Of a stretch of DNA of 64,000 nucleotides, positions 1 to 64,000 are shown in pieces (within the stretch, counting starts at the first letter, position 1; each line of letters starts with the position of its first letter). Under the pieces are notes generated by a model. That model did not search any database. It worked only from the letters and a program-made list of their open reading frames with translations, and had not been told where the DNA came from. A program made the translations under genes and the position numbers. This stretch comes from a virus (taxonomy: Duplodnaviria > Heunggongvirae > Uroviricota > Caudoviricetes): IMG/VR virus record IMGVR_UViG_3300029702_000002; one strand, written 5' to 3'.

Positions 1-488
1 ACTTCTCCGCTTTGGAGTTCGGAACCATAGACGCAAGAGAGTCAGCCACGATACAGATTGGTGCTGATTCGGGGATAAGCTCTTCATCACGAACCAATTT
101 AAGTATTGTGCCGATCAACTCTACAGAGTCTTCGAAGGTATCTGGCTGCTTGTATACCCACTGACCGTCATCCTCATCTGCGTTCAGGCCATTGGCGACA
201 GCCAGGCCAACGTCAAAACTGTTTTCATGATCGAGGAATACCGCCAGACCATCTTGTTTTTGAGCGGAGATCATCGCTGCTGTTGCAAGGAACGTTTTCC
301 CTGCACTTGGAGGACCGAATACTTCGACGATACGACCACATGGGAAGCCGCCATCGTAACGACCAGAAATAGCTTTGTTTAACGGTGGAAAGCCTGTATC
401 AATCCAATGAGTTACTTTCTGAATTTCGTCGTTGCTACCGATTTTCTTTTTCAGAGCAAGTGCCAGTGCGGATTTTCCTTTTGCCATG
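1..488 (-). CDS. RecA-family recombinase, N-terminal 162 codons; gene continues beyond the window start
   Basis: Manual translation from ATG at 488..486 (GGAG RBS upstream) gives MAKGKSALAL...GRIVEVFGPPSAGKTFLA...QPDTFEDSVELI...IVADSLASMVPNSKAEK; these align with the RecA Walker-A region (GRIVEIYGPESSGKTTL), QPDTGEQALEI and IVVDSVAAL. No stop before position 1. Not in the ORF track because it is truncated. Confidence 0.75.
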
Positions 489-489
489 A

Positions 490-762
490 TCAGGCTCCTT
501 TTGTTTCGTTGATTCGTTTTAAAGCGGCGGATTCATCGAATACAATCGCATCGTGGTTAAGGAGTCTGGATACACGAGCGAGGATTTTTACGACCTGCTC
601 GCTGACTAATCCAAACTCGCGATCTGTCGCTTTCATTCCGGCAGCGCCTAGAATTGACGGCAGTGCGATGACAGCGTACTCACCGTGATAAAAGACAATC
701 TCTTTTGCCAGTTGGGCAGGGGTGGTTGTAGCGCCATTGATAATCGATTTAAGCATTAGCAA
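490..762 (-). CDS. hypothetical protein (90 aa)
   Basis: ORF track; tightly packed between exonuclease and RecA-like genes on the same strand; no recognisable motif. Confidence 0.4.
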   Translation of the reverse strand: MLMLKSIINGATTTPAQLAKEIVFYHGEYAVIALPSILGAAGMKATDREFGLVSEQVVKILARVSRLLNHDAIVFDESAALKRINETKGA

Positions 763-1751
763 TACCTTTCGAATGGAAGAACAAACACTTCAAGGTCTTC
801 AAGGAACGAACGGAAATTCAGCTCGTAGCACAGTTGCTCGAATGCTTTCACGTCACGATTGCCTTTGATTGTTTCGATTTCGGTAGGCGGAAACTTCGTC
901 TCAATCAGGTTCATTAGCGTGATGTTTCTCTTGAACGCTTCGAGCATTCGACAGCCTGTTTTCTCGTTGAAGGCATTCTTCGCTAGTTTGTTGAAGGCGG
1001 TCTTATGACGCCCTTTATTAACCACGATTGAGCCGTCGTTGATGCCGCGTACCATCGTTGCGACACTTCCCCATTCATGCAGCAGCTCTTTCGCACCGCC
1101 AGCACCAATGCCACCAACACCGCTAATGTTGTCCGAGTTATCGCCTTGTAATGCTTTTGCTTCCAAAAATGCGCGAGGCGTGGCGAATCCTGTCAGCTCC
1201 GCAAATTGCTCAAAATTAACCTGCTTGTTTTTGGCGTCTTCACGCAGGCTTACCCAGCTTACGTTTTCACGAACTAACTGAAGCCAGTCGCTATCGCCTG
1301 TTAACAGATAGATGTGTTCAACGATTGGCTGCGGTGCAATGCTGGCTACCAGCAGCCCGGCCAGATCATCCGCTTCTGCATCTTTTGCAATGAGTTGGGT
1401 AACTCCAAGCGCGGTCATCATTTTGAGGATGTATGGCTTCTGGATAGCAAAGCCTTCCTTCATCTTTTTCATATCAGGATCGTCGTCGCGATTTGCTTTG
1501 TAGTCCGGGTAAAAGTCGCGACGCTTGTCACTAAATCCATCCCAAAGAATCATAGGTCGGGCATGGAGGATGGAGGCATAACGACGGACGTTCTTAACAA
1601 AGCCGAAAGCAGCCTGTACTTCCATTTCGCCGTTGTGCAATTTGTCAGATTGTTGGTGGTAATAACCCAGGCTATTGCCATCTACGAAGAGATAATTCAC
1701 CGGTACATTCCTTCCAAAAAGTAAGGCGTCCGTAGACGCCTTACTGGTCAC
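756..1751 (-). CDS. 5'-3' exonuclease / flap endonuclease (FEN, T4 RNase H / T5 D15-like)
   Basis: 331 aa; acidic metal-site motifs DGNSLGYY and LLTGDSDWLQLV; glycine-rich H3TH-like segment GVGGIGAGGAKELL. Confidence 0.75.
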   Translation of the reverse strand: MTSKASTDALLFGRNVPVNYLFVDGNSLGYYHQQSDKLHNGEMEVQAAFGFVKNVRRYASILHARPMILWDGFSDKRRDFYPDYKANRDDDPDMKKMKEGFAIQKPYILKMMTALGVTQLIAKDAEADDLAGLLVASIAPQPIVEHIYLLTGDSDWLQLVRENVSWVSLREDAKNKQVNFEQFAELTGFATPRAFLEAKALQGDNSDNISGVGGIGAGGAKELLHEWGSVATMVRGINDGSIVVNKGRHKTAFNKLAKNAFNEKTGCRMLEAFKRNITLMNLIETKFPPTEIETIKGNRDVKAFEQLCYELNFRSFLEDLEVFVLPFERYC

Positions 1752-1760
1752 GTAATGGGA

Positions 1761-2789
1761 TTACAGAGAGTCCAGCTCTCTCAGTAGGTCATCCAGACCT
1801 TCATCTTCCGTCGCAGATGCGGCTGCTACAGATGTCGCTGCGACTGCTTCAGACTCTTTGACTGATACTGCAACGGCAGCGGAACTTGCTTCTGGTTTAA
1901 ATTCAGTTTCAACGGCACGGAGGATTTCTTCATCAACCAGACTGGTTGGTTCAGAAGCTGGGGTATGAGCGGTAGCTACAGCCGTCGCTCCTTCTGTATG
2001 ACCAGTGACAGAGCCAAATCCAGGTAGTGCCGCAGCCGATGTTTTCGCGGTTGAGGAAATTGCTGGTGCAGATGCTGCGGCAGTTGGTGCAGCGATGCCA
2101 ATCAGACGACCCATAGTGCGAACTGTCGACAGAAGACGAGTTTCATCAGCCTGATTTGCGTATGCGATCAGATCATGCTGGGTATTCCAGAATTTATCTT
2201 CGATATCGCCTTTGTAGACTTTACGCTTAGGCGAGACGTCATATTTGGTATCGCGACCAGAGCCAGTACGTTTAATCAGGAATGCGTAGCCTTCCTCTTT
2301 GCTCAGTGGATTGCCGATATCATCAGCGATGTCTTCGGTGATTGCTTTGCAGATATCATCGAATACAGTAGACGGCAGCTCGATTAACTGGCATTTCTCA
2401 GCATCTGCGAAATCCTCACGAGCAGAAAGAATGCCGTTGACCAGGTAGCGAGGAGTGGCACGCATTTGACCGATGCGTTCTTCCATTGCTTTGTTACCCT
2501 TGTGACGAGCGCGACCTTCCATCACCATTTCGCATAGCTGACAAGCGCGACCGTGAGTATGTTGCTCACAAATATAAGCGTTGGTTGCTTCTTTACCTTC
2601 CTCGTTCTGATACTTAACGTAGTGCATACCGAAAGTCTGGAAGAACTTACCGTTTGGGTCGTCTTTATTCGGGAAGATGCGGATATAGTTGACGCCGTCT
2701 TTTAAGCGAGTCAGATCAACGTTGTTACCACGTTTGGCGGCAATGTCTTCACGAGTTTTGTTAAGCAAATCAAGTAATGTCTTAGACAT
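1761..2789 (-). CDS. probable single-stranded DNA-binding protein
   Basis: 342 aa; Cys/His cluster CEQHTHGRACQLCEM (zinc-site-like); Ala/Ser-rich linker; acidic C-terminal tail EDEGLDDLLRELDSL; sits between exonuclease and DNA-metabolism genes. Confidence 0.5.
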   Translation of the reverse strand: MSKTLLDLLNKTREDIAAKRGNNVDLTRLKDGVNYIRIFPNKDDPNGKFFQTFGMHYVKYQNEEGKEATNAYICEQHTHGRACQLCEMVMEGRARHKGNKAMEERIGQMRATPRYLVNGILSAREDFADAEKCQLIELPSTVFDDICKAITEDIADDIGNPLSKEEGYAFLIKRTGSGRDTKYDVSPKRKVYKGDIEDKFWNTQHDLIAYANQADETRLLSTVRTMGRLIGIAAPTAAASAPAISSTAKTSAAALPGFGSVTGHTEGATAVATAHTPASEPTSLVDEEILRAVETEFKPEASSAAVAVSVKESEAVAATSVAAASATEDEGLDDLLRELDSL

Positions 2790-2906
2790 GTGTTTCTCCT
2801 TGTTGTGATTTGGCCGATGGCGCTATGCGCGTTGGGCTTTCGTTCATTCGTGGCTCTTTCGAGCTGTTAAATGATAGATCAGCACTTACTTATTATCTAT
2901 CAAAAA

Positions 2907-3338
2907 TCAACGGGGAGTAATAAAGCGTTCAGAGCCTAATCGCTCTAATTCAACAATGGCCATCTTCGACGCCTGAACAATCATGTCTCGGCGATGCGAA
3001 AAGGCGGCAACAGCATGTTTGTATATGTCTGCGATGTGCCGTGCTTCATCCAACTTCTGCCGTTTAGATAGATACTGTGGGTTTGTTTTAACCTTAGCGT
3101 CTAGTACAGATTCGTTGAACTTAATGCCGTTCATACTCAAGTTTTTACGCTCTGTGTCGTATAGCTTTGCTTCAACAGCTTCAAGGTTAAGTTTTGCCTC
3201 TGCGACACTTCTTTCTGCATGGGCGAGCTTTGAACCATACTCCATCAACAGGCGAGGTTGCTGACGCCAGACTTCCTCCAGATTGTCGCGGTCGAATTCA
3301 AGATCGGACATGATTTTTTCGTAGATATCTGCACTCAT
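2907..3338 (-). CDS. hypothetical protein, possibly a recombination mediator (UvsY-like size and position)
   Basis: 143 aa, helical/charged; adjacent to SSB and recombinase module; assignment by size and context only. Confidence 0.3.
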   Translation of the reverse strand: MSADIYEKIMSDLEFDRDNLEEVWRQQPRLLMEYGSKLAHAERSVAEAKLNLEAVEAKLYDTERKNLSMNGIKFNESVLDAKVKTNPQYLSKRQKLDEARHIADIYKHAVAAFSHRRDMIVQASKMAIVELERLGSERFITPR

Positions 3339-3467
3339 TTTTGATAGGTTCCAACTTACTTTAGTGTATTTGATTGTATCAAATAAAAAGAGCTTTACTG
3401 CTATGATTAGCGGTAGACAGTATGGGAGCTAAAGGGCAGAATCAGGGCATAAAGCGAACAGAACAAA

Positions 3468-4448
3468 GTGAGAATAAAATCAATGAATAAAGCTAACAAT
3501 CAAGCAAAAGCAGAAAAGCCTGTGCCGACTAAAGAACTGTCCCCACCCCCAAAAGTTAAGACTGCGAGGTCAGCAGCAGAAAAAAATAAAACTGAAGGCA
3601 TGACATATCCGAAGACCAGCGCAGAAGGACACGCTGGTGAGTACTTATTTGCTTATTGGATTTCTCGTTATTTCAAATGGCCTTGTCGACTGCTGGATAT
3701 TGATATGGGGTTGGATGCACAGGTTGAAATCTATGAAAATGAACTTTCTACCGGTATGTTTATTGGCGTTCAGGTAAAAACCACCTCACGCACAATGAGT
3801 AGTAGTCTAGGAGTACAGATCCCCTATAAAAATTTAAAGTATTGGGGGGAATGCGATTTCCCTATAGTGATCGTTTTAATTTGTCTAAACGAAGATAATA
3901 AGCATGAAGAGCCAGATATTTACTGGCGGCATTTAGACAAACAAACCATCGCATCGTTATCAAGTACAGCGGATTACAATAACTCAGGAAGTACATCAGT
4001 AACATTTAACGAAGACCAATATCTGAAATCTCCAAGGGATAGAGAGAAATGGCTTAGATTATGGCTATCTAGTGAAGATCTGAAGATCATTGAACGATGC
4101 GAAGGTATTGAGAGAAACATTACTGCATTAGGGAAATTCTTTGAAGAAACAATTGTGGACGGGGATTTAAAACAGGGACTACCAACTCTTGATTTTTTTC
4201 GTAATTTAAACGATTTGTTGGACTCATATGATGAGGTGGAATTGGCTATTAGAGGTAACAATCGACTAGAGTATCTATCAGAGGAAGTTAAATCACTTAA
4301 AAAATGTCATGAGCGCTATATGCCTAAAATTATGTATGCCTTTGAACAGGCGTGCGAATCAAATAGTGTCATGATGAGTGATTTCGATCCGTATTCCCCT
4401 ATAAATAATAAACTCCATACTATACTAGTTAATAATAGAATTTATTAA
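3468..4448 (+). CDS. PD-(D/E)xK-like putative nuclease (DUF4365-like), accessory gene
   Basis: 326 aa on the opposite strand to its neighbours; visibly AT-rich; candidate catalytic triad in DIDMGLDAQVEIY...GVQVK (D, E, K spacing typical of PD-(D/E)xK); own terminator directly downstream. Confidence 0.55.
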   Translation: MRIKSMNKANNQAKAEKPVPTKELSPPPKVKTARSAAEKNKTEGMTYPKTSAEGHAGEYLFAYWISRYFKWPCRLLDIDMGLDAQVEIYENELSTGMFIGVQVKTTSRTMSSSLGVQIPYKNLKYWGECDFPIVIVLICLNEDNKHEEPDIYWRHLDKQTIASLSSTADYNNSGSTSVTFNEDQYLKSPRDREKWLRLWLSSEDLKIIERCEGIERNITALGKFFEETIVDGDLKQGLPTLDFFRNLNDLLDSYDEVELAIRGNNRLEYLSEEVKSLKKCHERYMPKIMYAFEQACESNSVMMSDFDPYSPINNKLHTILVNNRIY

Positions 4449-4453
4449 CTAAA

Positions 4454-4484
4454 AGGCCCGTTATATAACGGGCCTGTTTATTAT
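4454..4484. terminator. rho-independent terminator hairpin (bidirectional candidate)
   Basis: aggcccg-ttatataa-cgggcct stem-loop followed by gtttattat on the plus strand; reverse complement is followed by TTTT. Lies between the plus-strand island gene and the DnaE 3' end. Confidence 0.6.
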
Positions 4485-4623
4485 ATTAAGCGACCTTCTT
4501 ACCAAAAATGTTGGATAGCGAGACTCTGGTTTGGCACTTCAGCCTGTACTGTCTTACATCGCCAATCTTGTTTACTTCCATAAACTCTTTTCTCTCTGGC
4601 CACCTTCATGGTGTTCTCTTTGT

Positions 4624-7600
4624 TCATTTGCTAATAGTCTCCGCTACCTCTGCAAGAATTGCTTCCAGCTTTTCGCCTTCCTCTGGGCGAAAGTACAAAA
4701 TATTCGGGTTAAATCCGTAGAAAACGGTCACATCCAGCTCCGGCAGATACTCTTTGCGTCCAACCAGGTCGGATGGTTTGCTCTTGTTGTTGAAGAGCGA
4801 CGTCGCCCGGCTGCCACACGTCAGCACATAGGTCGGATGCACCAGATTGATCTCTTCACGTATAAAGTCGGTGAACTGGCCGATCTCGTCTTTGGTGTAG
4901 TCTTTTTCTTTGTCTTTAACCTTCTTGCAAACGCCTGTGACATAGAGATCGCCCATGCGTAAATCTCCAGCCGTCAATAGCTTGGCCTTAAAATCGTCGT
5001 ATCCGTTCTCCATGAAGTAACCGGTTCGAGCATCATTGCCGTTCGCATTGTCCAGAATGATCATGATTTTCGGCTTAATGCCAATGCTGGGGCGGATTAG
5101 TTCATCACCTAAGCCCATTTCAGCCGCCATCCGTGTCATGAGTGCGTTAATTTCAGCCGATCGTTTGGGGTTCATCTCAAACGGACGTGAGGCTTTAACT
5201 GCGTCTATGACAAGGTTTCCCATCAATTCTGCCTGGTCGCGGAGACGCTCTGGATCAGTTGCTGGCAGACTACCTGGCTCGATGGATGCAAACGCACCTA
5301 CTTTTTGCAGTGATTCGCGCACTCGACTATTACAGGCACGTTTCTCGACAGCTTCTTCGAATTGCGCCAGTGACTCGAATTTGCCGCCAACTTTTTCTCG
5401 CGCTCTCATGATGGCTTGGCAGCCATTCTCAGAACACCCCTTCACAGCAGAGAAGGGCGCATACAGAACCTGGCTGCCATCTTCAAGCGTGCGGATCTCG
5501 ATTCGGTTAGATGACACGTTAACGTCTGGTGGCAATACGCGAATACCATAGGTCAGCGCATCTTTAACCAGCCCTTGGTGTTTATCTTCGCCAAGAATAG
5601 TGAGAGCAGCAGCGAAAAACTCTGCGGGATAATGAGTTTTCAACCACATAGATTGATAACTGATTAAAGAATAAGCAACGGAGTGTGATTTATTGAACTG
5701 ATAGGCTCCGTTTTTCTCAAATGCGGTCCAGATCTCCTTCGCTTTCATCTCTGATAGCCCTGGATGTGACGCTGTAACGCGTACTGCGTTTATAGGTAGT
5801 TTTGCGCCGTGCTCAAGTGCCTCTTCGACAGTTTTCAGAGTTCCGTCTTCGCATTTAAAATGTTCCGCACGGTGAATGCGCTGTGTAGTGCCATCTTCCA
5901 GCTCAACGTCTATCCAGCCAGCTTGAGCCTGAACGATGAACTTCTCGCCCATGCTCTTCATTTTTTCCATGTTCTTCTTACCGATTGCGGAACGCACAGC
6001 GTCAGCTTCAGCCATTGTGAAGCCGGCAAGCAATCGAGTCGCGTTCATCGTCTGTTCCTGATAGAGAATCACGCCATTTGTTTCCGCGGTAAGTTCATCA
6101 AGAACGGGGTGTAATGATTCCGGCGTCATAAAGCCTTTGGCGACAGAAACATAGTCATCCAACATGCCTGATTGAATTGGCCCCGGCCGGAAGAGCGCAG
6201 TTGTAGCGACGACCGTTTTAAAGCTCATTGGCTCAATTCCACCACCTAAATCTTTAAGCAGCTTGCGCATTGGGCCTGATTCAAGCTGGAAAACACCTTG
6301 AGTGTACCCAGCAGCAAAACCATCCAGCACCTTGCGATCTTCAAGAGAAATGGCATCAAGATTGATATCTTCACCTGTGTTCTCTTTTATGTAGCGTTTT
6401 GCACTATCGAGCAAATCGAGAGTTGCCAGGCCAAGCACGTCCAGCTTAATTAGGCCCATAGCCTCGCAGTAACGCTTGTCAAATGCGATACAACGCGCGT
6501 CACCACGGCGCTCAACCGGTGTACGTTCTGTCAGAGGAACACCTGCTACGATCATCCCTGCCGCATGTCTACCAAAGCCACGCATAAGGCTTTGTAACTT
6601 GCAGGCTGCATTGAATGCATCAGGATATTTTGTTGCGTATTTGTCGAGACTTGCCAGTTGTTCGCGCAGCTCTTCCAATGGAAGGCTATCATCCTCGACG
6701 TTCTTCAGTTCTTTTGATACCGCCATATCTGCGGACTCCACACCATAAATACGAGCGGTATCACGTAGTGCAGAGGCTGCGCCCAGGTAGGTGAAGTTCG
6801 GAATACCCGCAACGTAATCTTCGCCGTAGCGTTCATTCAGATACTCGATCACCTCATGGCGACGTGCCTGGCTGAAGTCCAAGTCCGCATCCGGCAAGTC
6901 GAGACGCTCAGGGTTGATGAAACGCTCAAACAGAAGACCGTGACGGATTGGGTCGACGTTGGTTATGCCTATGCACCACGCCACCAGAGAACCGGCAGAG
7001 GAACCACGACCAGGCCCAACGGGAATGCCAGTTTCACGACTATGATTCATCAGATCGCGTACCATCAGGAAGTAACCACAAAATCCCAGGCGAGTCAGCG
7101 TGTCCATTTCGTACTTTAGCCGCTCAACATAAACCCTGTTCTCAGAAGCAGGTGGTGTGTAGCCAAACTCTTTTGTGGTAAGACGTTTACGCAGCCCTGC
7201 AACAGCCAGTTTCATAAGCGTTGCAGGCTCGTCGTCTGCCATCTTTGGCAGTGCTGGCGGCAATTCATGCCAGCGCCATGTGCAGGCATCGATAATGGTA
7301 TCCTGCGTTGTTGAGGCCATTGCAGCTGTTACCGGCACATCCATGCGAACGGAGAAGGCTTTAAGCGCCTCAAGGAGATGGCGGCGACCATTGACGGCGT
7401 TATCTCGCTGGTGGGGGATACGCAGACGATGCGGCTGGTCGATTTTGATGTTGTTCGTAACCATGTGCGCAATGTCTTTAATGTCTGCATCGTCGATCGA
7501 TTCGTAATAAGCGGGATAGAACGCCACTGGCTCTATTTTCAATGCGCTGGCGACTTTCATCGCCCGGACGTTAATCTGGTCGTAGAATGGGGTAGGGTGC

Positions 7601-8142
7601 GGATAAACCACACTATAGAAGTTGTCTTTTCCACCCGCTGTAATCAGTGTGCTTATGATTTTTGCAAAATCGTTGCGTTGGAACACGCTACCGATGTCGG
7701 AAGTAAGCAGGATGATGTTGCCTTTGGCATATGTAGAAACCAACTGTTCGAGCGAGAGACGCGGTACAAAGTAGAACTGTTCTCGTGTGTTGGCCGCCGT
7801 CATTAGTTCGCAGATGTCGCGATATCCTTGCTCATTTTTAATTAGAGCGGTAAACGAGTAGTTACGTCCCCGCTCTAATGATTCCATACATCTCATAGAT
7901 TCTTTAGCAAGTTTAGCCCGGTGCTCGTATGTGGGATCATCAACAATGTTTAGTTTCACACCACAAATAACCGCCATGTCGTCACCAGCGGCACGTTGTA
8001 GTGGAATAACGCTCGCAATATTCATGCTATCTGCTGAAATTACAGCGGTGTAGCCAGCTTCTCTGGCAATCTTCACCGCGTTTTCTGCTTTTAGAGCCGA
8101 CTCCCCAAGTGAGAAGTCAGTTCGAACCATCAGTGCCTTCAT
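4624..8142 (-). CDS. dnaE: DNA polymerase III alpha subunit (DnaE family)
   Basis: 1172 aa; GPGRGSSAGSLVAWCIGITNVDPI, FNKSHSVAYSLISYQSMWLKTHYPAEFFAAALT and FRPGPIQSGMLDDYV match conserved DnaE blocks; N-terminal PHP region lacks the usual His pair (MVRTDFSLGES where E. coli has HLRVHSDYS). Confidence 0.85.
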   Translation of the reverse strand: MKALMVRTDFSLGESALKAENAVKIAREAGYTAVISADSMNIASVIPLQRAAGDDMAVICGVKLNIVDDPTYEHRAKLAKESMRCMESLERGRNYSFTALIKNEQGYRDICELMTAANTREQFYFVPRLSLEQLVSTYAKGNIILLTSDIGSVFQRNDFAKIISTLITAGGKDNFYSVVYPHPTPFYDQINVRAMKVASALKIEPVAFYPAYYESIDDADIKDIAHMVTNNIKIDQPHRLRIPHQRDNAVNGRRHLLEALKAFSVRMDVPVTAAMASTTQDTIIDACTWRWHELPPALPKMADDEPATLMKLAVAGLRKRLTTKEFGYTPPASENRVYVERLKYEMDTLTRLGFCGYFLMVRDLMNHSRETGIPVGPGRGSSAGSLVAWCIGITNVDPIRHGLLFERFINPERLDLPDADLDFSQARRHEVIEYLNERYGEDYVAGIPNFTYLGAASALRDTARIYGVESADMAVSKELKNVEDDSLPLEELREQLASLDKYATKYPDAFNAACKLQSLMRGFGRHAAGMIVAGVPLTERTPVERRGDARCIAFDKRYCEAMGLIKLDVLGLATLDLLDSAKRYIKENTGEDINLDAISLEDRKVLDGFAAGYTQGVFQLESGPMRKLLKDLGGGIEPMSFKTVVATTALFRPGPIQSGMLDDYVSVAKGFMTPESLHPVLDELTAETNGVILYQEQTMNATRLLAGFTMAEADAVRSAIGKKNMEKMKSMGEKFIVQAQAGWIDVELEDGTTQRIHRAEHFKCEDGTLKTVEEALEHGAKLPINAVRVTASHPGLSEMKAKEIWTAFEKNGAYQFNKSHSVAYSLISYQSMWLKTHYPAEFFAAALTILGEDKHQGLVKDALTYGIRVLPPDVNVSSNRIEIRTLEDGSQVLYAPFSAVKGCSENGCQAIMRAREKVGGKFESLAQFEEAVEKRACNSRVRESLQKVGAFASIEPGSLPATDPERLRDQAELMGNLVIDAVKASRPFEMNPKRSAEINALMTRMAAEMGLGDELIRPSIGIKPKIMIILDNANGNDARTGYFMENGYDDFKAKLLTAGDLRMGDLYVTGVCKKVKDKEKDYTKDEIGQFTDFIREEINLVHPTYVLTCGSRATSLFNNKSKPSDLVGRKEYLPELDVTVFYGFNPNILYFRPEEGEKLEAILAEVAETISK

Positions 8143-8320
8143 GTGTTTTTACCTTTCTGGTTTTTTTGATTTTGTCATTGGGGAAGCCTACGAACTTCCC
8201 ATGCATCGAAATCGCAACTTCTTTTGCTGATTGGTGACAATCGGGCTTGTCTGGACACACCAGACAAGCCTTACCAGTTTCAGAAGCAGCGATAAGAGAG
8301 CCGAAACATCCTTTACGCAC
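8117..8320 (-). CDS. small Cys-rich hypothetical protein (67 aa)
   Basis: ORF track; CLVCPDKPDCH cluster; overlaps the DnaE start by 26 nt. Confidence 0.35.
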   Translation of the reverse strand: MRKGCFGSLIAASETGKACLVCPDKPDCHQSAKEVAISMHGKFVGFPNDKIKKTRKVKTHEGTDGSN

Positions 8321-8322
8321 GA

Positions 8323-9558
8323 TTAACCAAATATTTTTTGAACAACTTCACGAGCCGCTTGTGCAGAAGCTGAAGGGAGTTTGTTAATGAAAGAACGCTC
8401 AATACCTGTCACAAAGTCGCCTCGCATCATTCCAATCTTGGCCGACAACAAAAGTTCACGAGGGCCAATTGGCTGACTGATAAGGTGTTCTTCGTATCCA
8501 TCGCGAACGATACCGGCAAACTTAACCATCTTTTCTGCGTATTCATCCACGATACCGGCATTTATCAACATGTTGATCTCTGCCTCTTTGCTCATGTATT
8601 TCACATTCGAAACGATGCCAAAACGCGAAAAGTTCGCGGCGTTCTGGATGTTTGTACCCTGGTACAAGCCGGTTTCATCACCAGATCCGTTCGTGTTGCC
8701 AGTGCCAATGAAAGCAAACCGTTCATGCGGAGTAATGCGACGCCATTCTGGAGTCGCCTCTTTGATGACCAACGCTTCACCTTCCAGCACTGGCTGATAC
8801 ACGCCAAGAATCTGTGGAAACGCAAAGTCGTATTCATCCGCGAGGTAAACCCAGCCATGCTTCATTGCGAGCGCAAGCAAGCCAGGCTCGAAATACGTAG
8901 AGCCATCACGCGCCAGAATTTGTCCCGTAACATGAGCCTCTTCCATTGATGCTGTATGTTGGGCACGGATTAACGGACGATTGAGCAAAGCACATAGTTG
9001 TGTAGGCAATGAAGATTTGCCTGTTCCTGCATGACCCCACAAATAGCCAGGTATGCCAAGTTCAAGCATCATGAAAATGTCTTTGATCAGTTCGAAGTCG
9101 CCATATACGTATCCCTTCTTCACTTCTGGAACGAACTCTGGAAACGGCGTATTGACGTTGACGCTAACCATGAGCGGCGTCCCACGTTTTGTTCCGAGTT
9201 CTTTCACCGTTACATTTAGCAGTTCGTGAGCTGCGACCAGATCTGTCTTGTACTCAACTGTGCCTGTGTAGCCTGGGCTACTGGTCACGCCAGATGATTT
9301 GGCCATTTCGCTTTTTTGCTCGGCACGTTTAGCTTGAATTGCATCAAGTGCCTTTTTCGATAGCGTTGGCTCATCTGGAAACTGTGTTGTGTACATTTTC
9401 AGTACGGTGTCAGGATCGGCATCTTTTACTGACTCAGGAATGCCCTCGCAATTACCATTGGCTACATGGGACTTAAAATAGTGAAATGATTTTCCGCACC
9501 ACTTGCAAACAAGGTAATCAGAAGGATTTTTTTCATTTTGCAGTGCAGTAGTAGTCAT
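8323..9558 (-). CDS. AAA+ ATPase, MoxR/CobS-like, with N-terminal zinc-finger-like motif
   Basis: 411 aa; Walker A GHAGTGKSS; Walker B-like VYLADEYD; N-terminal CKWCGKSFHYFKSHVANGNCEG. Confidence 0.7.
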   Translation of the reverse strand: MTTTALQNEKNPSDYLVCKWCGKSFHYFKSHVANGNCEGIPESVKDADPDTVLKMYTTQFPDEPTLSKKALDAIQAKRAEQKSEMAKSSGVTSSPGYTGTVEYKTDLVAAHELLNVTVKELGTKRGTPLMVSVNVNTPFPEFVPEVKKGYVYGDFELIKDIFMMLELGIPGYLWGHAGTGKSSLPTQLCALLNRPLIRAQHTASMEEAHVTGQILARDGSTYFEPGLLALAMKHGWVYLADEYDFAFPQILGVYQPVLEGEALVIKEATPEWRRITPHERFAFIGTGNTNGSGDETGLYQGTNIQNAANFSRFGIVSNVKYMSKEAEINMLINAGIVDEYAEKMVKFAGIVRDGYEEHLISQPIGPRELLLSAKIGMMRGDFVTGIERSFINKLPSASAQAAREVVQKIFG

Positions 9559-9653
9559 GCGTTTTTCCTTTGTTTTCTAATGAGCGTTCAACTTCTTATA
9601 TAAATATATCATTATCTATCGTAAGTGGTTACTTATCGTTAAGGCTGTTTTGT

Positions 9654-18214: not shown

Positions 18215-19533
18215 TCTTTATCTCCGATTCGATCTTCGGTATCGCGTAAGCAACGCGGCCATTTCAGTCGTGGGTGGCGTAAGCTGCCGTCCGGTGTTTT
18301 CTCGTGACAATGAACCTCAACAATACGACCACGGTACTTCTCTTTGTTGTTCCAGATCTCGTCCAGATATTTATGCTTAATACCGCTCGCACGAACGATG
18401 ACGCCGTTTTCAAGACGAATAACAATTTTTCCAAGTGTGTTGGCAAAACCAGAGTCCGGGTCGCCCGGCTCAAAGTCGATAATTTCACCATCTTCTGAAT
18501 CTTCGTCTTTTAACTTCCACCAGCTGCGGGTACGTTTAAACTCGTAAACAGAGTTCGGATCTTTGCCCATCTCCCCTTCTTCGTTATCGTCCAGGCGTTT
18601 CATGAAGCGTTCGATGAAGTCTTCGTGGCTATGGATGATATAGAACGGATGCAGGTGAATGTCTTGTGTGTAGCCTTCACTGCGATCGTTTTTGAACAAC
18701 GCCACCAGCATAGCCAGGCGCTCTTTCAGCTTCATACCTGTCTTTGCATACTCTTTGGATTTAGCCTGTGCTCGCCATTCCGGTAGGAAGAAGTCGAAAA
18801 CATGATAAATAGCGCCAATTGCCTGCACGTTCTTTTTGCGCAATGCAGATACGGACTGGTTAAATGAACCGGCAGTTCCTTCACCATCGAAGAAGATGTG
18901 TTTGTGGCCTGAAAGTTTGCCTAATTCGAGCATGGCTGGCTTTAGGTGATCGAGAGACGTGATTGGATTACCAGTACGAGAAAGGAAGTTAACCTCTTCC
19001 TCGTCAACAATAACCTCGCAAATTACTCGCAAACCATCGAGCTTAAGACTGCCAATCATCGGCCATTTTGCTTTAGGATTTGGCTTGAAGGGGTATTTGT
19101 CGCCTTTTTCTTTATACGGTGACGCCAGCTGCACCTCGAATTTCGGAATGGGATTTTCAAAAACCTTGTTGCATAGGCTAATCCCAACGCCAGCTTTCGG
19201 GTCTTTTAAGAGGAAACGACGGAACACGTCCTGCCCATCGGCGCACATTGACGCCACGATAGACTCAACAGCTGCTATTGCTGCGTTCCCCGTTAGCTCG
19301 CGAGAGGCCAGCTTATTCAGTACATCAATGGCTTTTTCGTCACTTGGGATGGACTCACTAAGCGGCTCTGCCACTTTGTATTTCTTTACCCCAAAACGGA
19401 TGAAAGGGTTGAGCATCAATGAAACCATGCTTTGTTCAAAGTCATCCATGTTGGCCAATGCCTCTTTTTTTGCATTGGTTCCCATAGCTTTCATTTCGTC
19501 CAGCTTATGCTTAAGTGCGATCAACTTTTTCAT
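18211..19533 (-). CDS. ATP-dependent DNA ligase
   Basis: 440 aa; motif I adenylation site SLKLDGLR (KxDGxR); motif III-like FFDGEGT. Confidence 0.7.
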   Translation of the reverse strand: MKKLIALKHKLDEMKAMGTNAKKEALANMDDFEQSMVSLMLNPFIRFGVKKYKVAEPLSESIPSDEKAIDVLNKLASRELTGNAAIAAVESIVASMCADGQDVFRRFLLKDPKAGVGISLCNKVFENPIPKFEVQLASPYKEKGDKYPFKPNPKAKWPMIGSLKLDGLRVICEVIVDEEEVNFLSRTGNPITSLDHLKPAMLELGKLSGHKHIFFDGEGTAGSFNQSVSALRKKNVQAIGAIYHVFDFFLPEWRAQAKSKEYAKTGMKLKERLAMLVALFKNDRSEGYTQDIHLHPFYIIHSHEDFIERFMKRLDDNEEGEMGKDPNSVYEFKRTRSWWKLKDEDSEDGEIIDFEPGDPDSGFANTLGKIVIRLENGVIVRASGIKHKYLDEIWNNKEKYRGRIVEVHCHEKTPDGSLRHPRLKWPRCLRDTEDRIGDKE

Positions 19534-20012
19534 TGTTGTTTTGCCTCCATATGTTGATCGATTTGCTCATGTGTTTTTTTTGTTGTTTCTTCAAGCAACG
19601 CCGCATACACGTCAGTGATCGCTGTTTGTGATGTGGCGCTCTTCTTAACCATGCTATTAATCGTTACACTGTCACGTTTTCGTTTTATAGTTCTGGCTTG
19701 TTTATTCCGTTCTTCAACCTCCTTAATGAGCGCGGTCATATCTTCGAAATACAGAGATTCTCCTTTACGAATCTCTTCAACCATCATTTTTAACGCCTTG
19801 CATTTGCCTGCTTTGATAGCGGTTGCGCACGACTGGAATGAAGTTCGAGGAAGACGGTTTTCTTTGAAGGCAAGAATGGTGTGCTGGCAAACGGAGTAGC
19901 TGCAATATGCCGACTCACCGTTTATCTTTACTTCCTCACAACGAAGTGAATAACCATTATTTCCTGAAATAGAGGGGATTTTTGACAAATCAGCTTTCAC
20001 AACTACCGCCAT
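19530..20012 (-). CDS. hypothetical protein (160 aa)
   Basis: ORF track; coupled to the ligase gene (4-nt overlap); Cys-containing N-terminal half, basic C-terminal half. Confidence 0.45.
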   Translation of the reverse strand: MAVVVKADLSKIPSISGNNGYSLRCEEVKINGESAYCSYSVCQHTILAFKENRLPRTSFQSCATAIKAGKCKALKMMVEEIRKGESLYFEDMTALIKEVEERNKQARTIKRKRDSVTINSMVKKSATSQTAITDVYAALLEETTKKTHEQIDQHMEAKQQ

Positions 20013-20067
20013 AAATAATCTTGTACTTACCTATCGTTATTTGCGTAAAAAACGACGCGCGGAGAGA

Positions 20068-20844
20068 TTACCAACTTCCCCAGCTAATCATCTTGCGCTG
20101 ATCGCTTTCTAAGCGATAAGGGGCAAGAAGCTCTGTGACATGATTGGTGGCGTATGATTTAGCCTCTTGCTTAATCATCGGTAATTCGTTAGCAATCCTG
20201 ACCATCTTCCCAGCAAATTCCGCCATTACGCCATCACAAGCCTTCCCCGCATCAACAACGATATGCACAAGATCCAACTGGCTTTTGCACATATCCCAAA
20301 GAGACGCGTATTCACTCTCTCTGATTACATTTACGGCACTATTAGCCCCTTTATTAATCAAAACTTCCAACAGATTTTTCGGGGTAACGAAATCTGCTTT
20401 CAGAGATAATGTCTTTTCACCACTTATCGAACGCAAGTACTCTTCGTAGTTATTCTTCATCAAACCGCTGCTGCGCATTGCTAGAACTGCTTCTTGAATG
20501 GCCGCTTCAATAGTTTCGTCGTTTGAAAGACAAAAAACGGTATTTGTGTAGATCACTCTGCCATCAAGCCATGCTCCAACCTGCACTTTAAGACTGAGCG
20601 GGTTTTCTTTGCTAATAAAAACAACTAATGCAGAACGCCGTGCACAAGAAGGTTCGCCCCATACGTGTAACTCAACTTTCAGATAAGGCAACCCTGGTAG
20701 CGGGATCTCGTCCATACGAGCAGCGATATGATTCATTGCTGTATTGACGGCCTTTCCAATGATGTCTAGTCGACTGCCCTCGCTGATTTCTAAACCTGTT
20801 TTATCAATGATGTCACAGGCCAATTTCTGAATTTCGTCTTTCAT
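20068..20844 (-). CDS. hypothetical protein (258 aa)
   Basis: ORF track; no motif recognised. Confidence 0.5.
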   Translation of the reverse strand: MKDEIQKLACDIIDKTGLEISEGSRLDIIGKAVNTAMNHIAARMDEIPLPGLPYLKVELHVWGEPSCARRSALVVFISKENPLSLKVQVGAWLDGRVIYTNTVFCLSNDETIEAAIQEAVLAMRSSGLMKNNYEEYLRSISGEKTLSLKADFVTPKNLLEVLINKGANSAVNVIRESEYASLWDMCKSQLDLVHIVVDAGKACDGVMAEFAGKMVRIANELPMIKQEAKSYATNHVTELLAPYRLESDQRKMISWGSW

Positions 20845-20886
20845 ACCAACTCCTAGCTAACAGATGAAAGTATTCTTACAAAAAAC

Positions 20887-20906
20887 TAAGTATGTATCTA
20901 CTTATC
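20887..20906. promoter_or_regulatory. intergenic motif TAAGTA-N6-TACTTATC upstream of gene 20068..20844
   Basis: Motif-family member about 40-60 nt upstream of the minus-strand start at 20844. Confidence 0.4.
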
Positions 20907-20969
20907 ATTTTAGGCGCAATAGTTCCCTATACGAAGATGCCGGGCTTATAGTCTGCCCGGCATTCACCA

Positions 20970-21383
20970 TTAATGAGCTACAGCCTCACTGTTGCACATC
21001 TTTCTGTAGACCTGCTTATAACGCTGTAAGTCATGAGGATCATTAGGTGCCAACGACTTCGATAGGATTTTGTATACCACCCCTTTCGAAAACATGCCCT
21101 TTGGCTTCATTTCGAGTTCAACAACATATGAGTGATAGCCCACGTATGCACCAAAGCCATTTTTGGCGTTTAATTCACCACACACAAAGCCTGTCACACT
21201 CCCATCGTCATGATCAGTCCTGACAAACTTATCTTTCCTAAACATCACCGACGTGGGATCTTTCATGTCATCCGCAATGGCCTGTTGGCCCAGAGTAATA
21301 GCCTTCTCGTCTGTAGGCTTACACCCAACTAATGCAAACAAAGACAATAAAGCACCTGTTAAAATCAGCTTCTTTTTGCTCAT
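20970..21383 (-). CDS. lipoprotein (137 aa)
   Basis: Signal peptide MSKKKLILTGALLSLFALVGC with lipobox LVGC. Confidence 0.6.
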   Translation of the reverse strand: MSKKKLILTGALLSLFALVGCKPTDEKAITLGQQAIADDMKDPTSVMFRKDKFVRTDHDDGSVTGFVCGELNAKNGFGAYVGYHSYVVELEMKPKGMFSKGVVYKILSKSLAPNDPHDLQRYKQVYRKMCNSEAVAH

Positions 21384-21570
21384 TTTGACTTCCCTTTATT
21401 TATATTTATCGTAGGTATTAGTTAACCAAAACACGAGCAGTGTCACAATAATTCCATAACTTATTATTTCCACTAGTGATTAATACCACATCAACTTTAC
21501 GGTTCATAAATTAAATTATCAAAGCTGACAGATTAACTAAATTTAAGTACCCTTTTCGCACACTTGACGC

Positions 21571-22761
21571 TTGCCGCGTCTAAACTGTTCATCCTATATC
21601 AACAGAATAAAAAACATGAAATACATAAAATCTTCTTCGTTGCTGGCATTAACTTTGCTTTTTAGCTCTGGATTCGTTAACGCAGACAATAAACAAACGT
21701 TGATAGAAGCCGCTACCGCAGGTGATACCGCAGCACAAAGTGAGTTAGGGACAAATTATTTGGATGGTGTCAATGGTTTTGATAAGGATGTAGTTGAGGC
21801 AAAGAAGTGGATTGATCTCGCTGCAGAAAAGGGAGATAAAGTAGCATATTATGCACTTGGAGTTATGTACACATTTGGCGAGGGTGTAGATAAAGACCTA
21901 AATAAAGCTGTTGAGTACTACAAACTTGCGGGGGATGCTCGTGAAGGTAGAGCCTACAACAATCTTGGTGCTATTTATCAAAAGGGGATGCTTGGTAAAG
22001 TAGATCATGCACTCGCCATTAAATACTTCAAACTAGCCTCTGATGTCGGGTATGTTAAAGCAACTTCAGTTCTTGGGGCGTATTACCAATATGGTAAAGG
22101 CGTTAAAAAGAATTATAAAAAGGCTTTTACTTATTACAAAAAGGCGGCAGACCAAGGCAGTTCAGAAGCTATGATAGGATTAGGAATACTATACGATGAT
22201 GGGTTAGGCGTTAAACGCAATGATGCAGAAGCAGTTAAGTGGTATAAAAAGGCAGCGGAACTTGGAAACGCCGACGCCATAACCAATCTTGGCATTATGT
22301 ATGAGAATGGGGAAGGTGTAAAAAAGGACTATAAAAAAGCAGCCGACCTTTATCAGACTGCTTGCAATAAAGGAGAAAAAAGAGGCTGTGAATACATTGC
22401 TGAACTGAAAGAAAGCGGAAAATATCGAGTATCTGATTCCAAAGCCAAATCAAAATCAGATGTACAGCGACTTATTGCTAAATCCATTGATAAAGGCGTT
22501 AACGCAACATTTACCTGGCAGGGTGATGATGCCGTCTTCACCGCTAATGATGGCAAAGTTGACTGCACCTTCTTGAAGGATTTTTCAGAGAAAGGAGGCA
22601 ATCTGGCTACCTCGTTTGTTTGCACCGATAACGTTCAAATCATCCTGAAGCAATTCAGAGATACCAAGAATGCCTACCTCGCGGTAATGACTGACAACTT
22701 CAACACAGAAGTTAAATCATTTTCGGTCAATGTTTACGTGACTAATACTGGTTCAAACTAA
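21571..22761 (+). CDS. secreted Sel1-like repeat (SLR/TPR-like) protein
   Basis: 396 aa; N-terminal signal peptide (LLALTLLFSSGFVNA); about six tandem 36-aa Sel1-type repeats with recurring A..W..KAA..G...A...LG..Y..G.GV..D pattern; about 120-aa unrelated C-terminal domain. Confidence 0.7.
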   Translation: MPRLNCSSYINRIKNMKYIKSSSLLALTLLFSSGFVNADNKQTLIEAATAGDTAAQSELGTNYLDGVNGFDKDVVEAKKWIDLAAEKGDKVAYYALGVMYTFGEGVDKDLNKAVEYYKLAGDAREGRAYNNLGAIYQKGMLGKVDHALAIKYFKLASDVGYVKATSVLGAYYQYGKGVKKNYKKAFTYYKKAADQGSSEAMIGLGILYDDGLGVKRNDAEAVKWYKKAAELGNADAITNLGIMYENGEGVKKDYKKAADLYQTACNKGEKRGCEYIAELKESGKYRVSDSKAKSKSDVQRLIAKSIDKGVNATFTWQGDDAVFTANDGKVDCTFLKDFSEKGGNLATSFVCTDNVQIILKQFRDTKNAYLAVMTDNFNTEVKSFSVNVYVTNTGSN

Positions 22762-24006
22762 TGCTGCTATACCTTTTACCTTGCTTAAAAGTTCAAGCTG
22801 TCGTGAGTAAGGTTTTGCGCAATAGTAGGCTTTGATAATCTGCCCCGGTGTCGCATCGCCGGGGTCGAGTCCTTCCTCGCCCAAACACGCAACTTTGACA
22901 TTAAGACCAATACTTGTGAGTCGCCTGGCTGCGGCCATAGTGTTGCGTATAGCTTGCTTTTCACTATCCCACATCATGATCACATTACGTAATCCACGCG
23001 CCTTGAGCGTCAGGAACGCGCCCAGCTGATCTTCTGCATCCTGAGTGGTGTTGCCAGATAGATGCATCCCGAACGTTCCTATTGGTTCCACGTAATCACG
23101 TAATGTTTCTTCGTCAAAAATAGCTCGTTTGACCCCCATAACATCGAACGCCCCCTCACAGACAACTACCGTCTGTTTGCCGACTGCATTATGGCCGTTG
23201 TAGAGAAACTTACCTGAAGCTGGAAGCTGCATAGGAAAGAGGTAGCGACGTTCTGCTGTACCGGTAATGTCTCGTCCCTGAAATGTCTTCATTACCCCAT
23301 CCAGATCGTAAACCGGTATGAGTATTCGCATATCGAATATCTGTCCTTTTACCTGATCTGTATACGGATCTACATAGGCGTGTTTGCCTTCGACGCAGTA
23401 TCGTAGGTCAAAATACTTTGCCATTTCAGGCGATATGTTTCGTTCAACCAGATAGTCTGGAAGACGGCCATCTATAGGCAGTTCGTAATGACGAGGGAGG
23501 GCAACTGGTCCCTCTAACTCGACTGTGCTTGCAAGCACTATCTCTTCTTTCTTTGGTGTCCATCCCTGAGAAAGAAGGGCGTTCTGCACATATTCTTCGA
23601 ACTGTCGCCGTGATTTACCGCTGTAGTGCTTGAGGAACACCAGCTTATTAAATTGTATTTCTTCAGGATGGTCGCCAGCGAAACATTTACCCACACCACT
23701 GGTCAGATTGAAATATACCTTCCAGTTGGAGCTGCCGCATACCGGACACTCCTTGATATTCACTTCACGACCGCGAGCACTCACGCCTCCGCGCCGATAA
23801 ATGATACCTTCAGTGTCCAACCATTGTTCAAAATCTAATTCGGTAATTAGCTCTTTCAGCTCGCTCACGATAATTCCACTTTTAACAGGCAATATTGTGA
23901 CCAACCTAAATGTTGATATAACATAAAGGCTCATGTGTTTTTCTTTTGTGGTTTGGCAAAAGAAAAGTTGTTTCACCAATGAATCAAGCGTGGAGGCGTT
24001 CTCCAC
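22753..24006 (-). CDS. DNA primase (DnaG-like: zinc finger + TOPRIM)
   Basis: 417 aa; zinc-binding CPVCGSSNWKVYFNLTSGVGKCFAGDH; TOPRIM-like VVVCEGAFDVMGV and MMWDSE acidic motifs. Confidence 0.7.
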   Translation of the reverse strand: MENASTLDSLVKQLFFCQTTKEKHMSLYVISTFRLVTILPVKSGIIVSELKELITELDFEQWLDTEGIIYRRGGVSARGREVNIKECPVCGSSNWKVYFNLTSGVGKCFAGDHPEEIQFNKLVFLKHYSGKSRRQFEEYVQNALLSQGWTPKKEEIVLASTVELEGPVALPRHYELPIDGRLPDYLVERNISPEMAKYFDLRYCVEGKHAYVDPYTDQVKGQIFDMRILIPVYDLDGVMKTFQGRDITGTAERRYLFPMQLPASGKFLYNGHNAVGKQTVVVCEGAFDVMGVKRAIFDEETLRDYVEPIGTFGMHLSGNTTQDAEDQLGAFLTLKARGLRNVIMMWDSEKQAIRNTMAAARRLTSIGLNVKVACLGEEGLDPGDATPGQIIKAYYCAKPYSRQLELLSKVKGIAALV

Positions 24007-24015
24007 GCTTATTTT

Positions 24016-25356
24016 TTAGGTAACGTCTAAGATTCGCTCAATGAAGCGCATTTGTTCGAGGTTTTGTTTAACGCGAATGCTGATCCCTCCCTGCTGGTTA
24101 CGTGAACCAGCAAAGTAGAGACGAGCCTCTCCTTTCGCTTCTTCTTCTTCGGTTTTGTTGATCGTTATTACCAGGTCAGCAATACGTACTTTTTCGATGT
24201 TGTCGGCAGCGTGCATCATTGTGGCAACTTCTGACGCGCCACCTTCACGGTTTGTCTGCGATGCCGTGATCCCAGCAACGTTATGCTTGTCATAAAGAGC
24301 ACGTAAATCGGTGTAGATACTACGAATGTTGGCGCGATCATCACGAAGGTCATAACTGGCACGCATCAAATCTGCGTAGTCGACAACAACCATGTCAGGC
24401 ACCATGCCGTTGGCTTTCATGCTGTTAAGCATACGGTCCAGATCTGCCGGTGACATACTTCCTGACGGACGCTCAACCACCCACAAACTACCAATCCCCT
24501 TCGTGGCTCCCAACTCTGCCAACTTACGATGAACCTCATCGCGCCGTTCCACCAGCTTGGACATTTCTGTCTCCGACAATCTTGCATCAAAACGGTCGGA
24601 TAAAATGGTGGTGTGAACCTCCAGCGAGAGATACAGAACATTGTAGCCAGCAAGCGTTGCGTTTATGGAAAACTCACCCATTGCGGTCGATTTGCCGGAT
24701 TTAGCGAACCCCATGAAGAGCACCATTTCACGCTTCGCCCAGCCTTTTTGGTACAGCAACCTATCGAGCAGAGGGAGTCCAGTTGTAATGCTGTTTGGCA
24801 CATACTCCTCTGAAGCCTCATATTCACGCGCTTTCAATCGCTCACTTGCGGAGGTGTAGTAGTCATAGATTCCGGTCGCTTCGTTCGAGCCTATCTGCTG
24901 AACCTTGGCCATGATTGCCATCGCCCCCTGAAAGTCGCCCTTCTCTTTCAGTTCAGCAGCTTTAATCAGAGCATCATCAAACGCTACACTTTTTGCGAAT
25001 GTGGATACCTGGTCAACCATGTACGAGGTATCAGACAATTTTTCTGCAAGGATGCGCTTAAACGCAGCAACAACATCCGGGAAGAGTTCCTCACGGATGG
25101 TCTTATCGCGTTTCGCGCGCTTAAGCATATCCAGAATCGCAGATGAAGAAGGCGCGCTCTTGTACATACGGTAATAGCCCGAAACCATATTAACCAATAT
25201 GGCATTGGCCGCATTGGCAAATTGGCTAGGCACAACCAGATCTCCCGCACGAGTAAGAAACTCGTGATCACGACAAAAATATGCCGTCAGTCTGTTCTGG
25301 AAATCTTCATCAAACTCTTCGGACAGCCCGCGTCCTGTATGGCAAAGTTCGGTCAT
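24016..25356 (-). CDS. replicative DNA helicase (DnaB / T7 gp4 helicase-domain family)
   Basis: 446 aa; Walker A GFAKSGKST; Walker B-like MVVVDYADL; RecA-fold C-terminal domain. Confidence 0.75.
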   Translation of the reverse strand: MTELCHTGRGLSEEFDEDFQNRLTAYFCRDHEFLTRAGDLVVPSQFANAANAILVNMVSGYYRMYKSAPSSSAILDMLKRAKRDKTIREELFPDVVAAFKRILAEKLSDTSYMVDQVSTFAKSVAFDDALIKAAELKEKGDFQGAMAIMAKVQQIGSNEATGIYDYYTSASERLKAREYEASEEYVPNSITTGLPLLDRLLYQKGWAKREMVLFMGFAKSGKSTAMGEFSINATLAGYNVLYLSLEVHTTILSDRFDARLSETEMSKLVERRDEVHRKLAELGATKGIGSLWVVERPSGSMSPADLDRMLNSMKANGMVPDMVVVDYADLMRASYDLRDDRANIRSIYTDLRALYDKHNVAGITASQTNREGGASEVATMMHAADNIEKVRIADLVITINKTEEEEAKGEARLYFAGSRNQQGGISIRVKQNLEQMRFIERILDVT

Positions 25357-25399
25357 GTGCTTTCCTTTGTTTTTTAAACAAATTGTTTTCTAGTATTAG

Positions 25400-26149
25400 T
25401 TAATTAGATAGGGGATCAATAAACCGCCGTGCTTCTTCCAGTTCTTCTGGAAAGTGGGCGGAAATAAGGCGCTCTGGAACGATTTCCATTAGCCAGATAG
25501 CGGAGAAAATTGCGCGTATGCGCTTGCTGCGAGGTATGGTGCGCAAACGCTCCAGAATCCACTCAAAATAGCTTTCCTGAATCGGGTTGAACTGCATGTC
25601 TCCCATATGCTTAAAGCTAACAAGAGAGTCATCCAGACGGGTTGTTGCGCGTCTGGCTAATTTCTCTTCAAATATCTCAATCAGTTCTGGCTGCCACAAA
25701 TGCTGTGGGCGCGGCAGCTTGTCCCACAGCCGTCGTGCAGCTGCGGAAAGAACGGTGGAGATAAAGTAGTCGTATGAGCAGCAATAGCGATCCGCAAACT
25801 GGCGTGCTTTCCATAGCGACGTTTTGTTGGCAGTCGACAACTCCTGATAAGGCAGGCGTTTTAACCCGGTGGTGAACGGAGCTGTTTCAAAGTGTTCGCG
25901 ACCGTGCGTCAGCATGATATTTGAGTACTGACGTTTGTATGCCTCCGTAAAAAGACAGGTGGCCATGAGAGGATGCATGTCGCGGTAATCAAACCACTTC
26001 GTCTCGAAGAGTTCAGCCTCGTCTTTACAGCGCGACAAACCAATGTTTTCAGCGACCCACTTGTCCATAACAGCGGTATTCCACTCTGTCATGAAGTCGT
26101 ACTGGTCGTTGTCGATGGTATCGAAAAAGATTTGGCTCATGTGGCTCAC
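25400..26149 (-). CDS. hypothetical protein (249 aa)
   Basis: ORF track; AGGTGA RBS; no motif recognised; first gene of the helicase/primase transcription unit. Confidence 0.5.
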   Translation of the reverse strand: MSHMSQIFFDTIDNDQYDFMTEWNTAVMDKWVAENIGLSRCKDEAELFETKWFDYRDMHPLMATCLFTEAYKRQYSNIMLTHGREHFETAPFTTGLKRLPYQELSTANKTSLWKARQFADRYCCSYDYFISTVLSAAARRLWDKLPRPQHLWQPELIEIFEEKLARRATTRLDDSLVSFKHMGDMQFNPIQESYFEWILERLRTIPRSKRIRAIFSAIWLMEIVPERLISAHFPEELEEARRFIDPLSN

Positions 26150-26153
26150 CTGG

Positions 26154-26173
26154 TAGGTAGTTACTTACTTATC
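26154..26173. promoter_or_regulatory. intergenic motif TAGGTAGTTACTTACTTATC upstream of gene 25400..26149
   Basis: Motif-family member 5-25 nt upstream of the minus-strand start codon. Confidence 0.4.
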
Positions 26174-26256
26174 ACAATGAGCGGATGATAGCGACTGGTG
26201 GCAGTTTTTGGAAGTGGAAACGGAAGGGAGTTGTTCTGGTGGTGTCTTTTAAAAGA

Positions 26257-26311
26257 CCTGCTTCCGTATATATTTAATAAGTTACTTATTATTTATATAT
26301 ACAGAAGCAGG
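26257..26311. repeat. 55-bp palindromic element, copy 1 of 2
   Basis: cctgcttccgtatatatttaataagttacttattatttatatatacagaagcagg; identical to 57553-57607; outer 17-bp arms are near-perfect inverted repeats around an AT-rich core containing AATAAGTtACTTATT. Confidence 0.85.
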
Positions 26312-26422
26312 CATAACTTGTCGTCTTAGACGCCCAGAAGCTCTACACTTTGAGCCTGTTAAATTGATTAAAAACTTATGTGTAAAATAGAACGCATTAG
26401 TCAGTAGCAAAGAGATGCAATA

Positions 26423-27190
26423 ATGGACGATTTATCGGTATACGCGAGATCATTGGATAAGGCTAAATACTATGTTTACTGTCTCTATGATACAGAAGAC
26501 AAGATGAAAAGACCGTTTTACATAGGAAAAGGCAAATCGACTCGTTGTCTCGATCACATCAAGTATCCCGATGACTCTCCCAAATCCATGCGGATCAAAG
26601 AACTTTTGGCTAATAAAAAATTAGGCATAGATATACTTCGTCATGGTATGGATGAAACCACAGCCAAACTTGTTGAGGCGACATGCATCGACCTTATGGG
26701 GGTCGGAGAGCTTACGAATAAGGTACGAGGAAGTGGTTCCATGATGGGCAGAATATCACTGGACGCCTACCATCACTTAGTGCTGCAAGAGGAAACTGAA
26801 ATTGCTCCTGAGCACGCCGGTCTTGCCTTCCTGCTAAACAGCACCTACAAGTCAGGAATGTCCGCTCTGGCATTATATGAAGCTACGCGTGGCGTATGGG
26901 CAAAGGTTCCAAGAGACGAGAATCTCAAATATGCCTACGCTACATATGGTGGGCTGATAATGGAAGTTTATCAGATTGAATGCTGGGTCAAAGCCGGTTC
27001 TCAGCAGTACTTTACAAGGGATATAGCTCTTGGCCCCGACACAAAACGTTATGAATTTGTTGGCAGAATAGCCGATGAGCATATTAGAAAACTGTATGTA
27101 GGCAAATTAATCAAGAAGCCACCAAGCTACGGTAGCCCTTTTGTGAAGGTTGGGGTGGTTAGGACTGAACATAGTGTTAGCGCGGCATAA
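26423..27190 (+). CDS. GIY-YIG nuclease-domain protein
   Basis: 255 aa; N-terminal KYYVYCLYDTEDKMKRPFYIGKGKSTRCLDH matches the GIY-(10 aa)-YIG ... R ... H catalytic pattern; plus-strand, own terminator. Confidence 0.65.
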   Translation: MDDLSVYARSLDKAKYYVYCLYDTEDKMKRPFYIGKGKSTRCLDHIKYPDDSPKSMRIKELLANKKLGIDILRHGMDETTAKLVEATCIDLMGVGELTNKVRGSGSMMGRISLDAYHHLVLQEETEIAPEHAGLAFLLNSTYKSGMSALALYEATRGVWAKVPRDENLKYAYATYGGLIMEVYQIECWVKAGSQQYFTRDIALGPDTKRYEFVGRIADEHIRKLYVGKLIKKPPSYGSPFVKVGVVRTEHSVSAA

Positions 27191-27206
27191 AGCTGACACT
27201 GTAGTT

Positions 27207-27244
27207 ATGCATTGGCGCAATGTACGCGCCAATGCATGATTTTT
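27207..27244 (+). terminator. rho-independent terminator
   Basis: atgcattggcgc-aatgtac-gcgccaatgcat 12-bp stem followed by gattttt. Confidence 0.65.
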
Positions 27245-27602
27245 AACCTTTCTTCATCAACTCTCGTTTGATTTCATCGGTACGCATCGTGACATCGGCA
27301 GCGGTGATCGCCTCATTCAATTTCACGATGTCCTCGATTTCCTGCGGTGACTTCTCTGCCAGATGGAAAATGGCTGCTCGAATCACGTCAGAACGAGTGA
27401 ACTTCTCGAAGCGAGGGATGAACTTCATCATCTCCAGCAGTTCGAAGTATTCGTCCTCCAGTGACATTGTGCGGCTTTTAATTTTCTCTTTGCCACGAGT
27501 CGGGCGTCCCTGTGGTCTGACTGGTTGGCGCAAAGGAGTTGTGTTCTTAGCCGGTGCATCAGGCTCTTTGCGCTTTGCTAGGTCACCCATTTTCATGGAC
27601 AT
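27243..27602 (-). CDS. small partition partner protein (ParG-like centromere-binding candidate)
   Basis: 119 aa, basic N-terminus; located immediately downstream of and coupled to parA, as in type Ib partition operons; assignment is contextual. Confidence 0.45.
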   Translation of the reverse strand: MSMKMGDLAKRKEPDAPAKNTTPLRQPVRPQGRPTRGKEKIKSRTMSLEDEYFELLEMMKFIPRFEKFTRSDVIRAAIFHLAEKSPQEIEDIVKLNEAITAADVTMRTDEIKRELMKKG

Positions 27603-28270
27603 TATTCTTCTTCCTCCAGACTCAACAGATAATCTACAAATTCTTCAAACTCGGCTTCCGCCTTTTTGTCGCGCTCGCTACCGGTCATTTCAAAGATAGA
27701 ACGACCAGACTCTTCCGCATCATCATAGACGTTGCGGTTATATAGATTGACTGGCGCAGACTCGATTCCAAACGTCTCAACAATCTCTTTAGCCGCCAGA
27801 ATGCGAGACACTTGTGATGGCAAAGCCGGGCACTGGTTCATGACCGCGCGGACCTTCACTTTATCGTTTACATTGCGAACATTGTCGATAATAGGATCGA
27901 TGTCACGTAAAGATTTCAAATCACGACGCTTAGGACGCAGCGGGATAATGATAACGTCAGCCATCAGCATCGCTTGTCGCTGAATTTCGGAGTCGAAGCC
28001 ACCAGCATCTACCACTACAAACTCAGCTCTACCCTGAAGCGATTTTAGGTGCTTAATGATGTCATCCTGAACGTATGCAAAAGGAATCAGCTCCAGGTCT
28101 TCGTTCTGTCGACGGTCTTCACACCAGCTCGTTGTCGTGCGCTGAATATCTATATCGGTAATATAAACCTTCTTCTTCTTTTTGACTTTCAGGCAAACGG
28201 CAATTTGCTGGGCAACGGTGGATTTGCCAGGCCCGCCCTTTGTGCCGCCAACCACAAAGATCTTGGTCAT
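27602..28270 (-). CDS. parA: ParA/ParF-type partition ATPase
   Basis: 222 aa; deviant Walker A GGTKGGPGKST; size typical of type Ib ParA. Confidence 0.75.
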   Translation of the reverse strand: MTKIFVVGGTKGGPGKSTVAQQIAVCLKVKKKKKVYITDIDIQRTTTSWCEDRRQNEDLELIPFAYVQDDIIKHLKSLQGRAEFVVVDAGGFDSEIQRQAMLMADVIIIPLRPKRRDLKSLRDIDPIIDNVRNVNDKVKVRAVMNQCPALPSQVSRILAAKEIVETFGIESAPVNLYNRNVYDDAEESGRSIFEMTGSERDKKAEAEFEEFVDYLLSLEEEE

Positions 28271-28549
28271 TGGAGAGTTCCCTTTGCGTATATAATTATC
28301 GTCTGAAACAACTTGTTTTCTTATATGTGATATAGCCTAAATGCCTACGGCTGCGGTGTAAAGGTTAAATGGTAGGTTGTGATTAACAATTGGCAAACAT
28401 AGCTTGTATTTGTCTGTTGAAAAAAGTAACAATGACCTCTATATTACAAGTACGGTGATATGCCGTACACAATTTGATAATGCACACGTAATGGGCTATA
28501 GCCTTTTAAAGTAATTTTTGAGTCGAAAACTCAGTTTGAACAGAGGAGA

Positions 28550-28858
28550 TTGATGGCCTTCCTACATCACGGCCATCAGGAGGAATACATGTCAGCACTA
28601 AAAAAGCAGCGCATCGATTTGAGATTAACCGATGACGATAAAAGCATCATCGAGGAAGCTGCCGCAATGTCTAACCAGAGCATTACTCAGTTTATGGTTA
28701 GCAGTGCATCTGAACGTGCCGTGAAAGTTATAGAGCAACACCGTAGACTAGTTCTGAATGAAGAATCCTGGAATCTGGTTATGGACGCTATAAGCAATCC
28801 TCCGGCACCGAACGACAAGCTGAAACGAGCTGCTGATCGTCTGAAAAGCATGGAGTAG
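28550..28858 (+). CDS. DUF1778-type antitoxin (TacA/KacA-like)
   Basis: About 90-100 aa; motif QRIDLRLTDDDKSIIEEAAAMSNQSITQFM; directly upstream of a GNAT gene with an 8-nt gap. Alternative start at ATG 28589 with AGGAGG RBS. Confidence 0.7.
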   Translation: MMAFLHHGHQEEYMSALKKQRIDLRLTDDDKSIIEEAAAMSNQSITQFMVSSASERAVKVIEQHRRLVLNEESWNLVMDAISNPPAPNDKLKRAADRLKSME

Positions 28859-28865
28859 TTTACTC

Positions 28866-29387
28866 GTGGATAATATAAAGATAGAAATTTTCTCTGGAGA
28901 GAAAGATTATGATTTGAATGGTTTTGATTGCGGTGAAGAATCACTAAATGCCTTTTTAACCAACCACTTAAAAAGGCAGCATGAGGGAAAAATTCTTCGC
29001 GCTTATGTGCTTTGCACGAAAGAAGGCAGACCAAAAGTGTTAGGGTATTACACTTTGTCAGGTAGCTGCTTTGAAAAGGAGTCCTTACCTTCAAGAAGCC
29101 AGCAAAAGAAGGTACCTTATCGGAATGTTCCAAGTGTTACTTTGGGTAGGCTGGCTTTGGACAAGTCCCTTCAAGGTCAAGGATTTGGCTCAATGCTTGT
29201 AACACATGCAATGCGCGTTGTGTACAATGCATCTCTTGCTGTAGGCATTCATGGACTTTTCGTTGAGGCGTTAAATGACAAAGCCAAGGCGTTTTATAAA
29301 AGTTTAGACTTTATCCAGCTGGTTGGTAACAACGAGCGTTCTTTGTTCTATCCTACAAAATCTATCGAAAAATTGTTCGAAGAATAA
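28866..29387 (+). CDS. GNAT-family acetyltransferase toxin (TacT/KacT/ItaT-like)
   Basis: 173 aa; GNAT acetyl-CoA-binding motif LQGQGFGSMLVTHAM; partner of the DUF1778-like gene. Confidence 0.7.
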   Translation: MDNIKIEIFSGEKDYDLNGFDCGEESLNAFLTNHLKRQHEGKILRAYVLCTKEGRPKVLGYYTLSGSCFEKESLPSRSQQKKVPYRNVPSVTLGRLALDKSLQGQGFGSMLVTHAMRVVYNASLAVGIHGLFVEALNDKAKAFYKSLDFIQLVGNNERSLFYPTKSIEKLFEE

Positions 29388-29554
29388 TGTACTCCCCTCA
29401 AGTGAGGGGAACTTCGCATCACCAACCGCAAACTCTCTCTCCCATCGTATTGTGAAAAAGGATTTGGCGTTCGGTTTCTTCGGTCATCACATCATTATTG
29501 CTGATATAGATAGGCCCAGCTCCATCGCAGAACAATACGCTGGCGGTTTGTGGT

Positions 29555-29806
29555 TTAATGACGCACCCACTTATCATACAACTCACGATGAACGGCAGAA
29601 GCATCTTTCTGACGTATTTTATTGCTCGTCTCATTCACCACTTCCACTGTGCTTTGAAGTCGTTTTCTGTCTTCCTGTTTTGCCTTCTCTTCCATTGCTC
29701 GTCGCGCCGCATTCCCGCCCATCGTGTAAGCGCCGACAAGAACGAAAAGAACGGCAGCCAGCGTAATCAAAGCAACTTTTAGCTTTGTCATCAGGCTGCC
29801 TAGCAT
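29555..29806 (-). CDS. small membrane protein (83 aa), possible lysis/spanin-like component
   Basis: N-terminal transmembrane segment ALITLAAVLFVLVGAYTM followed by a charged helical tail. Confidence 0.35.
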   Translation of the reverse strand: MLGSLMTKLKVALITLAAVLFVLVGAYTMGGNAARRAMEEKAKQEDRKRLQSTVEVVNETSNKIRQKDASAVHRELYDKWVRH

Positions 29807-29807
29807 A

Positions 29808-30527
29808 TTAGACCATCCCTTTCTGGTATTTTCTTACCTGCGACCAGGCAATGAATCCTGCCACAACAATAGTGGCAATACCGAAGATGATGCGTACTGT
29901 ATCCCCGCTAGAGATATGACCTTGTGCTTTATCCATAGCAGCGGAAACCTGCGGCATAACATCGGCCAGCTGCGCCAGACCAATACCTGCTGTAACAGTT
30001 GCGCCTGCAGTTTCTTTAGTTACAGGAACAGCCTTCACGGTTTTCACCGGCTTAACAACGCCAGCTCGACGCAGACCTTCCTCAATAACTTCTGCCGCAT
30101 ACCAGGTGTTCAGCGTTTTTAGCGGGCCTCGGCCATTCTCGTGGCGAATGATTGCCTCAACCAAAGGTCGAAGGATGTCGTAATCATGCAGATCGATGAT
30201 CATGTCTGCGGTTACACCAACGGCTTTAGACACCTCATTAATGTAGGCGTCAGTATTGTTTTCATTCGGCGGTGCCCAGCGTTCAATAACTTCACGAATG
30301 GTATCGATACTTGTGCCGTCTTTTGCGCGACGTTTATCGTGGTAGGTAATTAGAGTCACCGCCAGCGCACGAATCCCCCAAACAGGGTCTTTAAACGTGC
30401 AAAAGCGCGGTTCGTCTGGATTCGCAACCAGACCTTGCCACGGTGATCCTTTATCAAGATTACCGGGGTTATTATTACGAATGCCTCTCGGAGTCTTCAT
30501 CCTTGATCTCCTGTTATTGCAGTCCAC
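29808..30527 (-). CDS. hypothetical protein with C-terminal membrane anchor
   Basis: 239 aa; N-terminal GIRNNNPGNL motif; C-terminal hydrophobic segment IIFGIATIVVAGFIAW. Confidence 0.45.
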   Translation of the reverse strand: MDCNNRRSRMKTPRGIRNNNPGNLDKGSPWQGLVANPDEPRFCTFKDPVWGIRALAVTLITYHDKRRAKDGTSIDTIREVIERWAPPNENNTDAYINEVSKAVGVTADMIIDLHDYDILRPLVEAIIRHENGRGPLKTLNTWYAAEVIEEGLRRAGVVKPVKTVKAVPVTKETAGATVTAGIGLAQLADVMPQVSAAMDKAQGHISSGDTVRIIFGIATIVVAGFIAWSQVRKYQKGMV

Positions 30528-30849
30528 TTTTTACGCCATACGCGGCTAACCCCAAAAGCAGTGCGGTAATAATGAACGACGTTATTTTAGAAACAATGCC
30601 GCCAAAGAACCCACTTGAGATGGAATCTAACCGGTTAAGGAGTTTGTCCAGATTGGAGTGTTGAATACTATGTTGCGCCGGGGTCATATCACCAAAGTAG
30701 GTTTTCAGCTGATCATTGACCTCCTGGCCAATTTCTTCACGTAGCTCTTTACCTAATTTGCCAACAACCTCCCGAGCAACGATCGCGGCAATACGCTCAA
30801 CTTGCTCTGTTGTAACGCCCGCCATCTCGTTCGACATGTTTTCCTCCAT
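30514..30849 (-). CDS. tail-anchored small membrane protein (holin-like candidate)
   Basis: 111 aa; C-terminal transmembrane segment ITSFIITALLLGLAAYGV. Confidence 0.4.
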   Translation of the reverse strand: MEENMSNEMAGVTTEQVERIAAIVAREVVGKLGKELREEIGQEVNDQLKTYFGDMTPAQHSIQHSNLDKLLNRLDSISSGFFGGIVSKITSFIITALLLGLAAYGVKSGLQ

Positions 30850-30900
30850 GAAAAGTCAAATCGGGATGGCGGATTTATATCACACTTCTCCTTTCAATTA

Positions 30901-30920
30901 TAGGTATATACTTACCTATC
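30901..30920. promoter_or_regulatory. intergenic palindromic motif TAGGTATATACTTACCTATC
   Basis: Motif-family member upstream of minus-strand gene 30514..30849. Confidence 0.4.
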
Positions 30921-31039
30921 TATGCATATGCCGTTTAACGGCTGTTCAAATTCGTATCTAGTAACTCACTAATATATCCCTATGATTGCGGCTGTGAGAT
31001 CGCATTTTAAACCTCACAGCCATATAAATAATGTCTAAA

Positions 31040-34000
31040 TCAGTTACTTGTTGCCCCAACAGTACCTGCAAATTTCAGCCATTGACCTGACGGACTTCTA
31101 TTACTACGGTAGTGATAAACGAGGATTGCGTTTGTAACTCCACCGTAGTCAGCTTTATGTGACGTTGTTAAACGAATTGTATAATCACCGTTAGGTAGAT
31201 TAAAAACTTCGATTATAGATTCTGCTAATTCTACAGCACCAAATCCCGTTATATTGTTGATACTGCCAGCATTGAATCCCATAGCATCGCCAAAGCCAAT
31301 CCAATAACTTTTGCTAAACGCCCCATTTGATTTTAGGTGGCTAATGAATGCGGACAAGCTCATGCCCATATCCCCACCTGAAACAGAGGAAGTTCGCACA
31401 GTCATGCTTGGAAGAGCACTGCTCTTCACATAGGAACTTAGAAGGTTTGTTACCTCTGTTTTCGTGTAAGCATTAAGGTTAGCCGCAGTCAAAGTTATAT
31501 CGGCAGAGCCATCAAACGCCACACCAGCAATTTTCCTTGCTGTCTGCAATTTTGTGGCGGTTGCGGCATTACCAGTAGTGTTCTGATTACCAGTTGTATT
31601 CACACCAGGGATTGAATCCTTAGCGGTATATACCTGCGCCCACGCTGACCATGCCGCACCTGTGTTATCTCTTCGTGAGCGAATGAAAACTGGCGCATGT
31701 GCACCGCTCGTACCACTCCAGCCAATAAGCAACTCTCCCTCACCAGCAGCACTCGCACCTTTCATGTGCAATACGTTGCCATACATGGTCGGGTAGCTAT
31801 TGTTGTACGCCTCATACATTTGAATGCCAGCAGTGCCTTGAGTAGAGCCGCTTAACGCCGTAACTCGGCCACGAGATACCAATGTATTAATATTGATATC
31901 GCCTGAACCATCAAACTTAACACCATTGATGTTTCTCGCTGTTTGCAACTTCGTAGCTGTTGAAGCATTACCGTTCAAACTACCATTTACGCCACCAGTC
32001 ACATTTAGTCCATTACCAATTGATACAGCACCGCTGGTATTATTAATTGTAATAGGTCGCAAACCGTTCCATGAACCTAATGTGTCTCCTGATGCTGTTA
32101 GCATGAAATATGTGTTCGATCCATCATTACGGATAAAGAACCCAAAGCTACCGTAAGCAATGCGGAAACCATTTGCATATTTTGAAATGATCTCGCCAGA
32201 AGATGTCAAACCTCCAGATAATGTACCACCGGTAAGAGGTAATGCACCGACATCAGAGGCTGTTGGTTTGTTTTTCGTGTTATATACTCTTCGCCATCCT
32301 GGAGAATAATCTGTGCCATTAAATACATAGATAAACTCCGCATTAGTGAGAGCACCGGAAACACTTGTCGTTGTGGCCGTTGTTATGCGGATCGTATAAT
32401 TATTTGAACTACTACCGTTATTAAATACTTCTATAACAGCTCCTGCCAATGGAATAACGCCACAACCAGTTTCACTATTTGGTATGGTTGCGCTATTGGC
32501 ATAGGCCCACGCACATCGAGCAATCCATGCCTTTGTGTTAAAGGCTCCATTATTTTGCAATAACGTCACTAACTGGGCTGTTGTTATTGCTCCGCCATTA
32601 CTTCCTGTAGTTAACCAACCAGTAGGAGATGCTGGGCAACCTATATTTGCTGGTGACAAGGAAATATTTGCCGAACCGTCAAACGACACCCCATTAATAG
32701 TACGCGCAGTCTGCAACTTCGTAGCAGTAGCCGCATTACCTGTTGTATTCTGATTACCAGTCGTATTAACACCTGGCAAATTAATATTTGCAGTACCATC
32801 AAAGCTCACGCCGCCGATAGTTCTTGCCGTCTGTAGTTTTGTAGCAGTTGCGGCATTACCAGTGGTGTTCTGATTACCCGTAGTGTTTACACCTGGAAGA
32901 TTAATATTGGCAGAACCGTCGAAACCAACTCCACCGATAGATCTTGCCGTCTGTAATTTCGTTGCTGTAGCAGCATTTCCTGAAAGACTTGAAATAAATG
33001 GATGTGAACAGTAATAACCTCGTCCATTTTTAAAGTCCAAAATTATCTGTGCATTCGTACTTTCTGATAAAGGATCAGTTGCCCCCCACTTATAAGTGGT
33101 TTGACCAACTGCATAATCAGCCGTTGGAACAATCACATTTAATCCTTCCTCAGCAAAAATCTGGATAGGGAATGCTCTTGTCTCAACGTAAAATACACTA
33201 CACAAATCATCATCTTTCACGCTTGCGATAATCGAGTGTATAGATCGTTCAACGGTTGAATATATTGAGAAAAAACCAACAGCATATGAACCGCGATCAG
33301 ACCAACCGCCCGGCATAACAAAACCATTAAACTCACAATTATTCATAGCGTATCCGCCAGCTGAGGAATAAGTGGTGATAACCACTCGTGAGGCTAATTC
33401 ATCTGTGCCACCACCAGTTCGGCGAAAGACTACAGGATACCACTTACCGCTTACTGCATTTGCAGGAGCAGAGAAAGTGTATTTTCGCATCCCCTTTTTC
33501 TTATCCACTTCACCTTTGCTGTAAACATTAATGTTATTCAGGAAGCGGCCCTTGTCGGGGATATCAGCACCATTCTGATCCTTCTGTAGTCTTTTTTCAG
33601 CATTATCATATGCGGCCTTAACTGCTTTTGGCGTTGCGGCCAGCGATTCACTGGTGCTATCGACAGCACTGCTAAGTTTCACAACACCTTTAGTTGTAAG
33701 GCTTGCGTCTTCCATCGCAACTGCACCGGCAATCTCTTCAGCACGATCAGCAGCAGCTTCCGCACGGGTCGCAGCGGATTCAGCAGCAGTTTTGCTCTGA
33801 GATGCTGCCGTCGCACTGCCTGCCGCCTCTGTTGCTTTCGTGGATGCTGTCGTGGCGCTGCCCTTCGCTGCGGACGCTTGTCTGGTCGCCTCATCTTTTG
33901 AAGCAGACGCCGATGATGCCGATGACGCTGCCGAACTGGCGGACGATGCGGCTGCCGTTTTTGAGGATTCTGCACGGGTTTCCGACGCTTTCGCGTTCGT

Positions 34001-35077
34001 TTCGGATGTCTTCGCTGCGGAAGCAGACCTCGCTGCTGCGCTGGCCTGTTCAGTGGCTTCGCCAGCCTTCGTTGTGGCTGTTGAAGCAGACGATGCGGCA
34101 CTTTCTGCCGATTTTCCGGCGGCGGTGGCACTGGCTGAGGCCTGCCCGGCACTTGTTGACGCGGCACTGGCAGACGACGCAGCCGCTGTTTTTGAGCCTG
34201 CCGCAGCCGAAGCGCTCTGTCCCGCTGCCGTTTCAGAAGACCTGGCGTTCGTCTCGGACGTTTTTGCCGCCTTCGCGGAATTTCCTGCCGCCGTTGCCGA
34301 GGAAGCGGCATTACTGGCGCTCGAGGCTGCGCTCGTTTCTGATGATTTCGCTGCCTCTTTTGAGGCCGCCGCATCCCGGGCTGAGGTGGCAGCTTCTGAC
34401 GCTTTCGTGGTCGCGGTGGATGCAGAAGTGGCTGCTGATTGTTGTGACGCTGCGGCATTCGTTTCAGATTTTTTCGCAGCAGTTGCACTCGCACTTGCGG
34501 CACTTTGTGAGGATGCCGCAGCGGATGCACTTTGAGACGCTTGAGAGGCTTTTTCTCCAGCGGTATTGGCGCTTTCTGCTGCTGCGGCAGCACTGGCCGC
34601 CGCCTCACGAGCTTTGTCGCCAGCAGCATCAATCGCGTCAGTGTTATTTTTATACCACTCAACGTTTTCGTTGTGCTCGTTGACGATCTGCATTAGCGGC
34701 TTAACGGTTACTTCTGTACCGTCTTCACGCTCGATTGTCACCTCATCCAGAGCAGTCAACCAACTGCGCATAGACTTGGAATCAGCCGACATACGCGACA
34801 TTAGTGCTGTAAAGCGCGCGCTAAACTGTGTTAAGTCGCCTTCATAGGTCGTAATGATTCGGCACGGAACCTCAGACTGAGTTTCGCCGGTATAAGGTTC
34901 TGAGAGAACAATATTCGTATCGCTTATTACGCGCTTGATCTCATACAGCTTATTGTCGGGGCCAATGACGATCATCCCCGGCAACACACCATTAGCTGTT
35001 ACGTTCCAGGCTGTCCCTGCCCCAACCAGAGTATTGCTACCCTGTGTAAATGTGATAGTACCTTCCCTGTACCACAT
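31040..35077 (-). CDS. tail fiber protein (side tail fiber type) with Ala/Ser-rich fibre repeats
   Basis: 1345 aa; about 300 aa of SETxAxxSxxAA-type low-complexity repeats; four to five copies of NTTGNAATATKLQTAR.I.GV.FDGSA.I.LPGV. Confidence 0.75.
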   Translation of the reverse strand: MWYREGTITFTQGSNTLVGAGTAWNVTANGVLPGMIVIGPDNKLYEIKRVISDTNIVLSEPYTGETQSEVPCRIITTYEGDLTQFSARFTALMSRMSADSKSMRSWLTALDEVTIEREDGTEVTVKPLMQIVNEHNENVEWYKNNTDAIDAAGDKAREAAASAAAAAESANTAGEKASQASQSASAAASSQSAASASATAAKKSETNAAASQQSAATSASTATTKASEAATSARDAAASKEAAKSSETSAASSASNAASSATAAGNSAKAAKTSETNARSSETAAGQSASAAAGSKTAAASSASAASTSAGQASASATAAGKSAESAASSASTATTKAGEATEQASAAARSASAAKTSETNAKASETRAESSKTAAASSASSAASSASSASASKDEATRQASAAKGSATTASTKATEAAGSATAASQSKTAAESAATRAEAAADRAEEIAGAVAMEDASLTTKGVVKLSSAVDSTSESLAATPKAVKAAYDNAEKRLQKDQNGADIPDKGRFLNNINVYSKGEVDKKKGMRKYTFSAPANAVSGKWYPVVFRRTGGGTDELASRVVITTYSSAGGYAMNNCEFNGFVMPGGWSDRGSYAVGFFSIYSTVERSIHSIIASVKDDDLCSVFYVETRAFPIQIFAEEGLNVIVPTADYAVGQTTYKWGATDPLSESTNAQIILDFKNGRGYYCSHPFISSLSGNAATATKLQTARSIGGVGFDGSANINLPGVNTTGNQNTTGNAATATKLQTARTIGGVSFDGTANINLPGVNTTGNQNTTGNAATATKLQTARTINGVSFDGSANISLSPANIGCPASPTGWLTTGSNGGAITTAQLVTLLQNNGAFNTKAWIARCAWAYANSATIPNSETGCGVIPLAGAVIEVFNNGSSSNNYTIRITTATTTSVSGALTNAEFIYVFNGTDYSPGWRRVYNTKNKPTASDVGALPLTGGTLSGGLTSSGEIISKYANGFRIAYGSFGFFIRNDGSNTYFMLTASGDTLGSWNGLRPITINNTSGAVSIGNGLNVTGGVNGSLNGNASTATKLQTARNINGVKFDGSGDININTLVSRGRVTALSGSTQGTAGIQMYEAYNNSYPTMYGNVLHMKGASAAGEGELLIGWSGTSGAHAPVFIRSRRDNTGAAWSAWAQVYTAKDSIPGVNTTGNQNTTGNAATATKLQTARKIAGVAFDGSADITLTAANLNAYTKTEVTNLLSSYVKSSALPSMTVRTSSVSGGDMGMSLSAFISHLKSNGAFSKSYWIGFGDAMGFNAGSINNITGFGAVELAESIIEVFNLPNGDYTIRLTTSHKADYGGVTNAILVYHYRSNRSPSGQWLKFAGTVGATSN
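33680..34640. repeat. low-complexity GC-rich coding repeat region (Ala/Ser-rich fibre repeats)
   Basis: Repetitive gc(n)gc codon periodicity; produces long spurious ORFs on both strands in the ORF track. Confidence 0.7.
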
Positions 35078-35121
35078 GTTGAATATGCTCCTTGATTTGG
35101 CGGGTTATCCTTGCCCGCCAT

Positions 35122-35135
35122 TAAGTAAATACTTA
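35122..35135. promoter_or_regulatory. intergenic motif TAAGTAAATACTTA upstream of the tail fiber gene
   Basis: Motif-family member about 45 nt upstream of the start at 35077. Confidence 0.4.
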
Positions 35136-35170
35136 CCTATTTTTACCGATATAAAATTTTTTTTCCACCA

Positions 35171-38100
35171 TCACAGACGGCCAATTCTTACTCGTAGGAC
35201 GTTGTTATCGTCATAAACGTCAATCCGCTGACCATTTATAACCAATCGCCCATTGCCGCCGCTATTACCGTTGATCTCAAGCGTTCCATTTTTGCCGAAC
35301 CGCCATCCAGATCTACCGCTAACAAAATTGGTAGATTGCAGATCGCCTACTTTTGCATTGGTGATTGTGCCATCCTTGATATACGCTCCATTCATATAGG
35401 CGATACTGTTTTCGATAACAAATGGCGTTGTGATCTTCCCGTTAACAGAGTTGACCAAACCAAACCTGTCCGCCTGAACCAAAAACTGAGATAGCCCAGT
35501 GGTGTCAATACCAAGCGCAATACCGGCAACATACTTCTGCCCTCCGCTCGTTGAAGTCTCCATTTTCAACGTCCACGCGGTTGACACTTTTTTGTTGGTA
35601 TCAGCAATAGCTGTTGCCTGCTGTTGAATTGTCGCGGTATTTCCATCCACCTCTGCTTTCAGAGTATCGATTCGCCCACTTAGAGCATTATCTGCCTGCG
35701 TTCTCGCTGTCGTTTCAGTTGTGACCGCCGCAGAAATGTTGGCTGCTGTTTGAGACTCTAAGTTTGTGATTTGGGTCGCCAATGCCGCATCTTGCTCTGT
35801 ACGCGTTTTCGTTTCGGTTGCCACAGCCGCTTTAATATCCTCTTTGTATTGAGAGGTCAGCTTGGTGATCTGAGATGACAACGCCGAGTCAGCATCAGTT
35901 CGAGCCTGCGTTTCCACTGCAACGGCCGCACTAATATCTTTCGCAGTCTGTGCTTTTAAACTTGAAACCTCTTTTGTTAAAGCGGTATCACCATCTGCAC
36001 GAGCCGTTGTTTCTTTGGCAAGAGACGCCTCGAGATCATTAGCTTTTGCTGTAAGAGATGTAATCTGGCTGGACAATGCACTATCGGCGTCAGTCCTTGC
36101 CTTTGTCTCTACAGCAACGGCTGCGGCAATGTCAGTTCCGGTCTGCGCCCGCAGGCTGTTAATTTCTCGTGAGAGCGCCTCGTCAGCACTTGCTCTGGCC
36201 TCCTGCTCCTGAGTGATGGCGGCTGATATATCACCGTCAACCTTTGCTTGAAGCTGGTTTATTTGTTTAGCTAACGCAGAGTCTCCGCTCGCACGAGCCT
36301 CCTGCTCACTGCGTATTGCAGCAGAAATATCATCATCAACTTTTGCCTGAAGTTGGGTGATCTGGCTTGCCAGAGCCGAATCTTCCGTTGCTCGGGCTTC
36401 TTGCTCTTCCTTAATGGCTGCGACAATATCGTTGCTTACTTTCGACTCAAGCTGAGTTATTTGTTTCGTCAAAGCTTCATCGGCAGATGTACGAGCCTCC
36501 TGTTCTGTACTAATCGCCGCGCTGATATCTCCTTCAAACTTAGATTGCAGCTGAGTGACACGCTTTGCCAACGCTTCATCGCCATCGGCACGAGCGGTGG
36601 ACTCTTCCAGAATACTGGCCTTAATGTCTTCGCCAATTTCTACGCGAATTTCTTCAACCTTCGTAGCCATTGCAGACATATCATCAGCAAAGGTTTTCTG
36701 TGTTGTTGCGATCTTCGCGTTATTGACCATCTGCTTGTGCTGGTCTTCATCTTGACGAAGAGCCAGGTCAATATTTGTTTTGGCTAACGCCTCAATGTTC
36801 GTAGTCAGTTCTGCACTTGCACGATCGACCTCTGCAACCGTCTTTTTCATTTCTTCAACGGCAGCGGAGCTTTCCTCTACCGTTGACTGCAACACTTCCA
36901 GTTGTTTAGCGTTTGCAGCATCGCCTTCAACACGAGCCTCGCTTTCCTTAGCAATAAGAGCCGCCGCTTCATCTCTTGCAGCCTTTATTGCCTCGACTGT
37001 ATTAGCGAGAGCTTTATCGTGTTCAGATACGGTATTTTCGATTTCAACAATTGCAGCATCAGTAGCATCAATTTTTTCAAACGCTTCATTGACCTTGTCG
37101 ATCGTTGCCGAAACCTCACCTTTAAGCTCGGTTTGTGCGTTCTCCAAAGCATCGCTACGCTCGTTGAATTTTATTTCAAAATCCGCGAGGTTATCGCTGA
37201 ACTGCTTATCTAATTCAGCTATATCTTCCTTAACGTCGTTTACCGCCCCCTCCAAAGATTCGACGCTCTGGTTGATATGCTCATTTAACTCGTCAACGGC
37301 TTCTTGAGAGGCTTTGCTGTTGATGTCCTCAAGCAGAGCCTGACCAAGCTCGGAAGATGTAATTTTGCCAGTCAGGAACGACAGTACATCGCGAGTTGTC
37401 GCCTCTGTACCCAAGTTTGAGTTCGGAGGACTTAACATACCTCGCTTGTTCGATGCTCGAACCCAGTAATACCACGTTTCGCTATCCCCAAGACCAGCAT
37501 GTGTAAAGGTGGTGCTTGCAGACTCTGCGATCAGTTTCGCCGTATCCAGATTATTGGTCTGGGACGCGTAAACATTAATGTGATCAAGGTCTACCGAATC
37601 TGGATTAACCCAATTCAGTATCACATTACGATAGTCTCCAACGGCCGTTAATGACGTTGGGGCATCTGGCGGTGTCATTGTGCCCAGCACCTGATAAACG
37701 GTACTGATAATCTCTGTTTTTTTACCGTTGAATGAAACCGCATACAGCTGGAAGTCGTAGCGTCCATTCTCCGCAACATTAACGATTTCGTATTGCTCTT
37801 CGGTTACACGCGCCGATTGCCAGTTCGATACATTGTTTTCATCAGAACGTCGCCAACTGATCCAATACTCTGGAGATTTCCCTTCCCATGTTGCAGTCAG
37901 TTTTACTGACAGGTTGCCAGGGCTTGAGAGATAAGTCCCTTCGGTGATTTGCAAATTAGACGGCTTGGAGTAAGTCGGGTCCAATACCGTCGTATTTTGC
38001 GGGATAAGCGTTGCACCATTGTCGATCGCCTCATATTTAGACGGATTGTTCTCAACAGCGGTGATGTCAAAGCTACCCGGCGTTTCCCCCTGCGCGATGT

Positions 38101-47735: not shown

Positions 47736-48518
47736 TTAACCTGCGGAGTTAATCGTTACTGACTTAGTAGCCTTCTTAGAACCGCTATTGCTGGTGAAGG
47801 AGATGTTTGCAGTACCCTGCGCCACACCGCGCACAAGACCCGTTTGATCTACCGTGGCCTTTTCCTGGTCTTCGGATTCCCAAACACCGGTTTTGTCTGC
47901 GGCATCAGCTGGAGTGATTTCGGCTGTCAGTTGCACAGTTTCTCCAGCTTTTACGGTTGGAGATTCCGGTTTGATCGACACGGTTTTTACCGGTTTAGGG
48001 CCGCTCATTCTTCCCAGAACGCCTTCGTCATCAGGGTACGCACTGAACTGAACAGAGAACACACGAACATCATCAGACTGGTAAGTCATGGTGAAGTTAC
48101 CTGCGGTCGCAGCTTTCGGGATGGTCAGAACGTAGTCGGTAGTGTCCTGCGGAGTCAGAACCAGCTCTTTGGCTACGTCGATCAGGTTGACACCCTGTGC
48201 GGAAGTGATGGTCACAGCGTTGTCGTCTTCGTTCAGAGTAGACCCCGGCATCAGATCGACCATATTTTTCAACACAGACTCGGCCAGCGGCGCAGTAATG
48301 GTAATGTTACGACCCTGCACCAGCTCGGACATAATTGTCTGCCCGTGCTGGTCGACAGTGACTTTCAGCGTTTCAGTGGCTACTTCAACCTGAACACCAC
48401 CTTTGGTGTAACCCAAATCCACACCACCAAACGACACCTTACAGGCACCAAGTTTGATGTTTTTTACATGGGTATTAGACATTGATGGAAAACTCCTTTT
48501 TCCGTTAATTCTACGCAT
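47736..48518 (-). CDS. major tail tube protein with C-terminal Ig-like (Big_2) domain (lambda gpV-like)
   Basis: 260 aa; C-terminal Ig-like segment (TVKAGETVQLTAEITPADAADKTGVWESEDQEKATVDQTGLVRGVAQGTANISFTS); position upstream of G/GT/TMP. Confidence 0.6.
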   Translation of the reverse strand: MRRINGKRSFPSMSNTHVKNIKLGACKVSFGGVDLGYTKGGVQVEVATETLKVTVDQHGQTIMSELVQGRNITITAPLAESVLKNMVDLMPGSTLNEDDNAVTITSAQGVNLIDVAKELVLTPQDTTDYVLTIPKAATAGNFTMTYQSDDVRVFSVQFSAYPDDEGVLGRMSGPKPVKTVSIKPESPTVKAGETVQLTAEITPADAADKTGVWESEDQEKATVDQTGLVRGVAQGTANISFTSNSGSKKATKSVTINSAG

Positions 48519-48532
48519 TCATTGCGCTAATA

Positions 48533-48548
48533 GTAAGTATATACTTAC
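48533..48548. promoter_or_regulatory. perfect 16-bp palindrome GTAAGTATATACTTAC upstream of the major tail gene
   Basis: Exact palindrome 15-30 nt upstream of the minus-strand start at 48518; motif-family member. Confidence 0.5.
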
Positions 48549-48556
48549 CGATTAAC

Positions 48557-49063
48557 TTAATTCAATAAATAGCCAGCAAATTCAACAGGAATGCCTGCTT
48601 CTATTAATGCTCCATCATTTTTGGGATAAATGATTGGCATCGCAATCGGTCGTACCAGTCGAAAATAAACACCACCAGATTCCGTTTCCTCTACTGGAAA
48701 CATCTCAATGATTTTATTGGCTTTCTCAACCGTCGTAGTAATTGACGAACCACGCACAATGATTGTGAATGATTCGTGATAAAAGCCCTGTAGCTCATGA
48801 TCGATGCTGATACCGGTATTTGGGTTAATAAGCAGGACGCCAGATTTCACATTGGCAGGCAAGTAGTGACAGAAAATGTCAGTCCCGACCGTGCCAATCT
48901 TTGCCTTCTGCATCAAACTTGCAAACGCTTCAATAAACACATTAACCTCTCGTAAATCCGGCTTTTCTGGCAGCCTCAAGAATCGCTTCTGAGAACTGCT
49001 TCTCGCTAATTTCCACCGCTCTTTCCAGAAAGTGTGGCCCAACACGGGGTTTAACACCGGCAA
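48557..49063 (-). CDS. head-tail joining / tail completion protein candidate
   Basis: ORF track; overlaps the upstream ORF by about 120 nt, so the true start may be the internal ATG at 48913. Confidence 0.4.
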   Translation of the reverse strand: MPVLNPVLGHTFWKERWKLARSSSQKRFLRLPEKPDLREVNVFIEAFASLMQKAKIGTVGTDIFCHYLPANVKSGVLLINPNTGISIDHELQGFYHESFTIIVRGSSITTTVEKANKIIEMFPVEETESGGVYFRLVRPIAMPIIYPKNDGALIEAGIPVEFAGYLLN

Positions 49064-49415
49064 TTGGTGGGTTTGTCACGTTCTTCATTCGAGAAAGATA
49101 ACCGAGTCGGTATTTACCCAGCTCCATGTACTTAGCATAGTCACCTACTTCTACGCCCGGATGCCCCTGACGTGGTTTTGCTCCAGACACAGAAAGCTCA
49201 ATACGCAGCCCTGAATAACCTTCTTTAATCACCCTGGCAAAGATGGCTGTCTCCAGAGATCCGGTTTCCAGCGGGGCCATTGCACGGCTGAGGCGCTCAA
49301 CCAAACGCGCCAGCTTTTCCATGTCCCGAATAAGATATCGCTTAAATGCTTTCTGGCTGTTGTTGAGTCTATTCCCCGCACGTTTGAACTGATGCGCATC
49401 GTATTTCAGACCCAT
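48942..49415 (-). CDS. head-tail connector protein candidate (157 aa)
   Basis: ORF track; position in the morphogenesis block. Confidence 0.45.
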   Translation of the reverse strand: MGLKYDAHQFKRAGNRLNNSQKAFKRYLIRDMEKLARLVERLSRAMAPLETGSLETAIFARVIKEGYSGLRIELSVSGAKPRQGHPGVEVGDYAKYMELGKYRLGYLSRMKNVTNPPIAGVKPRVGPHFLERAVEISEKQFSEAILEAARKAGFTRG

Positions 49416-49846
49416 ATATTCGCCCCTACTTCAAGATGCCCAGGTCTTCCTCGTAGCCCCCAGCGGCGATGAACACTGGACACCTTTAATTTTTGACCTT
49501 CAAGGATCAGTACATCATCAAGTTGTACAGCCGCTTCTAAAGGGACAACTAACACAGCATCAAACAGCTCCAGACTCGCCTTACCACGACTACCAGAGCT
49601 ATCAGCACGAACTGACGATTTCTCATTACTCTGTTCGAACTTAACCACGCCGACATTCGTCTTCCTGACGAATTGTAATTGCGCCTCACCGTAAACGTTC
49701 TTTGCGCCAAAGCGGTAGATCGCAATTTCTGTTTGCCATGAAATATTCATGCTCTCTCCCTGTTGTTGTCGGTCGCTCTCATTACTGGCCAAAAAACCTT
49801 TCGACCAAAAGTAAATAATGCGACTGGCGTTACGCACGGCGAACAA
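49406..49846 (-). CDS. head-tail connector protein candidate (146 aa)
   Basis: ORF track; position in the morphogenesis block. Confidence 0.45.
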   Translation of the reverse strand: MFAVRNASRIIYFWSKGFLASNESDRQQQGESMNISWQTEIAIYRFGAKNVYGEAQLQFVRKTNVGVVKFEQSNEKSSVRADSSGSRGKASLELFDAVLVVPLEAAVQLDDVLILEGQKLKVSSVHRRWGLRGRPGHLEVGANIWV

Positions 49847-50663
49847 TCATACGGTTGTTGATGTAACTGACCAGCAAGCGCCAGGTACTACGAGCCACAT
49901 GCACGTTTGCAGCTTTACCGGTACGGTACATGTTGGTTGTTTCACCGATGGACTCTGACAAAATGCCATCCTCTCGTGCTGCGGCTACATCATTGCCATT
50001 TGCGATCTCACACGCTTCGTTGACAACGGCAAGCATCAACGCTTCTTTGAAGTAGTCAGGGAACTCTTCAAACTTCTCCTGCGTCATCTTTTCCCAATCG
50101 ACTAAATCATGCCGGTACGCTCCATCTGCTCCCCACGGAATGTCATACACATTCAGCATATTTTGAGGGCGATCGTATCGGTCAAAGTCGATACGTAGAA
50201 TTTTGCGGATTGAGAACGGTAAAGTTTTAATTCGTCTGGTAGCCTCAATGAGACGCTTGCGCATTAAGCCTTCACCATCCGACAGCAAAGTGTCCCCATT
50301 CAGCATATCGATCGCCTGCATTTGAGCATCAGCGACAGTTGCAAACGACTGTTCTGGTATCGACAGTTCAAAACTATTCAGCAGAACATACATTTGCCGC
50401 TCTTCATGCGTCAGACCCGATGCAACAGCCTTCACAATGACGTACCGCAGATCTCGCTCTTTCTCAGAGAGCTGGTTATATTCAGCCGACACGACAACCG
50501 GAATCGACATTTGACCGATGGTAATTTCTAGCGGCTCGCCATCAACGAGAATAGCCCCGGTGCTGTCCTTTACTGTGTAGGTGGCAGATTCGATATCCAG
50601 CACGTTGAAGGCAAATGAAAGAGAAACAGCTTCACCGCTACGATACGAGTCGATCTGCGCCAT
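49830..50663 (-). CDS. structural protein candidate (277 aa)
   Basis: ORF track; coupled to neighbours (1-nt and 17-nt overlaps). Confidence 0.5.
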   Translation of the reverse strand: MAQIDSYRSGEAVSLSFAFNVLDIESATYTVKDSTGAILVDGEPLEITIGQMSIPVVVSAEYNQLSEKERDLRYVIVKAVASGLTHEERQMYVLLNSFELSIPEQSFATVADAQMQAIDMLNGDTLLSDGEGLMRKRLIEATRRIKTLPFSIRKILRIDFDRYDRPQNMLNVYDIPWGADGAYRHDLVDWEKMTQEKFEEFPDYFKEALMLAVVNEACEIANGNDVAAAREDGILSESIGETTNMYRTGKAANVHVARSTWRLLVSYINNRMIVRRA

Positions 50664-51097
50664 TACTCACCGCCTTGTGCTTTCAGGATGCCGTCAATCA
50701 TTTCGACAATTCCTTTCGCTTTGACACCAACCTGATTACCAATAACTCGTAGACCGGCAATACCTTCGTTGTCTGCAATTGACTCCAGCTCTTCTCGTGT
50801 GAAAGTCTGGATCTGTTTGGCCGGTTCATCTGGTGTCCCACGTTTCATTGGCACAATGTCAGGCGCTGCTGGCTCGGTAATCAGGTCTGCTGTCAATTCA
50901 CCACGATCACTGTATGCGGCAGACGGAGAAACATTTTTGCCCTCTACTGTTGACGCTCGCATTGAAGCACAAATCCTTTGCTGATCGATAAAAGGCAACT
51001 CCGCTACGGACACCCCGTTCTCGAACTGAACGCCGCACAACATTCCCGAATAACCGGAAAATTGCGGTTCTAATAAAACAATTTTTGCTGGTTTCAT
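50663..51097 (-). CDS. structural protein candidate (144 aa)
   Basis: ORF track; position in the morphogenesis block. Confidence 0.45.
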   Translation of the reverse strand: MKPAKIVLLEPQFSGYSGMLCGVQFENGVSVAELPFIDQQRICASMRASTVEGKNVSPSAAYSDRGELTADLITEPAAPDIVPMKRGTPDEPAKQIQTFTREELESIADNEGIAGLRVIGNQVGVKAKGIVEMIDGILKAQGGE

Positions 51098-51141
51098 AAC
51101 GCATTCTCTCTACATGGGCGGCTTTCGCCGCCCAATATTGA

Positions 51142-52062
51142 TTATTCCTGTGCAGCAGTGACTTCTACGGTCGCTGTCGCTTTGTGGCTACCATCTTGGG
51201 TAGTAACCTCGATTGTGGCAGTACCAGCCGCAACACCAGTTACAACACCGGTTTCGCTGTCAACCGTTGCAAACTCGGTATTTTTAGATTCCCAAGTAAC
51301 GGTTTTATTTGTGGCTCCTGCCGGCTCGACATTTGCTGTCAGCTGAACAGTTTTGTTTGCCTCAACGGTTGTGCTATTTGGGTCGATTTCGACGCCGGTA
51401 ACAGCCACAACAGGCGCAGTTACTTCCACCGTTGCAGTTGCCTTTTTGCTACCATCTTGGGAAACGATCTCAATCGTCGCAGTGCCAACTTCTACACCAG
51501 TTACGTTCCCGCTCTGGTCTACCGTTGCCTTATCTTCATTTTTGGAAGACCAGGTAACAGCCTTATTCGTCGCATTTGACGGCTGAACATTCGCTTTCAG
51601 ACTGACTGATTTTCCTTTCTCAACAGAGGTTGAGTCTGGCGTTACCGTTACGGATTGAACGGCTACCGGATTTACGGTGACTTCCACTGAAGCGGAAAGC
51701 TGGGTTTCCTGATCAGTTGCAGTAATTTTTACTTTACCTGGGGCTACGCCAGTTACTAATCCAGTGCCGTTAACGGTTGCAATTTGGTCATTGGCTGACT
51801 TCCAGGTGAATGAACTGGCACTCTTACCCATACTAATACCTGCACTAAGTTGAACAGTTTTCCCAACCAAAACTGACGGTGAAGCCGGGGTTATGTTTAC
51901 GGATTGGGAGAGGGGAACCGCCTGCAAACAAGCAGATAGCTGACTTTGTTGCCGCTCGGTTAAAGGTTCATCGGAGATAGAATTGGTAAATCCGGCACGG
52001 CACATATGCCCCGTAAAATCCGAAAATGCCTCTTCCGTAATCTTCATCTTTTGTTCTGGCAT
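51142..52062 (-). CDS. Ig-like (Big_2) repeat protein, candidate capsid decoration protein
   Basis: 306 aa; three tandem Ig-like units (for example VTVTPDSTSVEKGKSVSLKANVQPSNATNKAVTWSS... and VEIDPNSTTVEANKTVQLTANVEPAGATNKTVTWES...); AGGAG RBS. Confidence 0.55.
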   Translation of the reverse strand: MPEQKMKITEEAFSDFTGHMCRAGFTNSISDEPLTERQQSQLSACLQAVPLSQSVNITPASPSVLVGKTVQLSAGISMGKSASSFTWKSANDQIATVNGTGLVTGVAPGKVKITATDQETQLSASVEVTVNPVAVQSVTVTPDSTSVEKGKSVSLKANVQPSNATNKAVTWSSKNEDKATVDQSGNVTGVEVGTATIEIVSQDGSKKATATVEVTAPVVAVTGVEIDPNSTTVEANKTVQLTANVEPAGATNKTVTWESKNTEFATVDSETGVVTGVAAGTATIEVTTQDGSHKATATVEVTAAQE

Positions 52063-52074
52063 TTCTCGCTCCTA

Positions 52075-52101
52075 CAAAAAGGGTGGGCGTATAGCCCACC
52101 C
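52075..52101 (-). terminator. rho-independent terminator downstream of the major capsid gene
   Basis: gggtgggc-tatac-gcccaccc hairpin on the minus strand followed by TTTTTG; strong candidate attenuator after the most highly expressed structural gene. Confidence 0.65.
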
Positions 52102-52135
52102 TTTAACATAGATAACTACTTATCTACTACACTGA

Positions 52136-53011
52136 TTAAATTTTTACATTGGTCAGTGCAGCGATAGCCTTATCGTGCTTATTCGCCAGAGAGCAGTACC
52201 ACTTCACACGGGTACGTACTGCGTCTTTGTTCTGTACAGTACCAATGTTTTCAACAACGATACCTGCGTTGTCGCCGCCATACAGACCAGTAACGCCGTT
52301 CTCTTCTGACAGATGCAGGCAGTAGATGCTTGCTTTGCCAGAATCGGTCGGGATGAAGTCGTTGATGATGAACGGAACGCCGTTATGACACAGCATCGGA
52401 CGACCGAAGTTCTCCATCATGATTTCAGACGGACCTACGTTTACTGTACGCAGCAGCGCACGGTAAGCACGCAGGTGCTCTGAACGCATCATGATGCAGT
52501 CAGCACCAAGATCTTTCACCGCATCGACCAGTTCGTCGAACATAGAGAAAGTCATAGATGCACCGGCGATATCGATCTTCTGATCTGCGTGCATCAGGCG
52601 TGGAATGCCGTCAAACGCCTTGTTGTTGGAGCTGGAGTCACCCAAAATCAGGTTGCGACGGAACGCACGAGCCAGACCTTTAACTTTCTGACGAACCTGA
52701 ATAGCCAACTGGTTGTTGGTGTCGGCCATAGTGGTCGCCAGGAATTTATCAACGTCTACGTCACCAGCCAGAATACGCAGTTTCGCAACGCATTCTTCGA
52801 AGGTTGCTGCACCTTCAGGGATGGTGTCGTTAACGTCGATGAAGGTAGCTTCACTCAGCGTTTTTTCACGGTTGTACAGATATGCCTTTGAATTAATTTT
52901 CATAAAAGGCAGGATGGCAAACAGGTCATCGCGATCGATGATAGTTTCGATCACACCCTGTTCAAGTTCGTTGTTAGACAGCTTTTCAGCTTCTTCACGC
53001 AGTAATGGCAT
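52136..53011 (-). CDS. major capsid protein (HK97-fold candidate)
   Basis: 291 aa; immediately downstream of the scaffold-like gene and followed by a strong terminator; assignment by position and size. Confidence 0.55.
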   Translation of the reverse strand: MPLLREEAEKLSNNELEQGVIETIIDRDDLFAILPFMKINSKAYLYNREKTLSEATFIDVNDTIPEGAATFEECVAKLRILAGDVDVDKFLATTMADTNNQLAIQVRQKVKGLARAFRRNLILGDSSSNNKAFDGIPRLMHADQKIDIAGASMTFSMFDELVDAVKDLGADCIMMRSEHLRAYRALLRTVNVGPSEIMMENFGRPMLCHNGVPFIINDFIPTDSGKASIYCLHLSEENGVTGLYGGDNAGIVVENIGTVQNKDAVRTRVKWYCSLANKHDKAIAALTNVKI

Positions 53012-53036
53012 CTATCAATTCCCTTTGATTTAGATG

Positions 53037-53924
53037 TTACTTAAGTCCAATTTTCCCCAGACCGGAGGCCAACTTATCCATAGTCGACTTGTTCTTCGGT
53101 TGGGATATTGTGTAGGTCGATTTGGAATGTGAGCCTACACCCTGCTTGGCTTCGCTACGCATCAATGCGTCAGCTTCCGGATCTGCCCGCACAATGCGTT
53201 CAATCGCGGATTCAAACGGCAACGGCTTACCTTCACCGTCAACCAGAACAGCTCGTTCTTTATGACCTGCCGGTTTGTCATAACCCACTACGCTACCGTC
53301 TTCACCCACTTCAAAATGAGAACCGTAGATCACGCGGGCTTTTGCCGGGGTCATCAGAACTTTGTCACGTAGGAAGAGAGAGTTACTGAAGGAAGCGCCC
53401 ACGGTCATCTCGACTAATTGAGATTTCAGTGATGCGTTTTCACTTTCCAGTGCTGCATAACGTTCGTCACGCTGTGCCAGCTCTGCCTGGTGTGCTTCGA
53501 TCATCTGTTTTTTAACAGCATCGAACTCACCACGACGCTCCAGTTCAGCTTGCTCCGCCTCACGACGTGCGTTTTCTGCGGCCTGTTCAGCTTCTAAAAG
53601 CTGGCGAGCACGAGCCGGATCGATATCACCGTACTGAGCAAGCTGATCGGCCAATGTGCGCTCTTTCTCTTTGCGCTTCATGTTCTCCTTCAGCAGTTCA
53701 GCACCAGCTTTCTTGGTTTTACGAAGTTCGGCCAGTAACTCTTCCTGAGTCATGCCAGCGTATTCGTCATCGCCCTTCGGCTGCTCTTTTTGTTCACCCT
53801 GTTTGTCAGGATCTTGTGTACTCTGCTCATTATCAGCAGCTACACCGCCAGCGCCTCCACGCTCATGCGCTTCAGCGACATCCATCAGACCACGACGGGC
53901 CAAAAGCATTTGCCACAGATTCAT
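53037..53924 (-). CDS. scaffolding protein
   Basis: 295 aa; highly charged, Ala/Glu/Arg/Gln-rich helical core (EAEQAAENARREAEQAELERR...) typical of scaffolds; between portal and capsid genes. Confidence 0.55.
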   Translation of the reverse strand: MNLWQMLLARRGLMDVAEAHERGGAGGVAADNEQSTQDPDKQGEQKEQPKGDDEYAGMTQEELLAELRKTKKAGAELLKENMKRKEKERTLADQLAQYGDIDPARARQLLEAEQAAENARREAEQAELERRGEFDAVKKQMIEAHQAELAQRDERYAALESENASLKSQLVEMTVGASFSNSLFLRDKVLMTPAKARVIYGSHFEVGEDGSVVGYDKPAGHKERAVLVDGEGKPLPFESAIERIVRADPEADALMRSEAKQGVGSHSKSTYTISQPKNKSTMDKLASGLGKIGLK

Positions 53925-53945
53925 AAAAATTCCTTTTGTTACTTA

Positions 53946-55520
53946 TCACTCGTTCTCTTGAGTAGATGAGTCCCCATTCCCTCGGGGTTGATCTTGCCCG
54001 CTTTCTTGGGCTGCACCACGATCATAAGTAAGTACTGACTTATTTTCAAGGGTATTTAGATCATTTTTTGGAGGAAAATTCAAGAGATCTTTATCAAATT
54101 CCTTTTTCATCGCCTCAGTAATGTTCGGGAAAATCTTCTCAATAAGCATTTCCATCTGGTGACGACGTACAGAGTCCGGTGCCTGAAGTAATGACAGTTT
54201 CTCGGCAACAGAAAATTCATCAGTAAGGCCACGAATATCGAAACTTTCTGGATACGCAATTAAAGAGTGGTCTTCGTCCAGATCTACCCCCATCCATTTC
54301 GCAACCAGTAGCATGATTTGGCGTTCAGCCCTTTCCAGACGCTCTGCTTTTGTGACAAGCAAGCTATTTACACGCTGGAAGTCATACATTTTTGCGGCAC
54401 CAGATGAATTATCGATTCCCTGTGCGTTGTCCTGCTTCGTTCGCTCACCAGCTACACCAACTGAATGGTAGATTTCGTTAATCACCGTCTTAATCGTAGT
54501 GATGATCATCTGAGCTTGTTTCGGGTCTGGTGACAGATAAAACGGCTGGTTTCCACCTTCAGAATCGTAGGTGAAGACTCGCTTTGTGCCCATTTCAAGC
54601 ACTTTAGTGTGGTTTTCATCACCAGGTAAAAGCGACTGTACCGGTATAGCCAACTGGCTAAATGTCTGATCCTGAATAATGGCATCAAGGTTTGACAGAT
54701 AGTTTGCAACCGCACGATCAAGATAAGCGATATCATCGATCAACGATGGGCTGAAATACGGTGATTCACTTTCTCCAATACAATCAACAGGAAACACAGG
54801 AACTACGCCGAGATTATGCTCACCGCTATCCTCTAAAATAACTTTTGCCTGACGGCGACCTGCTCCACCAGCGCCCTTCTTCACTTCCTCACGGAACAGA
54901 TACCACTCGTTTTGTGTCCACAGACGATAACGTTGGTATTCCTGACCTGTAGAAGTAAAAGGATCTGCGTCATCACGAGCGACTTCCACAATTAACGCCC
55001 ACAACATATTCCCGTCGTCGTCCCATGCCACATCCAGCATTTGCTGAGGTGAAATCCAGTAGGCGTAGGCGCGAGCATCTTTCTTTTTCTCGTCAGCTAC
55101 TGACTCAACATCACCACTCATCGTGCTATCGACAACAACCCATATGCGACCGTAAATAGACGACTGCAAATCAATAGCGGCCATAAATGAGTCAATAGAG
55201 GCATTCTGGCGAGTCGCACGTTTCCAGAAATTGCGGATCTGCTCTGGTGCCTCTTCGATATTTCTATGAATGTCTTCTTTAAAGAGATATTTGTTGATGA
55301 GGTTTACCACCTCACGAGTGTGGTTGAAGCGATAAGCACGCTCAACTCGCTCCTTAAACTCCTGATCTCCCTCTTTAAAGTAACGAAAGATATTGTCTGT
55401 AAACCAACCACGCCCGCCAGCGTAAGTGCTGGCGAGGAAGTCCCAATGTTCTTTTTTCTTTTCGTATTCCGGGTGGCGTCGCGCCACCAGATCCTTAATT
55501 TGTTTGTCGTTCAATTCCAT
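53946..55520 (-). CDS. portal protein
   Basis: 524 aa; directly downstream of terminase large subunit; acidic C-terminus; assignment by position and size. Confidence 0.6.
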   Translation of the reverse strand: MELNDKQIKDLVARRHPEYEKKKEHWDFLASTYAGGRGWFTDNIFRYFKEGDQEFKERVERAYRFNHTREVVNLINKYLFKEDIHRNIEEAPEQIRNFWKRATRQNASIDSFMAAIDLQSSIYGRIWVVVDSTMSGDVESVADEKKKDARAYAYWISPQQMLDVAWDDDGNMLWALIVEVARDDADPFTSTGQEYQRYRLWTQNEWYLFREEVKKGAGGAGRRQAKVILEDSGEHNLGVVPVFPVDCIGESESPYFSPSLIDDIAYLDRAVANYLSNLDAIIQDQTFSQLAIPVQSLLPGDENHTKVLEMGTKRVFTYDSEGGNQPFYLSPDPKQAQMIITTIKTVINEIYHSVGVAGERTKQDNAQGIDNSSGAAKMYDFQRVNSLLVTKAERLERAERQIMLLVAKWMGVDLDEDHSLIAYPESFDIRGLTDEFSVAEKLSLLQAPDSVRRHQMEMLIEKIFPNITEAMKKEFDKDLLNFPPKNDLNTLENKSVLTYDRGAAQESGQDQPRGNGDSSTQENE

Positions 55521-55533
55521 TTGAATAACCTTA

Positions 55534-55551
55534 GATAATTACTTACCTATC
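55534..55551. promoter_or_regulatory. intergenic motif GATAATTACTTACCTATC upstream of the portal gene
   Basis: Motif-family member 14-30 nt upstream of the minus-strand start at 55520. Confidence 0.4.
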
Positions 55552-56803
55552 GAGAACCACCAAGAATAACACGGTTTTTGACTGGATACCTACGATGTAC
55601 TGGATAGCCCAATGCGTCTGCACTATGCTCAATGCCACCTGTCTTATCCATATCTCGTGTTCCAGGCTTGTAGATGACTTTTTCCAGTGAATCAATCAAA
55701 TGCTTGCACTTCGGATCGATATACAACCGGATATCTCCAGATGCGGTCATCAGCATTCGGTTAACAGCATTAACACGATCCGCAATTGGCGGGTGCTTTT
55801 TCGAATAATCGACACGTAAGAATCCCTTCTCTTTGAATATGTCGACGTCAGACTCCCCGCGAGCATGTTGGCGATAAGCACCTGCCGGATCTGGAAATAC
55901 CGTTATCTGTGATTTCCAGCGCCAGAAGCGTCTCTCAAGCTCATCACAAACCTCTGCCGTGTTAGAGGAAAAGAGCACCAATTCATCAATTGCCCATAGC
56001 TCACCATTTGGCTGAGGTTGCAAAATTACTGAAGACATCGGGTCAATGTTGAAGTCCTGCCCTACCCATATAGGCAACCGAGGGTTGAACTGAAGCGGTT
56101 TTACATGCACGTTACGATCGAACGGGTAGTAAACGCGCCCGGACATGTTCTCAAAGCTCGCCAGGTACTCCTGAGCGAACGATTTCGGGTCCATATCGTT
56201 CTTAGCAGCTTCAATTTCCGCCGTAGGCACAAACGGAGAATCGGCAGTTACAAACTGCCAGCTCTTCCACTGTCCCTTTCTTTGCAGCTCTACGTTCTGG
56301 CCTATAGTCCACAGTTTGTGAAATTCCGAGAAACCTTTTGGCGTACCAATGATCAGTGCACCGCCGCGTGTCGATGAAAGAGTAGGTCGTAACACCTTGT
56401 ACCAGGTGTCAGCCTTCATATCCTGAAATTCATCAAGCACTACAAAATGCAACGCTACGCCGCGCAGAGTGTCAGGCTTATCAGCACCTTTGAGGGCGAT
56501 CTCCGAACCGTTCTTCAACACGATTGTCATCGTGGTGTCGTTCTTTTTCCTAACCCACTTACGAGGCAGAACTTCCTGTAGATCGTCCCACAAAATCTGG
56601 CGAGCCATCTGGTAAGTAGGAGCGACATACCAGACCCTTTGCTTTTTTTCCTTTGCCGCCGCACGAATAATAGTGGAGATCGACAACCGGGATTTTCCCC
56701 AGCGTCGACCAGCACAAACAACTTTAAATCGATGCGGAGACTGGAAGACTTTCATCTGTCCAGAATGCAGTTGCACAAGACTGAGCGAGGACGGGATTGC
56801 CAT
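55547..56803 (-). CDS. terminase large subunit
   Basis: 418 aa; N-terminal Walker A-like VVCAGRRWGKSRLS; Walker B-like HFVVLDEFQD; start overlaps the small-subunit stop. Confidence 0.7.
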   Translation of the reverse strand: MAIPSSLSLVQLHSGQMKVFQSPHRFKVVCAGRRWGKSRLSISTIIRAAAKEKKQRVWYVAPTYQMARQILWDDLQEVLPRKWVRKKNDTTMTIVLKNGSEIALKGADKPDTLRGVALHFVVLDEFQDMKADTWYKVLRPTLSSTRGGALIIGTPKGFSEFHKLWTIGQNVELQRKGQWKSWQFVTADSPFVPTAEIEAAKNDMDPKSFAQEYLASFENMSGRVYYPFDRNVHVKPLQFNPRLPIWVGQDFNIDPMSSVILQPQPNGELWAIDELVLFSSNTAEVCDELERRFWRWKSQITVFPDPAGAYRQHARGESDVDIFKEKGFLRVDYSKKHPPIADRVNAVNRMLMTASGDIRLYIDPKCKHLIDSLEKVIYKPGTRDMDKTGGIEHSADALGYPVHRRYPVKNRVILGGSR

Positions 56804-57435
56804 TATTCGTCCTCCCCTTCACTTCCATCATCTGTCGCATCAAATTCGCTTAGAGCTTCTTCTTCCAACGTCTCAAGCAATTCGTCATCGATGATTTCAG
56901 GCTCGTCGTCTTCCTGACGTAATTTCGCCACCTGGGAAGGCGTAAGCTCACCAAATACCAGGTTCGGAATTTCTTCCTCGTCATTTTCCGCATGATCCAT
57001 GCCCAATGCTTTGGACGAAACTTCAAAGCATTTTGCAAGGGTATTACTGGCTCTCTGTAAGCTCTTGAGAGAATCCTCAATCGCCCCTAAAGGCTTACCC
57101 TCACGTTTGGCCGTAGTGACTTCGACCATCACCATCTGCCCCAACGCATACGCCCAGCCGTCATAACGTGTACGACGTTCTTCTATCTTTTCCGCACGGG
57201 CTTTAGCGCGAAGCTCTGCGTCAGATTTAAGAGACTCACGAACCATCTTCCCAACAGAGTCCGCGCCTTTCTCTAATCCTCGCTTTTTGAAATGTCTGGA
57301 GAGTGTTTCACGACGAATGCCGTACTCTTCCTCCAGCTTTGAGAGTGTATATTCGCCTGACGTCCATTTGGCTTCAGCTTCGGCCCACTCCGCTGGTGTC
57401 AGGCGAGTTTTTACCTCGTCTTTTTCGACCGTCAT
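56803..57435 (-). CDS. terminase small subunit (DNA-binding)
   Basis: 210 aa; N-terminal HTH-like region (LSKLEEEYGIRRETLSRHFKKRG); acidic C-terminus; coupled to the large subunit. Confidence 0.5.
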   Translation of the reverse strand: MTVEKDEVKTRLTPAEWAEAEAKWTSGEYTLSKLEEEYGIRRETLSRHFKKRGLEKGADSVGKMVRESLKSDAELRAKARAEKIEERRTRYDGWAYALGQMVMVEVTTAKREGKPLGAIEDSLKSLQRASNTLAKCFEVSSKALGMDHAENDEEEIPNLVFGELTPSQVAKLRQEDDEPEIIDDELLETLEEEALSEFDATDDGSEGEDE

Positions 57436-57552
57436 AGATCCCTCTAAAACACACAGAGCGCGTCCATGCGCTCTAAAACAACTTGTTTACTGCATTTTCT
57501 AACCAACTTGTTTTCTGGGTTGTTTAATTAGGTCTGGGCATGTCTTATTAAG

Positions 57553-57607
57553 CCTGCTTCCGTATATATTTAATAAGTTACTTATTATTTATATATACAG
57601 AAGCAGG
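57553..57607. repeat. 55-bp palindromic element, copy 2 of 2
   Basis: Identical to 26257-26311; lies 118 bp upstream of the terminase small-subunit start. Confidence 0.85.
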
Positions 57608-57631
57608 TCTTTAAATAAGCTCCCAGACCGA

Positions 57632-57898
57632 TTACATCACCAGTAACTTCGCTTTGGCTCGACCTAAAGTGGTTAACCCAAGAGTTCGGCGGTGATAGCG
57701 ATTGTCACTGCGTTGGCGCGTATGCCCTTTCTCCACAAGCCCCTTTTTTATCAGAGCGCGAATTGAGAACTGGATACTTTGCTTGGTTGTCTTGTACGGC
57801 AAAACTTCAAGCAATTCGTCCAGATCAAGTAGATGACCTCGCTCATAACCGAGATTGAGCGTTTTGATGATGTCCTTTTGTTTATCGGTTAACGTCAT
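57632..57898 (-). CDS. hypothetical protein (88 aa)
   Basis: ORF track; basic C-terminus. Confidence 0.4.
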   Translation of the reverse strand: MTLTDKQKDIIKTLNLGYERGHLLDLDELLEVLPYKTTKQSIQFSIRALIKKGLVEKGHTRQRSDNRYHRRTLGLTTLGRAKAKLLVM

Positions 57899-57907
57899 GG
57901 CAAATCC

Positions 57908-58798
57908 TTATGCCGGTAAAGCAATTTCTAACGGTTTATCCAAAGGTTGTTTGTCGAATGCCAGCAGTGGCAGCGTGTCAGGCAGTCGACGACCAAAGTC
58001 AGGGTTTCGATACACCCCATACAACGGAGACGTAAAGCTCAGGTTGTGAATGTCCTTGAGCAACTTCACAATGCTGGCCTCGTCCACCAGACTGTCGGCA
58101 ATGTCCTGAATCGTCGTGCCACGATTCCGCCCAGCTTTTGCCAGGGAACTGTTCTTATGGTAGTCCGCCACCAGATCACGCAGTGCACGGCGACGACGAG
58201 ACTCGCTCATTGCGAACAACTCTTTGACGATCGCCTCGTTATCACCCGGGTCGGAACGAAAATGGCGCTGGAATACACGCAGTGCACTTTCATAGCTCTT
58301 CGGTCGCTCAGGGCGGATGAACTTAAACCCTGCTTTCATGGCGAAGGGATTGTATTTGCTCATCGAGGACTGGATCTCAATGATTGGCCGGTCATGCATC
58401 CTGCTAACCAGGTTAATCATTCGATAAGAGACGCCTACGCCACGATACTGAGTATCCACAACTGAGCGACTGATCACCGCAAAGTTGTTATTCACGTACC
58501 GACCCCAGTACTGGTTAGCCACGGTGGTATTAGTGGTTGGTTTCAACTTAGGAAACATGCGGTGGCGAGGTGCCAACAGTAGTTTCGGGTAAGCCATAAC
58601 CACGACGCCCACCAGACGGTCATCAAGTTCGCAGCGATAGTAAGTTGGCGCGAAAGGTTTGCCGTCTGTTTTGTAGTGAAGCGACTTAAGAGCGTGCCAG
58701 TCCTCTACAGTTCCCTTTGTAACAGTCATTCGCTCCAGAAAGTCCAGATGACGCGGAAACTCTTCAGGGCGGTAGCGTTTAATGATGATGTCCGTCAT
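57908..58798 (-). CDS. GNAT-like acetyltransferase-fold protein with C-terminal extension
   Basis: 296 aa; GNAT motif A/B-like AVISRSVVDTQYRGVGVSYRMINLV and PFAMKAGFKFI; last gene of a four-gene coupled operon. Confidence 0.4.
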   Translation of the reverse strand: MTDIIIKRYRPEEFPRHLDFLERMTVTKGTVEDWHALKSLHYKTDGKPFAPTYYRCELDDRLVGVVVMAYPKLLLAPRHRMFPKLKPTTNTTVANQYWGRYVNNNFAVISRSVVDTQYRGVGVSYRMINLVSRMHDRPIIEIQSSMSKYNPFAMKAGFKFIRPERPKSYESALRVFQRHFRSDPGDNEAIVKELFAMSESRRRRALRDLVADYHKNSSLAKAGRNRGTTIQDIADSLVDEASIVKLLKDIHNLSFTSPLYGVYRNPDFGRRLPDTLPLLAFDKQPLDKPLEIALPA

Positions 58799-59460
58799 GA
58801 ATGGACCTCATCATGACTACCATTGTGATATTCCACCTTCACGCGTTCTTTGTAGTGCTTGGTGATCTGCATATCCGGGCGCAGCGCGTTCTTCAGGTCT
58901 TCGTGAGTCGTCGCCACCATTACCGTCGCACCAACCTTTCGCGCGGCACGCTGGAGGTTAGACGCCACAACCTGAGCGGTTACACGGTCGAGAACAGCGC
59001 CGAACTCGTCAGCAGCCCACACTTTAGCGCCTGACTCAATCAGTTTGGCAATCTTGAGACGATATTTCTGGCCGTCTGACATTTCAGAAGGCTTGCGAAC
59101 AAACAGATATGCATCGTTCAGACCAGCCATAGATAACAACCCAAGCGCATCACTGGTCGTTTTGCCCAACTGATCGATGACGTTAACCTCATTATCGAAG
59201 GTAAAATCATCGATGGAGGCTACAGACAGCCCTTCATCCTTCATCTGTCGTTGCAACTCGCGCAGCACAACGGATTTGCCGGAACCGGATTGGCCGGTGA
59301 TGTACACCACATCGCCCTGCTTCACTTCCAGCTCCAGATTGTCGTAAAGCGTCCACTCTTTTTCGTCCAGGCCAAGCCCGAACGACTCAGCGATTTCCAA
59401 CGTGCGCGTGGTTTTATTTACGCGTGTCTGAAACGATATGTTGATGATGTATTTGCTCAT
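58795..59460 (-). CDS. ABC-type ATPase (stand-alone)
   Basis: 221 aa; Walker A GQSGSGKS; ABC-signature-like MSDGQKYRL; Walker B WAADEFGAVLD; H-loop-like ATTHED. Confidence 0.65.
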   Translation of the reverse strand: MSKYIINISFQTRVNKTTRTLEIAESFGLGLDEKEWTLYDNLELEVKQGDVVYITGQSGSGKSVVLRELQRQMKDEGLSVASIDDFTFDNEVNVIDQLGKTTSDALGLLSMAGLNDAYLFVRKPSEMSDGQKYRLKIAKLIESGAKVWAADEFGAVLDRVTAQVVASNLQRAARKVGATVMVATTHEDLKNALRPDMQITKHYKERVKVEYHNGSHDEVHS

Positions 59461-60158
59461 GCAGCCATCTCCCCGGAAGAGATCTTCTCCGCATATGCCA
59501 CAAATGCGTCTACCCCGCTTTCTCCCGTCATTTCTTCCATATGGGCAAGCAAATCACCAACAACAATGGCAGAGCCAGCAGGGAGCGTTTTAAAGCCCAA
59601 TACGTCGACAACACGTACTTCTTCCGCTGCAACTTCACGACTGATCTCGGTGTGTTCATCCTTCTGTCGTTTAGTTTCTTCGCCAAGATCGATAACTAGC
59701 GAGTCGGTGTCCATTTCTTCTGTCATACTGCCAACGAGAACATTCAACTCACGCTCTTCAAAGCCGAAAACCTCGATATCGTCCAGAACAAGCGACTCAA
59801 GCTCTTTCTGTAGCTTAATTGCATCGTAATCAATGCTGGCAAGTCGGTTATCTTCAAGGCGCTTCGCACGAACCTCGTCATCACTGAGATCATCGCGAAC
59901 AATAACCGGTACGCGCTCAAGTCCAGCAAAAATTGCAGCCTCACGGCGGCCGTGGCCAGTAATAATTACGTCGTTCTTATCGACCGTAATTGGCTGGTCA
60001 AATCCGCGCTTTTTAATGGCTGCGGCCAGATCTCGGATCTGCTGTTCATCATGCTTTTTGGCATTCATCTCATAGGGAATAAGATCTGCCGGGTCGCGAT
60101 ATACGATTTCAAACTTTTTGGTCATTACATACGCTCCTTGTAGTAGTCGACCAGCCAC
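59457..60158 (-). CDS. ParB-like nuclease-domain protein
   Basis: 233 aa; ParB/Srx-fold motif ITGHGRREAAIFAGLERVPVIV (compare ParB GERRxRA). Confidence 0.65.
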   Translation of the reverse strand: MAGRLLQGAYVMTKKFEIVYRDPADLIPYEMNAKKHDEQQIRDLAAAIKKRGFDQPITVDKNDVIITGHGRREAAIFAGLERVPVIVRDDLSDDEVRAKRLEDNRLASIDYDAIKLQKELESLVLDDIEVFGFEERELNVLVGSMTEEMDTDSLVIDLGEETKRQKDEHTEISREVAAEEVRVVDVLGFKTLPAGSAIVVGDLLAHMEEMTGESGVDAFVAYAEKISSGEMAA

Positions 60159-60823
60159 ACCAGAGCCTCACCAGCGTTCTCCATTTCATTACCGGTGTTA
60201 ATAGCCTGCTCTTTGATGATGTTTTTTATGGTTTCTGCAACACGATCTGACGCATCGAAAGTTACTTTGAAGCGCATGGTCTGATGTTCCGCACCCACAC
60301 GTTCGGTTTTCTCTCGTTTGTCGGTATCGACAGGCTCATCACTACCACGAGACAACGCCTCCAGTGCTTCAAGGTCGATTGCCGCCTCTTTTGCTAAAAC
60401 CATCGAGATTTCGTCGTCATACGGGGCGATTTCAGACAGTTGATAGTCAAGTTCTGACTGAATTTCTTCAATGAAGCGTTGCAATGCGATTTGGTCGTCT
60501 TCACCGTATCGCTCGTTGTCCACCAGTGACATCTGTTTAGCTACGACATCGCTAATTTTGCCCACAGAAAGCACCGGAACCGTTGAAATTCCTTGCTCAA
60601 TAGCAGCACGCCAGCGATGTTCGCCGCCGAGGATTTCAAAAAATCCATCTTCAAGTTCACGAGCCAAAATTGGCTTAAAAAAGCCCAATTTTTCGATAGA
60701 ACCTTTCAGTTTTTCAAAATTCTGCGCACCAACCGAATTGGTGTTCCAGGTATTCGGGCGAAGGTTGGCAACATCAACCTGCAAAATCGTGATTTTTACA
60801 TCCATTTTATTGCTACAATCCAC
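60125..60823 (-). CDS. ParB-like nuclease-domain protein (second paralogue)
   Basis: 232 aa; ILGGEHRWRAAIEQGISTVPV; first gene of the four-gene operon. Confidence 0.65.
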   Translation of the reverse strand: MDCSNKMDVKITILQVDVANLRPNTWNTNSVGAQNFEKLKGSIEKLGFFKPILARELEDGFFEILGGEHRWRAAIEQGISTVPVLSVGKISDVVAKQMSLVDNERYGEDDQIALQRFIEEIQSELDYQLSEIAPYDDEISMVLAKEAAIDLEALEALSRGSDEPVDTDKREKTERVGAEHQTMRFKVTFDASDRVAETIKNIIKEQAINTGNEMENAGEALVWLVDYYKERM

Positions 60824-60842
60824 TAAGTAATCACTTACTTAT
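60824..60842. promoter_or_regulatory. intergenic motif TAAGTAATCACTTACTTAT in a divergent promoter region
   Basis: Motif-family member immediately upstream of the ParB-like gene start, between divergent operons. Confidence 0.4.
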
Positions 60843-60887
60843 TATAATAGCCAAATAACATACAAAAGGCACTAAGGAAAGAGGTTT

Positions 60888-62447
60888 ATGACTGTTCGGA
60901 TTGTATCTAACGCAGTTAATGCGCTTATTTCTGGCGCAGATGACAAGGTAAAGCAAATGGTGCAACAGATGTTGAGCTACGAAGTCGAGACTGGCGACTG
61001 GAAGGGCACAAGCACGATGTTCAACTGGAGTAAAAACTCGTTCCCTGCTGGCTTTGCCAAGCCTGTAGCGGCGAACTTGAACAAGGCGGGCATCAAATGT
61101 GTTCATATCCGCAAAGACAAAGCCCCGGCGCTTGGTAAACCAAATCCGGCGGTTAACCCATTCCCATACAATCCTGATTATGCGTATCAGGATCAGACTG
61201 TGGAAACACTGGTTCGAGAGGGAATGATGATTGCGCAGATCGCTACTGGTGGCGGGAAATCTAACGTTGCCTGCAAAGCAGCTGCACGTATCGGTCGAAT
61301 GACATTATTTTTAACAACCCGCTCTGTTCTGATGTTTCAAATGGCCGAAAACTTCCAGAGATCCATCGACTACCGCGCCGAAAATGGCGAACCGTGGTTA
61401 AAGGGCCAAAAGGTTGGAGTCATTGGCTCGGGTGAGTTCCAGGTATCACGACATATCAACGTCGCTACAGTTCAAACTCTGGCAAGTTTCCTTGAAGAAC
61501 CACCACGCGATGCAACACCAGATAAAAAGAGCTACCACCTCAAACGTCGGGAGTTGGTGAAACGCTTCCTTTCAAGTGTGTCTCTGCTTATTCTGGAAGA
61601 AGCGCATGAGTCTTCAGGCTCTAATTTCTATGACATTGCCAGATTATGTGTGAACGCAGACTATCGTCTGGCGCTTACAGCCACGCCGTTCATGAAGGAT
61701 TCGACGGAAGCCAACATGCGCCTGATGGCGGTGGCCGGGCGAATTGAAATTAAAGTCACAGAAAAGTACCTGATTGATCGAGGCATTCTGGCAAAGCCGT
61801 ACTTCCTTTATCATAAAGTTGCCTACAAGCCAGACGAGGCCAGAATCAAGGCCGAACTTGCCAACAAACACCTCAATTTTAGAGTTGGTATGAGCACCGC
61901 CTACCAAAAGGCTTATCAGTTGGGGATCGTGTATAATTTGGGACGTAACGAGGCCATAGTGCGCGAGGCATTGCTTTATAAGCAACATTCACTCAACTGC
62001 ATGACTCTGGTTCGTCTTAAACGCCACGGGCAAATCCTGATGGAGATGATGAAGGAGTCAGGTCTTAAAGTTGATTTCATCTATGGGGAATCTAACCAGA
62101 CGACAAGGCAAGCAAAGCTGAACAGTTTAGCGTCTGGAGAAATAGATGTTTTAATAGGCTCGACTATTCTGGATGTCGGTGTTGATGTGCCAAGCGTTGG
62201 TGCGGTCATTCTTGCTGGTGGTGGGAAAGCAGAAGTTGAAATGAGGCAGCGTGTCGGTCGTGGCTTACGAGCCAAAAAAAATCAGGCAAACGTGTGTTTT
62301 ATCACTGATTTCATTGACATTAGCAACAAATACCTGTTGTCTCACTCTTATGAGCGAAAACACATCATCGACACCACACCTGGCTTTGCAGAAGGTGTAT
62401 TGCCTATTGATGGAGCATTCGATTTTGGAGTTCTGAAACGAGATTAG
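60888..62447 (+). CDS. superfamily-2 helicase (DEAH-box-like)
   Basis: 519 aa; Walker A ATGGGKSN; DEAH-like LILEEAHE; C-terminal helicase motif VGRGLR. Confidence 0.7.
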   Translation: MTVRIVSNAVNALISGADDKVKQMVQQMLSYEVETGDWKGTSTMFNWSKNSFPAGFAKPVAANLNKAGIKCVHIRKDKAPALGKPNPAVNPFPYNPDYAYQDQTVETLVREGMMIAQIATGGGKSNVACKAAARIGRMTLFLTTRSVLMFQMAENFQRSIDYRAENGEPWLKGQKVGVIGSGEFQVSRHINVATVQTLASFLEEPPRDATPDKKSYHLKRRELVKRFLSSVSLLILEEAHESSGSNFYDIARLCVNADYRLALTATPFMKDSTEANMRLMAVAGRIEIKVTEKYLIDRGILAKPYFLYHKVAYKPDEARIKAELANKHLNFRVGMSTAYQKAYQLGIVYNLGRNEAIVREALLYKQHSLNCMTLVRLKRHGQILMEMMKESGLKVDFIYGESNQTTRQAKLNSLASGEIDVLIGSTILDVGVDVPSVGAVILAGGGKAEVEMRQRVGRGLRAKKNQANVCFITDFIDISNKYLLSHSYERKHIIDTTPGFAEGVLPIDGAFDFGVLKRD

Positions 62448-62753
62448 TTATGAGCGAAAAGAAAACAACTTATTGTCAGGTAGCATTGTCTGATAAGGCC
62501 AATGACAAACTTGGAAAGTTTCAAGTGAAACTAAAAGAAAAAATATCAAAATGTCTAAGGCTGAAGTCATAAATACCATTCTGGAACAATTGACAATGGC
62601 CGACTTTGACAAGGTTATATCTTCTGTCGGGGCTTCCGCTAAGACTCGTGAGAAAATCATGCGTATCTATGAGAACTCTAATATGACAAAGGAAGATCTC
62701 GAAACGCTATTAAGCAGATTAAAATAATCACGCTATCAATTAGGGAGACAAAG

Positions 62754-63218
62754 ATGAAGTCTCCCATACTGTTCACTTTCTGTTCTAAAACTATCATGAA
62801 ATACTCGCTTCTCCCTCTACTAACGTTACCAGTGTTGATGCTTACCGCGTGCCAATCACGCCCAATATCAATCCATGACGCCAAACCAGCACCGCAGGCC
62901 AAAGTGTTCAAGTATCAAAGCGCAGCGCCAGCTACGTTGGTGGTAATGAGAGACACAGGTTTTGTAGGAGCTGGATGTGATGCTTCCATTTTCATCAACG
63001 GCGAAACTGTCGCAAAACTGGCTACAGGCGAAAAAGCGACTTTCCATTTAAATGCCGGAGAATTAATTGTGGGTGCATCTCTTGAAGGTGCAGGTTTATG
63101 TGCTCTAAACCCCGCTCGTCAAGAGCGAGAAACGACTCTGAAGAATGGAGACACAAAAGCGTTCAGGGTGTTCACCAGCAATTCTGGTGACATCGACATT
63201 CTGCCAACAACTCTGTGA
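62754..63218 (+). CDS. lipoprotein (154 aa)
   Basis: Signal peptide with lipobox LTAC (LLTLPVLMLTACQSRP). Confidence 0.55.
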   Translation: MKSPILFTFCSKTIMKYSLLPLLTLPVLMLTACQSRPISIHDAKPAPQAKVFKYQSAAPATLVVMRDTGFVGAGCDASIFINGETVAKLATGEKATFHLNAGELIVGASLEGAGLCALNPARQERETTLKNGDTKAFRVFTSNSGDIDILPTTL

Positions 63219-63222
63219 TGAC

Positions 63223-63747
63223 ATGACAACCAAAGATATTACCTACGGTATCCAAGCTGAACTCTGGCCGCGAGATTACACTAACGTTGAAAAACTACTG
63301 ATGTTCTGGCGCAGAGAACAAATTCCTGTAAGGGTCACTCTCGAAGATGGCCAGGCGTTTTGCATGTACGTTTATGGCCTCATGCCATCTCGTAACAAAG
63401 TTGACCTTTGCCCAGCCCCTTTTGACAAAGAAAATCGTATAAGGCTCCCACTTGAACGCATTAGTACAATTGAATCAGGTGTGGTTGACAGTATCGCTCA
63501 CGATTTCAAAGGTCGACTAACAGTTCACCCTGATTATGTCGATAATCGGCCATCACGCCGCGATTTTTTTGCAATTTGCAACCAAGCCTACAAAGCAAAC
63601 AAATCTATAAGGGTGTACATGGCGGATGGCCGTGAAATTGAGGGGGTGTCAGCAGGCGCAGATGCTTGTCAGGTTACACTACGTGTCGAGAACGTTAGAA
63701 AAATAGTTGTTTTGTTCGATTGGGTTGAACGAATTTTGCCTTTTTGA
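63223..63747 (+). CDS. hypothetical protein (174 aa)
   Basis: Track ORF 63145..63747 overlaps the upstream lipoprotein gene; in-frame ATG at 63223 (MTTKDITYG...) lies just after its stop. Confidence 0.45.
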   Translation: MTTKDITYGIQAELWPRDYTNVEKLLMFWRREQIPVRVTLEDGQAFCMYVYGLMPSRNKVDLCPAPFDKENRIRLPLERISTIESGVVDSIAHDFKGRLTVHPDYVDNRPSRRDFFAICNQAYKANKSIRVYMADGREIEGVSAGADACQVTLRVENVRKIVVLFDWVERILPF

Positions 63748-63750
63748 GTT

Positions 63751-64000
63751 ATGAAATCGATATTGTTACCACCATTATTTTTACTTTGCTCAGTTGCGGC
63801 AAATGCAATGGACTATAAGCCTGTCATTCAGTCGCTGATGAATGACGTGTGCTCAACGTCTCAGAATGTATCAGTTTGCATGTATCAATTTTCGGCAGCC
63901 GTAAAAGCAGGAAAAGCGATAGGTGAGAATGTGGAACTGTGTAAGAAAGTGGCAAATGAAGAACGGGCAATGTTGGATTGCGAATCTAGCGAGTCATCGG
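63751..64000 (+). CDS. secreted hypothetical protein, 5' part only (runs off the window end)
   Basis: Manual translation from ATG 63751: MKSILLPPLFLLCSVAANAMDYKPV... (signal peptide, several Cys); no stop before 64000. Confidence 0.4.
   Translation, partial: MKSILLPPLFLLCSVAANAMDYKPVIQSLMNDVCSTSQNVSVCMYQFSAAVKAGKAIGENVELCKKVANEERAMLDCESSESS

Follow-up and report, generated by a model that had tools for sequence, protein, structure and literature searches.

A pSLy3-type phage-plasmid sequence of Escherichia coli and its relatives in the SSU5 supergroup

The 64,000-nt stretch of viral DNA analysed here (hereafter the window) carries siphovirus morphogenesis genes beside plasmid maintenance functions, which raises the question of whether it belongs to an integrating prophage, to a virulent phage or to a phage that lives as a plasmid. 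A preliminary description had favoured a phage-plasmid of the SSU5/pHCM2 type, and nucleotide and protein comparisons, collinear with both SSU5 and pHCM2, bear this out. The element is very probably a temperate siphovirus that E. coli carries as a circular plasmid at low copy number. At the nucleotide level it is closest to pSLy3 (96% identity) and Cyrano/pLF82 (97%), while SSU5 and pHCM2 reach ~81%; hence, the proposed assignment to the SSU5 supergroup holds, but the subgroup is that of pSLy3 and not SSU5_pHCM2 proper. Phage-plasmids of this type are already known and well documented, and the finding is in that respect an ordinary one.

Source replicon and distribution of related DNA

The window aligns with 99.98% identity to bases 5000-69012 of pRHB14-C22_3 (CP057798.1), an E. 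coli plasmid recorded as circular, non-mobilizable and 108,954 bp long, of which it covers 59%; the extrachromosomal topology expected earlier was thus found. Related DNA is present in 260 of the 5,426 complete E. coli genomes searched, at 444 places, every one of them plasmid-borne (444/444) and none chromosomal (0/444). Most of the matching plasmid records (1,328 out of 1,379) are typed as non-mobilizable. Neither the chromosomal context nor the best matches to integrated prophages that had been named as contrary evidence was encountered.

These data already defeat the reading of the element as a conventional integrating prophage, or as a prophage inside an unrelated plasmid, in which the recombinase described below would be a true integrase. 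A Phage_integrase-family gene does adjoin an HTH regulator, and the tRNA genes close by could suggest att sites. However, beyond the lack of chromosomal copies, collinearity with SSU5, pHCM2 and pSLy3 extends over the entire 108,954-bp replicon, which has a single Rep and neither conjugation genes nor a second backbone. In the literature, SSU5, pHCM2 and pSLy3 are grouped as phage-plasmids, and these types are described as exclusively extrachromosomal (PMC7969092, PMC9600943). The integrating reading is accordingly highly improbable.

Plasmid maintenance, regulatory and accessory genes

There is no replication initiator inside the window; a RepA (Rep3_N) with about 16 iterons lies ~4 kb outside it, at 108829-1632 of the CP057798 record. 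The partition operon (27243..28270, − strand) encodes a small Walker-type ParA (27602-28270; NF041546 ParA_partition of NCBIfam, 1.9e-33; also MipZ and CbiA) and a basic partner of 119 aa (27243-27602; phrog_5111), which is kept in SSU5 and pHCM2 (93-94%). Both members of the previously proposed ParA-type pair are thus present, and the partner may be a ParB-like or segregation protein, although the authors of the Cyrano annotation called it a RelE/ParE-like toxin. The RHH/GNAT toxin-antitoxin was correctly recognized: on the + strand, the antitoxin TacA1 (28589-28858; PF08681 8.6e-26) precedes a TacT/KacT-type GNAT toxin (28866-29387; Acetyltransf_1 and Acetyltransf_7 above their cut-offs; KacT in Cyrano).

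The tyrosine recombinase (12706..13809, − strand; PF00589 2.9e-10; phrog_1 4.8e-47), in which R..R..H..Y-type motifs are legible, had been called resolvase-like. The enzyme family is confirmed, and the protein is probably a multimer resolvase rather than an integrating enzyme. The adjoining HTH regulator (12325..12711, + strand; HTH_19 7.8e-4; phrog_8 1.3e-11), a putative lysogeny repressor without a counterpart in SSU5, has 100% identity to CYRAN_45, a protein that the lysogen expresses (PMC9928086), and may repress the main-strand (lytic) genes. A second regulator, of the FljA family (“repressor of phase-1 flagellin”; 63145..63747, + strand; PF03614 4.8e-83; phrog_1444), is kept in SSU5, pHCM2, Cyrano and pJN2-26.

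It is scarcely credible that the element is instead an SSU5-like phage of strictly virulent lifestyle whose genome was deposited as a plasmid by mistake, such as a carrier-state or contaminant phage of the culture. SSU5 itself has been called virulent (PMC5427195), but the element has RepA with iterons, ParA, TacAT and the HTH-plus-recombinase module, the last of which SSU5 lacks, and near-identical plasmids were seen again in hundreds of independent isolates.

Three tRNA genes, tRNA-Ser(tga), tRNA-Thr(tgt) and tRNA-Asn(gtt), are located at 16331..16783 on the − strand (ARAGORN; two scored by Rfam), in agreement with the preliminary description. Among the accessory genes, a PD-T4-3-like GIY-YIG anti-phage defence gene (26423..27190, + strand; PADLOC PD-T4-3 1.3e-23; PF22945) is also present in pSLy3. 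A DUF4365 protein (3468..4448, + strand; PF14280 2.6e-16; PADLOC Aga_REase 2.2e-10), missing from SSU5, Cyrano, pHCM2 and pSLy3, occupies a variable slot and is a candidate nuclease or defence gene. A block of four genes encoding a phrog_886 protein, an ABC-type ATPase and two ParB_N-domain proteins (57908..60823, − strand) shows 87-99% identity in SSU5 and pHCM2.

The element also carries conserved cis-elements, namely a 13-bp dyad in the leaders of about 18 operons and three palindromes of 55 bp at fixed positions, all common to SSU5 and pHCM2; no published description of this set was found. One palindrome (26257..26311) heads the phrog2500-helicase-primase operon and is kept at the syntenic site of five other elements. 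Another (57553..57607) lies upstream of terS, and the SSU5 and Cyrano records open inside the palindrome at this position.

Virion, lysis and replication genes

The head, tail and lysis genes, called from Pfam, PHROGs and the Cyrano annotation, are all encoded on the − strand. The head and packaging block (51142..57435), with a phrog_867 match and 100% identity to Cyrano proteins, comprises TerS (56803-57435), TerL (55547-56803; T4-type Terminase_6N), the portal (53946-55520), the scaffold (53037-53924; phrog_206), the major capsid protein (52136-53011) and an Ig decoration protein with three Big_2 domains (51142-52062). Adaptor, head-closure, neck and tail-terminator genes (48557-50663; Phage_tail_terminator_6 5.8e-16; Cyrano annotation) are followed by a tail tube with an Ig domain (47736-48518; Big_2 6e-26) and a pair of G-like and T-like tail assembly chaperones (47013..47680; phrog_893 and phrog_1131), in which the T-like ORF lies in the −1 frame and overlaps the 3′ end of the G-like ORF, with GAAAAAG within the overlap. 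The tape measure (42446..47005; 1519 aa from ATG; TMP_3 4.4e-27; Tape_meas_lam_C) precedes a lambda-type tail tip of M, L, K, I and J (35171..42403; Phage_tail_L 7e-97; Phage_min_tail 4e-34), in which Phage_Tail_Tip, Phage-tail_3, FNIII-A_GpJ and NLPC_P60 with JAB domains were also found. The tail fibre (31040..35077; 1345 aa; Gp34_trimer 5.7e-29) is mosaic, with ~480 N-terminal aa like the SSU5 fibre and a C-terminal part like other coliphage side fibres. Holin, endolysin and Rz (29555..30849) are 96-100% identical to their Cyrano counterparts and have homologues in SSU5. The siphovirus block is therefore complete for head, tail and lysis, as described earlier, but its lambda-like character is confined to the tail tip: head and packaging are of another type, with a T4-type TerL and a capsid protein that matches other capsid families only weakly.

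Could the element be a cryptic phage-derived plasmid that has lost the formation of infectious virions and is maintained only vertically? Some relatives are non-inducible: the pSLy3-type element of E. coli 166F4 was not induced by mitomycin C (PMC9600943), and a Klebsiella relative is reported to behave in a non-phage-like manner (PMC8969562). In addition, an ORF of 92 codons is frameshifted relative to CP057798 by a 1-nt change in a homopolymer, and a 12-nt deletion (4 codons) in the tape measure gene sets the window apart from both CP057798 and Cyrano. However, the deletion keeps the frame, the homopolymer change may reflect a sequencing error, and none of the about 25 morphogenesis and lysis ORFs is truncated, with 95-100% identity to the counterparts in the particle-forming Cyrano. 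A cryptic plasmid is hence unlikely, and a temperate phage-plasmid, of which this particular copy is presumably inducible, is preferred.

The replication genes listed in the preliminary description (DnaE, primase, helicase, ligase, SSB, FEN and the CobS/CobT-like pair) were all recovered, on the − strand. They encode FEN, a 5′-3′ flap exonuclease (756..1751; PF02739 1e-23; PF01367 6.9e-12), a T4 gp32-like SSB (1761..2789; PF08804 gp32 1.7e-66), a DnaE-type DNA polymerase III alpha subunit (4624..8142; PF07733 1.3e-73, PF17657, PF14579, PF02811), a CobS-like AAA+ ATPase (8323-9558; AAA_5 2.1e-15; TIGR01650 CobS 5.9e-24, below its cut-off), a CobT-like VWA protein (9654-11762; CobT_C 1.7e-82), an ATP-dependent DNA ligase (18211..19533; PF01068 5.8e-13), a DnaG-like primase (22753-24006; DNAG_N and Toprim_2, each weak) and a DnaB-like helicase (24016-25356; DnaB_C 3.9e-13). 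The RecA-like gene is real but lies only partly inside the window: the N-terminal 162 codons of a RecA/UvsX-like recombinase occupy 1..487 (− strand) and the rest extends beyond the left edge, the full ORF being located at CP057798 4413-5486 (PF00154 2.2e-42). A putative UvsY-like recombination mediator (2907..3338, − strand) is suggested by a weak match (phrog_231 1.3e-4) and the annotation of CYRAN_52, and a UvsW-like DEAD/DEAH helicase (60888..62447, + strand; PF00270, PF04851, PF00271) corresponds to the “UvsW helicase” of Cyrano.

Proposed life cycle and comparison with known phage-plasmids

Gene content and the relative Cyrano suggest a model of the plasmid state, in which the iteron-controlled Rep_3-type RepA just outside the window would fire the origin, the small Walker ParA, together with the 119-aa partner, would segregate the copies, TacA/TacT would penalise plasmid loss, the tyrosine recombinase would resolve multimers and the adjoining HTH protein would repress the lytic genes. 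DNA damage may then switch on the element's own programme, with a replisome of DnaE, DnaB-like helicase, primase, ligase and FEN and a T4-style recombination set of RecA/UvsX-like, UvsY-like, gp32-like and UvsW-like proteins. The DNA would be packaged via TerS, TerL and the portal into a virion predicted to have an HK97-type head, a tail of about 230-260 nm, a lambda-type tip and the mosaic fibre, and holin, endolysin and spanin would lyse the host.

Cyrano (OV696614) was shown experimentally to be maintained at 5.5 plasmid copies per cell and to be induced 39-fold by ciprofloxacin, with release of siphovirus particles (PMC9928086). It aligns with 86% of the window at 97.4% nt identity and shares 53 of the window's 59 genes (mean 97.6% aa identity) with unchanged order, including the ParA pair, TacAT/KacT, the HTH-plus-recombinase module, the lysis cassette and the virion genes. 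In contrast, Cyrano has HicAB at the slot of DUF4365, another gene at that of the PD-T4-3-like gene, no Sel1 gene, an insertion of about 1.2 kb in RecA and a tail fibre that differs in its C-terminal half. With only 48% identity between the RepA proteins, the two replicons differ in type.

The type element of the pSLy3 group (NZ_CP015915) aligns with 87% of the window at 96.2% nt identity and shares 51 of the 59 genes (96.8% aa identity). As in the window, a LEM-3/GIY-YIG (PD-T4-3-like) gene adjoins the par operon, whereas TacAT, DUF4365 and Sel1 are absent and a type I restriction-modification system, a group II intron and a fourth tRNA (tRNA-Tyr) are additional. The Salmonella phage SSU5 (NC_018843; 47 of 59 genes, mean aa identity 86.9%) and the S. 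Typhi plasmid pHCM2 (NC_003385; 51 of 59, 85.8%), both of the other subgroup, SSU5_pHCM2, are collinear throughout the window with ~81% nt identity over ~70% of it. They diverge in the J C-terminus and tail fibre and both lack the accessory genes of the window, and SSU5 also lacks its recombinase and TacAT.

Phage P1 persists at low copy number as a plasmid prophage. Iterons flank its RepA, and it has a Par system, an addiction module and Cre, a tyrosine recombinase that serves multimer resolution; it is a myovirus with headful packaging and a type Ia ParAB-parS partition system. P1 is a functional analogue of the element described here, with a tRNA region ~90% identical to that of the window, but its virion is unrelated and the two have no virion or replisome genes in common.

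The source replicon and its relatives

A megablast search of the first 25 kb of the window against plasmid records retrieved three plasmids of 108,954 bp, all from E. coli isolates of pig farms, with 100% identity and 100% query coverage. One of them, pRHB14-C22_3 (CP057798.1), is circular, non-mobilizable and belongs to rep_cluster_488. When aligned over its whole length, the window corresponds to positions 5000-69012 of CP057798 with four differences. Two are substitutions, the third is an in-frame 12-nt deletion (NSGL) in the tape-measure gene at ~46727, and the last is a run of A6 instead of A7 at 62538-62543, which leads to a frameshift of the 92-codon ORF following the UvsW-like helicase gene and could be a homopolymer sequencing error. 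The topology of the source, which the preliminary description had left to be checked, is that of a circular, extrachromosomal replicon.

The 24-kb structural half of the window was matched at 444 places in 260 of 5,426 complete E. coli genomes, every one of them on a plasmid, and 1,328 of the 1,379 plasmid records matching the first 25 kb are non-mobilizable. Elements of these types are also extrachromosomal according to the literature (PMC9600943). For the Escherichia phage Cyrano (pLF82, OV696614), 5.5 copies per cell were measured, ciprofloxacin led to a 39-fold induction and siphovirus particles were seen (PMC9928086). Since the relatives are found on plasmids only, the literature agrees and Cyrano was measured as a plasmid, the chromosomal context or best matches to integrated prophages that had been named as evidence against a phage-plasmid were not encountered. 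Packaging after mitomycin C has been reported for SSU5-like elements (PMC12977533, PMC9600943), and certain relatives are not inducible (PMC9600943).

Outside the window, the plasmid carries a metG-apbC block (CP057798 77195-80486, or 27195-30486 of stretch L002 of this record), which is ~89% identical to the adjacent metG-apbC genes on the chromosome of every E. coli genome. The block occurs at 223 plasmid places and appears to be chromosomal DNA that was captured long ago from another enterobacterium.

Phage-plasmids were defined sensu Ravin and following Pfeifer et al. 2021. The element has genes for packaging, capsid, tail and lysis, the core functions of a phage, has a ParA inside the window as well as a Rep3_N RepA with ~16 iterons elsewhere on the replicon, and is non-integrated, as judged from the circular plasmid record and from the lack of chromosomal copies among the 444 related places. 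Gene content, synteny, the circular source and the plasmid-only relatives hence support the phage-plasmid interpretation; for virion formation and lysogeny as a plasmid, the evidence comes from relatives.

The 59 proteins of the window were compared by tblastn with the full records of four relatives. Cyrano shares 53 of the 59 genes (mean amino acid identity 97.6%, nucleotide identity 97.4%, 85.9% of the window covered) and pSLy3 (NZ_CP015915), the type element of its group, shares 51 (96.8%, 96.2% and 86.6%, respectively). The S. Typhi plasmid pHCM2 (NC_003385) also shares 51 genes (85.8%, 80.7% and 69.2%), while the Salmonella phage SSU5 (NC_018843) shares 47 (86.9%, 80.9% and 70.8%). Gene order is identical in all four, which are collinear with the window, and a wGRR-like score restricted to the window reached 0.68 for SSU5, 0.73 for pHCM2, 0.82 for pSLy3 and 0.84 for Cyrano; published wGRR values between communities of the SSU5 supergroup are 0.23-0.59. 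Among phage records, the best matches are the Escherichia phages CMS-2020a, Cyrano and PhiR41_1 (92-99% identity), followed by SSU5 (~81%) and Klebsiella SSU5-like phages (~78-80%). The size of the replicon (108,954 bp) falls within the 85-134 kb published for the supergroup (PMC12977533 Table 1), and the ~1520-aa tape measure and lambda-type tip of its virion module fit a siphovirus.

SSU5_pHCM2 and pSLy3 are sister groups inside the SSU5 supergroup of phage-plasmids (PMC7969092, PMC12977533). The initial label of an SSU5/pHCM2-like element is therefore accurate at the level of the supergroup but not of the SSU5_pHCM2 subgroup, to which nucleotide identity is 81% versus 96-97% to pSLy3 and Cyrano. 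Because pSLy3 and Cyrano are its nearest neighbours, sequence comparison supports the assignment of the element to the pSLy3 subgroup. This classification is already known and adds nothing new by itself: the plasmid has a database record, and its group (SSU5 supergroup, pSLy3 type) is a catalogued and typed one, for which experimental validation exists in part. Elements of this kind often go under the heading of "cryptic" or untypable plasmids. Related DNA was found in ~5% of the complete E. coli genomes, the elements spread by infection, not conjugation, and they can carry resistance genes, such as blaCTX-M-15 in pECOH89 and the pAnCo plasmids, as well as defence genes, here a PD-T4-3-like nuclease.

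Phage and replication genes

Scans of ~60 ORFs against Pfam, PHROGs, NCBIfam and PADLOC recovered each gene class named in the preliminary description, with minor corrections. The virion and lysis genes form one unbroken run on the minus strand. TerS (56803-57435) is followed by TerL, the portal, the scaffold, the major capsid protein and an Ig decoration protein, then by connector proteins, an Ig-tagged tail tube and a G/T-type chaperone pair, whose second ORF lies in the -1 frame. Next come the ~1520-aa tape measure, the lambda-type tail tip proteins M, L, K, I and J, a mosaic tail fibre of 1345 aa (31040-35077) and the lysis genes for holin, endolysin and Rz (29555-30849). The morphogenesis block had been called lambda-like, which is true of the tail tip but not of the head and packaging genes, TerL matching the T4-type Terminase_6N family. 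The major capsid protein has weak matches alone, to other capsid families. None of the morphogenesis ORFs is disrupted, and their identity to those of Cyrano is 95-100%.

In the GenBank annotation of CP057798, the tail fibre is represented by its last 891 codons alone, together with an ORF on the opposite strand (window 33852-34535). A full 1345-codon ORF at 31040-35077 on the minus strand is supported, since its predicted N-terminus matches that of the SSU5 fibre and the 1341-aa fibre of Cyrano is annotated at full length. Just upstream of the packaging genes lies a four-gene minus-strand block (57908-60823) encoding phrog_886, an ABC-type ATPase and two proteins with a ParB_N domain. This block is 87-99% identical in SSU5 and pHCM2 and is separate from the ParA operon, at a distance of 30 kb.

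The replication and recombination set of the window comprises FEN, a gp32-like SSB, DnaE, CobS-like and CobT-like proteins, an ATP-dependent ligase, a primase, a DnaB-like helicase, a UvsW-like helicase and a weak UvsY-like protein. The RecA-like gene noted earlier does belong to this family (PF00154), but is only partly inside the window, the left edge of which cuts the gene (1-487). In Cyrano, the RecA gene (5065-7404 of L005, the Cyrano record) is ~1.2 kb longer and is matched by tblastn in two pieces, which suggests an insertion of an intein or a homing endonuclease. Following SOS induction, the replisome of the element and its T4-like recombination set would amplify the genome for packaging.

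The replication initiator, a Rep3_N RepA, is encoded outside the window at CP057798 1-1095 and is flanked by GTATGCTGTCAGCGG iterons, ~11 downstream and ~5 upstream (stretches L001 1-1632 and L003 8829-8934 of CP057798), in an arrangement like that of P1 and F. RepA and its iterons would control copy number. Its identity to the Rep of the Klebsiella element pJN2-26 is 87%, while the RepA proteins of Cyrano and SSU5 reach 48% only, hence the replicon module has been exchanged. Consequently, the incompatibility type probably differs. The swap is in line with published descriptions, in which the phage genes are conserved and the plasmid genes vary.

Three tRNA genes (Ser/Thr/Asn) are clustered at 16308-16787, and Rfam searches of the window at the gathering threshold found nothing beyond tRNAs. 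The cluster shares ~90% identity with the tRNA region of P1, P7, D6 and SJ46 and is a module common to two otherwise unrelated phage-plasmid groups.

Plasmid maintenance and accessory genes

The partition pair noticed in the preliminary description is present, as a 222-aa Walker ParA of the small type, without N-terminal HTH (ParA_partition, 1.9e-33 over residues 9-213), and a conserved 119-aa basic partner. A ParA of this kind is what a type Ib (ParF/ParG-like) partition system would have. Together, the two proteins would segregate plasmid copies. A strand-helix-helix-like pattern, preceded by a basic tail, can be discerned by eye in the sequence of the partner. Its AlphaFold2 model, built from an 11-sequence alignment, has a pLDDT of 63 and no Foldseek match in the PDB; phmmer and profile searches against PDB sequences returned noise only, and hhalign against a ParG sequence gave a probability of 0.1. 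The partner has a weak match to the aCcr1 family (2.3e-4, below the cut-off), and no ParE or RelE match in Pfam at E <= 0.01. Structure, profile and Pfam searches thus confirmed neither an RHH centromere-binding protein nor the RelE/ParE toxin label that this protein bears in Cyrano. Beside the par operon, a search for centromere repeats found no array and one AAACAACTTGTTT dyad only, 36 nt upstream of parA.

The proposed RHH/GNAT toxin-antitoxin pair was borne out by profile searches, in which a TacA-family antitoxin (TacA1, 90 bits, cut-off 21) is encoded directly upstream of a GNAT acetyltransferase (Acetyltransf_1, 28.9, cut-off 20.7). This TacAT pair is a putative addiction module and is missing from pSLy3, SSU5 and pHCM2. 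Similarly, the suggested tyrosine recombinase has the expected catalytic domain (PF00589, 2.9e-10), with catalytic-type motifs visible in the sequence; no solved homologue was found in the PDB by sequence. By analogy with Cre of P1, it could resolve multimers, a role which is indirectly supported by the absence of integrated copies.

The recombinase gene overlaps the gene of an HTH regulator tail to tail (module 12325-13809). The regulator is identical to CYRAN_45, the protein of Cyrano expressed in the lysogen, and would repress lytic genes. The module is carried by the window, Cyrano, pSLy3, pHCM2 and pJN2-26 but not by SSU5, in which a tRNA gene abuts cobT at this site. SSU5 is called virulent in one published account (PMC5427195), and the missing HTH/recombinase module is a possible reason for this behaviour.

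Accessory slots vary among the relatives. A PD-T4-3-like GIY-YIG defence gene (26423-27190, plus strand; PADLOC 1.3e-23) adjoins the partition operon and is also found in pSLy3, but not in Cyrano, SSU5 or pHCM2; PD-T4-3 defence genes were reported for pSLy3 clade J in a 2025 preprint survey. Between the UvsY-like gene and dnaE, a variable slot contains the gene of a DUF4365 protein (3468-4448, plus strand), which weakly matches a pAgo-associated REase domain. In Cyrano, this slot is filled by HicAB, while SSU5 and pHCM2 have different genes there, and it resembles a hot spot for accessory or defence genes. A Sel1 gene is specific to this lineage. In addition, a low-GC island (36%, 14001-16200) contains two genes without Pfam match. 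The first (14060-14596) is absent from all relatives compared, while the second (15244-16152) matches phrog_35492 and has a homologue in pSLy3 but not in Cyrano, SSU5 or pHCM2.

Dispersed dyads and conserved palindromes

A 13-bp dyad, AAACAA-N-TTGTTT, occurs in 17-20 copies per genome versus ~0.3 expected in five elements whose full or nearly full sequence was searched. In each genome, 14 to 16 of the copies (~80%) lie 10-80 nt upstream of ORF starts on the main strand, where random positions would give 2-3. The dyad immediately precedes the Shine-Dalgarno sequence and follows a GATAAT -10-like box at a distance of ~12 nt. Copies with 0-1 mismatch precede the helicase operon (25376-25388), parA (28306-28318) and terS (57476-57488 and 57501-57513), and a copy with 2 mismatches precedes cobT (11782-11794). 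The dyad resembles the operator of a global regulator.

The second repeat is a 55-bp palindrome, CCTGCTTCCGTATATATTTAATAAGTTACTTATTATTTATATATACAGAAGCAGG, located at 26257-26311 and 57553-57607, with a third copy outside the window (CP057798 92913-92967). It consists of GC clamps, CCTGCTTC and GAAGCAGG, which flank an AT-rich dyad, and measures 53-57 bp across the elements. Exactly three copies are found at the same syntenic sites in Cyrano, SSU5, pHCM2 and pJN2-26, one before terS, one before the helicase-primase operon and one following the Dam-like methylase gene; in the 75 kb of pSLy3 examined, there are two. In pJN2-26, the arms have changed in a symmetric, compensatory way, so that the symmetry is kept.

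The palindrome is a candidate operator, cos/pac element, centromere or origin. The GenBank records of SSU5 and Cyrano are linearised inside the terS palindrome. However, an assembler break at the repeat explains these record ends equally well, hence they allow no conclusion on the termini, and no discussion of the SSU5 genome termini (cos or pac) was found in the searchable literature.

The reading favoured here is that dyads and palindromes would be scattered operators, forming a network for a repressor which the element itself encodes. Candidate binding proteins are the HTH regulator, the ParA partner and a FljA-family protein (63145-63747, plus strand; "repressor of phase-1 flagellin", PF03614 4.8e-83), which is conserved in SSU5, pHCM2, Cyrano and pJN2-26. 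The 5′UTR of fliC in E. coli K-12, searched for the dyad as a FljA-like target, contains no copy, and the FljA-family protein may regulate the phage rather than flagellin.

A full-text search of the searchable library for the dyad sequences returned no paper. Both repeats, by-products of the present analysis, may be new. It is a tentative and rather doubtful proposal that the dyads and the three palindromes would together be undescribed genome-wide operators of one element-encoded repressor, acting as an immunity network of the SSU5 supergroup. If true, this network would tie plasmid maintenance to the silencing of lytic genes, and loss of the HTH regulator would explain the virulence of SSU5. 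The dyad, the palindromes and the lack of the HTH regulator in SSU5 could give a handle on the switch between plasmid and phage in this large group. Such an immunity network would be reminiscent of those of C1 in P1 or KorB in RK2.

Follow-up and report, generated by a model that had tools for sequence, protein, structure and literature searches.

Among the dispersed control systems of extrachromosomal elements, the C1 repressor of the phage-plasmid P1, which is not an XRE-type protein, acts through many dispersed operators, each an asymmetric 17-mer (ATTGCTCTAATAAATTT), while the dispersed sites of RK2 KorB and N15 SopB are palindromes. Long palindromic operators are also the targets of the C proteins of restriction-modification systems, which are small dimers of the XRE type. 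P1 has many transcription units, and in its Lpa system a 9-bp inverted repeat is present in every one of the 11 late promoters (PMC10695390). Here we analyze a recurring palindrome in the window, i.e., the whole 64,000-nucleotide stretch of DNA under study, which derives from an SSU5-like phage-plasmid with 97% identity to Escherichia phage Cyrano (SSU5 itself stands at ~80% identity); the literature searched yielded no description of the motif or of its regulon. Our results suggest that the palindrome most likely marks a master-repressor operator regulon, similar to that of P1 C1 in the way it would work and not homologous to it. With a confidence somewhat above even, we regard it as the operator of a phage-encoded, two-fold symmetric repressor, whose best candidate is the XRE-family protein listed in Table 1.

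An iterated position weight matrix converged on a 26-bp palindrome with the arms ATGATAAGTAAGT and ACTTACTTATCAT, which we refined to ATGATA(A/G)GTAAGT followed directly by ACTTAC(C/T)TATCAT. At a threshold of 15 bits, 18 sites occur in the window (0.03 in Markov-1 nulls), 14 of which reach 18 bits (0 in nulls), and 16 of the 18 have an intergenic center (binomial p = 5e-16). The same threshold gives counts of 28 in Cyrano, on which the matrix was trained and which is nearly identical to the window, 24 in SSU5, a more independent check with 0 expected, and 26 in Klebsiella phage pJN2-26 (31 at ≥12 bits). These putative operators, ~25-30 per genome, occur at orthologous places in the three phages despite diverged flanks. 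Moreover, TACTTAYCTATC with at most one mismatch matches 7 times in the window against 0.29 expected, a number reached in none of 100 shuffles, and among intergenic hexamers TACTTA is the most enriched: of its 26 copies on the plus strand, 23 fall in intergenic space, which, with 10-bp margins, makes up ~8% of the window. Thus, the recurring intergenic palindrome described in the earlier note is real and lies far above chance against background nulls and shuffles. Of the 15 instances listed there, 12 are strong sites; the remaining three are weak (9621-9637), an 8-mer half-site below 9 bits (53941-53950), or marginal, namely the center of a 55-bp element (16.3 bits), which is part of a different structure, a long hairpin. 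The supposed weaker look-alike near 2885 turned out to be among the best sites, while 15136-15161, 54021-54046 and the weaker 12274-12299 and 10945-10970 had not been listed. Instead of variable spacers, a single palindrome of fixed length with a 4-nt periodicity (GATA-GGTA-AGTA) and often degenerate inner positions describes the sites better.

Table 1. Putative operators and the candidate repressor gene of the window, with their settings and orthologous positions (pJN, pJN2-26).
Feature	Position	Strand	Bits	Setting	Orthologues
Putative operator	2871-2896		26.8	81 nt upstream of gp32-like SSB gene (1761-2789, minus); promoter-like match TAGATA-17-TATCAT, -10 at motif positions 21-26	Cyrano 52656, SSU5 52172, pJN 99978
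Two overlapping weak degenerate sites	9597-9639		16.5 (9597-9622), 11.1 (9621-9637)	between cobT-like and AAA/CobS-like genes	weak too in Cyrano, SSU5
Weak site	10945-10970		16.0	within cobT-like gene	Cyrano 43929, SSU5 43658, pJN 91929
Promoter of XRE gene	TTTACA (12251-12256)-16-TAATAT (12273-12278)				
Putative core-only operator, GGTAAGCACTTACC at 12280-12293	12274-12299			directly downstream of XRE promoter -10	
XRE-family HTH protein, 128 aa	12325-12711	+		homologue of Cyrano CYRAN_45, 'putative repressor'	
Putative operator	15136-15161		21.9	divergent region, glutaredoxin gene (14825-15070, minus) / 302-aa ORF (15244-16152, plus)	
Putative operator, best in window	17530-17555		29.8	upstream (minus sense) of tRNA-Asn/Thr/Ser cluster; overlaps TTTACT-17-TAAGAT	Cyrano 38249, SSU5 41770, pJN 83363
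Putative operator	20012-20037		18.1	right end overlaps start codon of 160-aa gene preceding DNA ligase gene; good conservation in left half only	
Putative operator	20883-20908		22.2	38 nt upstream of 258-aa gene 20068-20844 (minus)	
Putative operator	26150-26175		23.4	abuts RBS/start of 25400-26149 (minus), first gene of helicase-primase block	
Putative operator	30897-30922		26.9	upstream of holin/lysis genes; motif positions 21-26 = TATAAT	
Putative operator	35118-35143		24.1	between tail J-like and tail-fibre genes; GC-rich hairpin next	
Putative operator	42037-42062		20.3	between minor tail genes M and L; TGGATA-17-TATCAT match; then hairpin 42030-42008	
Putative operator	48530-48555		22.9	upstream of 260-aa tail gene 47736-48518 (Cyrano CYRAN_12, 'tail protein with Ig-like domain'); overlaps TTGAAT-18-TATACT (promoter match 11.6 bits)	
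Putative operator	52105-52130		20.9	between major capsid stop codon and intrinsic terminator (52101-52085)	
Putative operator in promoter 54049-54021	54021-54046	-	28.7	within portal gene 3' end	
Putative operator	55528-55553		23.2	occupies 26-nt gap, terminase large subunit / portal; overlaps terminase stop codon and portal Shine-Dalgarno	
Putative operator	60820-60845		20.7	divergent region, ParB-like operon (minus) / UvsW-like helicase (plus)	

Both arms of the palindrome are about equally conserved, and they vary independently, with no compensatory changes: the pair formed by positions 7 and 20 reads G:C in 5, A:T in 7, G:T in 6 and A:C in 4 cases, and on the sense strand G:U-type mismatches are not commoner than A:C-type ones (33 versus 24 in Cyrano, 21 versus 24 in SSU5). 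The independence of the arms and the lack of a G:U excess point to a symmetric protein on double-stranded DNA rather than to an RNA hairpin. It is accordingly very improbable that the motif works at the mRNA level by forming a small hairpin, immediately ahead of the RBS, that serves as a processing site or as the target of a translational repressor, even though the sites lie 0-60 nt ahead of start codons on the coding strand. A binder could be proposed for such a hairpin, namely the conserved FljA-family protein of SSU5-like phages, which is full-length (PF03614, E = 1e-80), has a sub-threshold Hfq-like match and is kept in Cyrano, SSU5, pJN2-26 and JZ38. Salmonella FljA blocks fliC mRNA translation. 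FljA is reported to act post-transcriptionally (PMC2652032). However, both arms are kept as sequence, which an RNA hairpin would not need, and single palindromes, although they fold, do so weakly (-7.6 to -10.5 kcal/mol). The E. coli fliC leader contains no match (best score 5.4 bits), and the lineages L083-L089 carry the motif with no FljA homologue in the 10 kb upstream of TerL, a limited view of these genomes. An Rfam search of the sites matched no family.

Several sites overlap recognizable promoters. The clearest case is a near-consensus sigma-70 promoter on the minus strand, TTGAAA (54049-54044)-17-TATGAT (54026-54021), 96 nt upstream of the gene preceding the major capsid gene, whose spacer and -10 are occupied by the putative operator. 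Across 11 lineages its -35 and -10 are unchanged, while the spacer tracks the motif variant of the lineage, and the encoded portal residues differ with it (KSVLT, RLSTT or RYVNT, codons read by eye). A protein centered near -20 on a promoter with a 17-bp spacer and 5/6 + 5/6 hexamers could hardly do anything but repress. Further overlaps involve TTGATA-17-TAACAT/TATCAT ahead of nrdA and TTGAAA-17-TATCAT, located after a terminator and ahead of CYRAN_56. In the sense orientation, 10 of 28 promoter scores lie above the 95th percentile for random windows, versus 3 of 28 in the antisense, and the -10 of the best promoter match starts at motif position 21, 24, 10-15 or 29-38. Such variable offsets, together with the abutment on start codons, fit a repressor regulon rather than a fixed promoter element. 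Hence, where the earlier note had proposed a phage-specific promoter or operator, only the second part holds up, on account of the symmetric double-stranded motif, its overlap with sigma-70-like sequences at variable offsets, its lineage variation and its covariation with a phage HTH protein. The first part does not, since the distance of the motif to start codons and to any -10 element varies, a number of sites touch or overlap the RBS or the start codon, others have ordinary host -35/-10 hexamers, and the deposited annotations of Cyrano, SSU5 and pJN2-26 name no phage RNA polymerase or sigma gene. The same note's caution about the site at 52111, which precedes a terminator, was correct.

Two features count against a promoter-operator reading: many sites (e.g., 55528, 20012, 52105 and 35118 in the window) have no convincing -35, and several lie on the RBS or start codon inside an apparently continuous late operon, in which no classical promoter-operator is evident. 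A phage activator might instead bind the palindrome near -20 in place of the -35 and recruit host RNA polymerase, which would fit the lack of a good -35 at most sites, the likeness of the outer right arm, TATCAT, whose place in the motif is constant, to a -10 hexamer, and the sites ahead of many late genes within the structural block. This is the mode of action of Lpa at the late promoters of P1, also a phage-plasmid, which uses palindrome-containing promoters of exactly this kind (PMC10695390). We nevertheless regard an activator as unlikely. Conservation of the T at motif position 26 hardly exceeds that of its mirror, position 1 (15/23 versus 12/23), so that there is no directional -10 signal; several sites possess near-consensus -35/-10 hexamers with a 17-bp spacer and should fire unaided; and a start 7 nt past TATCAT would land after the Shine-Dalgarno or within the coding sequence at several sites. 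Moreover, early replication genes are preceded by sites too, and, should the XRE protein be the binder, these genes are expressed in SSU5 in its absence.

The palindrome differs between lineages: the type II form, with the arms TAGGTAG-N-T and A-N-CTACCTA, occurs in a Cronobacter plasmid, whereas an E. coli element has the TATGTATGTA type and other lineages have TAGGTAT-N6-ATACCTA. Since these variants are lineage-specific and two distinct types occur within E. coli, the binder would be phage-encoded and not a host factor. The recognition helix GYKN(A/P)NNLSLIKSGK of the XRE protein is near-invariant in homologues of 55-100% identity, and every examined genome with this helix carries the type I motif. 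The helix GYENANNLSNIKTGR is paired with the type II motif, in which position 11 is G in 30 of 36 half-sites versus 5 of 48 (p = 7e-12), whereas GYKYQNQVSFIKSGK, found in a protein with 75% identity to the type I proteins and 5 changes in ~10 helix residues, is paired with TATG half-sites, position 7 being T in 5 of 14 versus 1 of 48 (p = 0.0016). The helix is therefore altered in both sampled lineages with a changed motif and a readable XRE gene, a covariation that comprises no more than two independent helix changes. These lineages also differ in other genes, the small divergent gene beside XRE being unrecognizable in type II; our search, which may have missed it, recovered no XRE homologue in L083-L089, carriers of a third motif variant.

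The XRE protein has a Pfam HTH_19 match below the cut-off and a PHROG assignment as 'transcriptional regulator'. Its AF2 model (pLDDT 80) has C-proteins, HigA, SinR, Stl and the 434 repressor as its nearest folds, all weak and none at E ≤ 0.001. In an LF82 lysogen the gene is transcribed and annotated as a putative master repressor (PMC9928086). The promoter of the gene itself has a conserved putative core operator spanning about -5 to +9, a layout kept in pJN2-26, and 12274-12299 is probably an autoregulatory site; in the TATG-type genome, however, this operator deviates from the lineage variant, and the type II plasmid lacks it.

A different phage DNA-binding protein, with a main role other than promoter repression, seems doubtful, a shade more so than an activator. 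It could be a ParB/KorB-like protein that serves plasmid partition, compaction or silencing by loading at the dispersed palindromes, given that two ParB-N-domain proteins are core genes and that a site precedes their operon in every lineage examined; alternatively, it could be CYRAN_123, a small winged-helix protein that is kept in all lineages and whose gene lies directly upstream of the one for the small terminase. However, the ParB-like proteins have no HTH domain match in Pfam, and the predicted recognition helix of CYRAN_123 is the same in lineages with a changed motif. The sites, moreover, are closely associated with promoter hexamers and the starts of genes instead of being randomly spread, and it is the XRE helix that covaries with the motif. 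The XRE protein is the most likely binder.

The enrichment, symmetry, promoter overlap, conservation and lineage variants of the motif are computed results; from these patterns we infer that a protein binds the sites, that it is the XRE protein and that its effect is repressive. According to this repressor model, one dimer would bind per 26-bp palindrome, and the sites would cover the core of sigma-70 promoters, or the first transcript bases, of nearly every lytic unit (replication/recombination, nucleotide metabolism, tRNAs, head, tail and lysis genes). In the plasmid prophage state, bound repressor would occlude RNA polymerase, and at sites without a recognizable promoter it may stop read-through. 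If the repressor were lost, all units would open together. The weaker core-only operator just past the -10 of the repressor's promoter would provide negative autoregulation. SSU5 keeps all sites yet has neither the XRE gene nor an integrase; judging from this gene content, if the XRE protein is the binder, lytic expression is independent of it, as expected for a repressor. For a prophage repressor, to repress late structural genes directly is unusual, which we count against a regulon of this kind.

Compared with known systems, the arrangement resembles that of P1 C1: in both phage-plasmids one repressor would serve numerous single operators across a ~100-kb genome of many small transcription units instead of one immunity region. 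It differs in its 26-bp palindrome, in the small XRE HTH candidate binder, and in the sites that also precede head, tail and lysis genes, which in P1 need the activator Lpa. The P1 Lpa late promoters likewise carry a palindrome inside a phage-plasmid promoter, repeated ahead of many operons (PMC10695390), whereas here the position relative to the promoter varies, some sites have a good -35 and early genes are included. Lambdoid cI/Cro-type systems share the XRE-fold HTH, the palindromic operators, an operator on the repressor's own promoter and a divergent small neighbor gene, and, as in lambdoid heteroimmunity, helix and operator change together between lineages. However, lambdoid operators are 14-18 bp long and clustered in OL/OR at two early promoters, with late genes positively controlled by Q, whereas ~25-30 single 26-bp sites are spread here across the lytic genome and the XRE protein has no S24 peptidase domain. 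As in LexA/SOS and RK2 KorA/KorB, one palindromic box of graded quality stands at variable positions at many promoters, although the protein families and sequences are others and the putative regulon is here a viral lytic program. Finally, among solved folds the C proteins (C.BclI, C.AhdI and C.Esp1396I) come closest to the XRE model (TM-score ~0.7, normalized to target), but with weak Foldseek E-values (~1e-2), 19-24% sequence identity and another biological context.

Escherichia phage Cyrano (OV696614) and the phage-plasmid records called CMS-2020a match the stretch at 96-98% identity, Salmonella phage SSU5 does so at about 80% and Klebsiella phage-plasmids at about 78%. By these identities the stretch is an SSU5-like phage-plasmid, a group commonly hosted by E. 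coli, Salmonella, Klebsiella, Enterobacter, Cronobacter and Citrobacter and represented in PLSDB by roughly 660 plasmids. It contains modules for replication/recombination, lysis, tail, head and packaging, with most genes in minus orientation. The earlier note had described a recurring palindromic intergenic motif, which our analysis bears out in a sharper form. TACTTA is the most over-represented intergenic hexamer (23 of the 26 plus-strand copies fall in the roughly 8% of the window that is intergenic, counted with 10-bp margins), and the pattern read by eye, TACTTAYCTATC, matches seven times with at most one mismatch where 0.29 matches are expected. Iterative refinement of a weight matrix led to a 26-bp palindrome with ATGATAAGTAAGT and ACTTACTTATCAT on either side of the dyad, a conserved core at positions 4-23 and a 4-nt periodicity of TA (positions 5-6, 9-10, 13-14, 17-18 and 21-22). 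At a threshold of at least 15 bits and with expectations from Markov-1 nulls, the window holds 18 sites against 0.03 expected, 16 of them intergenic (p=5e-16), Cyrano 28 against 0.07 and SSU5 24 against 0; Klebsiella phage pJN2-26 has 26 such sites (31 at 12 bits or more), some being perfect 26-bp palindromes. Twelve of the 15 instances originally listed are strong sites by matrix score, one is weak, one is only an 8-mer, the centre of the so-called 55-bp element is marginal (16.3 bits), and two further sites had been overlooked. The motif does not appear to be directional, since TACTTAYC occurs 12 times on the plus and three times on the minus strand of the window, but the orientations are balanced in SSU5 (9 versus 11).

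Because such a palindrome also makes an RNA hairpin, we counted the base combinations at each of the 13 pairs of mirror positions in all strong sites. Both arms are conserved in sequence, they depart from the consensus independently of each other (the R/Y position counts are G:C 5, A:T 7, G:T 6 and A:C 4), and a symmetric matrix fits the sites, so that two-fold symmetry goes together with independently varying half-sites. Such a pattern is what characterises a double-stranded DNA site recognised by a protein with two-fold symmetry. A structured RNA element, i.e., a terminator, an RNase III site or a translational operator, would share the palindromic form, but compensatory changes are absent, sense-strand mismatches of the G:U type are no commoner than A:C (33 versus 24 in Cyrano, 21 versus 24 in SSU5), the individual palindromes fold at only -7.6 to -10.5 kcal/mol, and an Rfam search matched tRNAs solely, with no family at the palindromes. 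We have rejected this explanation.

The sites precede lytic genes of every class. They stand ahead of SSB, the helicase-primase block, ligase, an AAA/CobS-like gene and the tRNA cluster, and outside the window ahead of nrdA, thyX and a methyltransferase; further ones precede the head gene on the downstream side of portal, the gene that follows capsid, the CYRAN_12 tail protein gene, tail gene L, fibre, holin, portal and the ParB-like operon. No sites were found at genes for plasmid maintenance or expressed in lysogeny (ParA, RepA, toxin-antitoxin pairs). One sequence is repeated at promoters and gene 5' ends far above chance, as in an operator regulon.

At three sites the palindrome fills the spacer of a near-consensus sigma-70 promoter, namely one inside the portal coding sequence (see the table), TTGAAA-17-TATCAT ahead of CYRAN_56, immediately past a terminator, and TTGATA-17-TAACAT/TATCAT ahead of nrdA. 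In 11 lineages the TTG and TAT-AT of the in-portal promoter are invariant, its spacer is the lineage's own variant of the motif and its flanks diverge, while the C-terminal portal residues vary with the operator type (ENKSVLTYD, ENRLSTTYD or DNRYVNTYD). Since the hexamers are kept and the spacer tracks the motif as the residues change, these alignments indicate that selection at this site acts on DNA. A regulatory DNA element would here dictate the protein sequence at the portal 3' end.

At the other sites the best promoter match puts the -10 at motif position 21, 24, 10-15 or 29-38, and 10 of the 28 Cyrano sites have a sense-strand promoter score above the 95th percentile for random windows (antisense, 3 of 28). 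Some sites fill small gaps and touch a Shine-Dalgarno sequence or start codon, and one is placed after the stop codon of the capsid gene, ahead of that gene's terminator. Such variable geometry, together with intrinsically good promoters, argues for repression by occlusion or roadblock, and against a promoter element or an activator site, because both require fixed geometry. From the earlier proposal of a phage-specific promoter or operator we retain the operator; the promoter part is not supported. Several operators are followed, 3-8 nt downstream, by GC-rich hairpins, and a transcript begun about 7 nt past the operator's -10-like end would start within such a hairpin or at its foot; read-through transcripts would then terminate, and operator-initiated ones might escape or gain a 5' stabilising stem.

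Positions of the sites and neighbouring features in the window and in related records
Feature	Record	Position (strand)	Remark
Listed instance	window	9621-37	weak by matrix score
Listed instance	window	53941-50	8-mer only
Overlooked sites	window	15136-61, 54021-46	
Sites at a Shine-Dalgarno sequence or start codon	window	55528, 26150, 20012	
Site after the capsid gene	window	52105	
In-portal promoter	window	54049-54021	TTGAAA-17-TATGAT
Other promoter matches at sites	window	48565-48536, 2899-2871	
Sites without a convincing -35	window	55528, 52105, 35118	
Portal C-terminal residues	window	53946-54100	codons read by eye
GC-rich hairpins	window	52085-52101, 42008-42030, ~35090-35117	
GC-rich hairpin	Cyrano	67910-67930	
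55-bp element	window	26256-26312, 57551-57607	
55-bp element	Cyrano	31176, 78096, 108354	
55-bp element	SSU5	33470, 78316	
55-bp element	pJN2-26	15282, 74855	
302-aa ORF	window	15244-16152 (+)	
CYRAN_43	Cyrano	40268-40822	184 aa
ParB-N-domain gene pair	window	59457-60823 (minus)	CYRAN_119/120
XRE gene	window	12325-12711 (+)	128 aa
CYRAN_46 homologue	window	11861-12073 (minus)	70 aa
Region between the two	window	12073-12325	
XRE gene's own operator	L094 (GCA_050572525.1)	locus 9951-9976	
Region upstream of the XRE gene	JZ38 plasmid	22291-22552	no palindrome after the -10
XRE gene and integrase absent	SSU5 (NC_018843)	42596-42761	compared with window 11860-13810
FljA-family gene	Cyrano (OV696614)	100780-101301 (minus)	CYRAN_114
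FljA-family gene	SSU5		SSU5_121
FljA-family gene	pJN2-26		pJN226_0046
FljA-family gene	JZ38 plasmid	76638-77165	

The 55-bp element is distinct from the operator. Its sequence (CCTGCTTCTGTATATATAAATAATAAGTAACTTATTAAATATATACGGAAGCAGG) forms a long AT-rich hairpin, almost perfectly paired, on GC-rich feet, with a folding energy of -31 to -34 kcal/mol (z about -8); in gene sense the first copy runs into a T-rich tract (UCUUUUAAAAG) and the second into the less T-rich CUUAAUAAG. The copies stand where modules meet, i.e., ahead of the replication block, behind the methyltransferase and ahead of the small terminase gene, and the element resembles a strong terminator or some other kind of boundary element. 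The region of the 302-aa ORF looks like a variable cargo spot adjoining an operator; Cyrano has a different gene there, CYRAN_43, expressed 723-fold above background in the lysogen (PMC9928086). A tandem pair of ParB-N-domain proteins, paralogues of about 30% identity, heads a conserved operon that continues with ABC-type ATPase genes and a winged-helix protein gene and stops shortly ahead of the small terminase gene; every lineage examined has an operator in front of this operon.

In IMG/VR loci anchored on the large terminase, variant sites occupy the same places with altered inner positions. The L075 group and the plasmid of Cronobacter sp. JZ38 (NZ_CP017663) carry type II, TAGGTAG-N-TA-N-CTACCTA with the dyad inside TA; on that plasmid, with 18 sites genome-wide, position 11 is G in 30 of 36 half-sites, compared with 5 of 48 in Cyrano (p=7e-12). 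Loci L083-L089 carry an AT-spacer type (type III), TAGGTAT-(AT-rich 6)-ATACCTA, and the E. coli element L094 carries a TATG type with TATGTATGTA half-sites, position 7 being T in 5 of 14 half-sites as against 1 of 48 (p=0.0016). Exact-pattern IMG/VR scans for the last two types gave known sites or random matches only, and neither PLSDB nor the complete E. coli genomes held a close complete TATG-type plasmid. Since two motif types occur within E. coli, the protein reading the site should be encoded by the element and not by the host.

The DNA-binding-like candidates are the XRE protein, the small winged-helix-like CYRAN_37 and CYRAN_123, the RHH-like CYRAN_117, the two ParB-N-domain proteins and a FljA-family protein; for the small proteins, no function could be assigned from PHROGs or Pfam. 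We set aside CYRAN_123, whose recognition helix is identical across lineages with different motifs, CYRAN_37, which is absent from type II and TATG-type loci, CYRAN_117, whose N-terminal DNA-contacting strand varies within type I, and CYRAN_98, which has an S24 peptidase domain only and is UmuD-like by eye. The XRE protein, a homologue of the putative repressor CYRAN_45, varies much as a specificity determinant might be expected to. Its helix GYKN(A/P)NNLSLIKSGK is almost invariant among homologues of 55-100% identity, and every genome examined with this helix has the type I motif; nine loci with the GYENANNLSNIKTGR helix all have type II; and the protein of the TATG-type genome (P0032), 75-76% identical to type I proteins, has five substitutions packed in the helix (KYQNQVSF). 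The helix and motif variants match in two independent lineages only, in which neighbouring and other genes differ too, and the XRE homologue was not recovered from L083-L089 in two alignment-based scans. Modelled with AF2 (pLDDT 80), the protein adopts an XRE fold whose closest structural matches are controller proteins, HigA, SinR, Stl, the 434 repressor and a Salmonella phage repressor, with weak Foldseek E-values throughout (about 1e-2, none at or below 0.001). The protein scores 19.7 bits against HTH_19, under the cut-off of 30.2, and has no peptidase domain. We judge the chances of the XRE protein being the binder to be about even.

The XRE gene is transcribed in LF82 lysogens and annotated there as putative master repressor (PMC9928086). 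Its promoter, TTTACA-16-TAATAT, has a core operator, GGTAAG(C/T)ACTTACC, directly behind it; this holds for the window as well as for Cyrano and pJN2-26. In L094 this operator stays type-I-like (AGGTAAATACTTACC) and the other sites are of the TATG type; the JZ38 plasmid has isolated type-I-like half-sites (ACTTACTTATC, ATAAGTAAG) upstream of the gene. Integrase and XRE genes are present in Cyrano, pJN2-26, JZ38 and the window and absent from SSU5, which keeps all operator sites; hence, if the XRE protein is the binder, lytic expression would be independent of it, and SSU5 itself is perhaps a natural derivative that lacks the repressor and is virulent. The CYRAN_46 homologue diverges from the XRE gene and occupies the place of a lambdoid cro. 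Type I and TATG-type genomes share it at 44-66% identity, but it cannot be recognised in the type II plasmid; possibly it is a second partner in the switch. The FljA-family protein, encoded just past the window's right end, is a full-length match to PF03614 (repressor of phase-1 flagellin, E=1e-80), is kept at 57-78% identity in SSU5-like elements of four genera, and shows a sub-threshold Hfq-like match in its C-terminal part with two apparent Sm-like repeats by eye. This lead is attractive because FljA represses translation of fliC mRNA (PMC2652032), and the protein of these phages might silence the flagellin of the host or target mRNAs of the phage. As a reader of the motif we consider it a minor rival only, since the E. 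coli fliC leader has no motif match and the symmetric DNA conservation is unlike that of an RNA binder.

Taken as a whole, we lean slightly towards a repressor operator bound by the XRE protein, and the operator reading alone seems somewhat more probable. As a speculation that we consider rather unlikely, one small XRE repressor could exert direct control over about 25-30 host-type promoters, those ahead of head, tail and lysis genes among them, in a 'flat' lytic programme without a dedicated late activator or antiterminator, the helix/operator types being heteroimmunity groups. If so, these types (I, II, TATG and AT-spacer) would decide which plasmid-phages coexist or superinfect; such elements are widespread and often resistance-carrying, phage-plasmids as a class often having resistance genes (PMC9600943). 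Late gene expression is reported to be under positive control in all well-studied phages (PMC10695390); if the prophage repressor does keep late structural genes silent by acting directly on ordinary sigma-70 promoters, this would be an exception. In the literature searched, neither the motif nor a repressor or operator of SSU5 is described, and nothing was found on the plasmid/phage life switch in this group. The regulatory logic is conventional, yet undescribed for a widespread, clinically relevant group, and directly testable: the motif yields a map of lytic transcription units and a concrete candidate master repressor with its operator, and the helix and operator types offer sequence markers for probable immunity groups.

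Promoters of phage RNA polymerases or sigma factors (T7-like, T4 late-like) are asymmetric elements at a fixed distance from the start, whereas the motif is symmetric, and the annotated gene names of Cyrano, SSU5 and pJN2-26 include no such polymerase or sigma factor. With lambdoid cI/Cro the present system shares the XRE fold (predicted here), palindromic operators and an apparent co-change of helix and operator; however, instead of OL/OR tandem clusters flanking the repressor there is one core site by the XRE gene, the rest are single and dispersed, and, unlike in lambdoid immunity systems, they extend to late genes. The Lpa-type late promoter of P1 is a palindrome at a fixed distance upstream of the -10 that replaces the -35 at late genes only, whereas here the -10 offset varies, some sites have a near-consensus -35 and early genes are included. 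The C1 repressor of P1 acts at many dispersed operators, whose consensus is an asymmetric 17-bp sequence, ATTGCTCTAATAAATTT. The 26-bp palindrome is unrelated to it in sequence, its candidate binder is of XRE type, to which C1 is not known to be related, and no C1-like product appears among the annotations examined; the motif is therefore not a member of the C1 family. Functionally, P1 is nevertheless the closest system, for it too is a phage-plasmid and has numerous small transcription units (PMC10695390). Beside it the SSU5-like phage-plasmids would have a dispersed, palindromic, predicted XRE-type operator regulon over their whole lytic programme.

What the first reader, a model, noticed from the sequence alone, without database searches (positions are those of the whole stretch)
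20970..22761. Divergent lipoprotein and secreted Sel1-repeat protein pair inside the replication region
A 137-aa lipoprotein (lipobox LVGC) and a 396-aa signal-peptide protein with about six Sel1-like repeats plus an unrelated C-terminal domain share an AT-rich divergent promoter region. Envelope-targeted proteins encoded by phages often mediate superinfection exclusion or host-surface modification.
Basis: partly seen in the sequence, partly recalled or inferred. Interest (0 to 1): 0.5.

Follow-up and report, generated by a model that had tools for sequence, protein, structure and literature searches.

The report
Two exported accessory genes in phage-plasmid
Between the primase and the next replication gene of an E. 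coli SSU5-type phage-plasmid sit two accessory genes that come and go independently, an outer-membrane lipoprotein from a large uncharacterised prophage family and a periplasmic Sel1-repeat protein; both exist as described, but their function, possibly blocking other phages at the cell envelope, is untested.

Summary
Window 20970-21383(-) encodes a 137-aa lipoprotein precursor (lipobox LVG|C). Window 21616-22761(+) encodes a signal-peptide protein with six Sel1 repeats and a C-terminal ~97-aa domain. It is most likely 381 aa from the ATG, not 396 aa from the TTG. The 232-bp spacer is 31.9% GC.

The window is an E. coli SSU5-like phage-plasmid. The two genes form a 1.87-kb insert (20906-22777) that is absent from phage Cyrano and present in 62 of 5,426 complete E. 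coli genomes, always on plasmids.

They are not an obligate pair. Related phage-plasmids carry neither gene, the lipoprotein only, the Sel1 protein only, both, or other cargo at this site.

The lipoprotein belongs to a large family with no Pfam or NCBIfam model. All 12 contexts inspected gene by gene are phage or prophage, mostly in accessory-gene ("moron") slots. These include the slot that holds the HK97 gp15 exclusion gene. Its model is a cystatin/NTF2-like domain.

The Sel1 gene is a recombination mosaic: divergent central repeats, identical C-terminal domain.

Superinfection exclusion is plausible for the lipoprotein by context only, and nothing supports it specifically for the Sel1 protein. 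This is a new member of a known kind, of moderate interest.

The parts
20906..22777 (.). 1,872-bp accessory segment: lipoprotein gene, spacer and Sel1 gene. Phage Cyrano has about 39 bp here instead.
   Evidence: BLASTN against Cyrano: homology ends at 20905 and resumes at 22778. GC is 40.4% against 46.3% for the window. Found in 62 of 5,426 complete E. coli genomes, all on plasmids.
20937..20963 (-). Terminator-like hairpin just downstream of the lipoprotein gene: 9-bp perfect GC-rich stem ATGCCGGGC/GCCCGGCAT, 9-nt loop, weak U tract.
   Evidence: An equivalent GCCCGGC hairpin follows the lipoprotein gene in the pHCM2-like and Cronobacter relatives.
20970..21383 (-). Lipoprotein precursor, 137 aa. 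The mature part is a cystatin/NTF2-like alpha+beta domain.
21321..21383 (-). Signal peptide and lipobox (aa 1-21, MSKKKLILTGALLSLFALVG-C). Lys at +2 predicts Lol sorting to the outer membrane.
   Evidence: Read from the sequence. Cys21 is kept in at least 90% of 75 aligned relatives. At least 186 of 257 fetched family members pass a strict lipobox pattern, and Lys is the commonest +2 residue.
21384..21615 (.). AT-rich (31.9% GC) divergent intergenic spacer. Presumed promoters are not demonstrated. It contains an imperfect inverted repeat at 21501-21518 / 21534-21551.
   Evidence: It is 97% identical to the ETEC plasmid spacer although the Sel1 gene beside it is divergent.
21616..22761 (+). Secreted Sel1-repeat protein, 381 aa. 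Its last 9 nt overlap the 3' end of the convergent primase gene.
21616..21684 (+). Sec-type signal peptide, aa 1-23, predicted cleavage VNA|D.
   Evidence: Read from the sequence. Conserved in the ETEC and E. cloacae orthologues.
21721..22377 (+). Six Sel1-like repeats (aa ~36-254), followed by a capping helix with a C-x7-C pair.
   Evidence: PF08238, 6 stretches, E=8.4e-53. PDB Sel1 proteins match down to E=2.6e-91. The ETEC and E. cloacae versions have 7 repeats.
22468..22758 (+). C-terminal domain (aa 285-381) with two conserved Cys. Predicted to be a small 8-stranded beta-barrel (tentative).
22753..23868 (-). DNA primase (flanking gene, not part of the module). Its last residues run into the inserted segment.
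20068..20844 (-). phrog_4248 protein of unknown function (flanking gene). It directly follows the primase in Cyrano.

Best explanation
SHOWN. These are two separate accessory genes ('morons') parked in a cargo hotspot just downstream of the primase gene of an SSU5-type phage-plasmid. Both products carry the sequence signals for export to the cell envelope.

1. The 137-aa protein has the signals of a lipoprotein cut by signal peptidase II, and Lys at +2 predicts outer-membrane sorting. Only about 4 residues separate the lipidated Cys from a compact alpha+beta (cystatin/NTF2-like) domain. That domain has two near-invariant cysteines (C68, C130, a probable disulfide) and a conserved hairpin, VCGxVNAKNxFGAYxG. 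It belongs to a very large uncharacterised family found mostly in prophage accessory slots.

2. The 381-aa protein has a Sec signal peptide, a six-repeat Sel1 solenoid (a protein-binding scaffold) and a conserved small C-terminal domain.

INFERRED.
- The lipoprotein, expressed from the resident element, sits on the periplasmic face of the outer membrane. There it binds a protein partner and interferes with the envelope-crossing step of incoming phages (tail-tip penetration or DNA entry). That would be superinfection exclusion with the logic of T5 Llp, Cor or HK97 gp15, but with an unrelated protein.
- The Sel1 protein acts independently as a periplasmic binder or inhibitor of a variable target. 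Its swapped central repeats suggest that the target differs between alleles.
For: Element and insertion:
- The region is 100% identical to E. coli plasmid pRHB14-C22_3.
- The flanks are 92% identical to phage Cyrano, which lacks the segment.
- GC is lower than the surroundings and a terminator-like hairpin follows the lipoprotein gene.

Independence. The same site shows five states:
- empty;
- lipoprotein only, in pHCM2-like, Cronobacter and E. hormaechei elements;
- Sel1 only, in E. cloacae pG6809-1;
- both;
- sulfatase cargo.

Export:
- lipobox and signal peptide;
- conserved Cys pairs;
- family members fused to the peptidoglycan-binding domains SPOR, SH3 and PG_binding_1.

Family size:
- 1,311 clusters at 50% identity;
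- at least 4,772 clusters at 90% identity.

Phage association. All 12 contexts inspected gene by gene are phage or prophage:
- after ogr at the end of P2-like prophages;
- between the tail chaperone and the tape measure;
- between tail genes K and I;
- beside the CI-type repressor;
- after the primase (this window).
The commonest neighbours across 80 species genomes are tail L, K and tape-measure genes, Ogr and S24 repressors.

Precedent: the chaperone/tape-measure slot is where the HK97 gp15 exclusion moron lies (PMC3594210).

Selection and mosaicism:
- purifying selection on both genes;
- the Sel1 central repeats are saturated at synonymous sites (pS 0.79), while the C-terminal domain is identical at nucleotide level between two E. 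coli plasmids.
Against: - There are no functional data of any kind.
- Neither protein matches a known exclusion or defence family.
- Promoters are not shown, and expression in the plasmid state is unknown.
- Morons in the same kinds of slot also encode virulence or fitness factors (lambda lom and bor; PMC3594210).
- More distant family members have mixed, partly non-phage neighbourhoods.
- A chromosomal Pantoea orthologue of the Sel1 protein has no evident phage context.
Confidence: 0.4

Rival explanations
1. Lysogenic-conversion factors aimed at the animal host or general fitness rather than at phages. The lipoprotein would act like lambda Bor, giving serum or stress resistance.
For: - The best-scoring solved relatives of the Sel1 part include 4bwr (the C5321 protein of E. 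coli CFT073, which I recall as EsiB; E=8.1e-64), 6deh (deposited only as a 'TPR repeat protein', which I recall as a Legionella protein) and 1ouv, which I recall as Helicobacter HcpC.
- The carrier plasmids come from gut, urine and blood isolates of many animals.
- Moron-encoded outer-membrane proteins Lom and Bor serve the host (PMC3594210).
- A Pantoea chromosomal orthologue lies outside any evident prophage.
Against: - The similarity to those proteins is confined to generic Sel1 repeats.
- A Sec signal peptide alone takes the protein only to the periplasm, and no secretion system lies nearby.
- The closest relatives of the lipoprotein are embedded in phage tail and immunity modules, not in virulence islands.
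Confidence: 0.2
2. A cooperating peptidoglycan-hydrolase control pair. The periplasmic Sel1 protein would inhibit a lytic transglycosylase or lysozyme-like enzyme, host-encoded or carried on a phage tail, and the outer-membrane lipoprotein would modulate it. This is how IltA (Sel1) and LiiA (lipoprotein) control MltF in Pseudomonas aeruginosa.
For: - IltA/LiiA sets the precedent (PMC10746161).
- Lipoprotein family members are sometimes fused to SPOR, SH3 or PG_binding_1 domains.
- The element's own tail tip carries an NlpC/P60 peptidase, gpK.
Against: - The two genes occur independently in related elements.
- LiiA is a two-domain protein with a helical N-terminal domain and an OmpA-like C-terminal domain, unlike this cystatin-like lipoprotein.
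- No Pfam family, MliC/PliC included, matches the C-terminal domain at E<=0.1.
- The barrel model has low confidence.
Confidence: 0.1
3. Orphan immunity proteins that protect the lysogen against toxins acting in the periplasm, such as colicin M-type bacteriocins or type VI peptidoglycan-targeting effectors.
For: - Cor also protects against colicin M (PMC3594210).
- The allelic mosaicism of the Sel1 repeats would fit variable toxins.
Against: - The fold scores are low and generic.
- No toxin or effector gene family appeared among the 25 commonest neighbour families listed for each of the three batches covering 80 loci.
Confidence: 0.1
4. Helpers in the element's own lytic cycle. They might mask receptors on lysed-cell debris so that progeny are not wasted (the second role of T5 Llp), or tune envelope breakdown at lysis.
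For: In relatives without the Sel1 gene, the lipoprotein gene lies 32-44 bp after the primase on the same strand. It is therefore probably transcribed with the replication genes.
Against: - Many infective relatives (Cyrano, SSU5, PhiR41_1) lack both genes.
- Family members in other prophages sit beside the repressor or at the prophage end, positions typical of genes expressed during lysogeny.
Confidence: 0.1

Closest known systems
HK97 gp15 moron (superinfection exclusion, inner-membrane protein)
   Same: It is an accessory gene with its own signals, inserted into a phage operon. [quoted passage not shown] The product is a small envelope protein.
   Different: gp15 is a YebO-like inner-membrane protein, not a lipoprotein. 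No sequence relationship was found. In this window the gene sits in the replication module, not the tail module.
T5 Llp and Cor (phi80, N15, HK022): outer-membrane lipoproteins that block FhuA-dependent phages
   Same: They are small phage-encoded lipoproteins, often encoded among tail genes, that protect the carrier cell.
   Different: There is no sequence match: tblastn against 50,697 phage records returned none of T5, T1, phi80 or N15, and the PHROGs matches have unknown function only. The fold here is cystatin/NTF2-like. The receptor of this element is unknown.
IltA/LiiA of Pseudomonas aeruginosa (PMC10746161)
   Same: A periplasmic Sel1-repeat protein together with a predicted outer-membrane lipoprotein. 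The Sel1 protein binds and inhibits a periplasmic enzyme.
   Different: IltA has 3 repeats and no beta-barrel. LiiA has a helical domain plus an OmpA-like domain. Those genes are unlinked chromosomal genes. Here the two genes are adjacent but come and go independently. No homology beyond the Sel1 repeats was shown.
Bacterial Sel1-like repeat proteins with solved structures (4bwr, 6ok3, 6deh, 1ouv)
   Same: Sel1 repeats score strongly, down to E=2.6e-91. Several of these are signal-peptide proteins, as this one is.
   Different: The strong scores come from the repeats and do not show orthology. Within the sequences examined, the C-terminal domain was found only in a small group of Enterobacterales proteins.
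Cystatin / NTF2 / VirB8-like folds; small 8-stranded barrels (PliC/MliC, DUF4251, Cap15)
   Same: Overall topology of the two predicted domains.
   Different: Identity is only 4-18%. The cystatin QxVxG motif is absent and the Pfam MliC model does not match, so this is resemblance at fold level only.

Membership tests
Bacterial lipoprotein (signal peptidase II substrate) | N-terminal positively charged region, hydrophobic core, and lipobox [LVI][ASTVI][GAS]C within about the first 35 residues. | tested here: met
   MSKKK-LILTGALLSLFA-LVG-C21. Cys21 is kept in at least 90% of 75 relatives.
Bacterial lipoprotein (signal peptidase II substrate) | Actual lipid modification and outer-membrane sorting (no Asp at +2). 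| not testable with these tools
   The +2 residue is Lys, which predicts outer-membrane sorting. This needs globomycin or palmitate labelling and cell fractionation.
Sel1-like repeat family (Pfam PF08238) | Several tandem ~36-residue Sel1 repeats scoring above the Pfam gathering threshold. | tested here: met
   175.4 bits against a cut-off of 30.7, E=8.4e-53, 6 stretches. PDB Sel1 proteins match down to E=2.6e-91.
Moron (Juhala/Hendrix sense) | Extra DNA lying between genes that are adjacent in related phages. | tested here: met
   In Cyrano the primase and the phrog_4248 gene are 75 bp apart. Here 1,872 bp intervene.
Moron (Juhala/Hendrix sense) | Base composition different from the surrounding genes. 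| tested here: met
   40.4% GC against 44-48% in the flanks and 46.3% in the window.
Moron (Juhala/Hendrix sense) | Own promoter and terminator, allowing expression from the repressed prophage. | tested here: inconclusive
   A GC-rich hairpin follows the lipoprotein gene and is conserved in relatives. Promoter-like sites are no more frequent than chance. The Sel1 gene has no terminator and ends inside the primase gene. There are no expression data.
Known superinfection-exclusion and defence families (Cor, Llp, Sp, Imm, SieA; PADLOC systems) | Sequence or profile similarity to a member. | tested here: not met
   All PHROGs matches have unknown function. PADLOC gives nothing for the lipoprotein and only a below-threshold match (PtuA, E=1.2e-05, 0 stretches) on a Sel1 repeat. 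tblastn against the phage collection returns none of T4, T5, T1, phi80 or N15.
Cystatin family (protease inhibitors) | Cystatin fold plus the QxVxG hairpin and sequence-family membership. | tested here: not met
MliC/PliC lysozyme inhibitors (Pfam PF09864) | Match to the family model and its conserved loop motifs. | tested here: not met
[quoted passage not shown] | The Sel1 protein binds the catalytic domain of a lytic transglycosylase, and the lipoprotein partner binds the Sel1 protein. | not testable with these tools
   This needs binding and activity assays. The architectures differ and the two genes occur independently, which argues against an obligate pair.

The most novel reading that the evidence does not exclude
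The lipoprotein would represent a large, unrecognised class of phage-encoded exclusion proteins. It would be an outer-membrane-tethered, disulfide-stapled cystatin-like inhibitor whose conserved VCGxVNAKNxFGAYxG hairpin blocks a periplasmic step of siphophage entry. Candidate targets are the NlpC/P60 peptidase of the tail-tip protein gpK, or the tape-measure protein. That would explain why the gene is so often inserted next to exactly those tail genes. The Sel1/barrel protein would be a second, allele-specific periplasmic inhibitor.
Probability: 0.15. Interest if true: 0.7.

Novelty: new member of a known kind. Interest (0 to 1): 0.38.

Why it matters
SSU5-like phage-plasmids are common in E. 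coli, Salmonella, Enterobacter and Cronobacter, and some carry resistance genes; pECOH89, which has this module, encodes CTX-M-15 (title seen). Knowing what their variable cargo does bears on their host range and persistence.

The more general value is the lipoprotein family:
- It has thousands of members across Alpha-, Beta- and Gammaproteobacteria.
- It has no Pfam or NCBIfam model.
- Its structural model is confident.
- It recurs in the same prophage slots that hold known exclusion genes.

A single plating experiment could assign a function to all of them. As it stands, the finding is a well-described but functionally untested pair of accessory genes, which is ordinary for a temperate phage.

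Tried and rejected
1. Obligate two-gene system: rejected. Related elements carry the lipoprotein only or the Sel1 protein only.

2. The 396-aa TTG start: not preferred.

3. Known defence or exclusion families: searched in PADLOC, PHROGs, Pfam and NCBIfam with no assignment. The PtuA match is a spurious hit on a Sel1 repeat.

4. Sequence search of solved structures for the lipoprotein: only a chance TPR match, E=0.57.

5. BFVD fold search: only uncharacterised phage proteins. AFDB50 was unavailable.

6. A second copy of the lipoprotein in the window: none found with a family HMM.

7. Diversifying selection in the Sel1 repeats: not supported. dN/dS is below 1 wherever it could be measured, and the divergent block is saturated at synonymous sites. 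This is a recombination mosaic.

8. Divergent promoters: the consensus scan is no better than shuffled sequence.

9. Literature on these genes in SSU5, pHCM2 or pECOH89: nothing found.

10. The word-indexed homology search with single sequences gave only 5 hits each. The profile searches were needed.
Full report
**What is there**

Window 20970-21383(-) is a 137-aa ORF that starts MSKKKLILTGALLSLFALVG|CKP.
- It has a charged start, a hydrophobic core and an L-V-G-C lipobox.
- An AAGGGAAG ribosome-binding site precedes it.
- A perfect 9-bp GC-rich hairpin (20937-20963) follows it.

The ATG at 21616 (381 aa) is the better start.
- It gives a canonical signal peptide, MKYIKSSSLLALTLLFSSGFVNA|D.
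- It is the start annotated in GenBank and RefSeq records.
- phrog_8741 aligns end to end with the 381-aa form.

Pfam finds six Sel1 repeats (E=8.4e-53). The last ~97 residues match no family. The 232-bp spacer is 31.9% GC against 46.3% for the window. Promoter-like hexamers there are no more frequent than in shuffled sequence.

**What the element is**

The region is 100% identical to E. coli plasmid pRHB14-C22_3 (108,954 bp). Its flanks are 92% identical to Escherichia phage Cyrano and 79% identical to Salmonella phage SSU5.

The window carries:
- a replication module: 5'-3' exonuclease, gp32-like protein, Pol III alpha, ligase, primase, DnaB-like helicase and ParA;
- a lambda-like tail: tape measure, L, K with JAB and NlpC/P60 domains, I, J and a fibre.

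It is an SSU5-type phage-plasmid.

**The two genes are cargo, and they are separable**

Against Cyrano, homology stops at 20905 and resumes at 22778. The window has 1,872 bp where Cyrano has about 39 bp. The segment is 40.4% GC. It occurs in 62 of 5,426 complete E. coli genomes, never on a chromosome.

Related elements show every combination at this site:
- Nothing: Cyrano, pLF82 and many other plasmids.
- Lipoprotein only: pHCM2-like Salmonella contigs, Cronobacter and E. hormaechei AKB48. The gene lies 32-44 bp after the primase on the same strand.
- Sel1 protein only: E. cloacae pG6809-1, a 417-aa orthologue at 53% identity with no lipoprotein gene. By the same C-terminal-domain match, about 30 Enterobacter and Citrobacter plasmids carry a Sel1 orthologue; only pG6809-1 was checked for absence of the lipoprotein.
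- Both: the type seen in this window.
- Unrelated cargo: a sulfatase, its maturase and an IS element.

The replication enzymes are 88-94% identical between these lineages. The lipoprotein is only 60-62% identical and the next gene 42%. This is a fast-changing hotspot. The 'divergent pair' is best read as a Sel1 gene inserted, in the opposite orientation, between the primase and an older resident lipoprotein gene.

**The lipoprotein family**

Pfam, NCBIfam and PADLOC find nothing. PHROGs gives phrog_2320 and six other families, all of unknown function.

Size of the family:
- An exhaustive HMMER search finds 1,311 cluster representatives at E<=0.001.
- A profile search finds at least 4,772 clusters at 90% identity.

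Conserved features:
- D42, C68, G69, N72, N75, Y80 and G82 are invariant.
- C21, K41, P43, S45, F48, K74, G78 and C130 are near-invariant.
- These give the motifs LKDPxSAxF and VCGxVNAKNxFGAYxG, plus a probable C68-C130 disulfide.
- At least 72% of fetched members pass a strict lipobox pattern.
- A minority are fused to SPOR, SH3 or PG_binding_1 domains.

Structure:
- AlphaFold2 on a 75-sequence alignment gives pLDDT 86.8. The elements are helix 25-37, four antiparallel strands and helix 116-130.

**Where the family lives**

All 12 contexts I inspected gene by gene are phage or prophage:
- after ogr at the end of P2-like prophages;
- between tail genes K and I;
- beside the CI/S24 repressor in Pseudomonas prophages;
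- after the primase in SSU5-like elements (this window).

A pattern scan of one genome per species returned 330 relatives in Alpha-, Beta- and Gammaproteobacteria. I scanned the two nearest genes on each side of the best 80 loci.
- The commonest families were tail protein L, K (NlpC/P60 and JAB), tape measures, tail chaperones, Ogr/Delta, gpD, S24 repressors and Mu GemA/Mor.
- The most distant third had mixed neighbours: resolvases, toxin-antitoxin genes and housekeeping genes.

The chaperone/tape-measure slot is where the first named moron, HK97 gene 15, lies. Its product blocks DNA entry of superinfecting phages (PMC3594210).

**The Sel1 protein**

The repeats match many solved Sel1 proteins, but that reflects the repeats rather than orthology.

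The C-terminal domain:
- It has two conserved cysteines.
- It was found only after Sel1 repeats in the intact homologues (three other hits are N-terminally cut products): in E. coli, Enterobacter and Citrobacter SSU5-like plasmids, in an E. kobei prophage-like region, and in a Pantoea chromosome, where the gene is split into two ORFs.

Between this window and an ETEC plasmid the gene is a mosaic:
- residues 1-105 are 87% identical;
- the central repeats are 56% identical, with synonymous sites saturated and one repeat more or fewer;
- the C-terminal domain is identical at nucleotide level;
- the promoter-side spacer is 97% identical.

So alleles of the binding solenoid are exchanged by recombination. 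dN/dS stays below 1 where it could be measured.

**Mechanism**

Shown:
- both products carry export signals;
- both are accessory, separable and under purifying selection;
- the lipoprotein belongs to a family carried largely by prophages.

Inferred:
- The lipoprotein is tethered by about 4 residues to the inner face of the outer membrane.
- It uses its conserved hairpin to bind a partner.
- The most likely effect is to hinder entry of other phages. This rests on gene position only, and I put it at about 0.4.

For the Sel1 protein the best-grounded statement is 'periplasmic protein binder with exchangeable specificity'. In the one paper I read, a periplasmic Sel1 protein inhibits a peptidoglycan hydrolase: IltA on MltF, with a lipoprotein anti-inhibitor (PMC10746161). 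The independent distribution of the two genes here argues against a cooperating pair.

The rivals remain open: host-directed conversion factors, orphan immunity to periplasmic toxins, or a role in the element's own lytic cycle.

**Verdict**

This is a real and accurately described feature, an ordinary kind of thing (phage accessory envelope genes) with untested function. The added value is threefold:
- the pair is not a unit;
- the site is a cargo hotspot;
- the lipoprotein belongs to a very large uncharacterised prophage family with a confident fold and a testable hypothesis.

Noticed in passing
window 20906-22777 site; L012 (NZ_CP046008.1) 1-5000: The site downstream of the primase is a cargo hotspot in SSU5-like phage-plasmids. 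In p1919D62-2 it holds a sulfatase, an anaerobic sulfatase maturase and an IS4-family transposase instead of the two genes studied here.
   Followed up: partly
window 19530-20844 (- strand): The two genes after the lipoprotein are only 42% (phrog_4248, 258 aa) and 65-68% (160 aa) identical to their pHCM2-like and Cronobacter counterparts, while the flanking ligase, primase and helicase are 88-94% identical. In E. cloacae pG6809-1 the phrog_4248 homologue is split into two ORFs. Function unknown.
   Followed up: partly
window 21616-22761 compared with L014 2262-3515: The Sel1 gene is a recombination mosaic. The central repeats are as divergent between two E. coli plasmids as between E. coli and E. 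cloacae, and differ in repeat number (6 or 7). The C-terminal domain is identical at nucleotide level.
   Followed up: yes
window 15001-16800: A low-GC island (30.4% GC over 15001-16000) holds a + strand ORF, 15244-16152 (302 aa), with no Pfam match. Three tRNA genes follow (Ser-TGA, Thr-TGT, Asn-GTT at 16331-16783). This may be another accessory gene.
   Followed up: no
window 3468-4448 (+) and 26423-27190 (+): Other genes oriented against the mainly leftward genome: a DUF4365 protein between the gp32-like gene and Pol III alpha, and a LEM-3-like GIY-YIG protein next to the helicase block. Both are candidate cargo or defence genes.
   Followed up: no
window 8323-11762 (- strand): An AAA_5 (MoxR-like) ATPase and a CobT/VWA protein sit as a pair inside the replication module.
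   Followed up: no
L011 5357-6597 (Pantoea MAG, JAPWKD010000019.1): A chromosomal orthologue of the whole Sel1/barrel protein is split into two ORFs: signal peptide plus repeats, then the last repeats plus the barrel. This is a frameshift, a pseudogene or an assembly error. The neighbours show no phage genes.
   Followed up: partly
plasmids NZ_CP051133.1 about 57.3 kb, CP067064.1 about 86.4 kb, NZ_CP132001.1 about 75.1 kb: E. hormaechei SSU5-like plasmids carry a distant (30-31% identity) member of the lipoprotein family at a different position from the primase site.
   Followed up: no
window 21501-21551: An imperfect 18-nt inverted repeat (78% complementary, 15 nt between the arms) lies in the AT-rich spacer. 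It could be an operator or could be chance in AT-rich DNA. One arm loses 5 bases in the ETEC plasmid.
   Followed up: partly
window 33679-34683: A GC-rich stretch (56% over 34001-35000) inside the 1,345-aa tail-fibre gene has several long overlapping ORFs on both strands. This is probably a compositional effect of a repetitive fibre segment.
   Followed up: no

What the first reader, a model, noticed from the sequence alone, without database searches (positions are those of the whole stretch)
28271..29387. RHH(DUF1778-like) / GNAT toxin-antitoxin pair next to the partition operon, with candidate operator palindromes
Gene pair 28550-28858 and 28866-29387 has the organisation of TacA/TacT-type modules, in which the GNAT toxin acetylates aminoacyl-tRNA. 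It lies beside parA, consistent with an addiction module stabilising a plasmid-state phage. The upstream region contains GTACGG-N7-CCGTAC (28450-28468) and repeated (G/C)ATATAGCC units (about 28328 and 28497) that could be operator or centromere sites. The phage also encodes its own tRNAs, which raises the question of toxin target interplay.
Basis: partly seen in the sequence, partly recalled or inferred. Interest (0 to 1): 0.45.

Follow-up and report, generated by a model that had tools for sequence, protein, structure and literature searches.

The report
AtaRT/KacAT-type toxin-antitoxin on phage-plasmid
This is an ordinary, already annotated toxin-antitoxin gene pair, a close relative of the well-studied AtaR-AtaT and KacA-KacT systems with the same DNA operator, carried as optional cargo next to the partition genes of an SSU5-like E. 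coli phage-plasmid.

Summary
The window is an SSU5-like phage-plasmid, 98-100% identical to Escherichia phage CMS-2020a, phage Cyrano and about 110-kb E. coli plasmids.

Genes 28589-28858 (89 aa) and 28866-29387 (173 aa) form a GNAT/RHH type II toxin-antitoxin pair of the AtaRT/KacAT clade. The toxin is 68% identical to AtaT. The antitoxin is 75% identical to AtaR and 79% to KacA. Catalytic Tyr144, acetyl-CoA Gly108 and the DNA-reading residues R8/D10/R12 are all kept.

It also occurs upstream of chromosomal ataRT and of every homologue examined. It lies 4 nt after a strong promoter (TTGAAA-17-TATATT).

Three corrections:
- The antitoxin starts at 28589, not 28550.
- The "TATAGCC" units are no better than chance. 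One lies in the par backbone, the other in the dispensable cassette.
- The phage tRNAs (Ser, Thr, Asn) are not known AtaT/KacT substrates.

The cassette (28378-29434) fills a variable slot between parA and the lysis genes. It is present in 152 of 253 E. coli genomes that carry this par locus. Public records already annotate it, so interest is low.

The parts
28378..29434 (+). Accessory cassette that fills the variable slot between the par backbone and the lysis genes (Rz1/Rz, endolysin, holin)
   Evidence: Homology to SSU5-like elements without the toxin-antitoxin pair (SSU5, p503829_100, pYZ-58-110k) stops at 28377-28380 and resumes at 29435-29437. Those elements carry other hypothetical genes in the slot.
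28417..28445 (+). Sigma-70-type promoter: -35 TTGAAA (28417-28422), 17-nt spacer, -10 TATATT (28440-28445)
   Evidence: It is the best promoter-like site in 28200-29500, with 10 of 12 matches. TTGAAA and a TATA-rich -10 are conserved islands in the otherwise diverged pOSUCZ140_2 upstream region, and similar hexamers precede the palindrome in the other homologues.
28450..28468 (.). Operator palindrome GTACGG-TGATATG-CCGTAC for the antitoxin or the toxin-antitoxin complex, overlapping the predicted transcription start
   Evidence: It has the same two half-sites and spacing as the KacAT operator duplex AAATGTACGGTTATTAACCGTACATGA (PMC6698736) and as the sequence upstream of O157 ataRT. Both hexamers are exact in 9 of 9 homologous loci. 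It is the only exact copy in the window. The DNA-reading residues R8, D10 and R12 of KacA are identical in this antitoxin.
28469..28588 (+). Long untranslated leader, about 120 nt from operator to start codon. It holds the GGCTATAGCC palindrome (28494-28503), a small hairpin GAGTCGAAAACTC (28521-28533) and the ribosome-binding site AGGAGG (28578-28583)
   Evidence: Sequence. The leader is not conserved in the diverged cassettes. Its RNA fold is no better than shuffled sequence, z-score 0.00. It has no Rfam match beyond one chance-level hit (mir-4922, E 0.35) that lies upstream at 28406-28455. Plasmid-borne homologues also have long leaders of 76-233 nt, against 26 nt in chromosomal ataRT.
28589..28858 (+). 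Antitoxin gene, 89 aa, RHH/DUF1778 (TacA1) family, AtaR/KacA-like
   Evidence: Pfam TacA1 PF08681, E 5.7e-26. KacA 5zgn_A E 6.6e-42 and AtaR 6ajm_C E 1.3e-40. 79% identity to KacA and 75% to AtaR.
28866..29387 (+). Toxin gene, 173 aa, GTG start, GNAT aminoacyl-tRNA N-acetyltransferase, AtaT/KacT-like
   Evidence: Pfam GNAT domains. AtaT 6gts_A E 8e-79 and KacT 5zgn_C E 3.7e-74, aligned end to end without gaps. 68% identity to AtaT. G108, Y144, L27, F30, H34, R37, S76, S78, K81, K82, Y85, R95 and L136 are conserved.
29391..29412 (.). G+C-rich hairpin just after the toxin stop codon, between the toxin-antitoxin operon and the convergent lysis genes
   Evidence: The terminator scan finds a 9-pair stem. 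It is scored on the minus strand with a T-rich tail; on the plus strand it lacks a T run. It lies inside the cassette.

Best explanation
The locus is a functional type II toxin-antitoxin operon of the AtaRT/KacAT clade of GNAT/RHH modules.

Expression (inferred from sequence): transcription starts at a strong promoter at 28417-28445. A leader of about 135 nt precedes the antitoxin gene (ATG 28589). The toxin gene follows 7 nt later and starts with GTG.

Activity (inferred by homology to AtaT and KacT, not shown here): the free toxin dimer uses acetyl-CoA to acetylate the alpha-amino group of charged tRNAs, mainly Gly-tRNA and tRNAs carrying hydrophobic residues, including initiator Met-tRNA. 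This blocks translation.

Neutralisation and control (inferred by homology): the C-terminal half of the antitoxin wraps the toxin and blocks acetyl-CoA binding and dimerisation. The N-terminal RHH dimers of a toxin-antitoxin4-toxin hexamer bind the two arms of GTACGG-N7-CCGTAC (28450-28468), which overlaps the transcription start. The operon thus represses itself, probably with de-repression when toxin is in excess.

Context (shown): the module is optional cargo in a variable slot between parA and the lysis cassette of an SSU5-like phage-plasmid.

Role (inferred, about 50% likely): post-segregational killing that stabilises the low-copy plasmid prophage.
For: - Identity of the element: 98-100% DNA identity to phage CMS-2020a, phage Cyrano and about 110-kb E. 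coli plasmids.
- Family: Pfam TacA1 and GNAT domains. End-to-end matches to the solved AtaT, KacT, AtaR and KacA chains, at 68-79% identity.
- Toxin active site: catalytic Y144, acetyl-CoA G108 and most tRNA-contact residues are kept (residue list from PMC7595197).
- DNA binding: the antitoxin's R8, D10 and R12 are identical to KacA.
- Operator: the half-sites and spacing equal the crystallised KacAT operator and the ataRT upstream sequence. They are exact in 9 of 9 homologous loci and unique in the window.
- Promoter: the best site in the region, ending 4 nt before the palindrome. In a diverged cassette, the -35, the -10 and the palindrome are the clearest conserved islands in the promoter region.
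- Selection: the cassette is intact over at least 80% of its length in all 152 E. coli genomes that hold it.
- Cargo status: slot boundaries and alternative cargo in the same slot.
- Public records already call it a KacT-type toxin or a TacA-family antitoxin.
Against: - No experiment on this copy was found.
- Toxicity, neutralisation, tRNA specificity, hexamer formation and conditional cooperativity are all transferred from homologues that are 68-79% identical.
- Several AtaT tRNA-contact residues differ (A26S, R40E, N41G, K79Q), so specificity may differ.
- The operator is about 120 nt from the start codon, against 26 nt in chromosomal ataRT. The purpose of this leader is unknown.
- Nothing here separates an addiction role from a defence role. 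About 40% of E. coli elements with the same par locus lack the cassette, so it is not needed for maintenance.
Confidence: 0.85

Rival explanations
1. The same toxin-antitoxin biochemistry applies, but the module's main role is defence of the lysogen against other phages (abortive infection or superinfection exclusion), or competition between mobile elements, rather than plasmid addiction.
For: It sits in a variable cargo slot whose contents differ between relatives, as accessory or defence cargo often does. About 40% of E. coli elements with the same par locus lack it. From general knowledge, many type II toxin-antitoxin systems act in phage defence.
Against: Neither protein, nor any alternative cargo of the slot, matches PADLOC-DB. 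I found no report of phage defence by AtaRT or KacAT in the papers read. Its position beside the partition operon of a low-copy replicon fits addiction equally well.
Confidence: 0.25
2. The pair is a decayed or domesticated remnant: a non-toxic acetyltransferase with a repressor, no longer acting as a toxin-antitoxin system.
For: The toxin uses a GTG start. In K. pneumoniae, the non-toxicity of KacT4 was traced to its initiation codon (PMC9431474, section list). Four AtaT tRNA-contact residues are changed non-conservatively.
Against: Both ORFs are full length. The catalytic and acetyl-CoA residues are intact. The promoter and operator are intact. The cassette spans at least 80% of its length in 152 of 152 genomes. 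The antitoxin is kept at 87-98% identity across lineages.
Confidence: 0.05
3. The TATAGCC units (28329-28337 and 28495-28503), or the GGCTATAGCC palindrome, form a second operator or the partition centromere, linking the par and toxin-antitoxin loci.
For: A 12/14 direct match exists. GGCTATAGCC is a perfect 10-bp palindrome and is kept in pGS04EC-1, whose cassette is 89% identical. The left unit lies in a 73-bp block that is nearly invariant across SSU5-like elements.
Against: A 12/14 repeat appears in 27 of 200 shuffles. The right unit is absent from pOSUCZ140_2 and p2_020019, and from all elements without the toxin-antitoxin pair that share the same par genes. A centromere cannot depend on it. 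There is no other exact GGCTATAGCC in the window, and near-matches are at chance level.
Confidence: 0.05
4. The phage's own tRNAs (Ser-UGA, Thr-UGU, Asn-GUU) are targets of, or decoys for, the GNAT toxin.
For: The tRNA genes exist at 16331-16783.
Against: AtaT and KacT acetylate Gly-tRNA and tRNAs charged with hydrophobic residues (Trp, Tyr, Phe, Met). Selection depends on the aminoacyl moiety and on consecutive G-C pairs in the lower acceptor stem (PMC7595197; PMC9177977). The phage tRNAs carry polar residues. Pairs 4-7 of their acceptor stems are interrupted by A-U or U-A pairs. The tRNA genes are 12 kb away. SSU5-like elements without the toxin-antitoxin pair exist, but I did not check whether they carry these tRNA genes.
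Confidence: 0.03

Closest known systems
AtaR-AtaT of enterohaemorrhagic E. coli O157:H7 (PDB 6AJM, 6GTS; chromosomal, between livJ and panM)
   Same: - Same order: antitoxin gene first, then toxin, with a 6-7-nt gap.
- The toxin is 68% identical and aligns over residues 1-172 without gaps. G108 and Y144 are kept.
- The antitoxin is 75% identical, with N70 and K77 as in AtaR.
- The same GTACGG-N7-CCGTAC palindrome lies downstream of the -10 element.
   Different: - This copy is on a phage-plasmid, not the chromosome.
- The operator is about 120 nt from the start codon, against 26 nt.
- The palindrome arms are 6 nt, against 7 nt (TGTACGG) in ataRT.
- tRNA-contact residues differ: A26S, R40E, N41G, K79Q.
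- DNA identity is only about 65%.
KacA-KacT of Klebsiella pneumoniae HS11286 (PDB 5ZGN, complex with 27-bp operator; 5XUN)
   Same: - The antitoxin is 79% identical, including R8, D10, R12, M65 and I68.
- The toxin matches at E 3.7e-74, and KacT Y145 corresponds to Y144 here.
- The operator half-sites and 7-nt spacer length are the same as in the crystallised duplex.
- The palindrome sits at the transcription start in both.
   Different: - kacAT is chromosomal in Klebsiella.
- KacA Q70 and R77 are N70 and K77 here.
- The spacer sequence differs (TTATTAA against TGATATG).
- Conditional cooperativity has been shown only for KacAT.
TacA-TacT (and T2, T3) of Salmonella Typhimurium
   Same: Same overall architecture, a DUF1778 RHH antitoxin with a GNAT toxin that acetylates aminoacyl-tRNA.
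   Different: Much more distant: TacT 5fvj matches at only E 6e-11, against 8e-79 for AtaT. The TacT group belongs to a different clade that is almost specific for Gly-tRNA (PMC9177977).
phd-doc of phage-plasmid P1
   Same: A type II toxin-antitoxin addiction module carried by a phage that lysogenises as a low-copy plasmid, with autoregulation by the antitoxin-toxin complex (general knowledge; mentioned in PMC7969092).
   Different: The proteins and the toxin chemistry are unrelated (Doc is a Fic-family kinase of EF-Tu). phd-doc is a persistent gene pair of P1-like elements, whereas this cassette is optional in SSU5-like elements.

Membership tests
GNAT/RHH (DUF1778) type II toxin-antitoxin, AtaRT/KacAT clade | Two-gene operon with the antitoxin upstream of the toxin, closely spaced on the same strand | tested here: met
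   Antitoxin at 28589-28858 and toxin at 28866-29387, with a 7-nt gap and GGAG 10 nt before the GTG start.
GNAT/RHH (DUF1778) type II toxin-antitoxin, AtaRT/KacAT clade | Antitoxin with an N-terminal ribbon-helix-helix and the DUF1778/TacA1 domain | tested here: met
   PF08681, E 5.7e-26, covering 79 of 80 profile positions. 75-79% identity to AtaR and KacA over the full length.
GNAT/RHH (DUF1778) type II toxin-antitoxin, AtaRT/KacAT clade | GNAT toxin with the acetyl-CoA-binding Q-x-x-G-x-G motif (G108) and catalytic Tyr144 | tested here: met
   QGQGFG at residues 103-108 and Y144 are present. The alignment to AtaT has no gaps. The roles of these residues are taken from PMC7595197.
GNAT/RHH (DUF1778) type II toxin-antitoxin, AtaRT/KacAT clade | AtaT tRNA acceptor-stem and aminoacyl-pocket residues | tested here: inconclusive
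   13 of 19 listed residues are identical, two changes are conservative (R71K, K77R), and four differ (A26S, R40E, N41G, K79Q). Specificity cannot be read from this.
GNAT/RHH (DUF1778) type II toxin-antitoxin, AtaRT/KacAT clade | Operator palindrome GTACGG-N7-CCGTAC at the promoter or transcription start, read by antitoxin residues R8, D10 and R12 | tested here: met
   Exact palindrome at 28450-28468, 4 nt after the -10 element. The half-sites and spacing equal the crystallised operator. R8, D10 and R12 are identical. The palindrome is conserved in 9 of 9 loci. Binding itself was not tested.
GNAT/RHH (DUF1778) type II toxin-antitoxin, AtaRT/KacAT clade | Toxin arrests growth by acetylating aminoacyl-tRNA, and the cognate antitoxin neutralises it | not testable with these tools
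   This needs expression assays and LC/MS of tRNA.
GNAT/RHH (DUF1778) type II toxin-antitoxin, AtaRT/KacAT clade | Toxin-antitoxin4-toxin heterohexamer and conditional cooperativity | not tested
   Inferred from 5ZGN and 6GTS only. No complex was modelled here.
Plasmid addiction (post-segregational killing) module | A labile antitoxin and a stable toxin, with the module lowering the frequency of plasmid-free segregants | not testable with these tools
   Only context is available: the module is adjacent to parA on a low-copy phage-plasmid. It is optional, present in 152 of 253 E. coli genomes with this par locus.
Type Ib partition centromere or par operator (proposed for the TATAGCC units) | Repeated binding sites that travel with the par genes and are conserved among elements sharing them | tested here: not met
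   The right unit is inside the dispensable cassette. It is absent from relatives without the toxin-antitoxin pair and from the diverged cassettes. The repeat is at chance level. The left unit alone lies in a conserved par-side block.
Known anti-phage defence systems (PADLOC-DB) | Match to a defence-system protein model | tested here: not met
   Neither the toxin nor the antitoxin matches any model at E up to 0.01.

The most novel reading that the evidence does not exclude
All AtaRT/KacAT-clade modules examined share the same operator half-sites, and the three antitoxins compared residue by residue (this one, KacA and AtaR) share identical DNA-reading residues. About 30% of complete E. coli genomes also carry chromosomal ataRT, and strain EC-16-526 carries both copies. 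The phage-plasmid module and the host module could therefore cross-repress each other's promoters. They might also cross-neutralise. Host AtaR would then act as an anti-addiction factor against the phage-plasmid, or the phage-plasmid antitoxin would silence the host system. The strong divergence of toxin sequences within the same slot (60-62% identity between E. coli and Enterobacter/Klebsiella elements, with antitoxins at 87%) would then reflect escape from such cross-talk. The crude counts show neither clear avoidance nor enrichment of co-residence: 111 excess places, against about 120 expected if the copies were independent.
Probability: 0.15. Interest if true: 0.45.

Novelty: already known. 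Interest (0 to 1): 0.15.

Why it matters
It matters little beyond correct annotation. It fixes the antitoxin start at 28589, names the clade (AtaRT/KacAT rather than TacAT proper) and places the promoter and operator. It shows that the module is optional cargo in a defined variable slot (28378-29434) of SSU5-like phage-plasmids, which are common in E. coli (253 of 5,426 complete genomes, 152 with the cassette). It could serve as a convenient natural system for asking whether a GNAT toxin-antitoxin pair stabilises a plasmid prophage, and whether it cross-talks with the chromosomal ataRT of the host. It does not open a new kind of biology.

Tried and rejected
- Upstream starts for the antitoxin (TTG 28550 or ATG 28553, the latter used in the Cyrano record). 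Rejected: KacA and AtaR align from M1 at 28589, RefSeq-nt genes in relatives, and a 1-nt indel in pGS04EC-1 breaks the frame of the extension.
- A structured or known RNA in the roughly 135-nt leader. The fold z-score is 0.00. Rfam finds nothing beyond one chance-level hit (mir-4922, E 0.35) upstream of the leader. The leader is not conserved in diverged cassettes.
- GGCTATAGCC as a reiterated site for a phage regulator. There is no second exact copy in 64 kb, and near-matches are at chance level.
- The TATAGCC pair as a centromere or operator. It is at chance level and split between backbone and cassette.
- Tandem arrays as a par centromere. Tandem Repeats Finder found no array in 28271-28588 of the window. 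The 14-nt x 12.6 array in K. variicola p2_020019 lies inside the toxin-antitoxin cassette, and the par-bearing relative without the toxin-antitoxin pair that I scanned lacks it.
- Defence-system membership. PADLOC gives no hit for the pair or for the alternative cargo proteins.
- The identity of the 119-aa ParA-partner protein. Pfam, PDB sequence search and NCBIfam gave nothing usable. The 'RelE/ParE' label in the Cyrano record is unsupported.
- Co-occurrence of the phage-plasmid copy with chromosomal ataRT. Only crude totals are available, so this is inconclusive.
- Literature on this specific phage-plasmid module. I found only general statements that SSU5-group shell genes include toxin-antitoxin systems.
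Full report
**What the window is**

The region 27200-29450 is 97-99% identical to Escherichia phage CMS-2020a and phage Cyrano. Its par half is 80-87% identical to Salmonella phage SSU5 and to Klebsiella SSU5-like phages. The stretch 28300-29450 is 100% identical to E. coli plasmid records of about 110 kb. The window is therefore an SSU5-like phage-plasmid.

In the Cyrano record the two genes are already annotated as 'putative antitoxin' and 'KacT Acetyltransferase-type toxin'. RefSeq calls them 'type II toxin-antitoxin system TacA family antitoxin' (or 'DUF1778 domain-containing protein') and 'GNAT family N-acetyltransferase'.

**Checking the observation**

- The two ORFs exist.
- parA (27602-28270, minus strand; ParA/MipZ-type P-loop ATPase) lies directly to the left and is divergent.
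- GTACGG-TGATATG-CCGTAC is at exactly 28450-28468. It is the only exact copy in 64 kb.
- Three tRNA genes (Ser-TGA, Thr-TGT, Asn-GTT) lie at 16331-16783.

Two details need correction.

First, 28550 is only the first possible start codon of the ORF. KacA and AtaR align from their Met1 to the ATG at 28589. AGGAGG lies 5 nt upstream of that ATG. RefSeq-nt antitoxin genes in relatives. In pGS04EC-1 a 1-nt insertion between the upstream ATG and 28589 breaks the frame of the supposed extension.

Second, the repeated unit is not (G/C)ATATAGCC. The left copy is GATATAGCC (28329-28337). The right copy is GCTATAGCC (28495-28503), part of the perfect palindrome GGCTATAGCC. The best register is 12 of 14 matches.

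In dinucleotide-preserving shuffles of the 318-bp intergenic region, a 12/14 direct repeat arises in 27 of 200 cases. Some perfect 6-N7-6 inverted repeat arises in 19 of 200. Neither feature is significant from composition alone.

**What the genes are**

The 89-aa protein matches Pfam TacA1 (PF08681, E 5.7e-26), and the 173-aa protein matches GNAT acetyltransferase domains. Matches to solved structures are as follows.

| Protein | Match | E-value |
|---|---|---|
| Toxin | AtaT (6GTS) | 8e-79 |
| Toxin | KacT (5ZGN) | 3.7e-74 |
| Toxin | TacT (5FVJ) | 6e-11 |
| Antitoxin | KacA (5ZGN) | 6.6e-42 |
| Antitoxin | AtaR (6AJM) | 1.3e-40 |

The toxin aligns with AtaT end to end without gaps. Global identities are 68% to AtaT, 75% to AtaR and 79% to KacA. 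The pair thus belongs to the AtaRT/KacAT clade (clade A of PMC9177977, clade 1 of PMC9431474), not to the TacT group proper.

In AtaT, G108 is needed for acetyl-CoA binding and Y144 for catalysis. F30, H34, R37, S76, S78, K81, K82, Y85 and R95 contribute to tRNA binding, and L27 and L136 line the aminoacyl pocket (PMC7595197). All of these are identical here. A26S, R40E, N41G and K79Q differ, and R71K and K77R are conservative changes.

In KacA, R8 and R12 are essential for operator binding, and D10 contributes to it (PMC6698736). The antitoxin here has the identical KKQRIDLRL strand.

**The operator and promoter**

The DNA crystallised with the KacAT hexamer was 5'-AAATGTACGGTTATTAACCGTACATGA-3' (PMC6698736), that is GTACGG-N7-CCGTAC. 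The O157:H7 ataRT upstream region reads TGTACGGTGACATACCGTACA.

I looked upstream of eight further homologous loci:
- chromosomal ataRT;
- conjugative IncF-type plasmids of K. pneumoniae, E. coli JJ1887 and Serratia;
- SSU5-like plasmids of E. coli, Enterobacter and K. variicola.

Both hexamers are exact, with a 7-nt spacer, in all of them. Each is preceded by a TATA-rich -10 element.

In the window the best promoter-like site is TTGAAA-17-TATATT at 28417-28445, with 10 of 12 matches. It ends 4 nt before the palindrome, so the operator spans the predicted transcription start, as reported for kacAT. In the Enterobacter element pOSUCZ140_2 the upstream DNA has otherwise diverged. There the clearest conserved islands in the promoter region are the -35, the -10 and the palindrome. 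This amounts to a phylogenetic footprint.

**The leader**

From the palindrome to the start codon is 120 nt. The distance is 26 nt in chromosomal ataRT and 76-233 nt in plasmid-borne copies. The leader RNA folds no better than shuffled sequence, z-score 0.00. Rfam gives no match in it; the one chance-level hit in the scanned stretch lies upstream of it. The leader is not conserved between cassette variants. Its role, if it has one, is unknown.

**The TATAGCC units**

The left unit lies in a 73-bp block (28304-28376) that is nearly invariant in nine SSU5-like elements from four genera. These include elements without any toxin-antitoxin pair, and their parA coding DNA is only about 80% identical. 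The right unit lies in the cassette. It is kept only in pGS04EC-1 and phage Cyrano, and is absent from the Enterobacter and K. variicola cassettes. No other exact GGCTATAGCC occurs in the window.

The two units therefore do not form a functional set. A par centromere cannot depend on a site inside dispensable cargo. The conserved block itself is a good candidate for the parA promoter, operator or centromere, but I did not resolve it.

**Genomic context**

Homology to the SSU5-like elements without the toxin-antitoxin pair ends at 28377-28380 and resumes at 29435-29437. The cassette is thus 28378-29434. It comprises the promoter, operator, leader, both genes and a G+C-rich hairpin (29391-29412) that faces the convergent Rz1/Rz, endolysin and holin genes. 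The same slot holds different cargo in relatives:

| Element | Cargo in the slot |
|---|---|
| SSU5, p503829_100 | two hypothetical genes on the other strand |
| K. pneumoniae pYZ-58-110k | one hypothetical gene |
| Enterobacter and K. variicola elements | a diverged GNAT/RHH pair (toxin 60-62%, antitoxin 87% identical) |

Among 5,426 complete E. coli genomes, 253 carry this par locus and 152 carry the cassette. All copies are on plasmid records, and every copy covers at least 80% of the query. PADLOC models match neither the pair nor the alternative cargo.

**How it most likely works**

[quoted passage not shown] The substrates shown for AtaT and KacT are Gly-tRNA and tRNAs carrying Trp, Tyr, Phe and Met (PMC7595197; PMC9177977). 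The C-terminal half of the antitoxin blocks acetyl-CoA binding and toxin dimerisation. A toxin-antitoxin4-toxin hexamer binds the palindrome and represses the operon, with de-repression when toxin is in excess (PMC6698736).

Shown here:
- sequence membership in the clade;
- intact catalytic and DNA-reading residues;
- the operator half-sites and spacing and their position at the promoter;
- the cassette's status as cargo.

Inferred:
- toxicity, neutralisation, stoichiometry and regulation mode;
- the biological role. Post-segregational killing is my preferred reading (about 0.5). A defence or competition role is the main rival (about 0.25).

**The tRNA idea**

The phage tRNAs carry Ser, Thr and Asn, which are polar residues and not among the known substrates. 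The lower halves of their acceptor stems are interrupted by A-U or U-A pairs, whereas AtaT needs consecutive G-C pairs there. I see no support for an interplay.

**Novelty and verdict**

This is a close homologue of two systems that have been characterised structurally and biochemically. It has the same operator, is common in E. coli phage-plasmids, and is already labelled as such in public records. Surveys of phage-plasmids already note toxin-antitoxin systems among SSU5-group shell genes (PMC7969092).

The repeat and tRNA ideas are not supported.

The least ordinary idea that remains open is cross-talk with chromosomal ataRT through the shared operator. About 30% of E. coli genomes carry ataRT, and strain EC-16-526 holds both copies.

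Noticed in passing
window 28304-28376: This 73-bp non-coding block upstream of parA is nearly invariant in nine SSU5-like elements from E. coli, Salmonella, Klebsiella and Enterobacter, while the adjacent parA coding DNA is only about 80% identical. It holds the small palindromes AAACAA-C-TTGTTT and TATAT-GTG-ATATA and, on the minus strand, TTTACA-17-TAGGCT. It abuts the left edge of the variable cargo slot. It is probably the par promoter, operator or centromere, but this is unresolved.
   Followed up: partly
L009 (MF554642.1, plasmid pTIC) 2897-3585, equivalent to window 28696-29384: In this SSU5-like plasmid, 689 nt of the cassette are replaced by 689 nt carrying aac(6')-Ib-cr. The replaced part runs from antitoxin codon 37 up to, but not including, the toxin stop codon. 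The stop codon of aac(6')-Ib-cr falls exactly on the toxin's stop codon, and a truncated antitoxin remains. A resistance GNAT has thus taken the place of the toxin GNAT.
   Followed up: partly
L008 (K. variicola p2_020019) 2669-2845; L005 (Enterobacter pOSUCZ140_2), leader between operator and antitoxin start: The toxin-antitoxin leader carries a 14-nt x 12.6 tandem array (AACCTGAAACCTAG) directly after the operator in K. variicola, and GAAAACT x5 in Enterobacter. The window has only one GAGTCGAAAACTC hairpin at the same place. The function is unknown. The arrays belong to the cassette, not to the par backbone.
   Followed up: partly
window 27243-27602 (minus strand): This 119-aa gene directly after parA, in the position of a centromere-binding partner, is labelled 'RelE/ParE putative toxin' in phage Cyrano. 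It has no Pfam, PDB or NCBIfam support for that label or for any other family. It matches only PHROG 5111, of unknown function.
   Followed up: partly
window 27207-27237: A perfect 12-nt inverted repeat, ATGCATTGGCGC-N7-GCGCCAATGCAT, lies between the convergent GIY-YIG-domain gene (26423-27190) and the end of the par operon. It is followed by a T run and looks like a bidirectional terminator.
   Followed up: no
NZ_CP184119.1 (plasmid) and NZ_CP184118.1 (chromosome) of E. coli EC-16-526: One strain carries both a phage-plasmid cassette 100% identical to the window and the chromosomal ataRT (65% DNA identity), whose operator has the same half-sites. About 30% of complete E. coli genomes have chromosomal ataRT (1,626 chromosomal places among 5,426 genomes). 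Cross-regulation is possible.
   Followed up: partly
window 31040-35077 (minus strand): This 1,345-aa tail-fibre ORF has repeated 'NTTGNQNTTGNAATATKLQTAR' units and a long Ala/Ser-rich low-complexity stretch. Cyrano annotates it as a homologue of the P1 S tail-fibre protein.
   Followed up: no

Follow-up and report, generated by a model that had tools for sequence, protein, structure and literature searches.

Repeats in the J and tail fibre genes of an SSU5-like phage-plasmid are old, protein-level elements of fibre shafts

Two genes for distal tail proteins, encoded in a 64,000-nucleotide stretch of caudoviral DNA (the window), carry extensive internal repeats. This raises the question of whether such repeats are recombination hot spots that vary the length and specificity of the receptor-binding apparatus, as a first-pass annotation of the sequence proposed, or building blocks of the proteins themselves. 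The annotation was right that both genes are repeat-built, as three types of repeat are present, far beyond chance in comparison with shuffled sequences. We conclude that the repeats in both tail-tip genes are real but ordinary, and that they are old elements of fibre shafts maintained at the protein level.

The window represents an SSU5-like phage-plasmid, with 1 mismatch in 11.8 kb relative to the Escherichia coli plasmid pRHB14-C22_3 (CP057798); the family is present in 229 of 5426 complete E. coli genomes. According to the ORF list of the window and to annotated relatives, the gpJ-like gene (J) follows genes M, L, K and I in a siphovirus tail module, and relatives at 93-98% DNA identity annotate the order M-L-K-I-J. 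The J open reading frame as listed begins at a TTG codon (39904), and the true start is likely the ATG at 39898, which matches the annotated ATG of relatives and yields a protein of 1575 aa; residue numbers used here count from the TTG, and numbering from the ATG is lower by 2. The second gene was assigned on the basis of its orthologue in Cyrano, annotated as tail fibre, and of matches to PHROG tail-fibre families. A holin gene directly follows it in both the window and Cyrano. Neither a tail fibre assembly (Tfa/U-type) chaperone gene nor an invertase gene flanks the fibre gene in the window; several relatives do have a tail fibre assembly gene. The phage-plasmid papers PMC9600943 and PMC10879196 contain nothing specific on the repeats of J or the fibre. 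Features of both genes are collected in Table 1.

Table 1. Positions of genes, domains, repeats and exchangeable segments in the window
Feature	Residues	Position	Strand	Basis
gpJ-like tail tip / central fibre gene (J)		35171-39904	-	ORF list, Pfam, annotation of relatives
J alpha-helical shaft (~580 aa)	~846-1428	35621-37369	-	hydrophobic period, AlphaFold2
J array, ten tandem 33-aa (99-nt) units	1100-1428	35621-36607	-	autocorrelation, unit HMM
J tail-tip fibre domain PF09327	1425-1559	35228-35632	-	Pfam E = 1.4e-41
Tail fibre gene (1345 aa)		31040-35077	-	ORF list, PHROG tail-fibre families, Cyrano annotation
Fibre N-terminal domain	1-153	34619-35077	-	comparison of relatives
~43 uninterrupted Ala/Ser heptads	154-454	33716-34618	-	autocorrelation, hydrophobic period
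PF03406 'phage tail fibre repeat' motif	459-499	33581-33703	-	Pfam E = 1e-19 (fragment)
Cassette 1	~500-689	33011-33580	-	genome comparison
Tandem 40-aa modules m1-m3	690-731, 730-771, 770-811	32645-33010	-	repeat analysis
Internal Mu S' receptor-binding-like domain	795-933	32279-32695	-	8ju3 residues 188-334, domain E = 1e-26
Gp34_trimer domain, also Mu S-like	910-1011	32045-32350	-	Pfam and structure match
Module m4, proximal edge of cassette 2	1026-1067	31877-32002	-	59-nt exact tract with Cyrano
Cassette 2	1068-1158	31604-31876	-	unrelated to Cyrano, nearly identical to p4_0.2
Module m5	1159-1200	31478-31603	-	exact tracts of 65 nt (Cyrano) and 144 nt (p4_0.2)
C-terminal tip cassette	1201-1345	31043-31477	-	sequence comparison

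Architecture of J and its 33-aa repeat array

Pfam identifies FNIII-A_GpJ, Phage-tail_3, fn3 and Phage_Tail_Tip domains in J, with strong matches for the N-terminal hub domains (PF24801, FNIII-A_GpJ, E = 1.5e-29; PF13550, Phage-tail_3, E = 7e-34), and the tip domain matches lambda J residues 839-971, T1 gp33 and DEV gp56. Lambda gpJ is composed of a hub, FNIII domains, an alpha-helical shaft, a beta-prism and a receptor-binding domain (PMC11101478). The window protein shares with it the M-L-K-I-J gene context and the order of FNIII-A_GpJ, Phage-tail_3, fn3 and PF09327. It differs in its shaft, which spans 53 aa (809-861) in lambda, in its ten 33-aa units, and in its C-terminus, since no lambda-type Ig-like (LamB-binding) receptor-binding domain was found past PF09327 and the protein stops about 18 aa after that domain. 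In alignments, the relatives from Y. pestis, TOE3 and S. Anatum have an additional C-terminal J domain of about 150 aa. The NCBIfam model lambda_TipJ scores 526 bits on J against a cut-off of 1950, with the match limited to residues 25-958; J is therefore, judging from its sequence, a relative of lambda J and not its equivalent.

The shaft is irregular proximally and is formed distally by the repeat array, and its hydrophobic period changes from 3.56 (aa 846-1099) to 3.65 (aa 1100-1428), the latter value corresponding to 33/9. The first-pass annotation located the array at about 35700-36700, and its limits are here corrected (Table 1). It consists of nine 33-aa units and one 32-aa unit (unit 7). 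Residues E2, R6, D10, A12, L13 and L20 do not vary among the nine in-register units, and I17 is almost constant, with V in unit 1. Self-identity of the protein at lag 33 is 0.486, compared with a maximum of 0.174 in 1000 shuffles. An AlphaFold2 monomer model of a J fragment, for which the input alignment came from a search of a large protein database, contains a single helix over J aa 1091-1409 (residues 2-320 of the fragment, the only part of J submitted) followed by a beta-rich tip. Confidence in this model is moderate (mean pLDDT 71.5, pLDDT 60-75 in the helix, pTM 0.30). The F2-pyocin fibre (25vf) and T1 gp33 (9l9p) both align with the final units of the array.

We conclude that the array is shaft and not specificity domain. 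Both window genes probably encode modular trimeric fibres, with repeats as the structural building blocks of their shafts. The shaft of the F-pyocin is a three-stranded coiled coil (PMC13455828), and by analogy with F-pyocin and lambda structures (PMC13455828, PMC11101478) both window fibres would be trimeric coiled coils. In J, the array would lengthen the alpha-helical shaft that connects FN3 domains to the tail-tip domain in a lambda-type J, each unit adding an estimated ~5 nm. T1 gp33 has a 33-aa repeat of the same type ('ALSREIDQLKAQIGDDIQASLTDIREVIATETE'), although only about three units are recognisable there compared with ten in the window; a C-terminal ending of the 'RVQIGRL' type is common to J, T1 gp33 and DEV gp56 (9ze4). 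The C-terminus of T1 gp33 is predicted to stick out by about 37 nm (T1 paper). DEV gp56 operates with a separate receptor-binding protein, as some T1-like phages reportedly do, and F-pyocin side fibres dock on the central-fibre shaft (PMC13455828).

Repeats that recur every 32-33 aa occur widely among PF09327 (DUF1983) proteins and T7-type fibre proteins in the large protein database, where the matches are mostly fragments of at most 850 aa and yield no length distribution for full J.

A different structure has been considered for the array, in which a beta-layer or kink at 'KVDGDISAAI' in every unit would interrupt the coiled coil and produce an alpha/beta coiled coil or a segmented flexible rod. 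This stretch is loosely similar to the beta-layer motif MATKDDIAN (PMC4786415), positions 25-27 of each unit form a conserved D/G-rich stretch, and a Gly kink in the F-pyocin shaft serves as a docking site (PMC13455828). Furthermore, flexibility prevented resolution of the C-terminus of T1 gp33, a region with the same repeat, which was described from AlphaFold3 as an alpha/beta-helix fold. However, the AlphaFold2 helix is unbroken through all units, the period of 3.65 suits a coiled coil of the 11/3 type, and the 4-3-4-4 core spacing is unlike the 9- or 6-residue beta-layer pattern, so that we regard an interrupted structure as distinctly unlikely. A beta-layer in each unit, according to the Hartmann 2016 motif, was supported neither by periodicity nor by AlphaFold2 and is retained as a minor alternative only. 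Since the T1 paper describes the predicted C-terminus of T1 gp33 as an alpha/beta-helix fold, parts of the J shaft may depart from a plain coiled coil.

DNA-level divergence and length of the J array

Applied to the region, Tandem Repeats Finder detected the 120-nt module array of the fibre, at 79% identity, as its sole repeat, and missed the J and heptad arrays. It misses the J array because its units share just 43-63% DNA identity; J and heptad repeats were instead measured by protein autocorrelation and unit HMMs. The longest exact run at lag 99 within the J array is 11 nt, and there is a single repeated 12-mer. Where units agree in amino acid, their codons also agree with a frequency of 0.322, against 0.341 expected by chance. 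The units are thus old and conserved at the protein level only, which disfavours homologous recombination in cis: RecA needs at least 31-34 bp of exact pairing and Red-beta at least 23-27 bp (PMC3945230).

Array length was surveyed in systematic samples of about 60 rows each. It is unchanged in 56 of the 59 rows sampled from 166 matching plasmids (two of the others lack 99 nt and one carries an IS1 insertion), and 40 of the 42 E. coli records sampled share it as well. Three different deletions of exactly one unit (99 nt) were found; their junctions lie at microhomologies of 3-11 nt, and their polarity was judged by comparison with close relatives instead of on a rooted tree. No expansion was seen among the sampled plasmids and E. 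coli records. More distant lineages have 1-10 units by alignment and HMM counts, in which only matches spaced 31-35 aa were counted. The proposed variation in J length is thus weakly supported, in that unit number does differ across lineages and one-unit variants exist, but these are rare and are contractions only. Unequal homologous crossing-over, the mechanism implied by the annotation, is disfavoured by the junctions, the short exact runs and the random codons. The array would instead be altered only by rare exact one-unit deletions at such microhomologies.

A more specific function can be imagined for the 33-aa unit, namely that it sets, in quantised steps, the length of a central-fibre shaft that is unusually long (estimated at 85-90 nm), so that the reach of the tail tip would be tuned in ~5-nm steps (1-10 units) to the thickness of O-antigen or capsule or to the length of a co-inherited side fibre. 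Randomised codons would then keep the ruler stable, and the rare microhomology deletions would provide shorter variants. We consider this idea speculative and rather unlikely. We also considered whether lineages with more J units have a longer or shorter coiled coil in the fibre; the data are too sparse and inconsistent to support such a correlation.

Heptads, modules and cassettes of the tail fibre

The N-terminal domain of the fibre is conserved along with J in close relatives. It is followed by the Ala/Ser stretch, which the first-pass annotation described as roughly 300 codons of 'SETxAxxS' repeats at 33680-34640; the stretch was recovered, and the motif is a heptad with the consensus x-S-A-(T/S)-A-A-x and no register break. 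Autocorrelation reaches 0.35-0.41 at lags 7, 14 and so on up to 42, over a background of about 0.18, and the heptads would be expected to make a canonical coiled-coil shaft.

Alternatively, the region could be a compositionally biased, disordered linker whose repeat is a by-product of low complexity. It is composed of 70-80% Ala, Ser and Thr, it lies outside all Pfam and NCBIfam models, and it contains long antisense ORFs and is often broken in annotation. Against this, the register is kept over ~43 heptads with a hydrophobic period of exactly 3.50 and clear residue preferences at given positions (position 5 is Ala in 42 of 46, position 1 is Ser in 34 of 46), identity at lag 7 is 0.45 compared with a maximum of 0.33 in composition-preserving shuffles, and exact length is retained in alleles that are 73-82% identical in DNA. 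A disordered linker is therefore very improbable. As a practical matter, the region often gives rise to truncated fibre calls and to spurious antisense genes.

Synonymous codons are random among heptads as well, and no heptad-scale indel was found in ~55 sampled plasmids, down to 73-82% DNA identity. The annotation had expected repeat numbers to vary, and had named invariance across relatives as evidence against its proposal; for the Ala/Ser repeats, invariance is what was found. The length of the heptad shaft is under strong constraint in the SSU5-like lineage. Coiled-coil spacer proteins are reported to conserve length rather than sequence (review PMC5082667), and the window shafts are similar in that heptad length is exact at 73% DNA identity and J units keep their protein pattern only. 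By this analogy the shafts may function as spacers or rulers.

Distal to the heptads, the fibre contains five copies of a module, three of them in tandem. The annotation had recognised dispersed copies of a 36-aa module; the copies exist, with a period of 40 aa (120 nt) instead, and the examples it gave lie inside the tandem array, ~20-40 nt off the motif. In the fibre, identity at lag 40 reaches 0.77, whereas shuffled sequences do not exceed 0.25. The module ('GNAATATKLQTAR..FDGS.NI') has no Pfam model, and among solved structures only a weak match was obtained, to the C-terminus of phage L Dec (E = 0.08). We rejected the possibility that PF03406 corresponds to this module, as PF03406 matches the motif 'TKGVVKLSS...ATPKAVKAAYD' instead; Mu S residues 105-172 align at the PF03406 motif.

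In order to locate mosaic breakpoints, three genomes (the window, Cyrano and p4_0.2) were compared in detail, and the edges of megablast blocks were used in four more. Each breakpoint among the three genomes coincides with the PF03406 motif or with module 1, 4 or 5, where orthologous exact tracts of 41-144 nt are found between phages beside unrelated cassettes. The PF03406 motif is the proximal crossover point, with the last exact tract before cassette 1 at 33618-33658 (41 nt) and the first one past it at 32910-32953 (44 nt), inside m1. Cassette 1 is unrelated to Cyrano and p4_0.2 and is common to lambdoid side tail fibres; phage phi458 matches the window over 32808-34553 at 93% identity. Module m5 bounds cassette 2 on its distal side and the C-terminal tip cassette on its proximal side. 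The tip cassette and the internal Mu S'-like domain are paralogues with 36% identity; this cassette is common to the window and Cyrano and unrelated in p4_0.2. Module number in relatives is 0, 2, 3, 4, 5 or 7, copy number of the tandem modules varies between related plasmids, and SSU5 differs from an Enterobacter plasmid by exactly three modules. The suggestion that repeats favour domain shuffling therefore stands for the 40-aa modules, the one repeat type of the three that clearly serves in the exchange of receptor-binding cassettes, and we conclude that these modules and the PF03406 motif are the real plasticity elements.

The orthologous tracts are long enough for recombination of the RecA or Red type. 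Crossovers at modules and at PF03406 would let SSU5-like phage-plasmids and lambdoid phages exchange the receptor-binding cassettes in between, and would alter module number. Such swaps may affect host range. Copies of the module within the window are 53-74% identical, with exact runs of at most 17 nt.

The proposal that all these repeats are DNA-level recombination substrates, with frequent unequal homologous crossing-over resizing all three arrays in the manner of contingency loci and generating variants of length and specificity, can now be weighed as a whole. It would account for the 1-10 J units among lineages, for the one-unit J variants, for a module number of 0-7 that changes by whole modules, and for the 120-nt array being detectable at 79% identity. 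However, J units at 43-63% identity, with exact runs of at most 12 nt, fall far below the 23-34 bp of minimal pairing, and their synonymous codons are random. The J array is constant in nearly all sampled plasmids and E. coli records, with zero expansions, its deletions have microhomology junctions, and the heptads lack indels in ~55 records even at 73% identity. Neither J units nor modules are the near-identical DNA units of a contingency locus, and neither the J array nor the heptads have copy-number polymorphism of that type among close isolates, variation being found in the tandem modules. Frequent resizing of all three arrays is thus unlikely.

Plastic and length-constrained parts of the receptor-binding apparatus

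The tail fibres lambda Stf, Mu S/S', P1 S, P2 H and T4 gp34-37 are reportedly mosaic, with conserved motifs as recombination points, as is said to have been described by Haggard-Ljungquist in 1992, Sandmeier in 1992 and 1994 and Tetart in 1998. The window fibre resembles fibres of the Stf, Mu S and P2 H type in its PF03406 motif, in its matches to domains of Mu S, Mu S' and T4 gp34, in its DNA identity of 86-93% to lambdoid side tail fibre genes, and in having unrelated cassettes flanked by conserved motifs. It differs from them in its 40-aa module without a Pfam model, in the lack of a flanking invertase or fibre assembly gene, and in the presence of two paralogous Mu S'-like domains in a single fibre. 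Mosaicism at the modules is thus a known kind of tail-fibre mosaicism in a new member, and the repeats of J and the fibre do not reveal a new mechanism.

What the analysis provides is a map of the plastic and the fixed parts of the receptor-binding apparatus in a widespread family of E. coli phage-plasmids. The plastic parts are the cassettes exchanged at 40-aa modules and at PF03406, also with lambdoid phages, and the length-constrained parts are both coiled-coil shafts. Such a map is of use in the engineering and prediction of host range and in annotation.

The two distal tail genes and their element

The tail fibre gene and the gene for the gpJ-like tail tip protein (J) are both encoded on the minus strand. 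Upstream of them are the tape measure gene and genes M, L, K and I; downstream come the holin, endolysin and spanin genes. J is numbered here from the TTG at 39904, the ATG at 39898 being its probable start. Escherichia phage Cyrano shares 97.5% identity with this DNA, and the E. coli plasmid pRHB14-C22_3 (CP057798) differs from it by one base over 11.8 kb (35968, within J unit 7; C in the window, T in CP057798). J relatives turned up in 474 plasmids of a plasmid collection and, among 5426 complete E. coli genomes, in 229, each time on a plasmid. These matches identify the element as an SSU5-like phage-plasmid. It also carries three tRNA genes (Ser-TGA, Thr-TGT and Asn-GTT; 16331-16783, minus strand) and a toxin-antitoxin pair (~28553-29387, plus strand) that lies between the lysis cassette and parA; its toxin gene (28866-29387) is of the KacT GNAT type, as assigned via the Cyrano annotation at 97% DNA identity.

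The first-pass annotation proposed that repeats in both distal tail proteins are hot spots for length and specificity variation. Three repeat types do exist, far beyond chance (lag-33 protein self-identity over J aa 1100-1428 is 0.486, and 1000 shuffles give 0.174 at most), and they had been located closely, although the fibre module, sized at 36 aa, is actually 40 aa long, with a 120-nt period and five copies.

Features of the tail fibre and J genes in the window
Feature	Position	Strand	Details
Tail fibre gene	31040-35077	-	ORF, 1345 aa
C-terminal fibre tip	31043-31477	-	paralogue of internal Mu S'-like domain; 36% identity, E = 7e-13
Module m5	31478-31603	-	single copy
Module m4	31877-32002	-	single copy
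Mu S' receptor-binding-like domain	32279-32695	-	fibre aa 795-933; solved-structure match
Mu S-like and T4 gp34 trimerisation domain			fibre aa 910-1031; solved-structure match
Modules m1-m3	32645-33010	-	tandem
Ala/Ser heptad region	33716-34618	-	fibre aa 154-454
gpJ-like tail tip gene	35171-39904	-	ORF from TTG at 39904
J array	35621-36607	-	J aa 1100-1428; ten tandem units (nine of 33 aa, one of 32 aa)

Structure and length of the J array

By Pfam, J contains FNIII-A_GpJ, Phage-tail_3 and fn3 domains up to residue 830 and the PF09327 tail-tip fibre domain at residues 1425-1559, and the repeats occupy the gap from the last FN3 domain to the tip. The equivalent position in lambda J is a 53-residue three-helix shaft (809-861) that refolds upon receptor binding (PMC11101478). 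The solved chains nearest to J by sequence are T1 gp33 (9l9p), the F2-pyocin fibre, DEV gp56 and lambda J, and T1 gp33, like the window J, has a 33-aa repeat of the same kind. An AlphaFold2 monomer model from an alignment of 40 sequences (mean pLDDT 71.5) renders residues 1091-1409 as one continuous helix followed by a beta-rich tip, and the hydrophobic period of 3.65 (33/9) indicates a near-straight coiled coil. Because domain position, solved relatives, modelled helix and period agree, the array is predicted to be the distal 330 residues of a ~580-residue helical shaft. Since a helix rises ~0.15 nm per residue, each unit would lengthen the shaft by ~5 nm. Long-shaft J proteins have precedent in T1 and F-type pyocin, and repeats with a 32-33-residue period are frequent in PF09327 (DUF1983) tail-tip and T7-type fibre proteins of many bacteria. 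The window J ends with '...NNVLRVRIGRL' (35171-35230), matched at the end of T1 gp33 and DEV gp56, and a separate receptor-binding protein encoded close to the gpJ-like gene is reported for both phages; J of Y. pestis, TOE3 and S. Anatum instead has an additional C-terminal domain of ~150 aa.

At the DNA level the array is not a useful repeat, because its units are only 43-63% identical, exact matches reach at most 12 nt (11 nt is the maximum at lag 99, and a single 12-mer recurs), and shared amino acids use the same codon at chance level (32.2% vs 34.1% expected from codon usage). Across the initial 23 residues, units 6 and 8 share 82% protein identity, yet DNA identity over the matching 69 nt is only 59%. 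To pair homologous DNA efficiently, RecA requires 31-34 bp of exact identity and Red-beta 23-27 bp (PMC3945230).

Array length was surveyed in a systematic sample of 59 rows out of 166 matching plasmids: it equals the query in 56, is shorter by 99 nt in two, is interrupted by IS1 in one, and exceeds the query in none of the 59. An overlapping sample of E. coli genomes gave 42 full-length matches, of which 40 keep this length and two are shorter by 99 nt. Together with the divergence of the units, these counts argue against the array as a recombination hot spot. Three distinct one-unit events were recovered: at units 3/4 in PEC178 and 2013C-4991 (identical junction, 10-nt microhomology CAAAGGTTGA), at units 4/5 in AH02 (junction GAC, following a 27-nt imperfect match), and in PhiR41_1 relative to the O104:H4 plasmid (11-nt junction GCTGCTATTAA). 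In all three the extra unit of the longer allele differs from its neighbour and is no copy of it, so the changes are deletions. Of NZ_CP020118.1 and NZ_CP035843.1, one has IS1 inside the J array and the other IS100 inside the J gene; both are probably defective phage-plasmids.

Across longer evolutionary distances the unit number varies (counting only HMM hits spaced 31-35 aa, read with the alignment): ten in the window and O104:H4 types, six in Y. pestis pMT1, five in SSU5, Enterobacter, AVS0747, TOE3 and S. Anatum, and one in STEC388. Klebsiella-type elements have a different, giant C-terminal region, with J of ~1,875 to >3,900 aa. These elements, Klebsiella phage p4727 among them, have an unrelated C-terminal extension of J, and the annotated J gene measures 5,625 nt (1,874 aa) in pKPHS1 and 11,772 nt (~3,920 aa) in the E. 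coli plasmid elppa6.

Heptads, modules and cassettes of the tail fibre

The Ala/Ser region comprises ~43 heptads in unbroken register (consensus x-S-A-(T/S)-A-A-x), with autocorrelation peaks at 7, 14 ... 42 and a hydrophobic period of 3.50. Sixty rows were sampled from 222 plasmids sharing heptad DNA; ~55 cover most of the region, and in all of these the record and query spans agree to one base, including eight rows at just 73-82% identity and lambdoid prophage-like plasmids. Heptad number is thus fixed within this lineage. The PF03406 tail fibre repeat motif lies at the identical residue, 461, in 8/8 close relatives. The first-pass annotation had itself named invariant repeat number as evidence against its reading, and invariance was found for the heptad part of it. 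Ala/Ser tracts are shorter in more distant lineages (57-223 aa). The CP057798 annotation cuts the fibre to 2676 nt and sets an antisense 'hypothetical protein' over the heptads (window 33852-34535, plus strand), and at this site many related plasmids carry either nothing annotated or just a hypothetical protein. Both strands have long ORFs at 33679-34683; since the window fibre ORF is unbroken over 1345 aa, the truncated and antisense calls look like a repeat-driven annotation artefact.

The region 33596-41000 (J and fibre residues 1-494) is common to all close relatives at 93-98% identity, and divergence beyond it is block-wise. In sliding-window alignments, the window fibre is 95-100% identical to Cyrano at residues 1-475, unrelated at ~480-695 and ~1045-1155, and 93-100% identical at ~1205-1345; against p4_0.2 it is 92-100% identical at 1-475, unrelated at ~480-695, ~100% identical at ~1045-1155 and unrelated at ~1205-1345. 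Every unrelated block has its edges within the PF03406 motif or within module 1, 4 or 5. Exact tracts flanking the blocks between genomes measure 41, 44, 59, 65 and 144 nt, every one above the pairing minimum; module copies inside one genome share ≤17 nt. Lambdoid phages match parts of 32808-34553 at 78-93% identity, and phi458 spans all of it at 93%, first swapped cassette included, so fibre exchange extends across phage families.

Relatives have 0, 2, 3, 4, 5 or 7 modules, and the fibres of SSU5 and an Enterobacter plasmid are exactly three tandem modules apart and otherwise alignable. No Pfam model was found for the 40-aa module, and its sole solved-structure match is a weak one to the phage L Dec protein C-terminus (E = 0.08).

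With its two Mu S'-like domains, the fibre may derive from fusion of two fibre ends or may provide two binding sites. Between the fibre stop and holin (window 30849-31040), a tail-fibre assembly or chaperone gene is absent from the window and Cyrano; in SSU5, AH02, p4_0.2, TOE3 and Y. pestis this site is occupied by genes for tail-fibre assembly, an adhesin or cor. The fibre of S. Anatum pSAN1-1735 is adjoined (137-2995) by a recombinase gene and a pair of oppositely oriented tail-fibre assembly genes, a layout that suggests a fibre end invertible like those of Mu or P1; it is not present in the window.

A probable model of stable shafts and exchangeable cassettes

On the best-supported reading, each of the two proteins is a modular trimeric fibre. 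Its shaft would be built from structural elements, the 33-aa units in J and the heptads in the fibre, maintained through selection on protein, and their DNA would be too diverged for recombination in cis, leaving both stable. The modules and PF03406 motif would serve as conserved linkers, where different phage genomes may exchange receptor-binding cassettes by homologous recombination. The proposed recombination and shuffling thus holds for cassette swaps and module-number change at these linkers, but not for the J array and heptads as DNA-level hot spots. Such swapping is classic tail-fibre mosaicism, a picture reportedly due to Haggard-Ljungquist 1992, Sandmeier 1994 and Tetart 1998. Specific to this element are the shaft length, the whole-unit microhomology deletions, the strictly conserved length of the heptad array and the clear match of breakpoints to modules.
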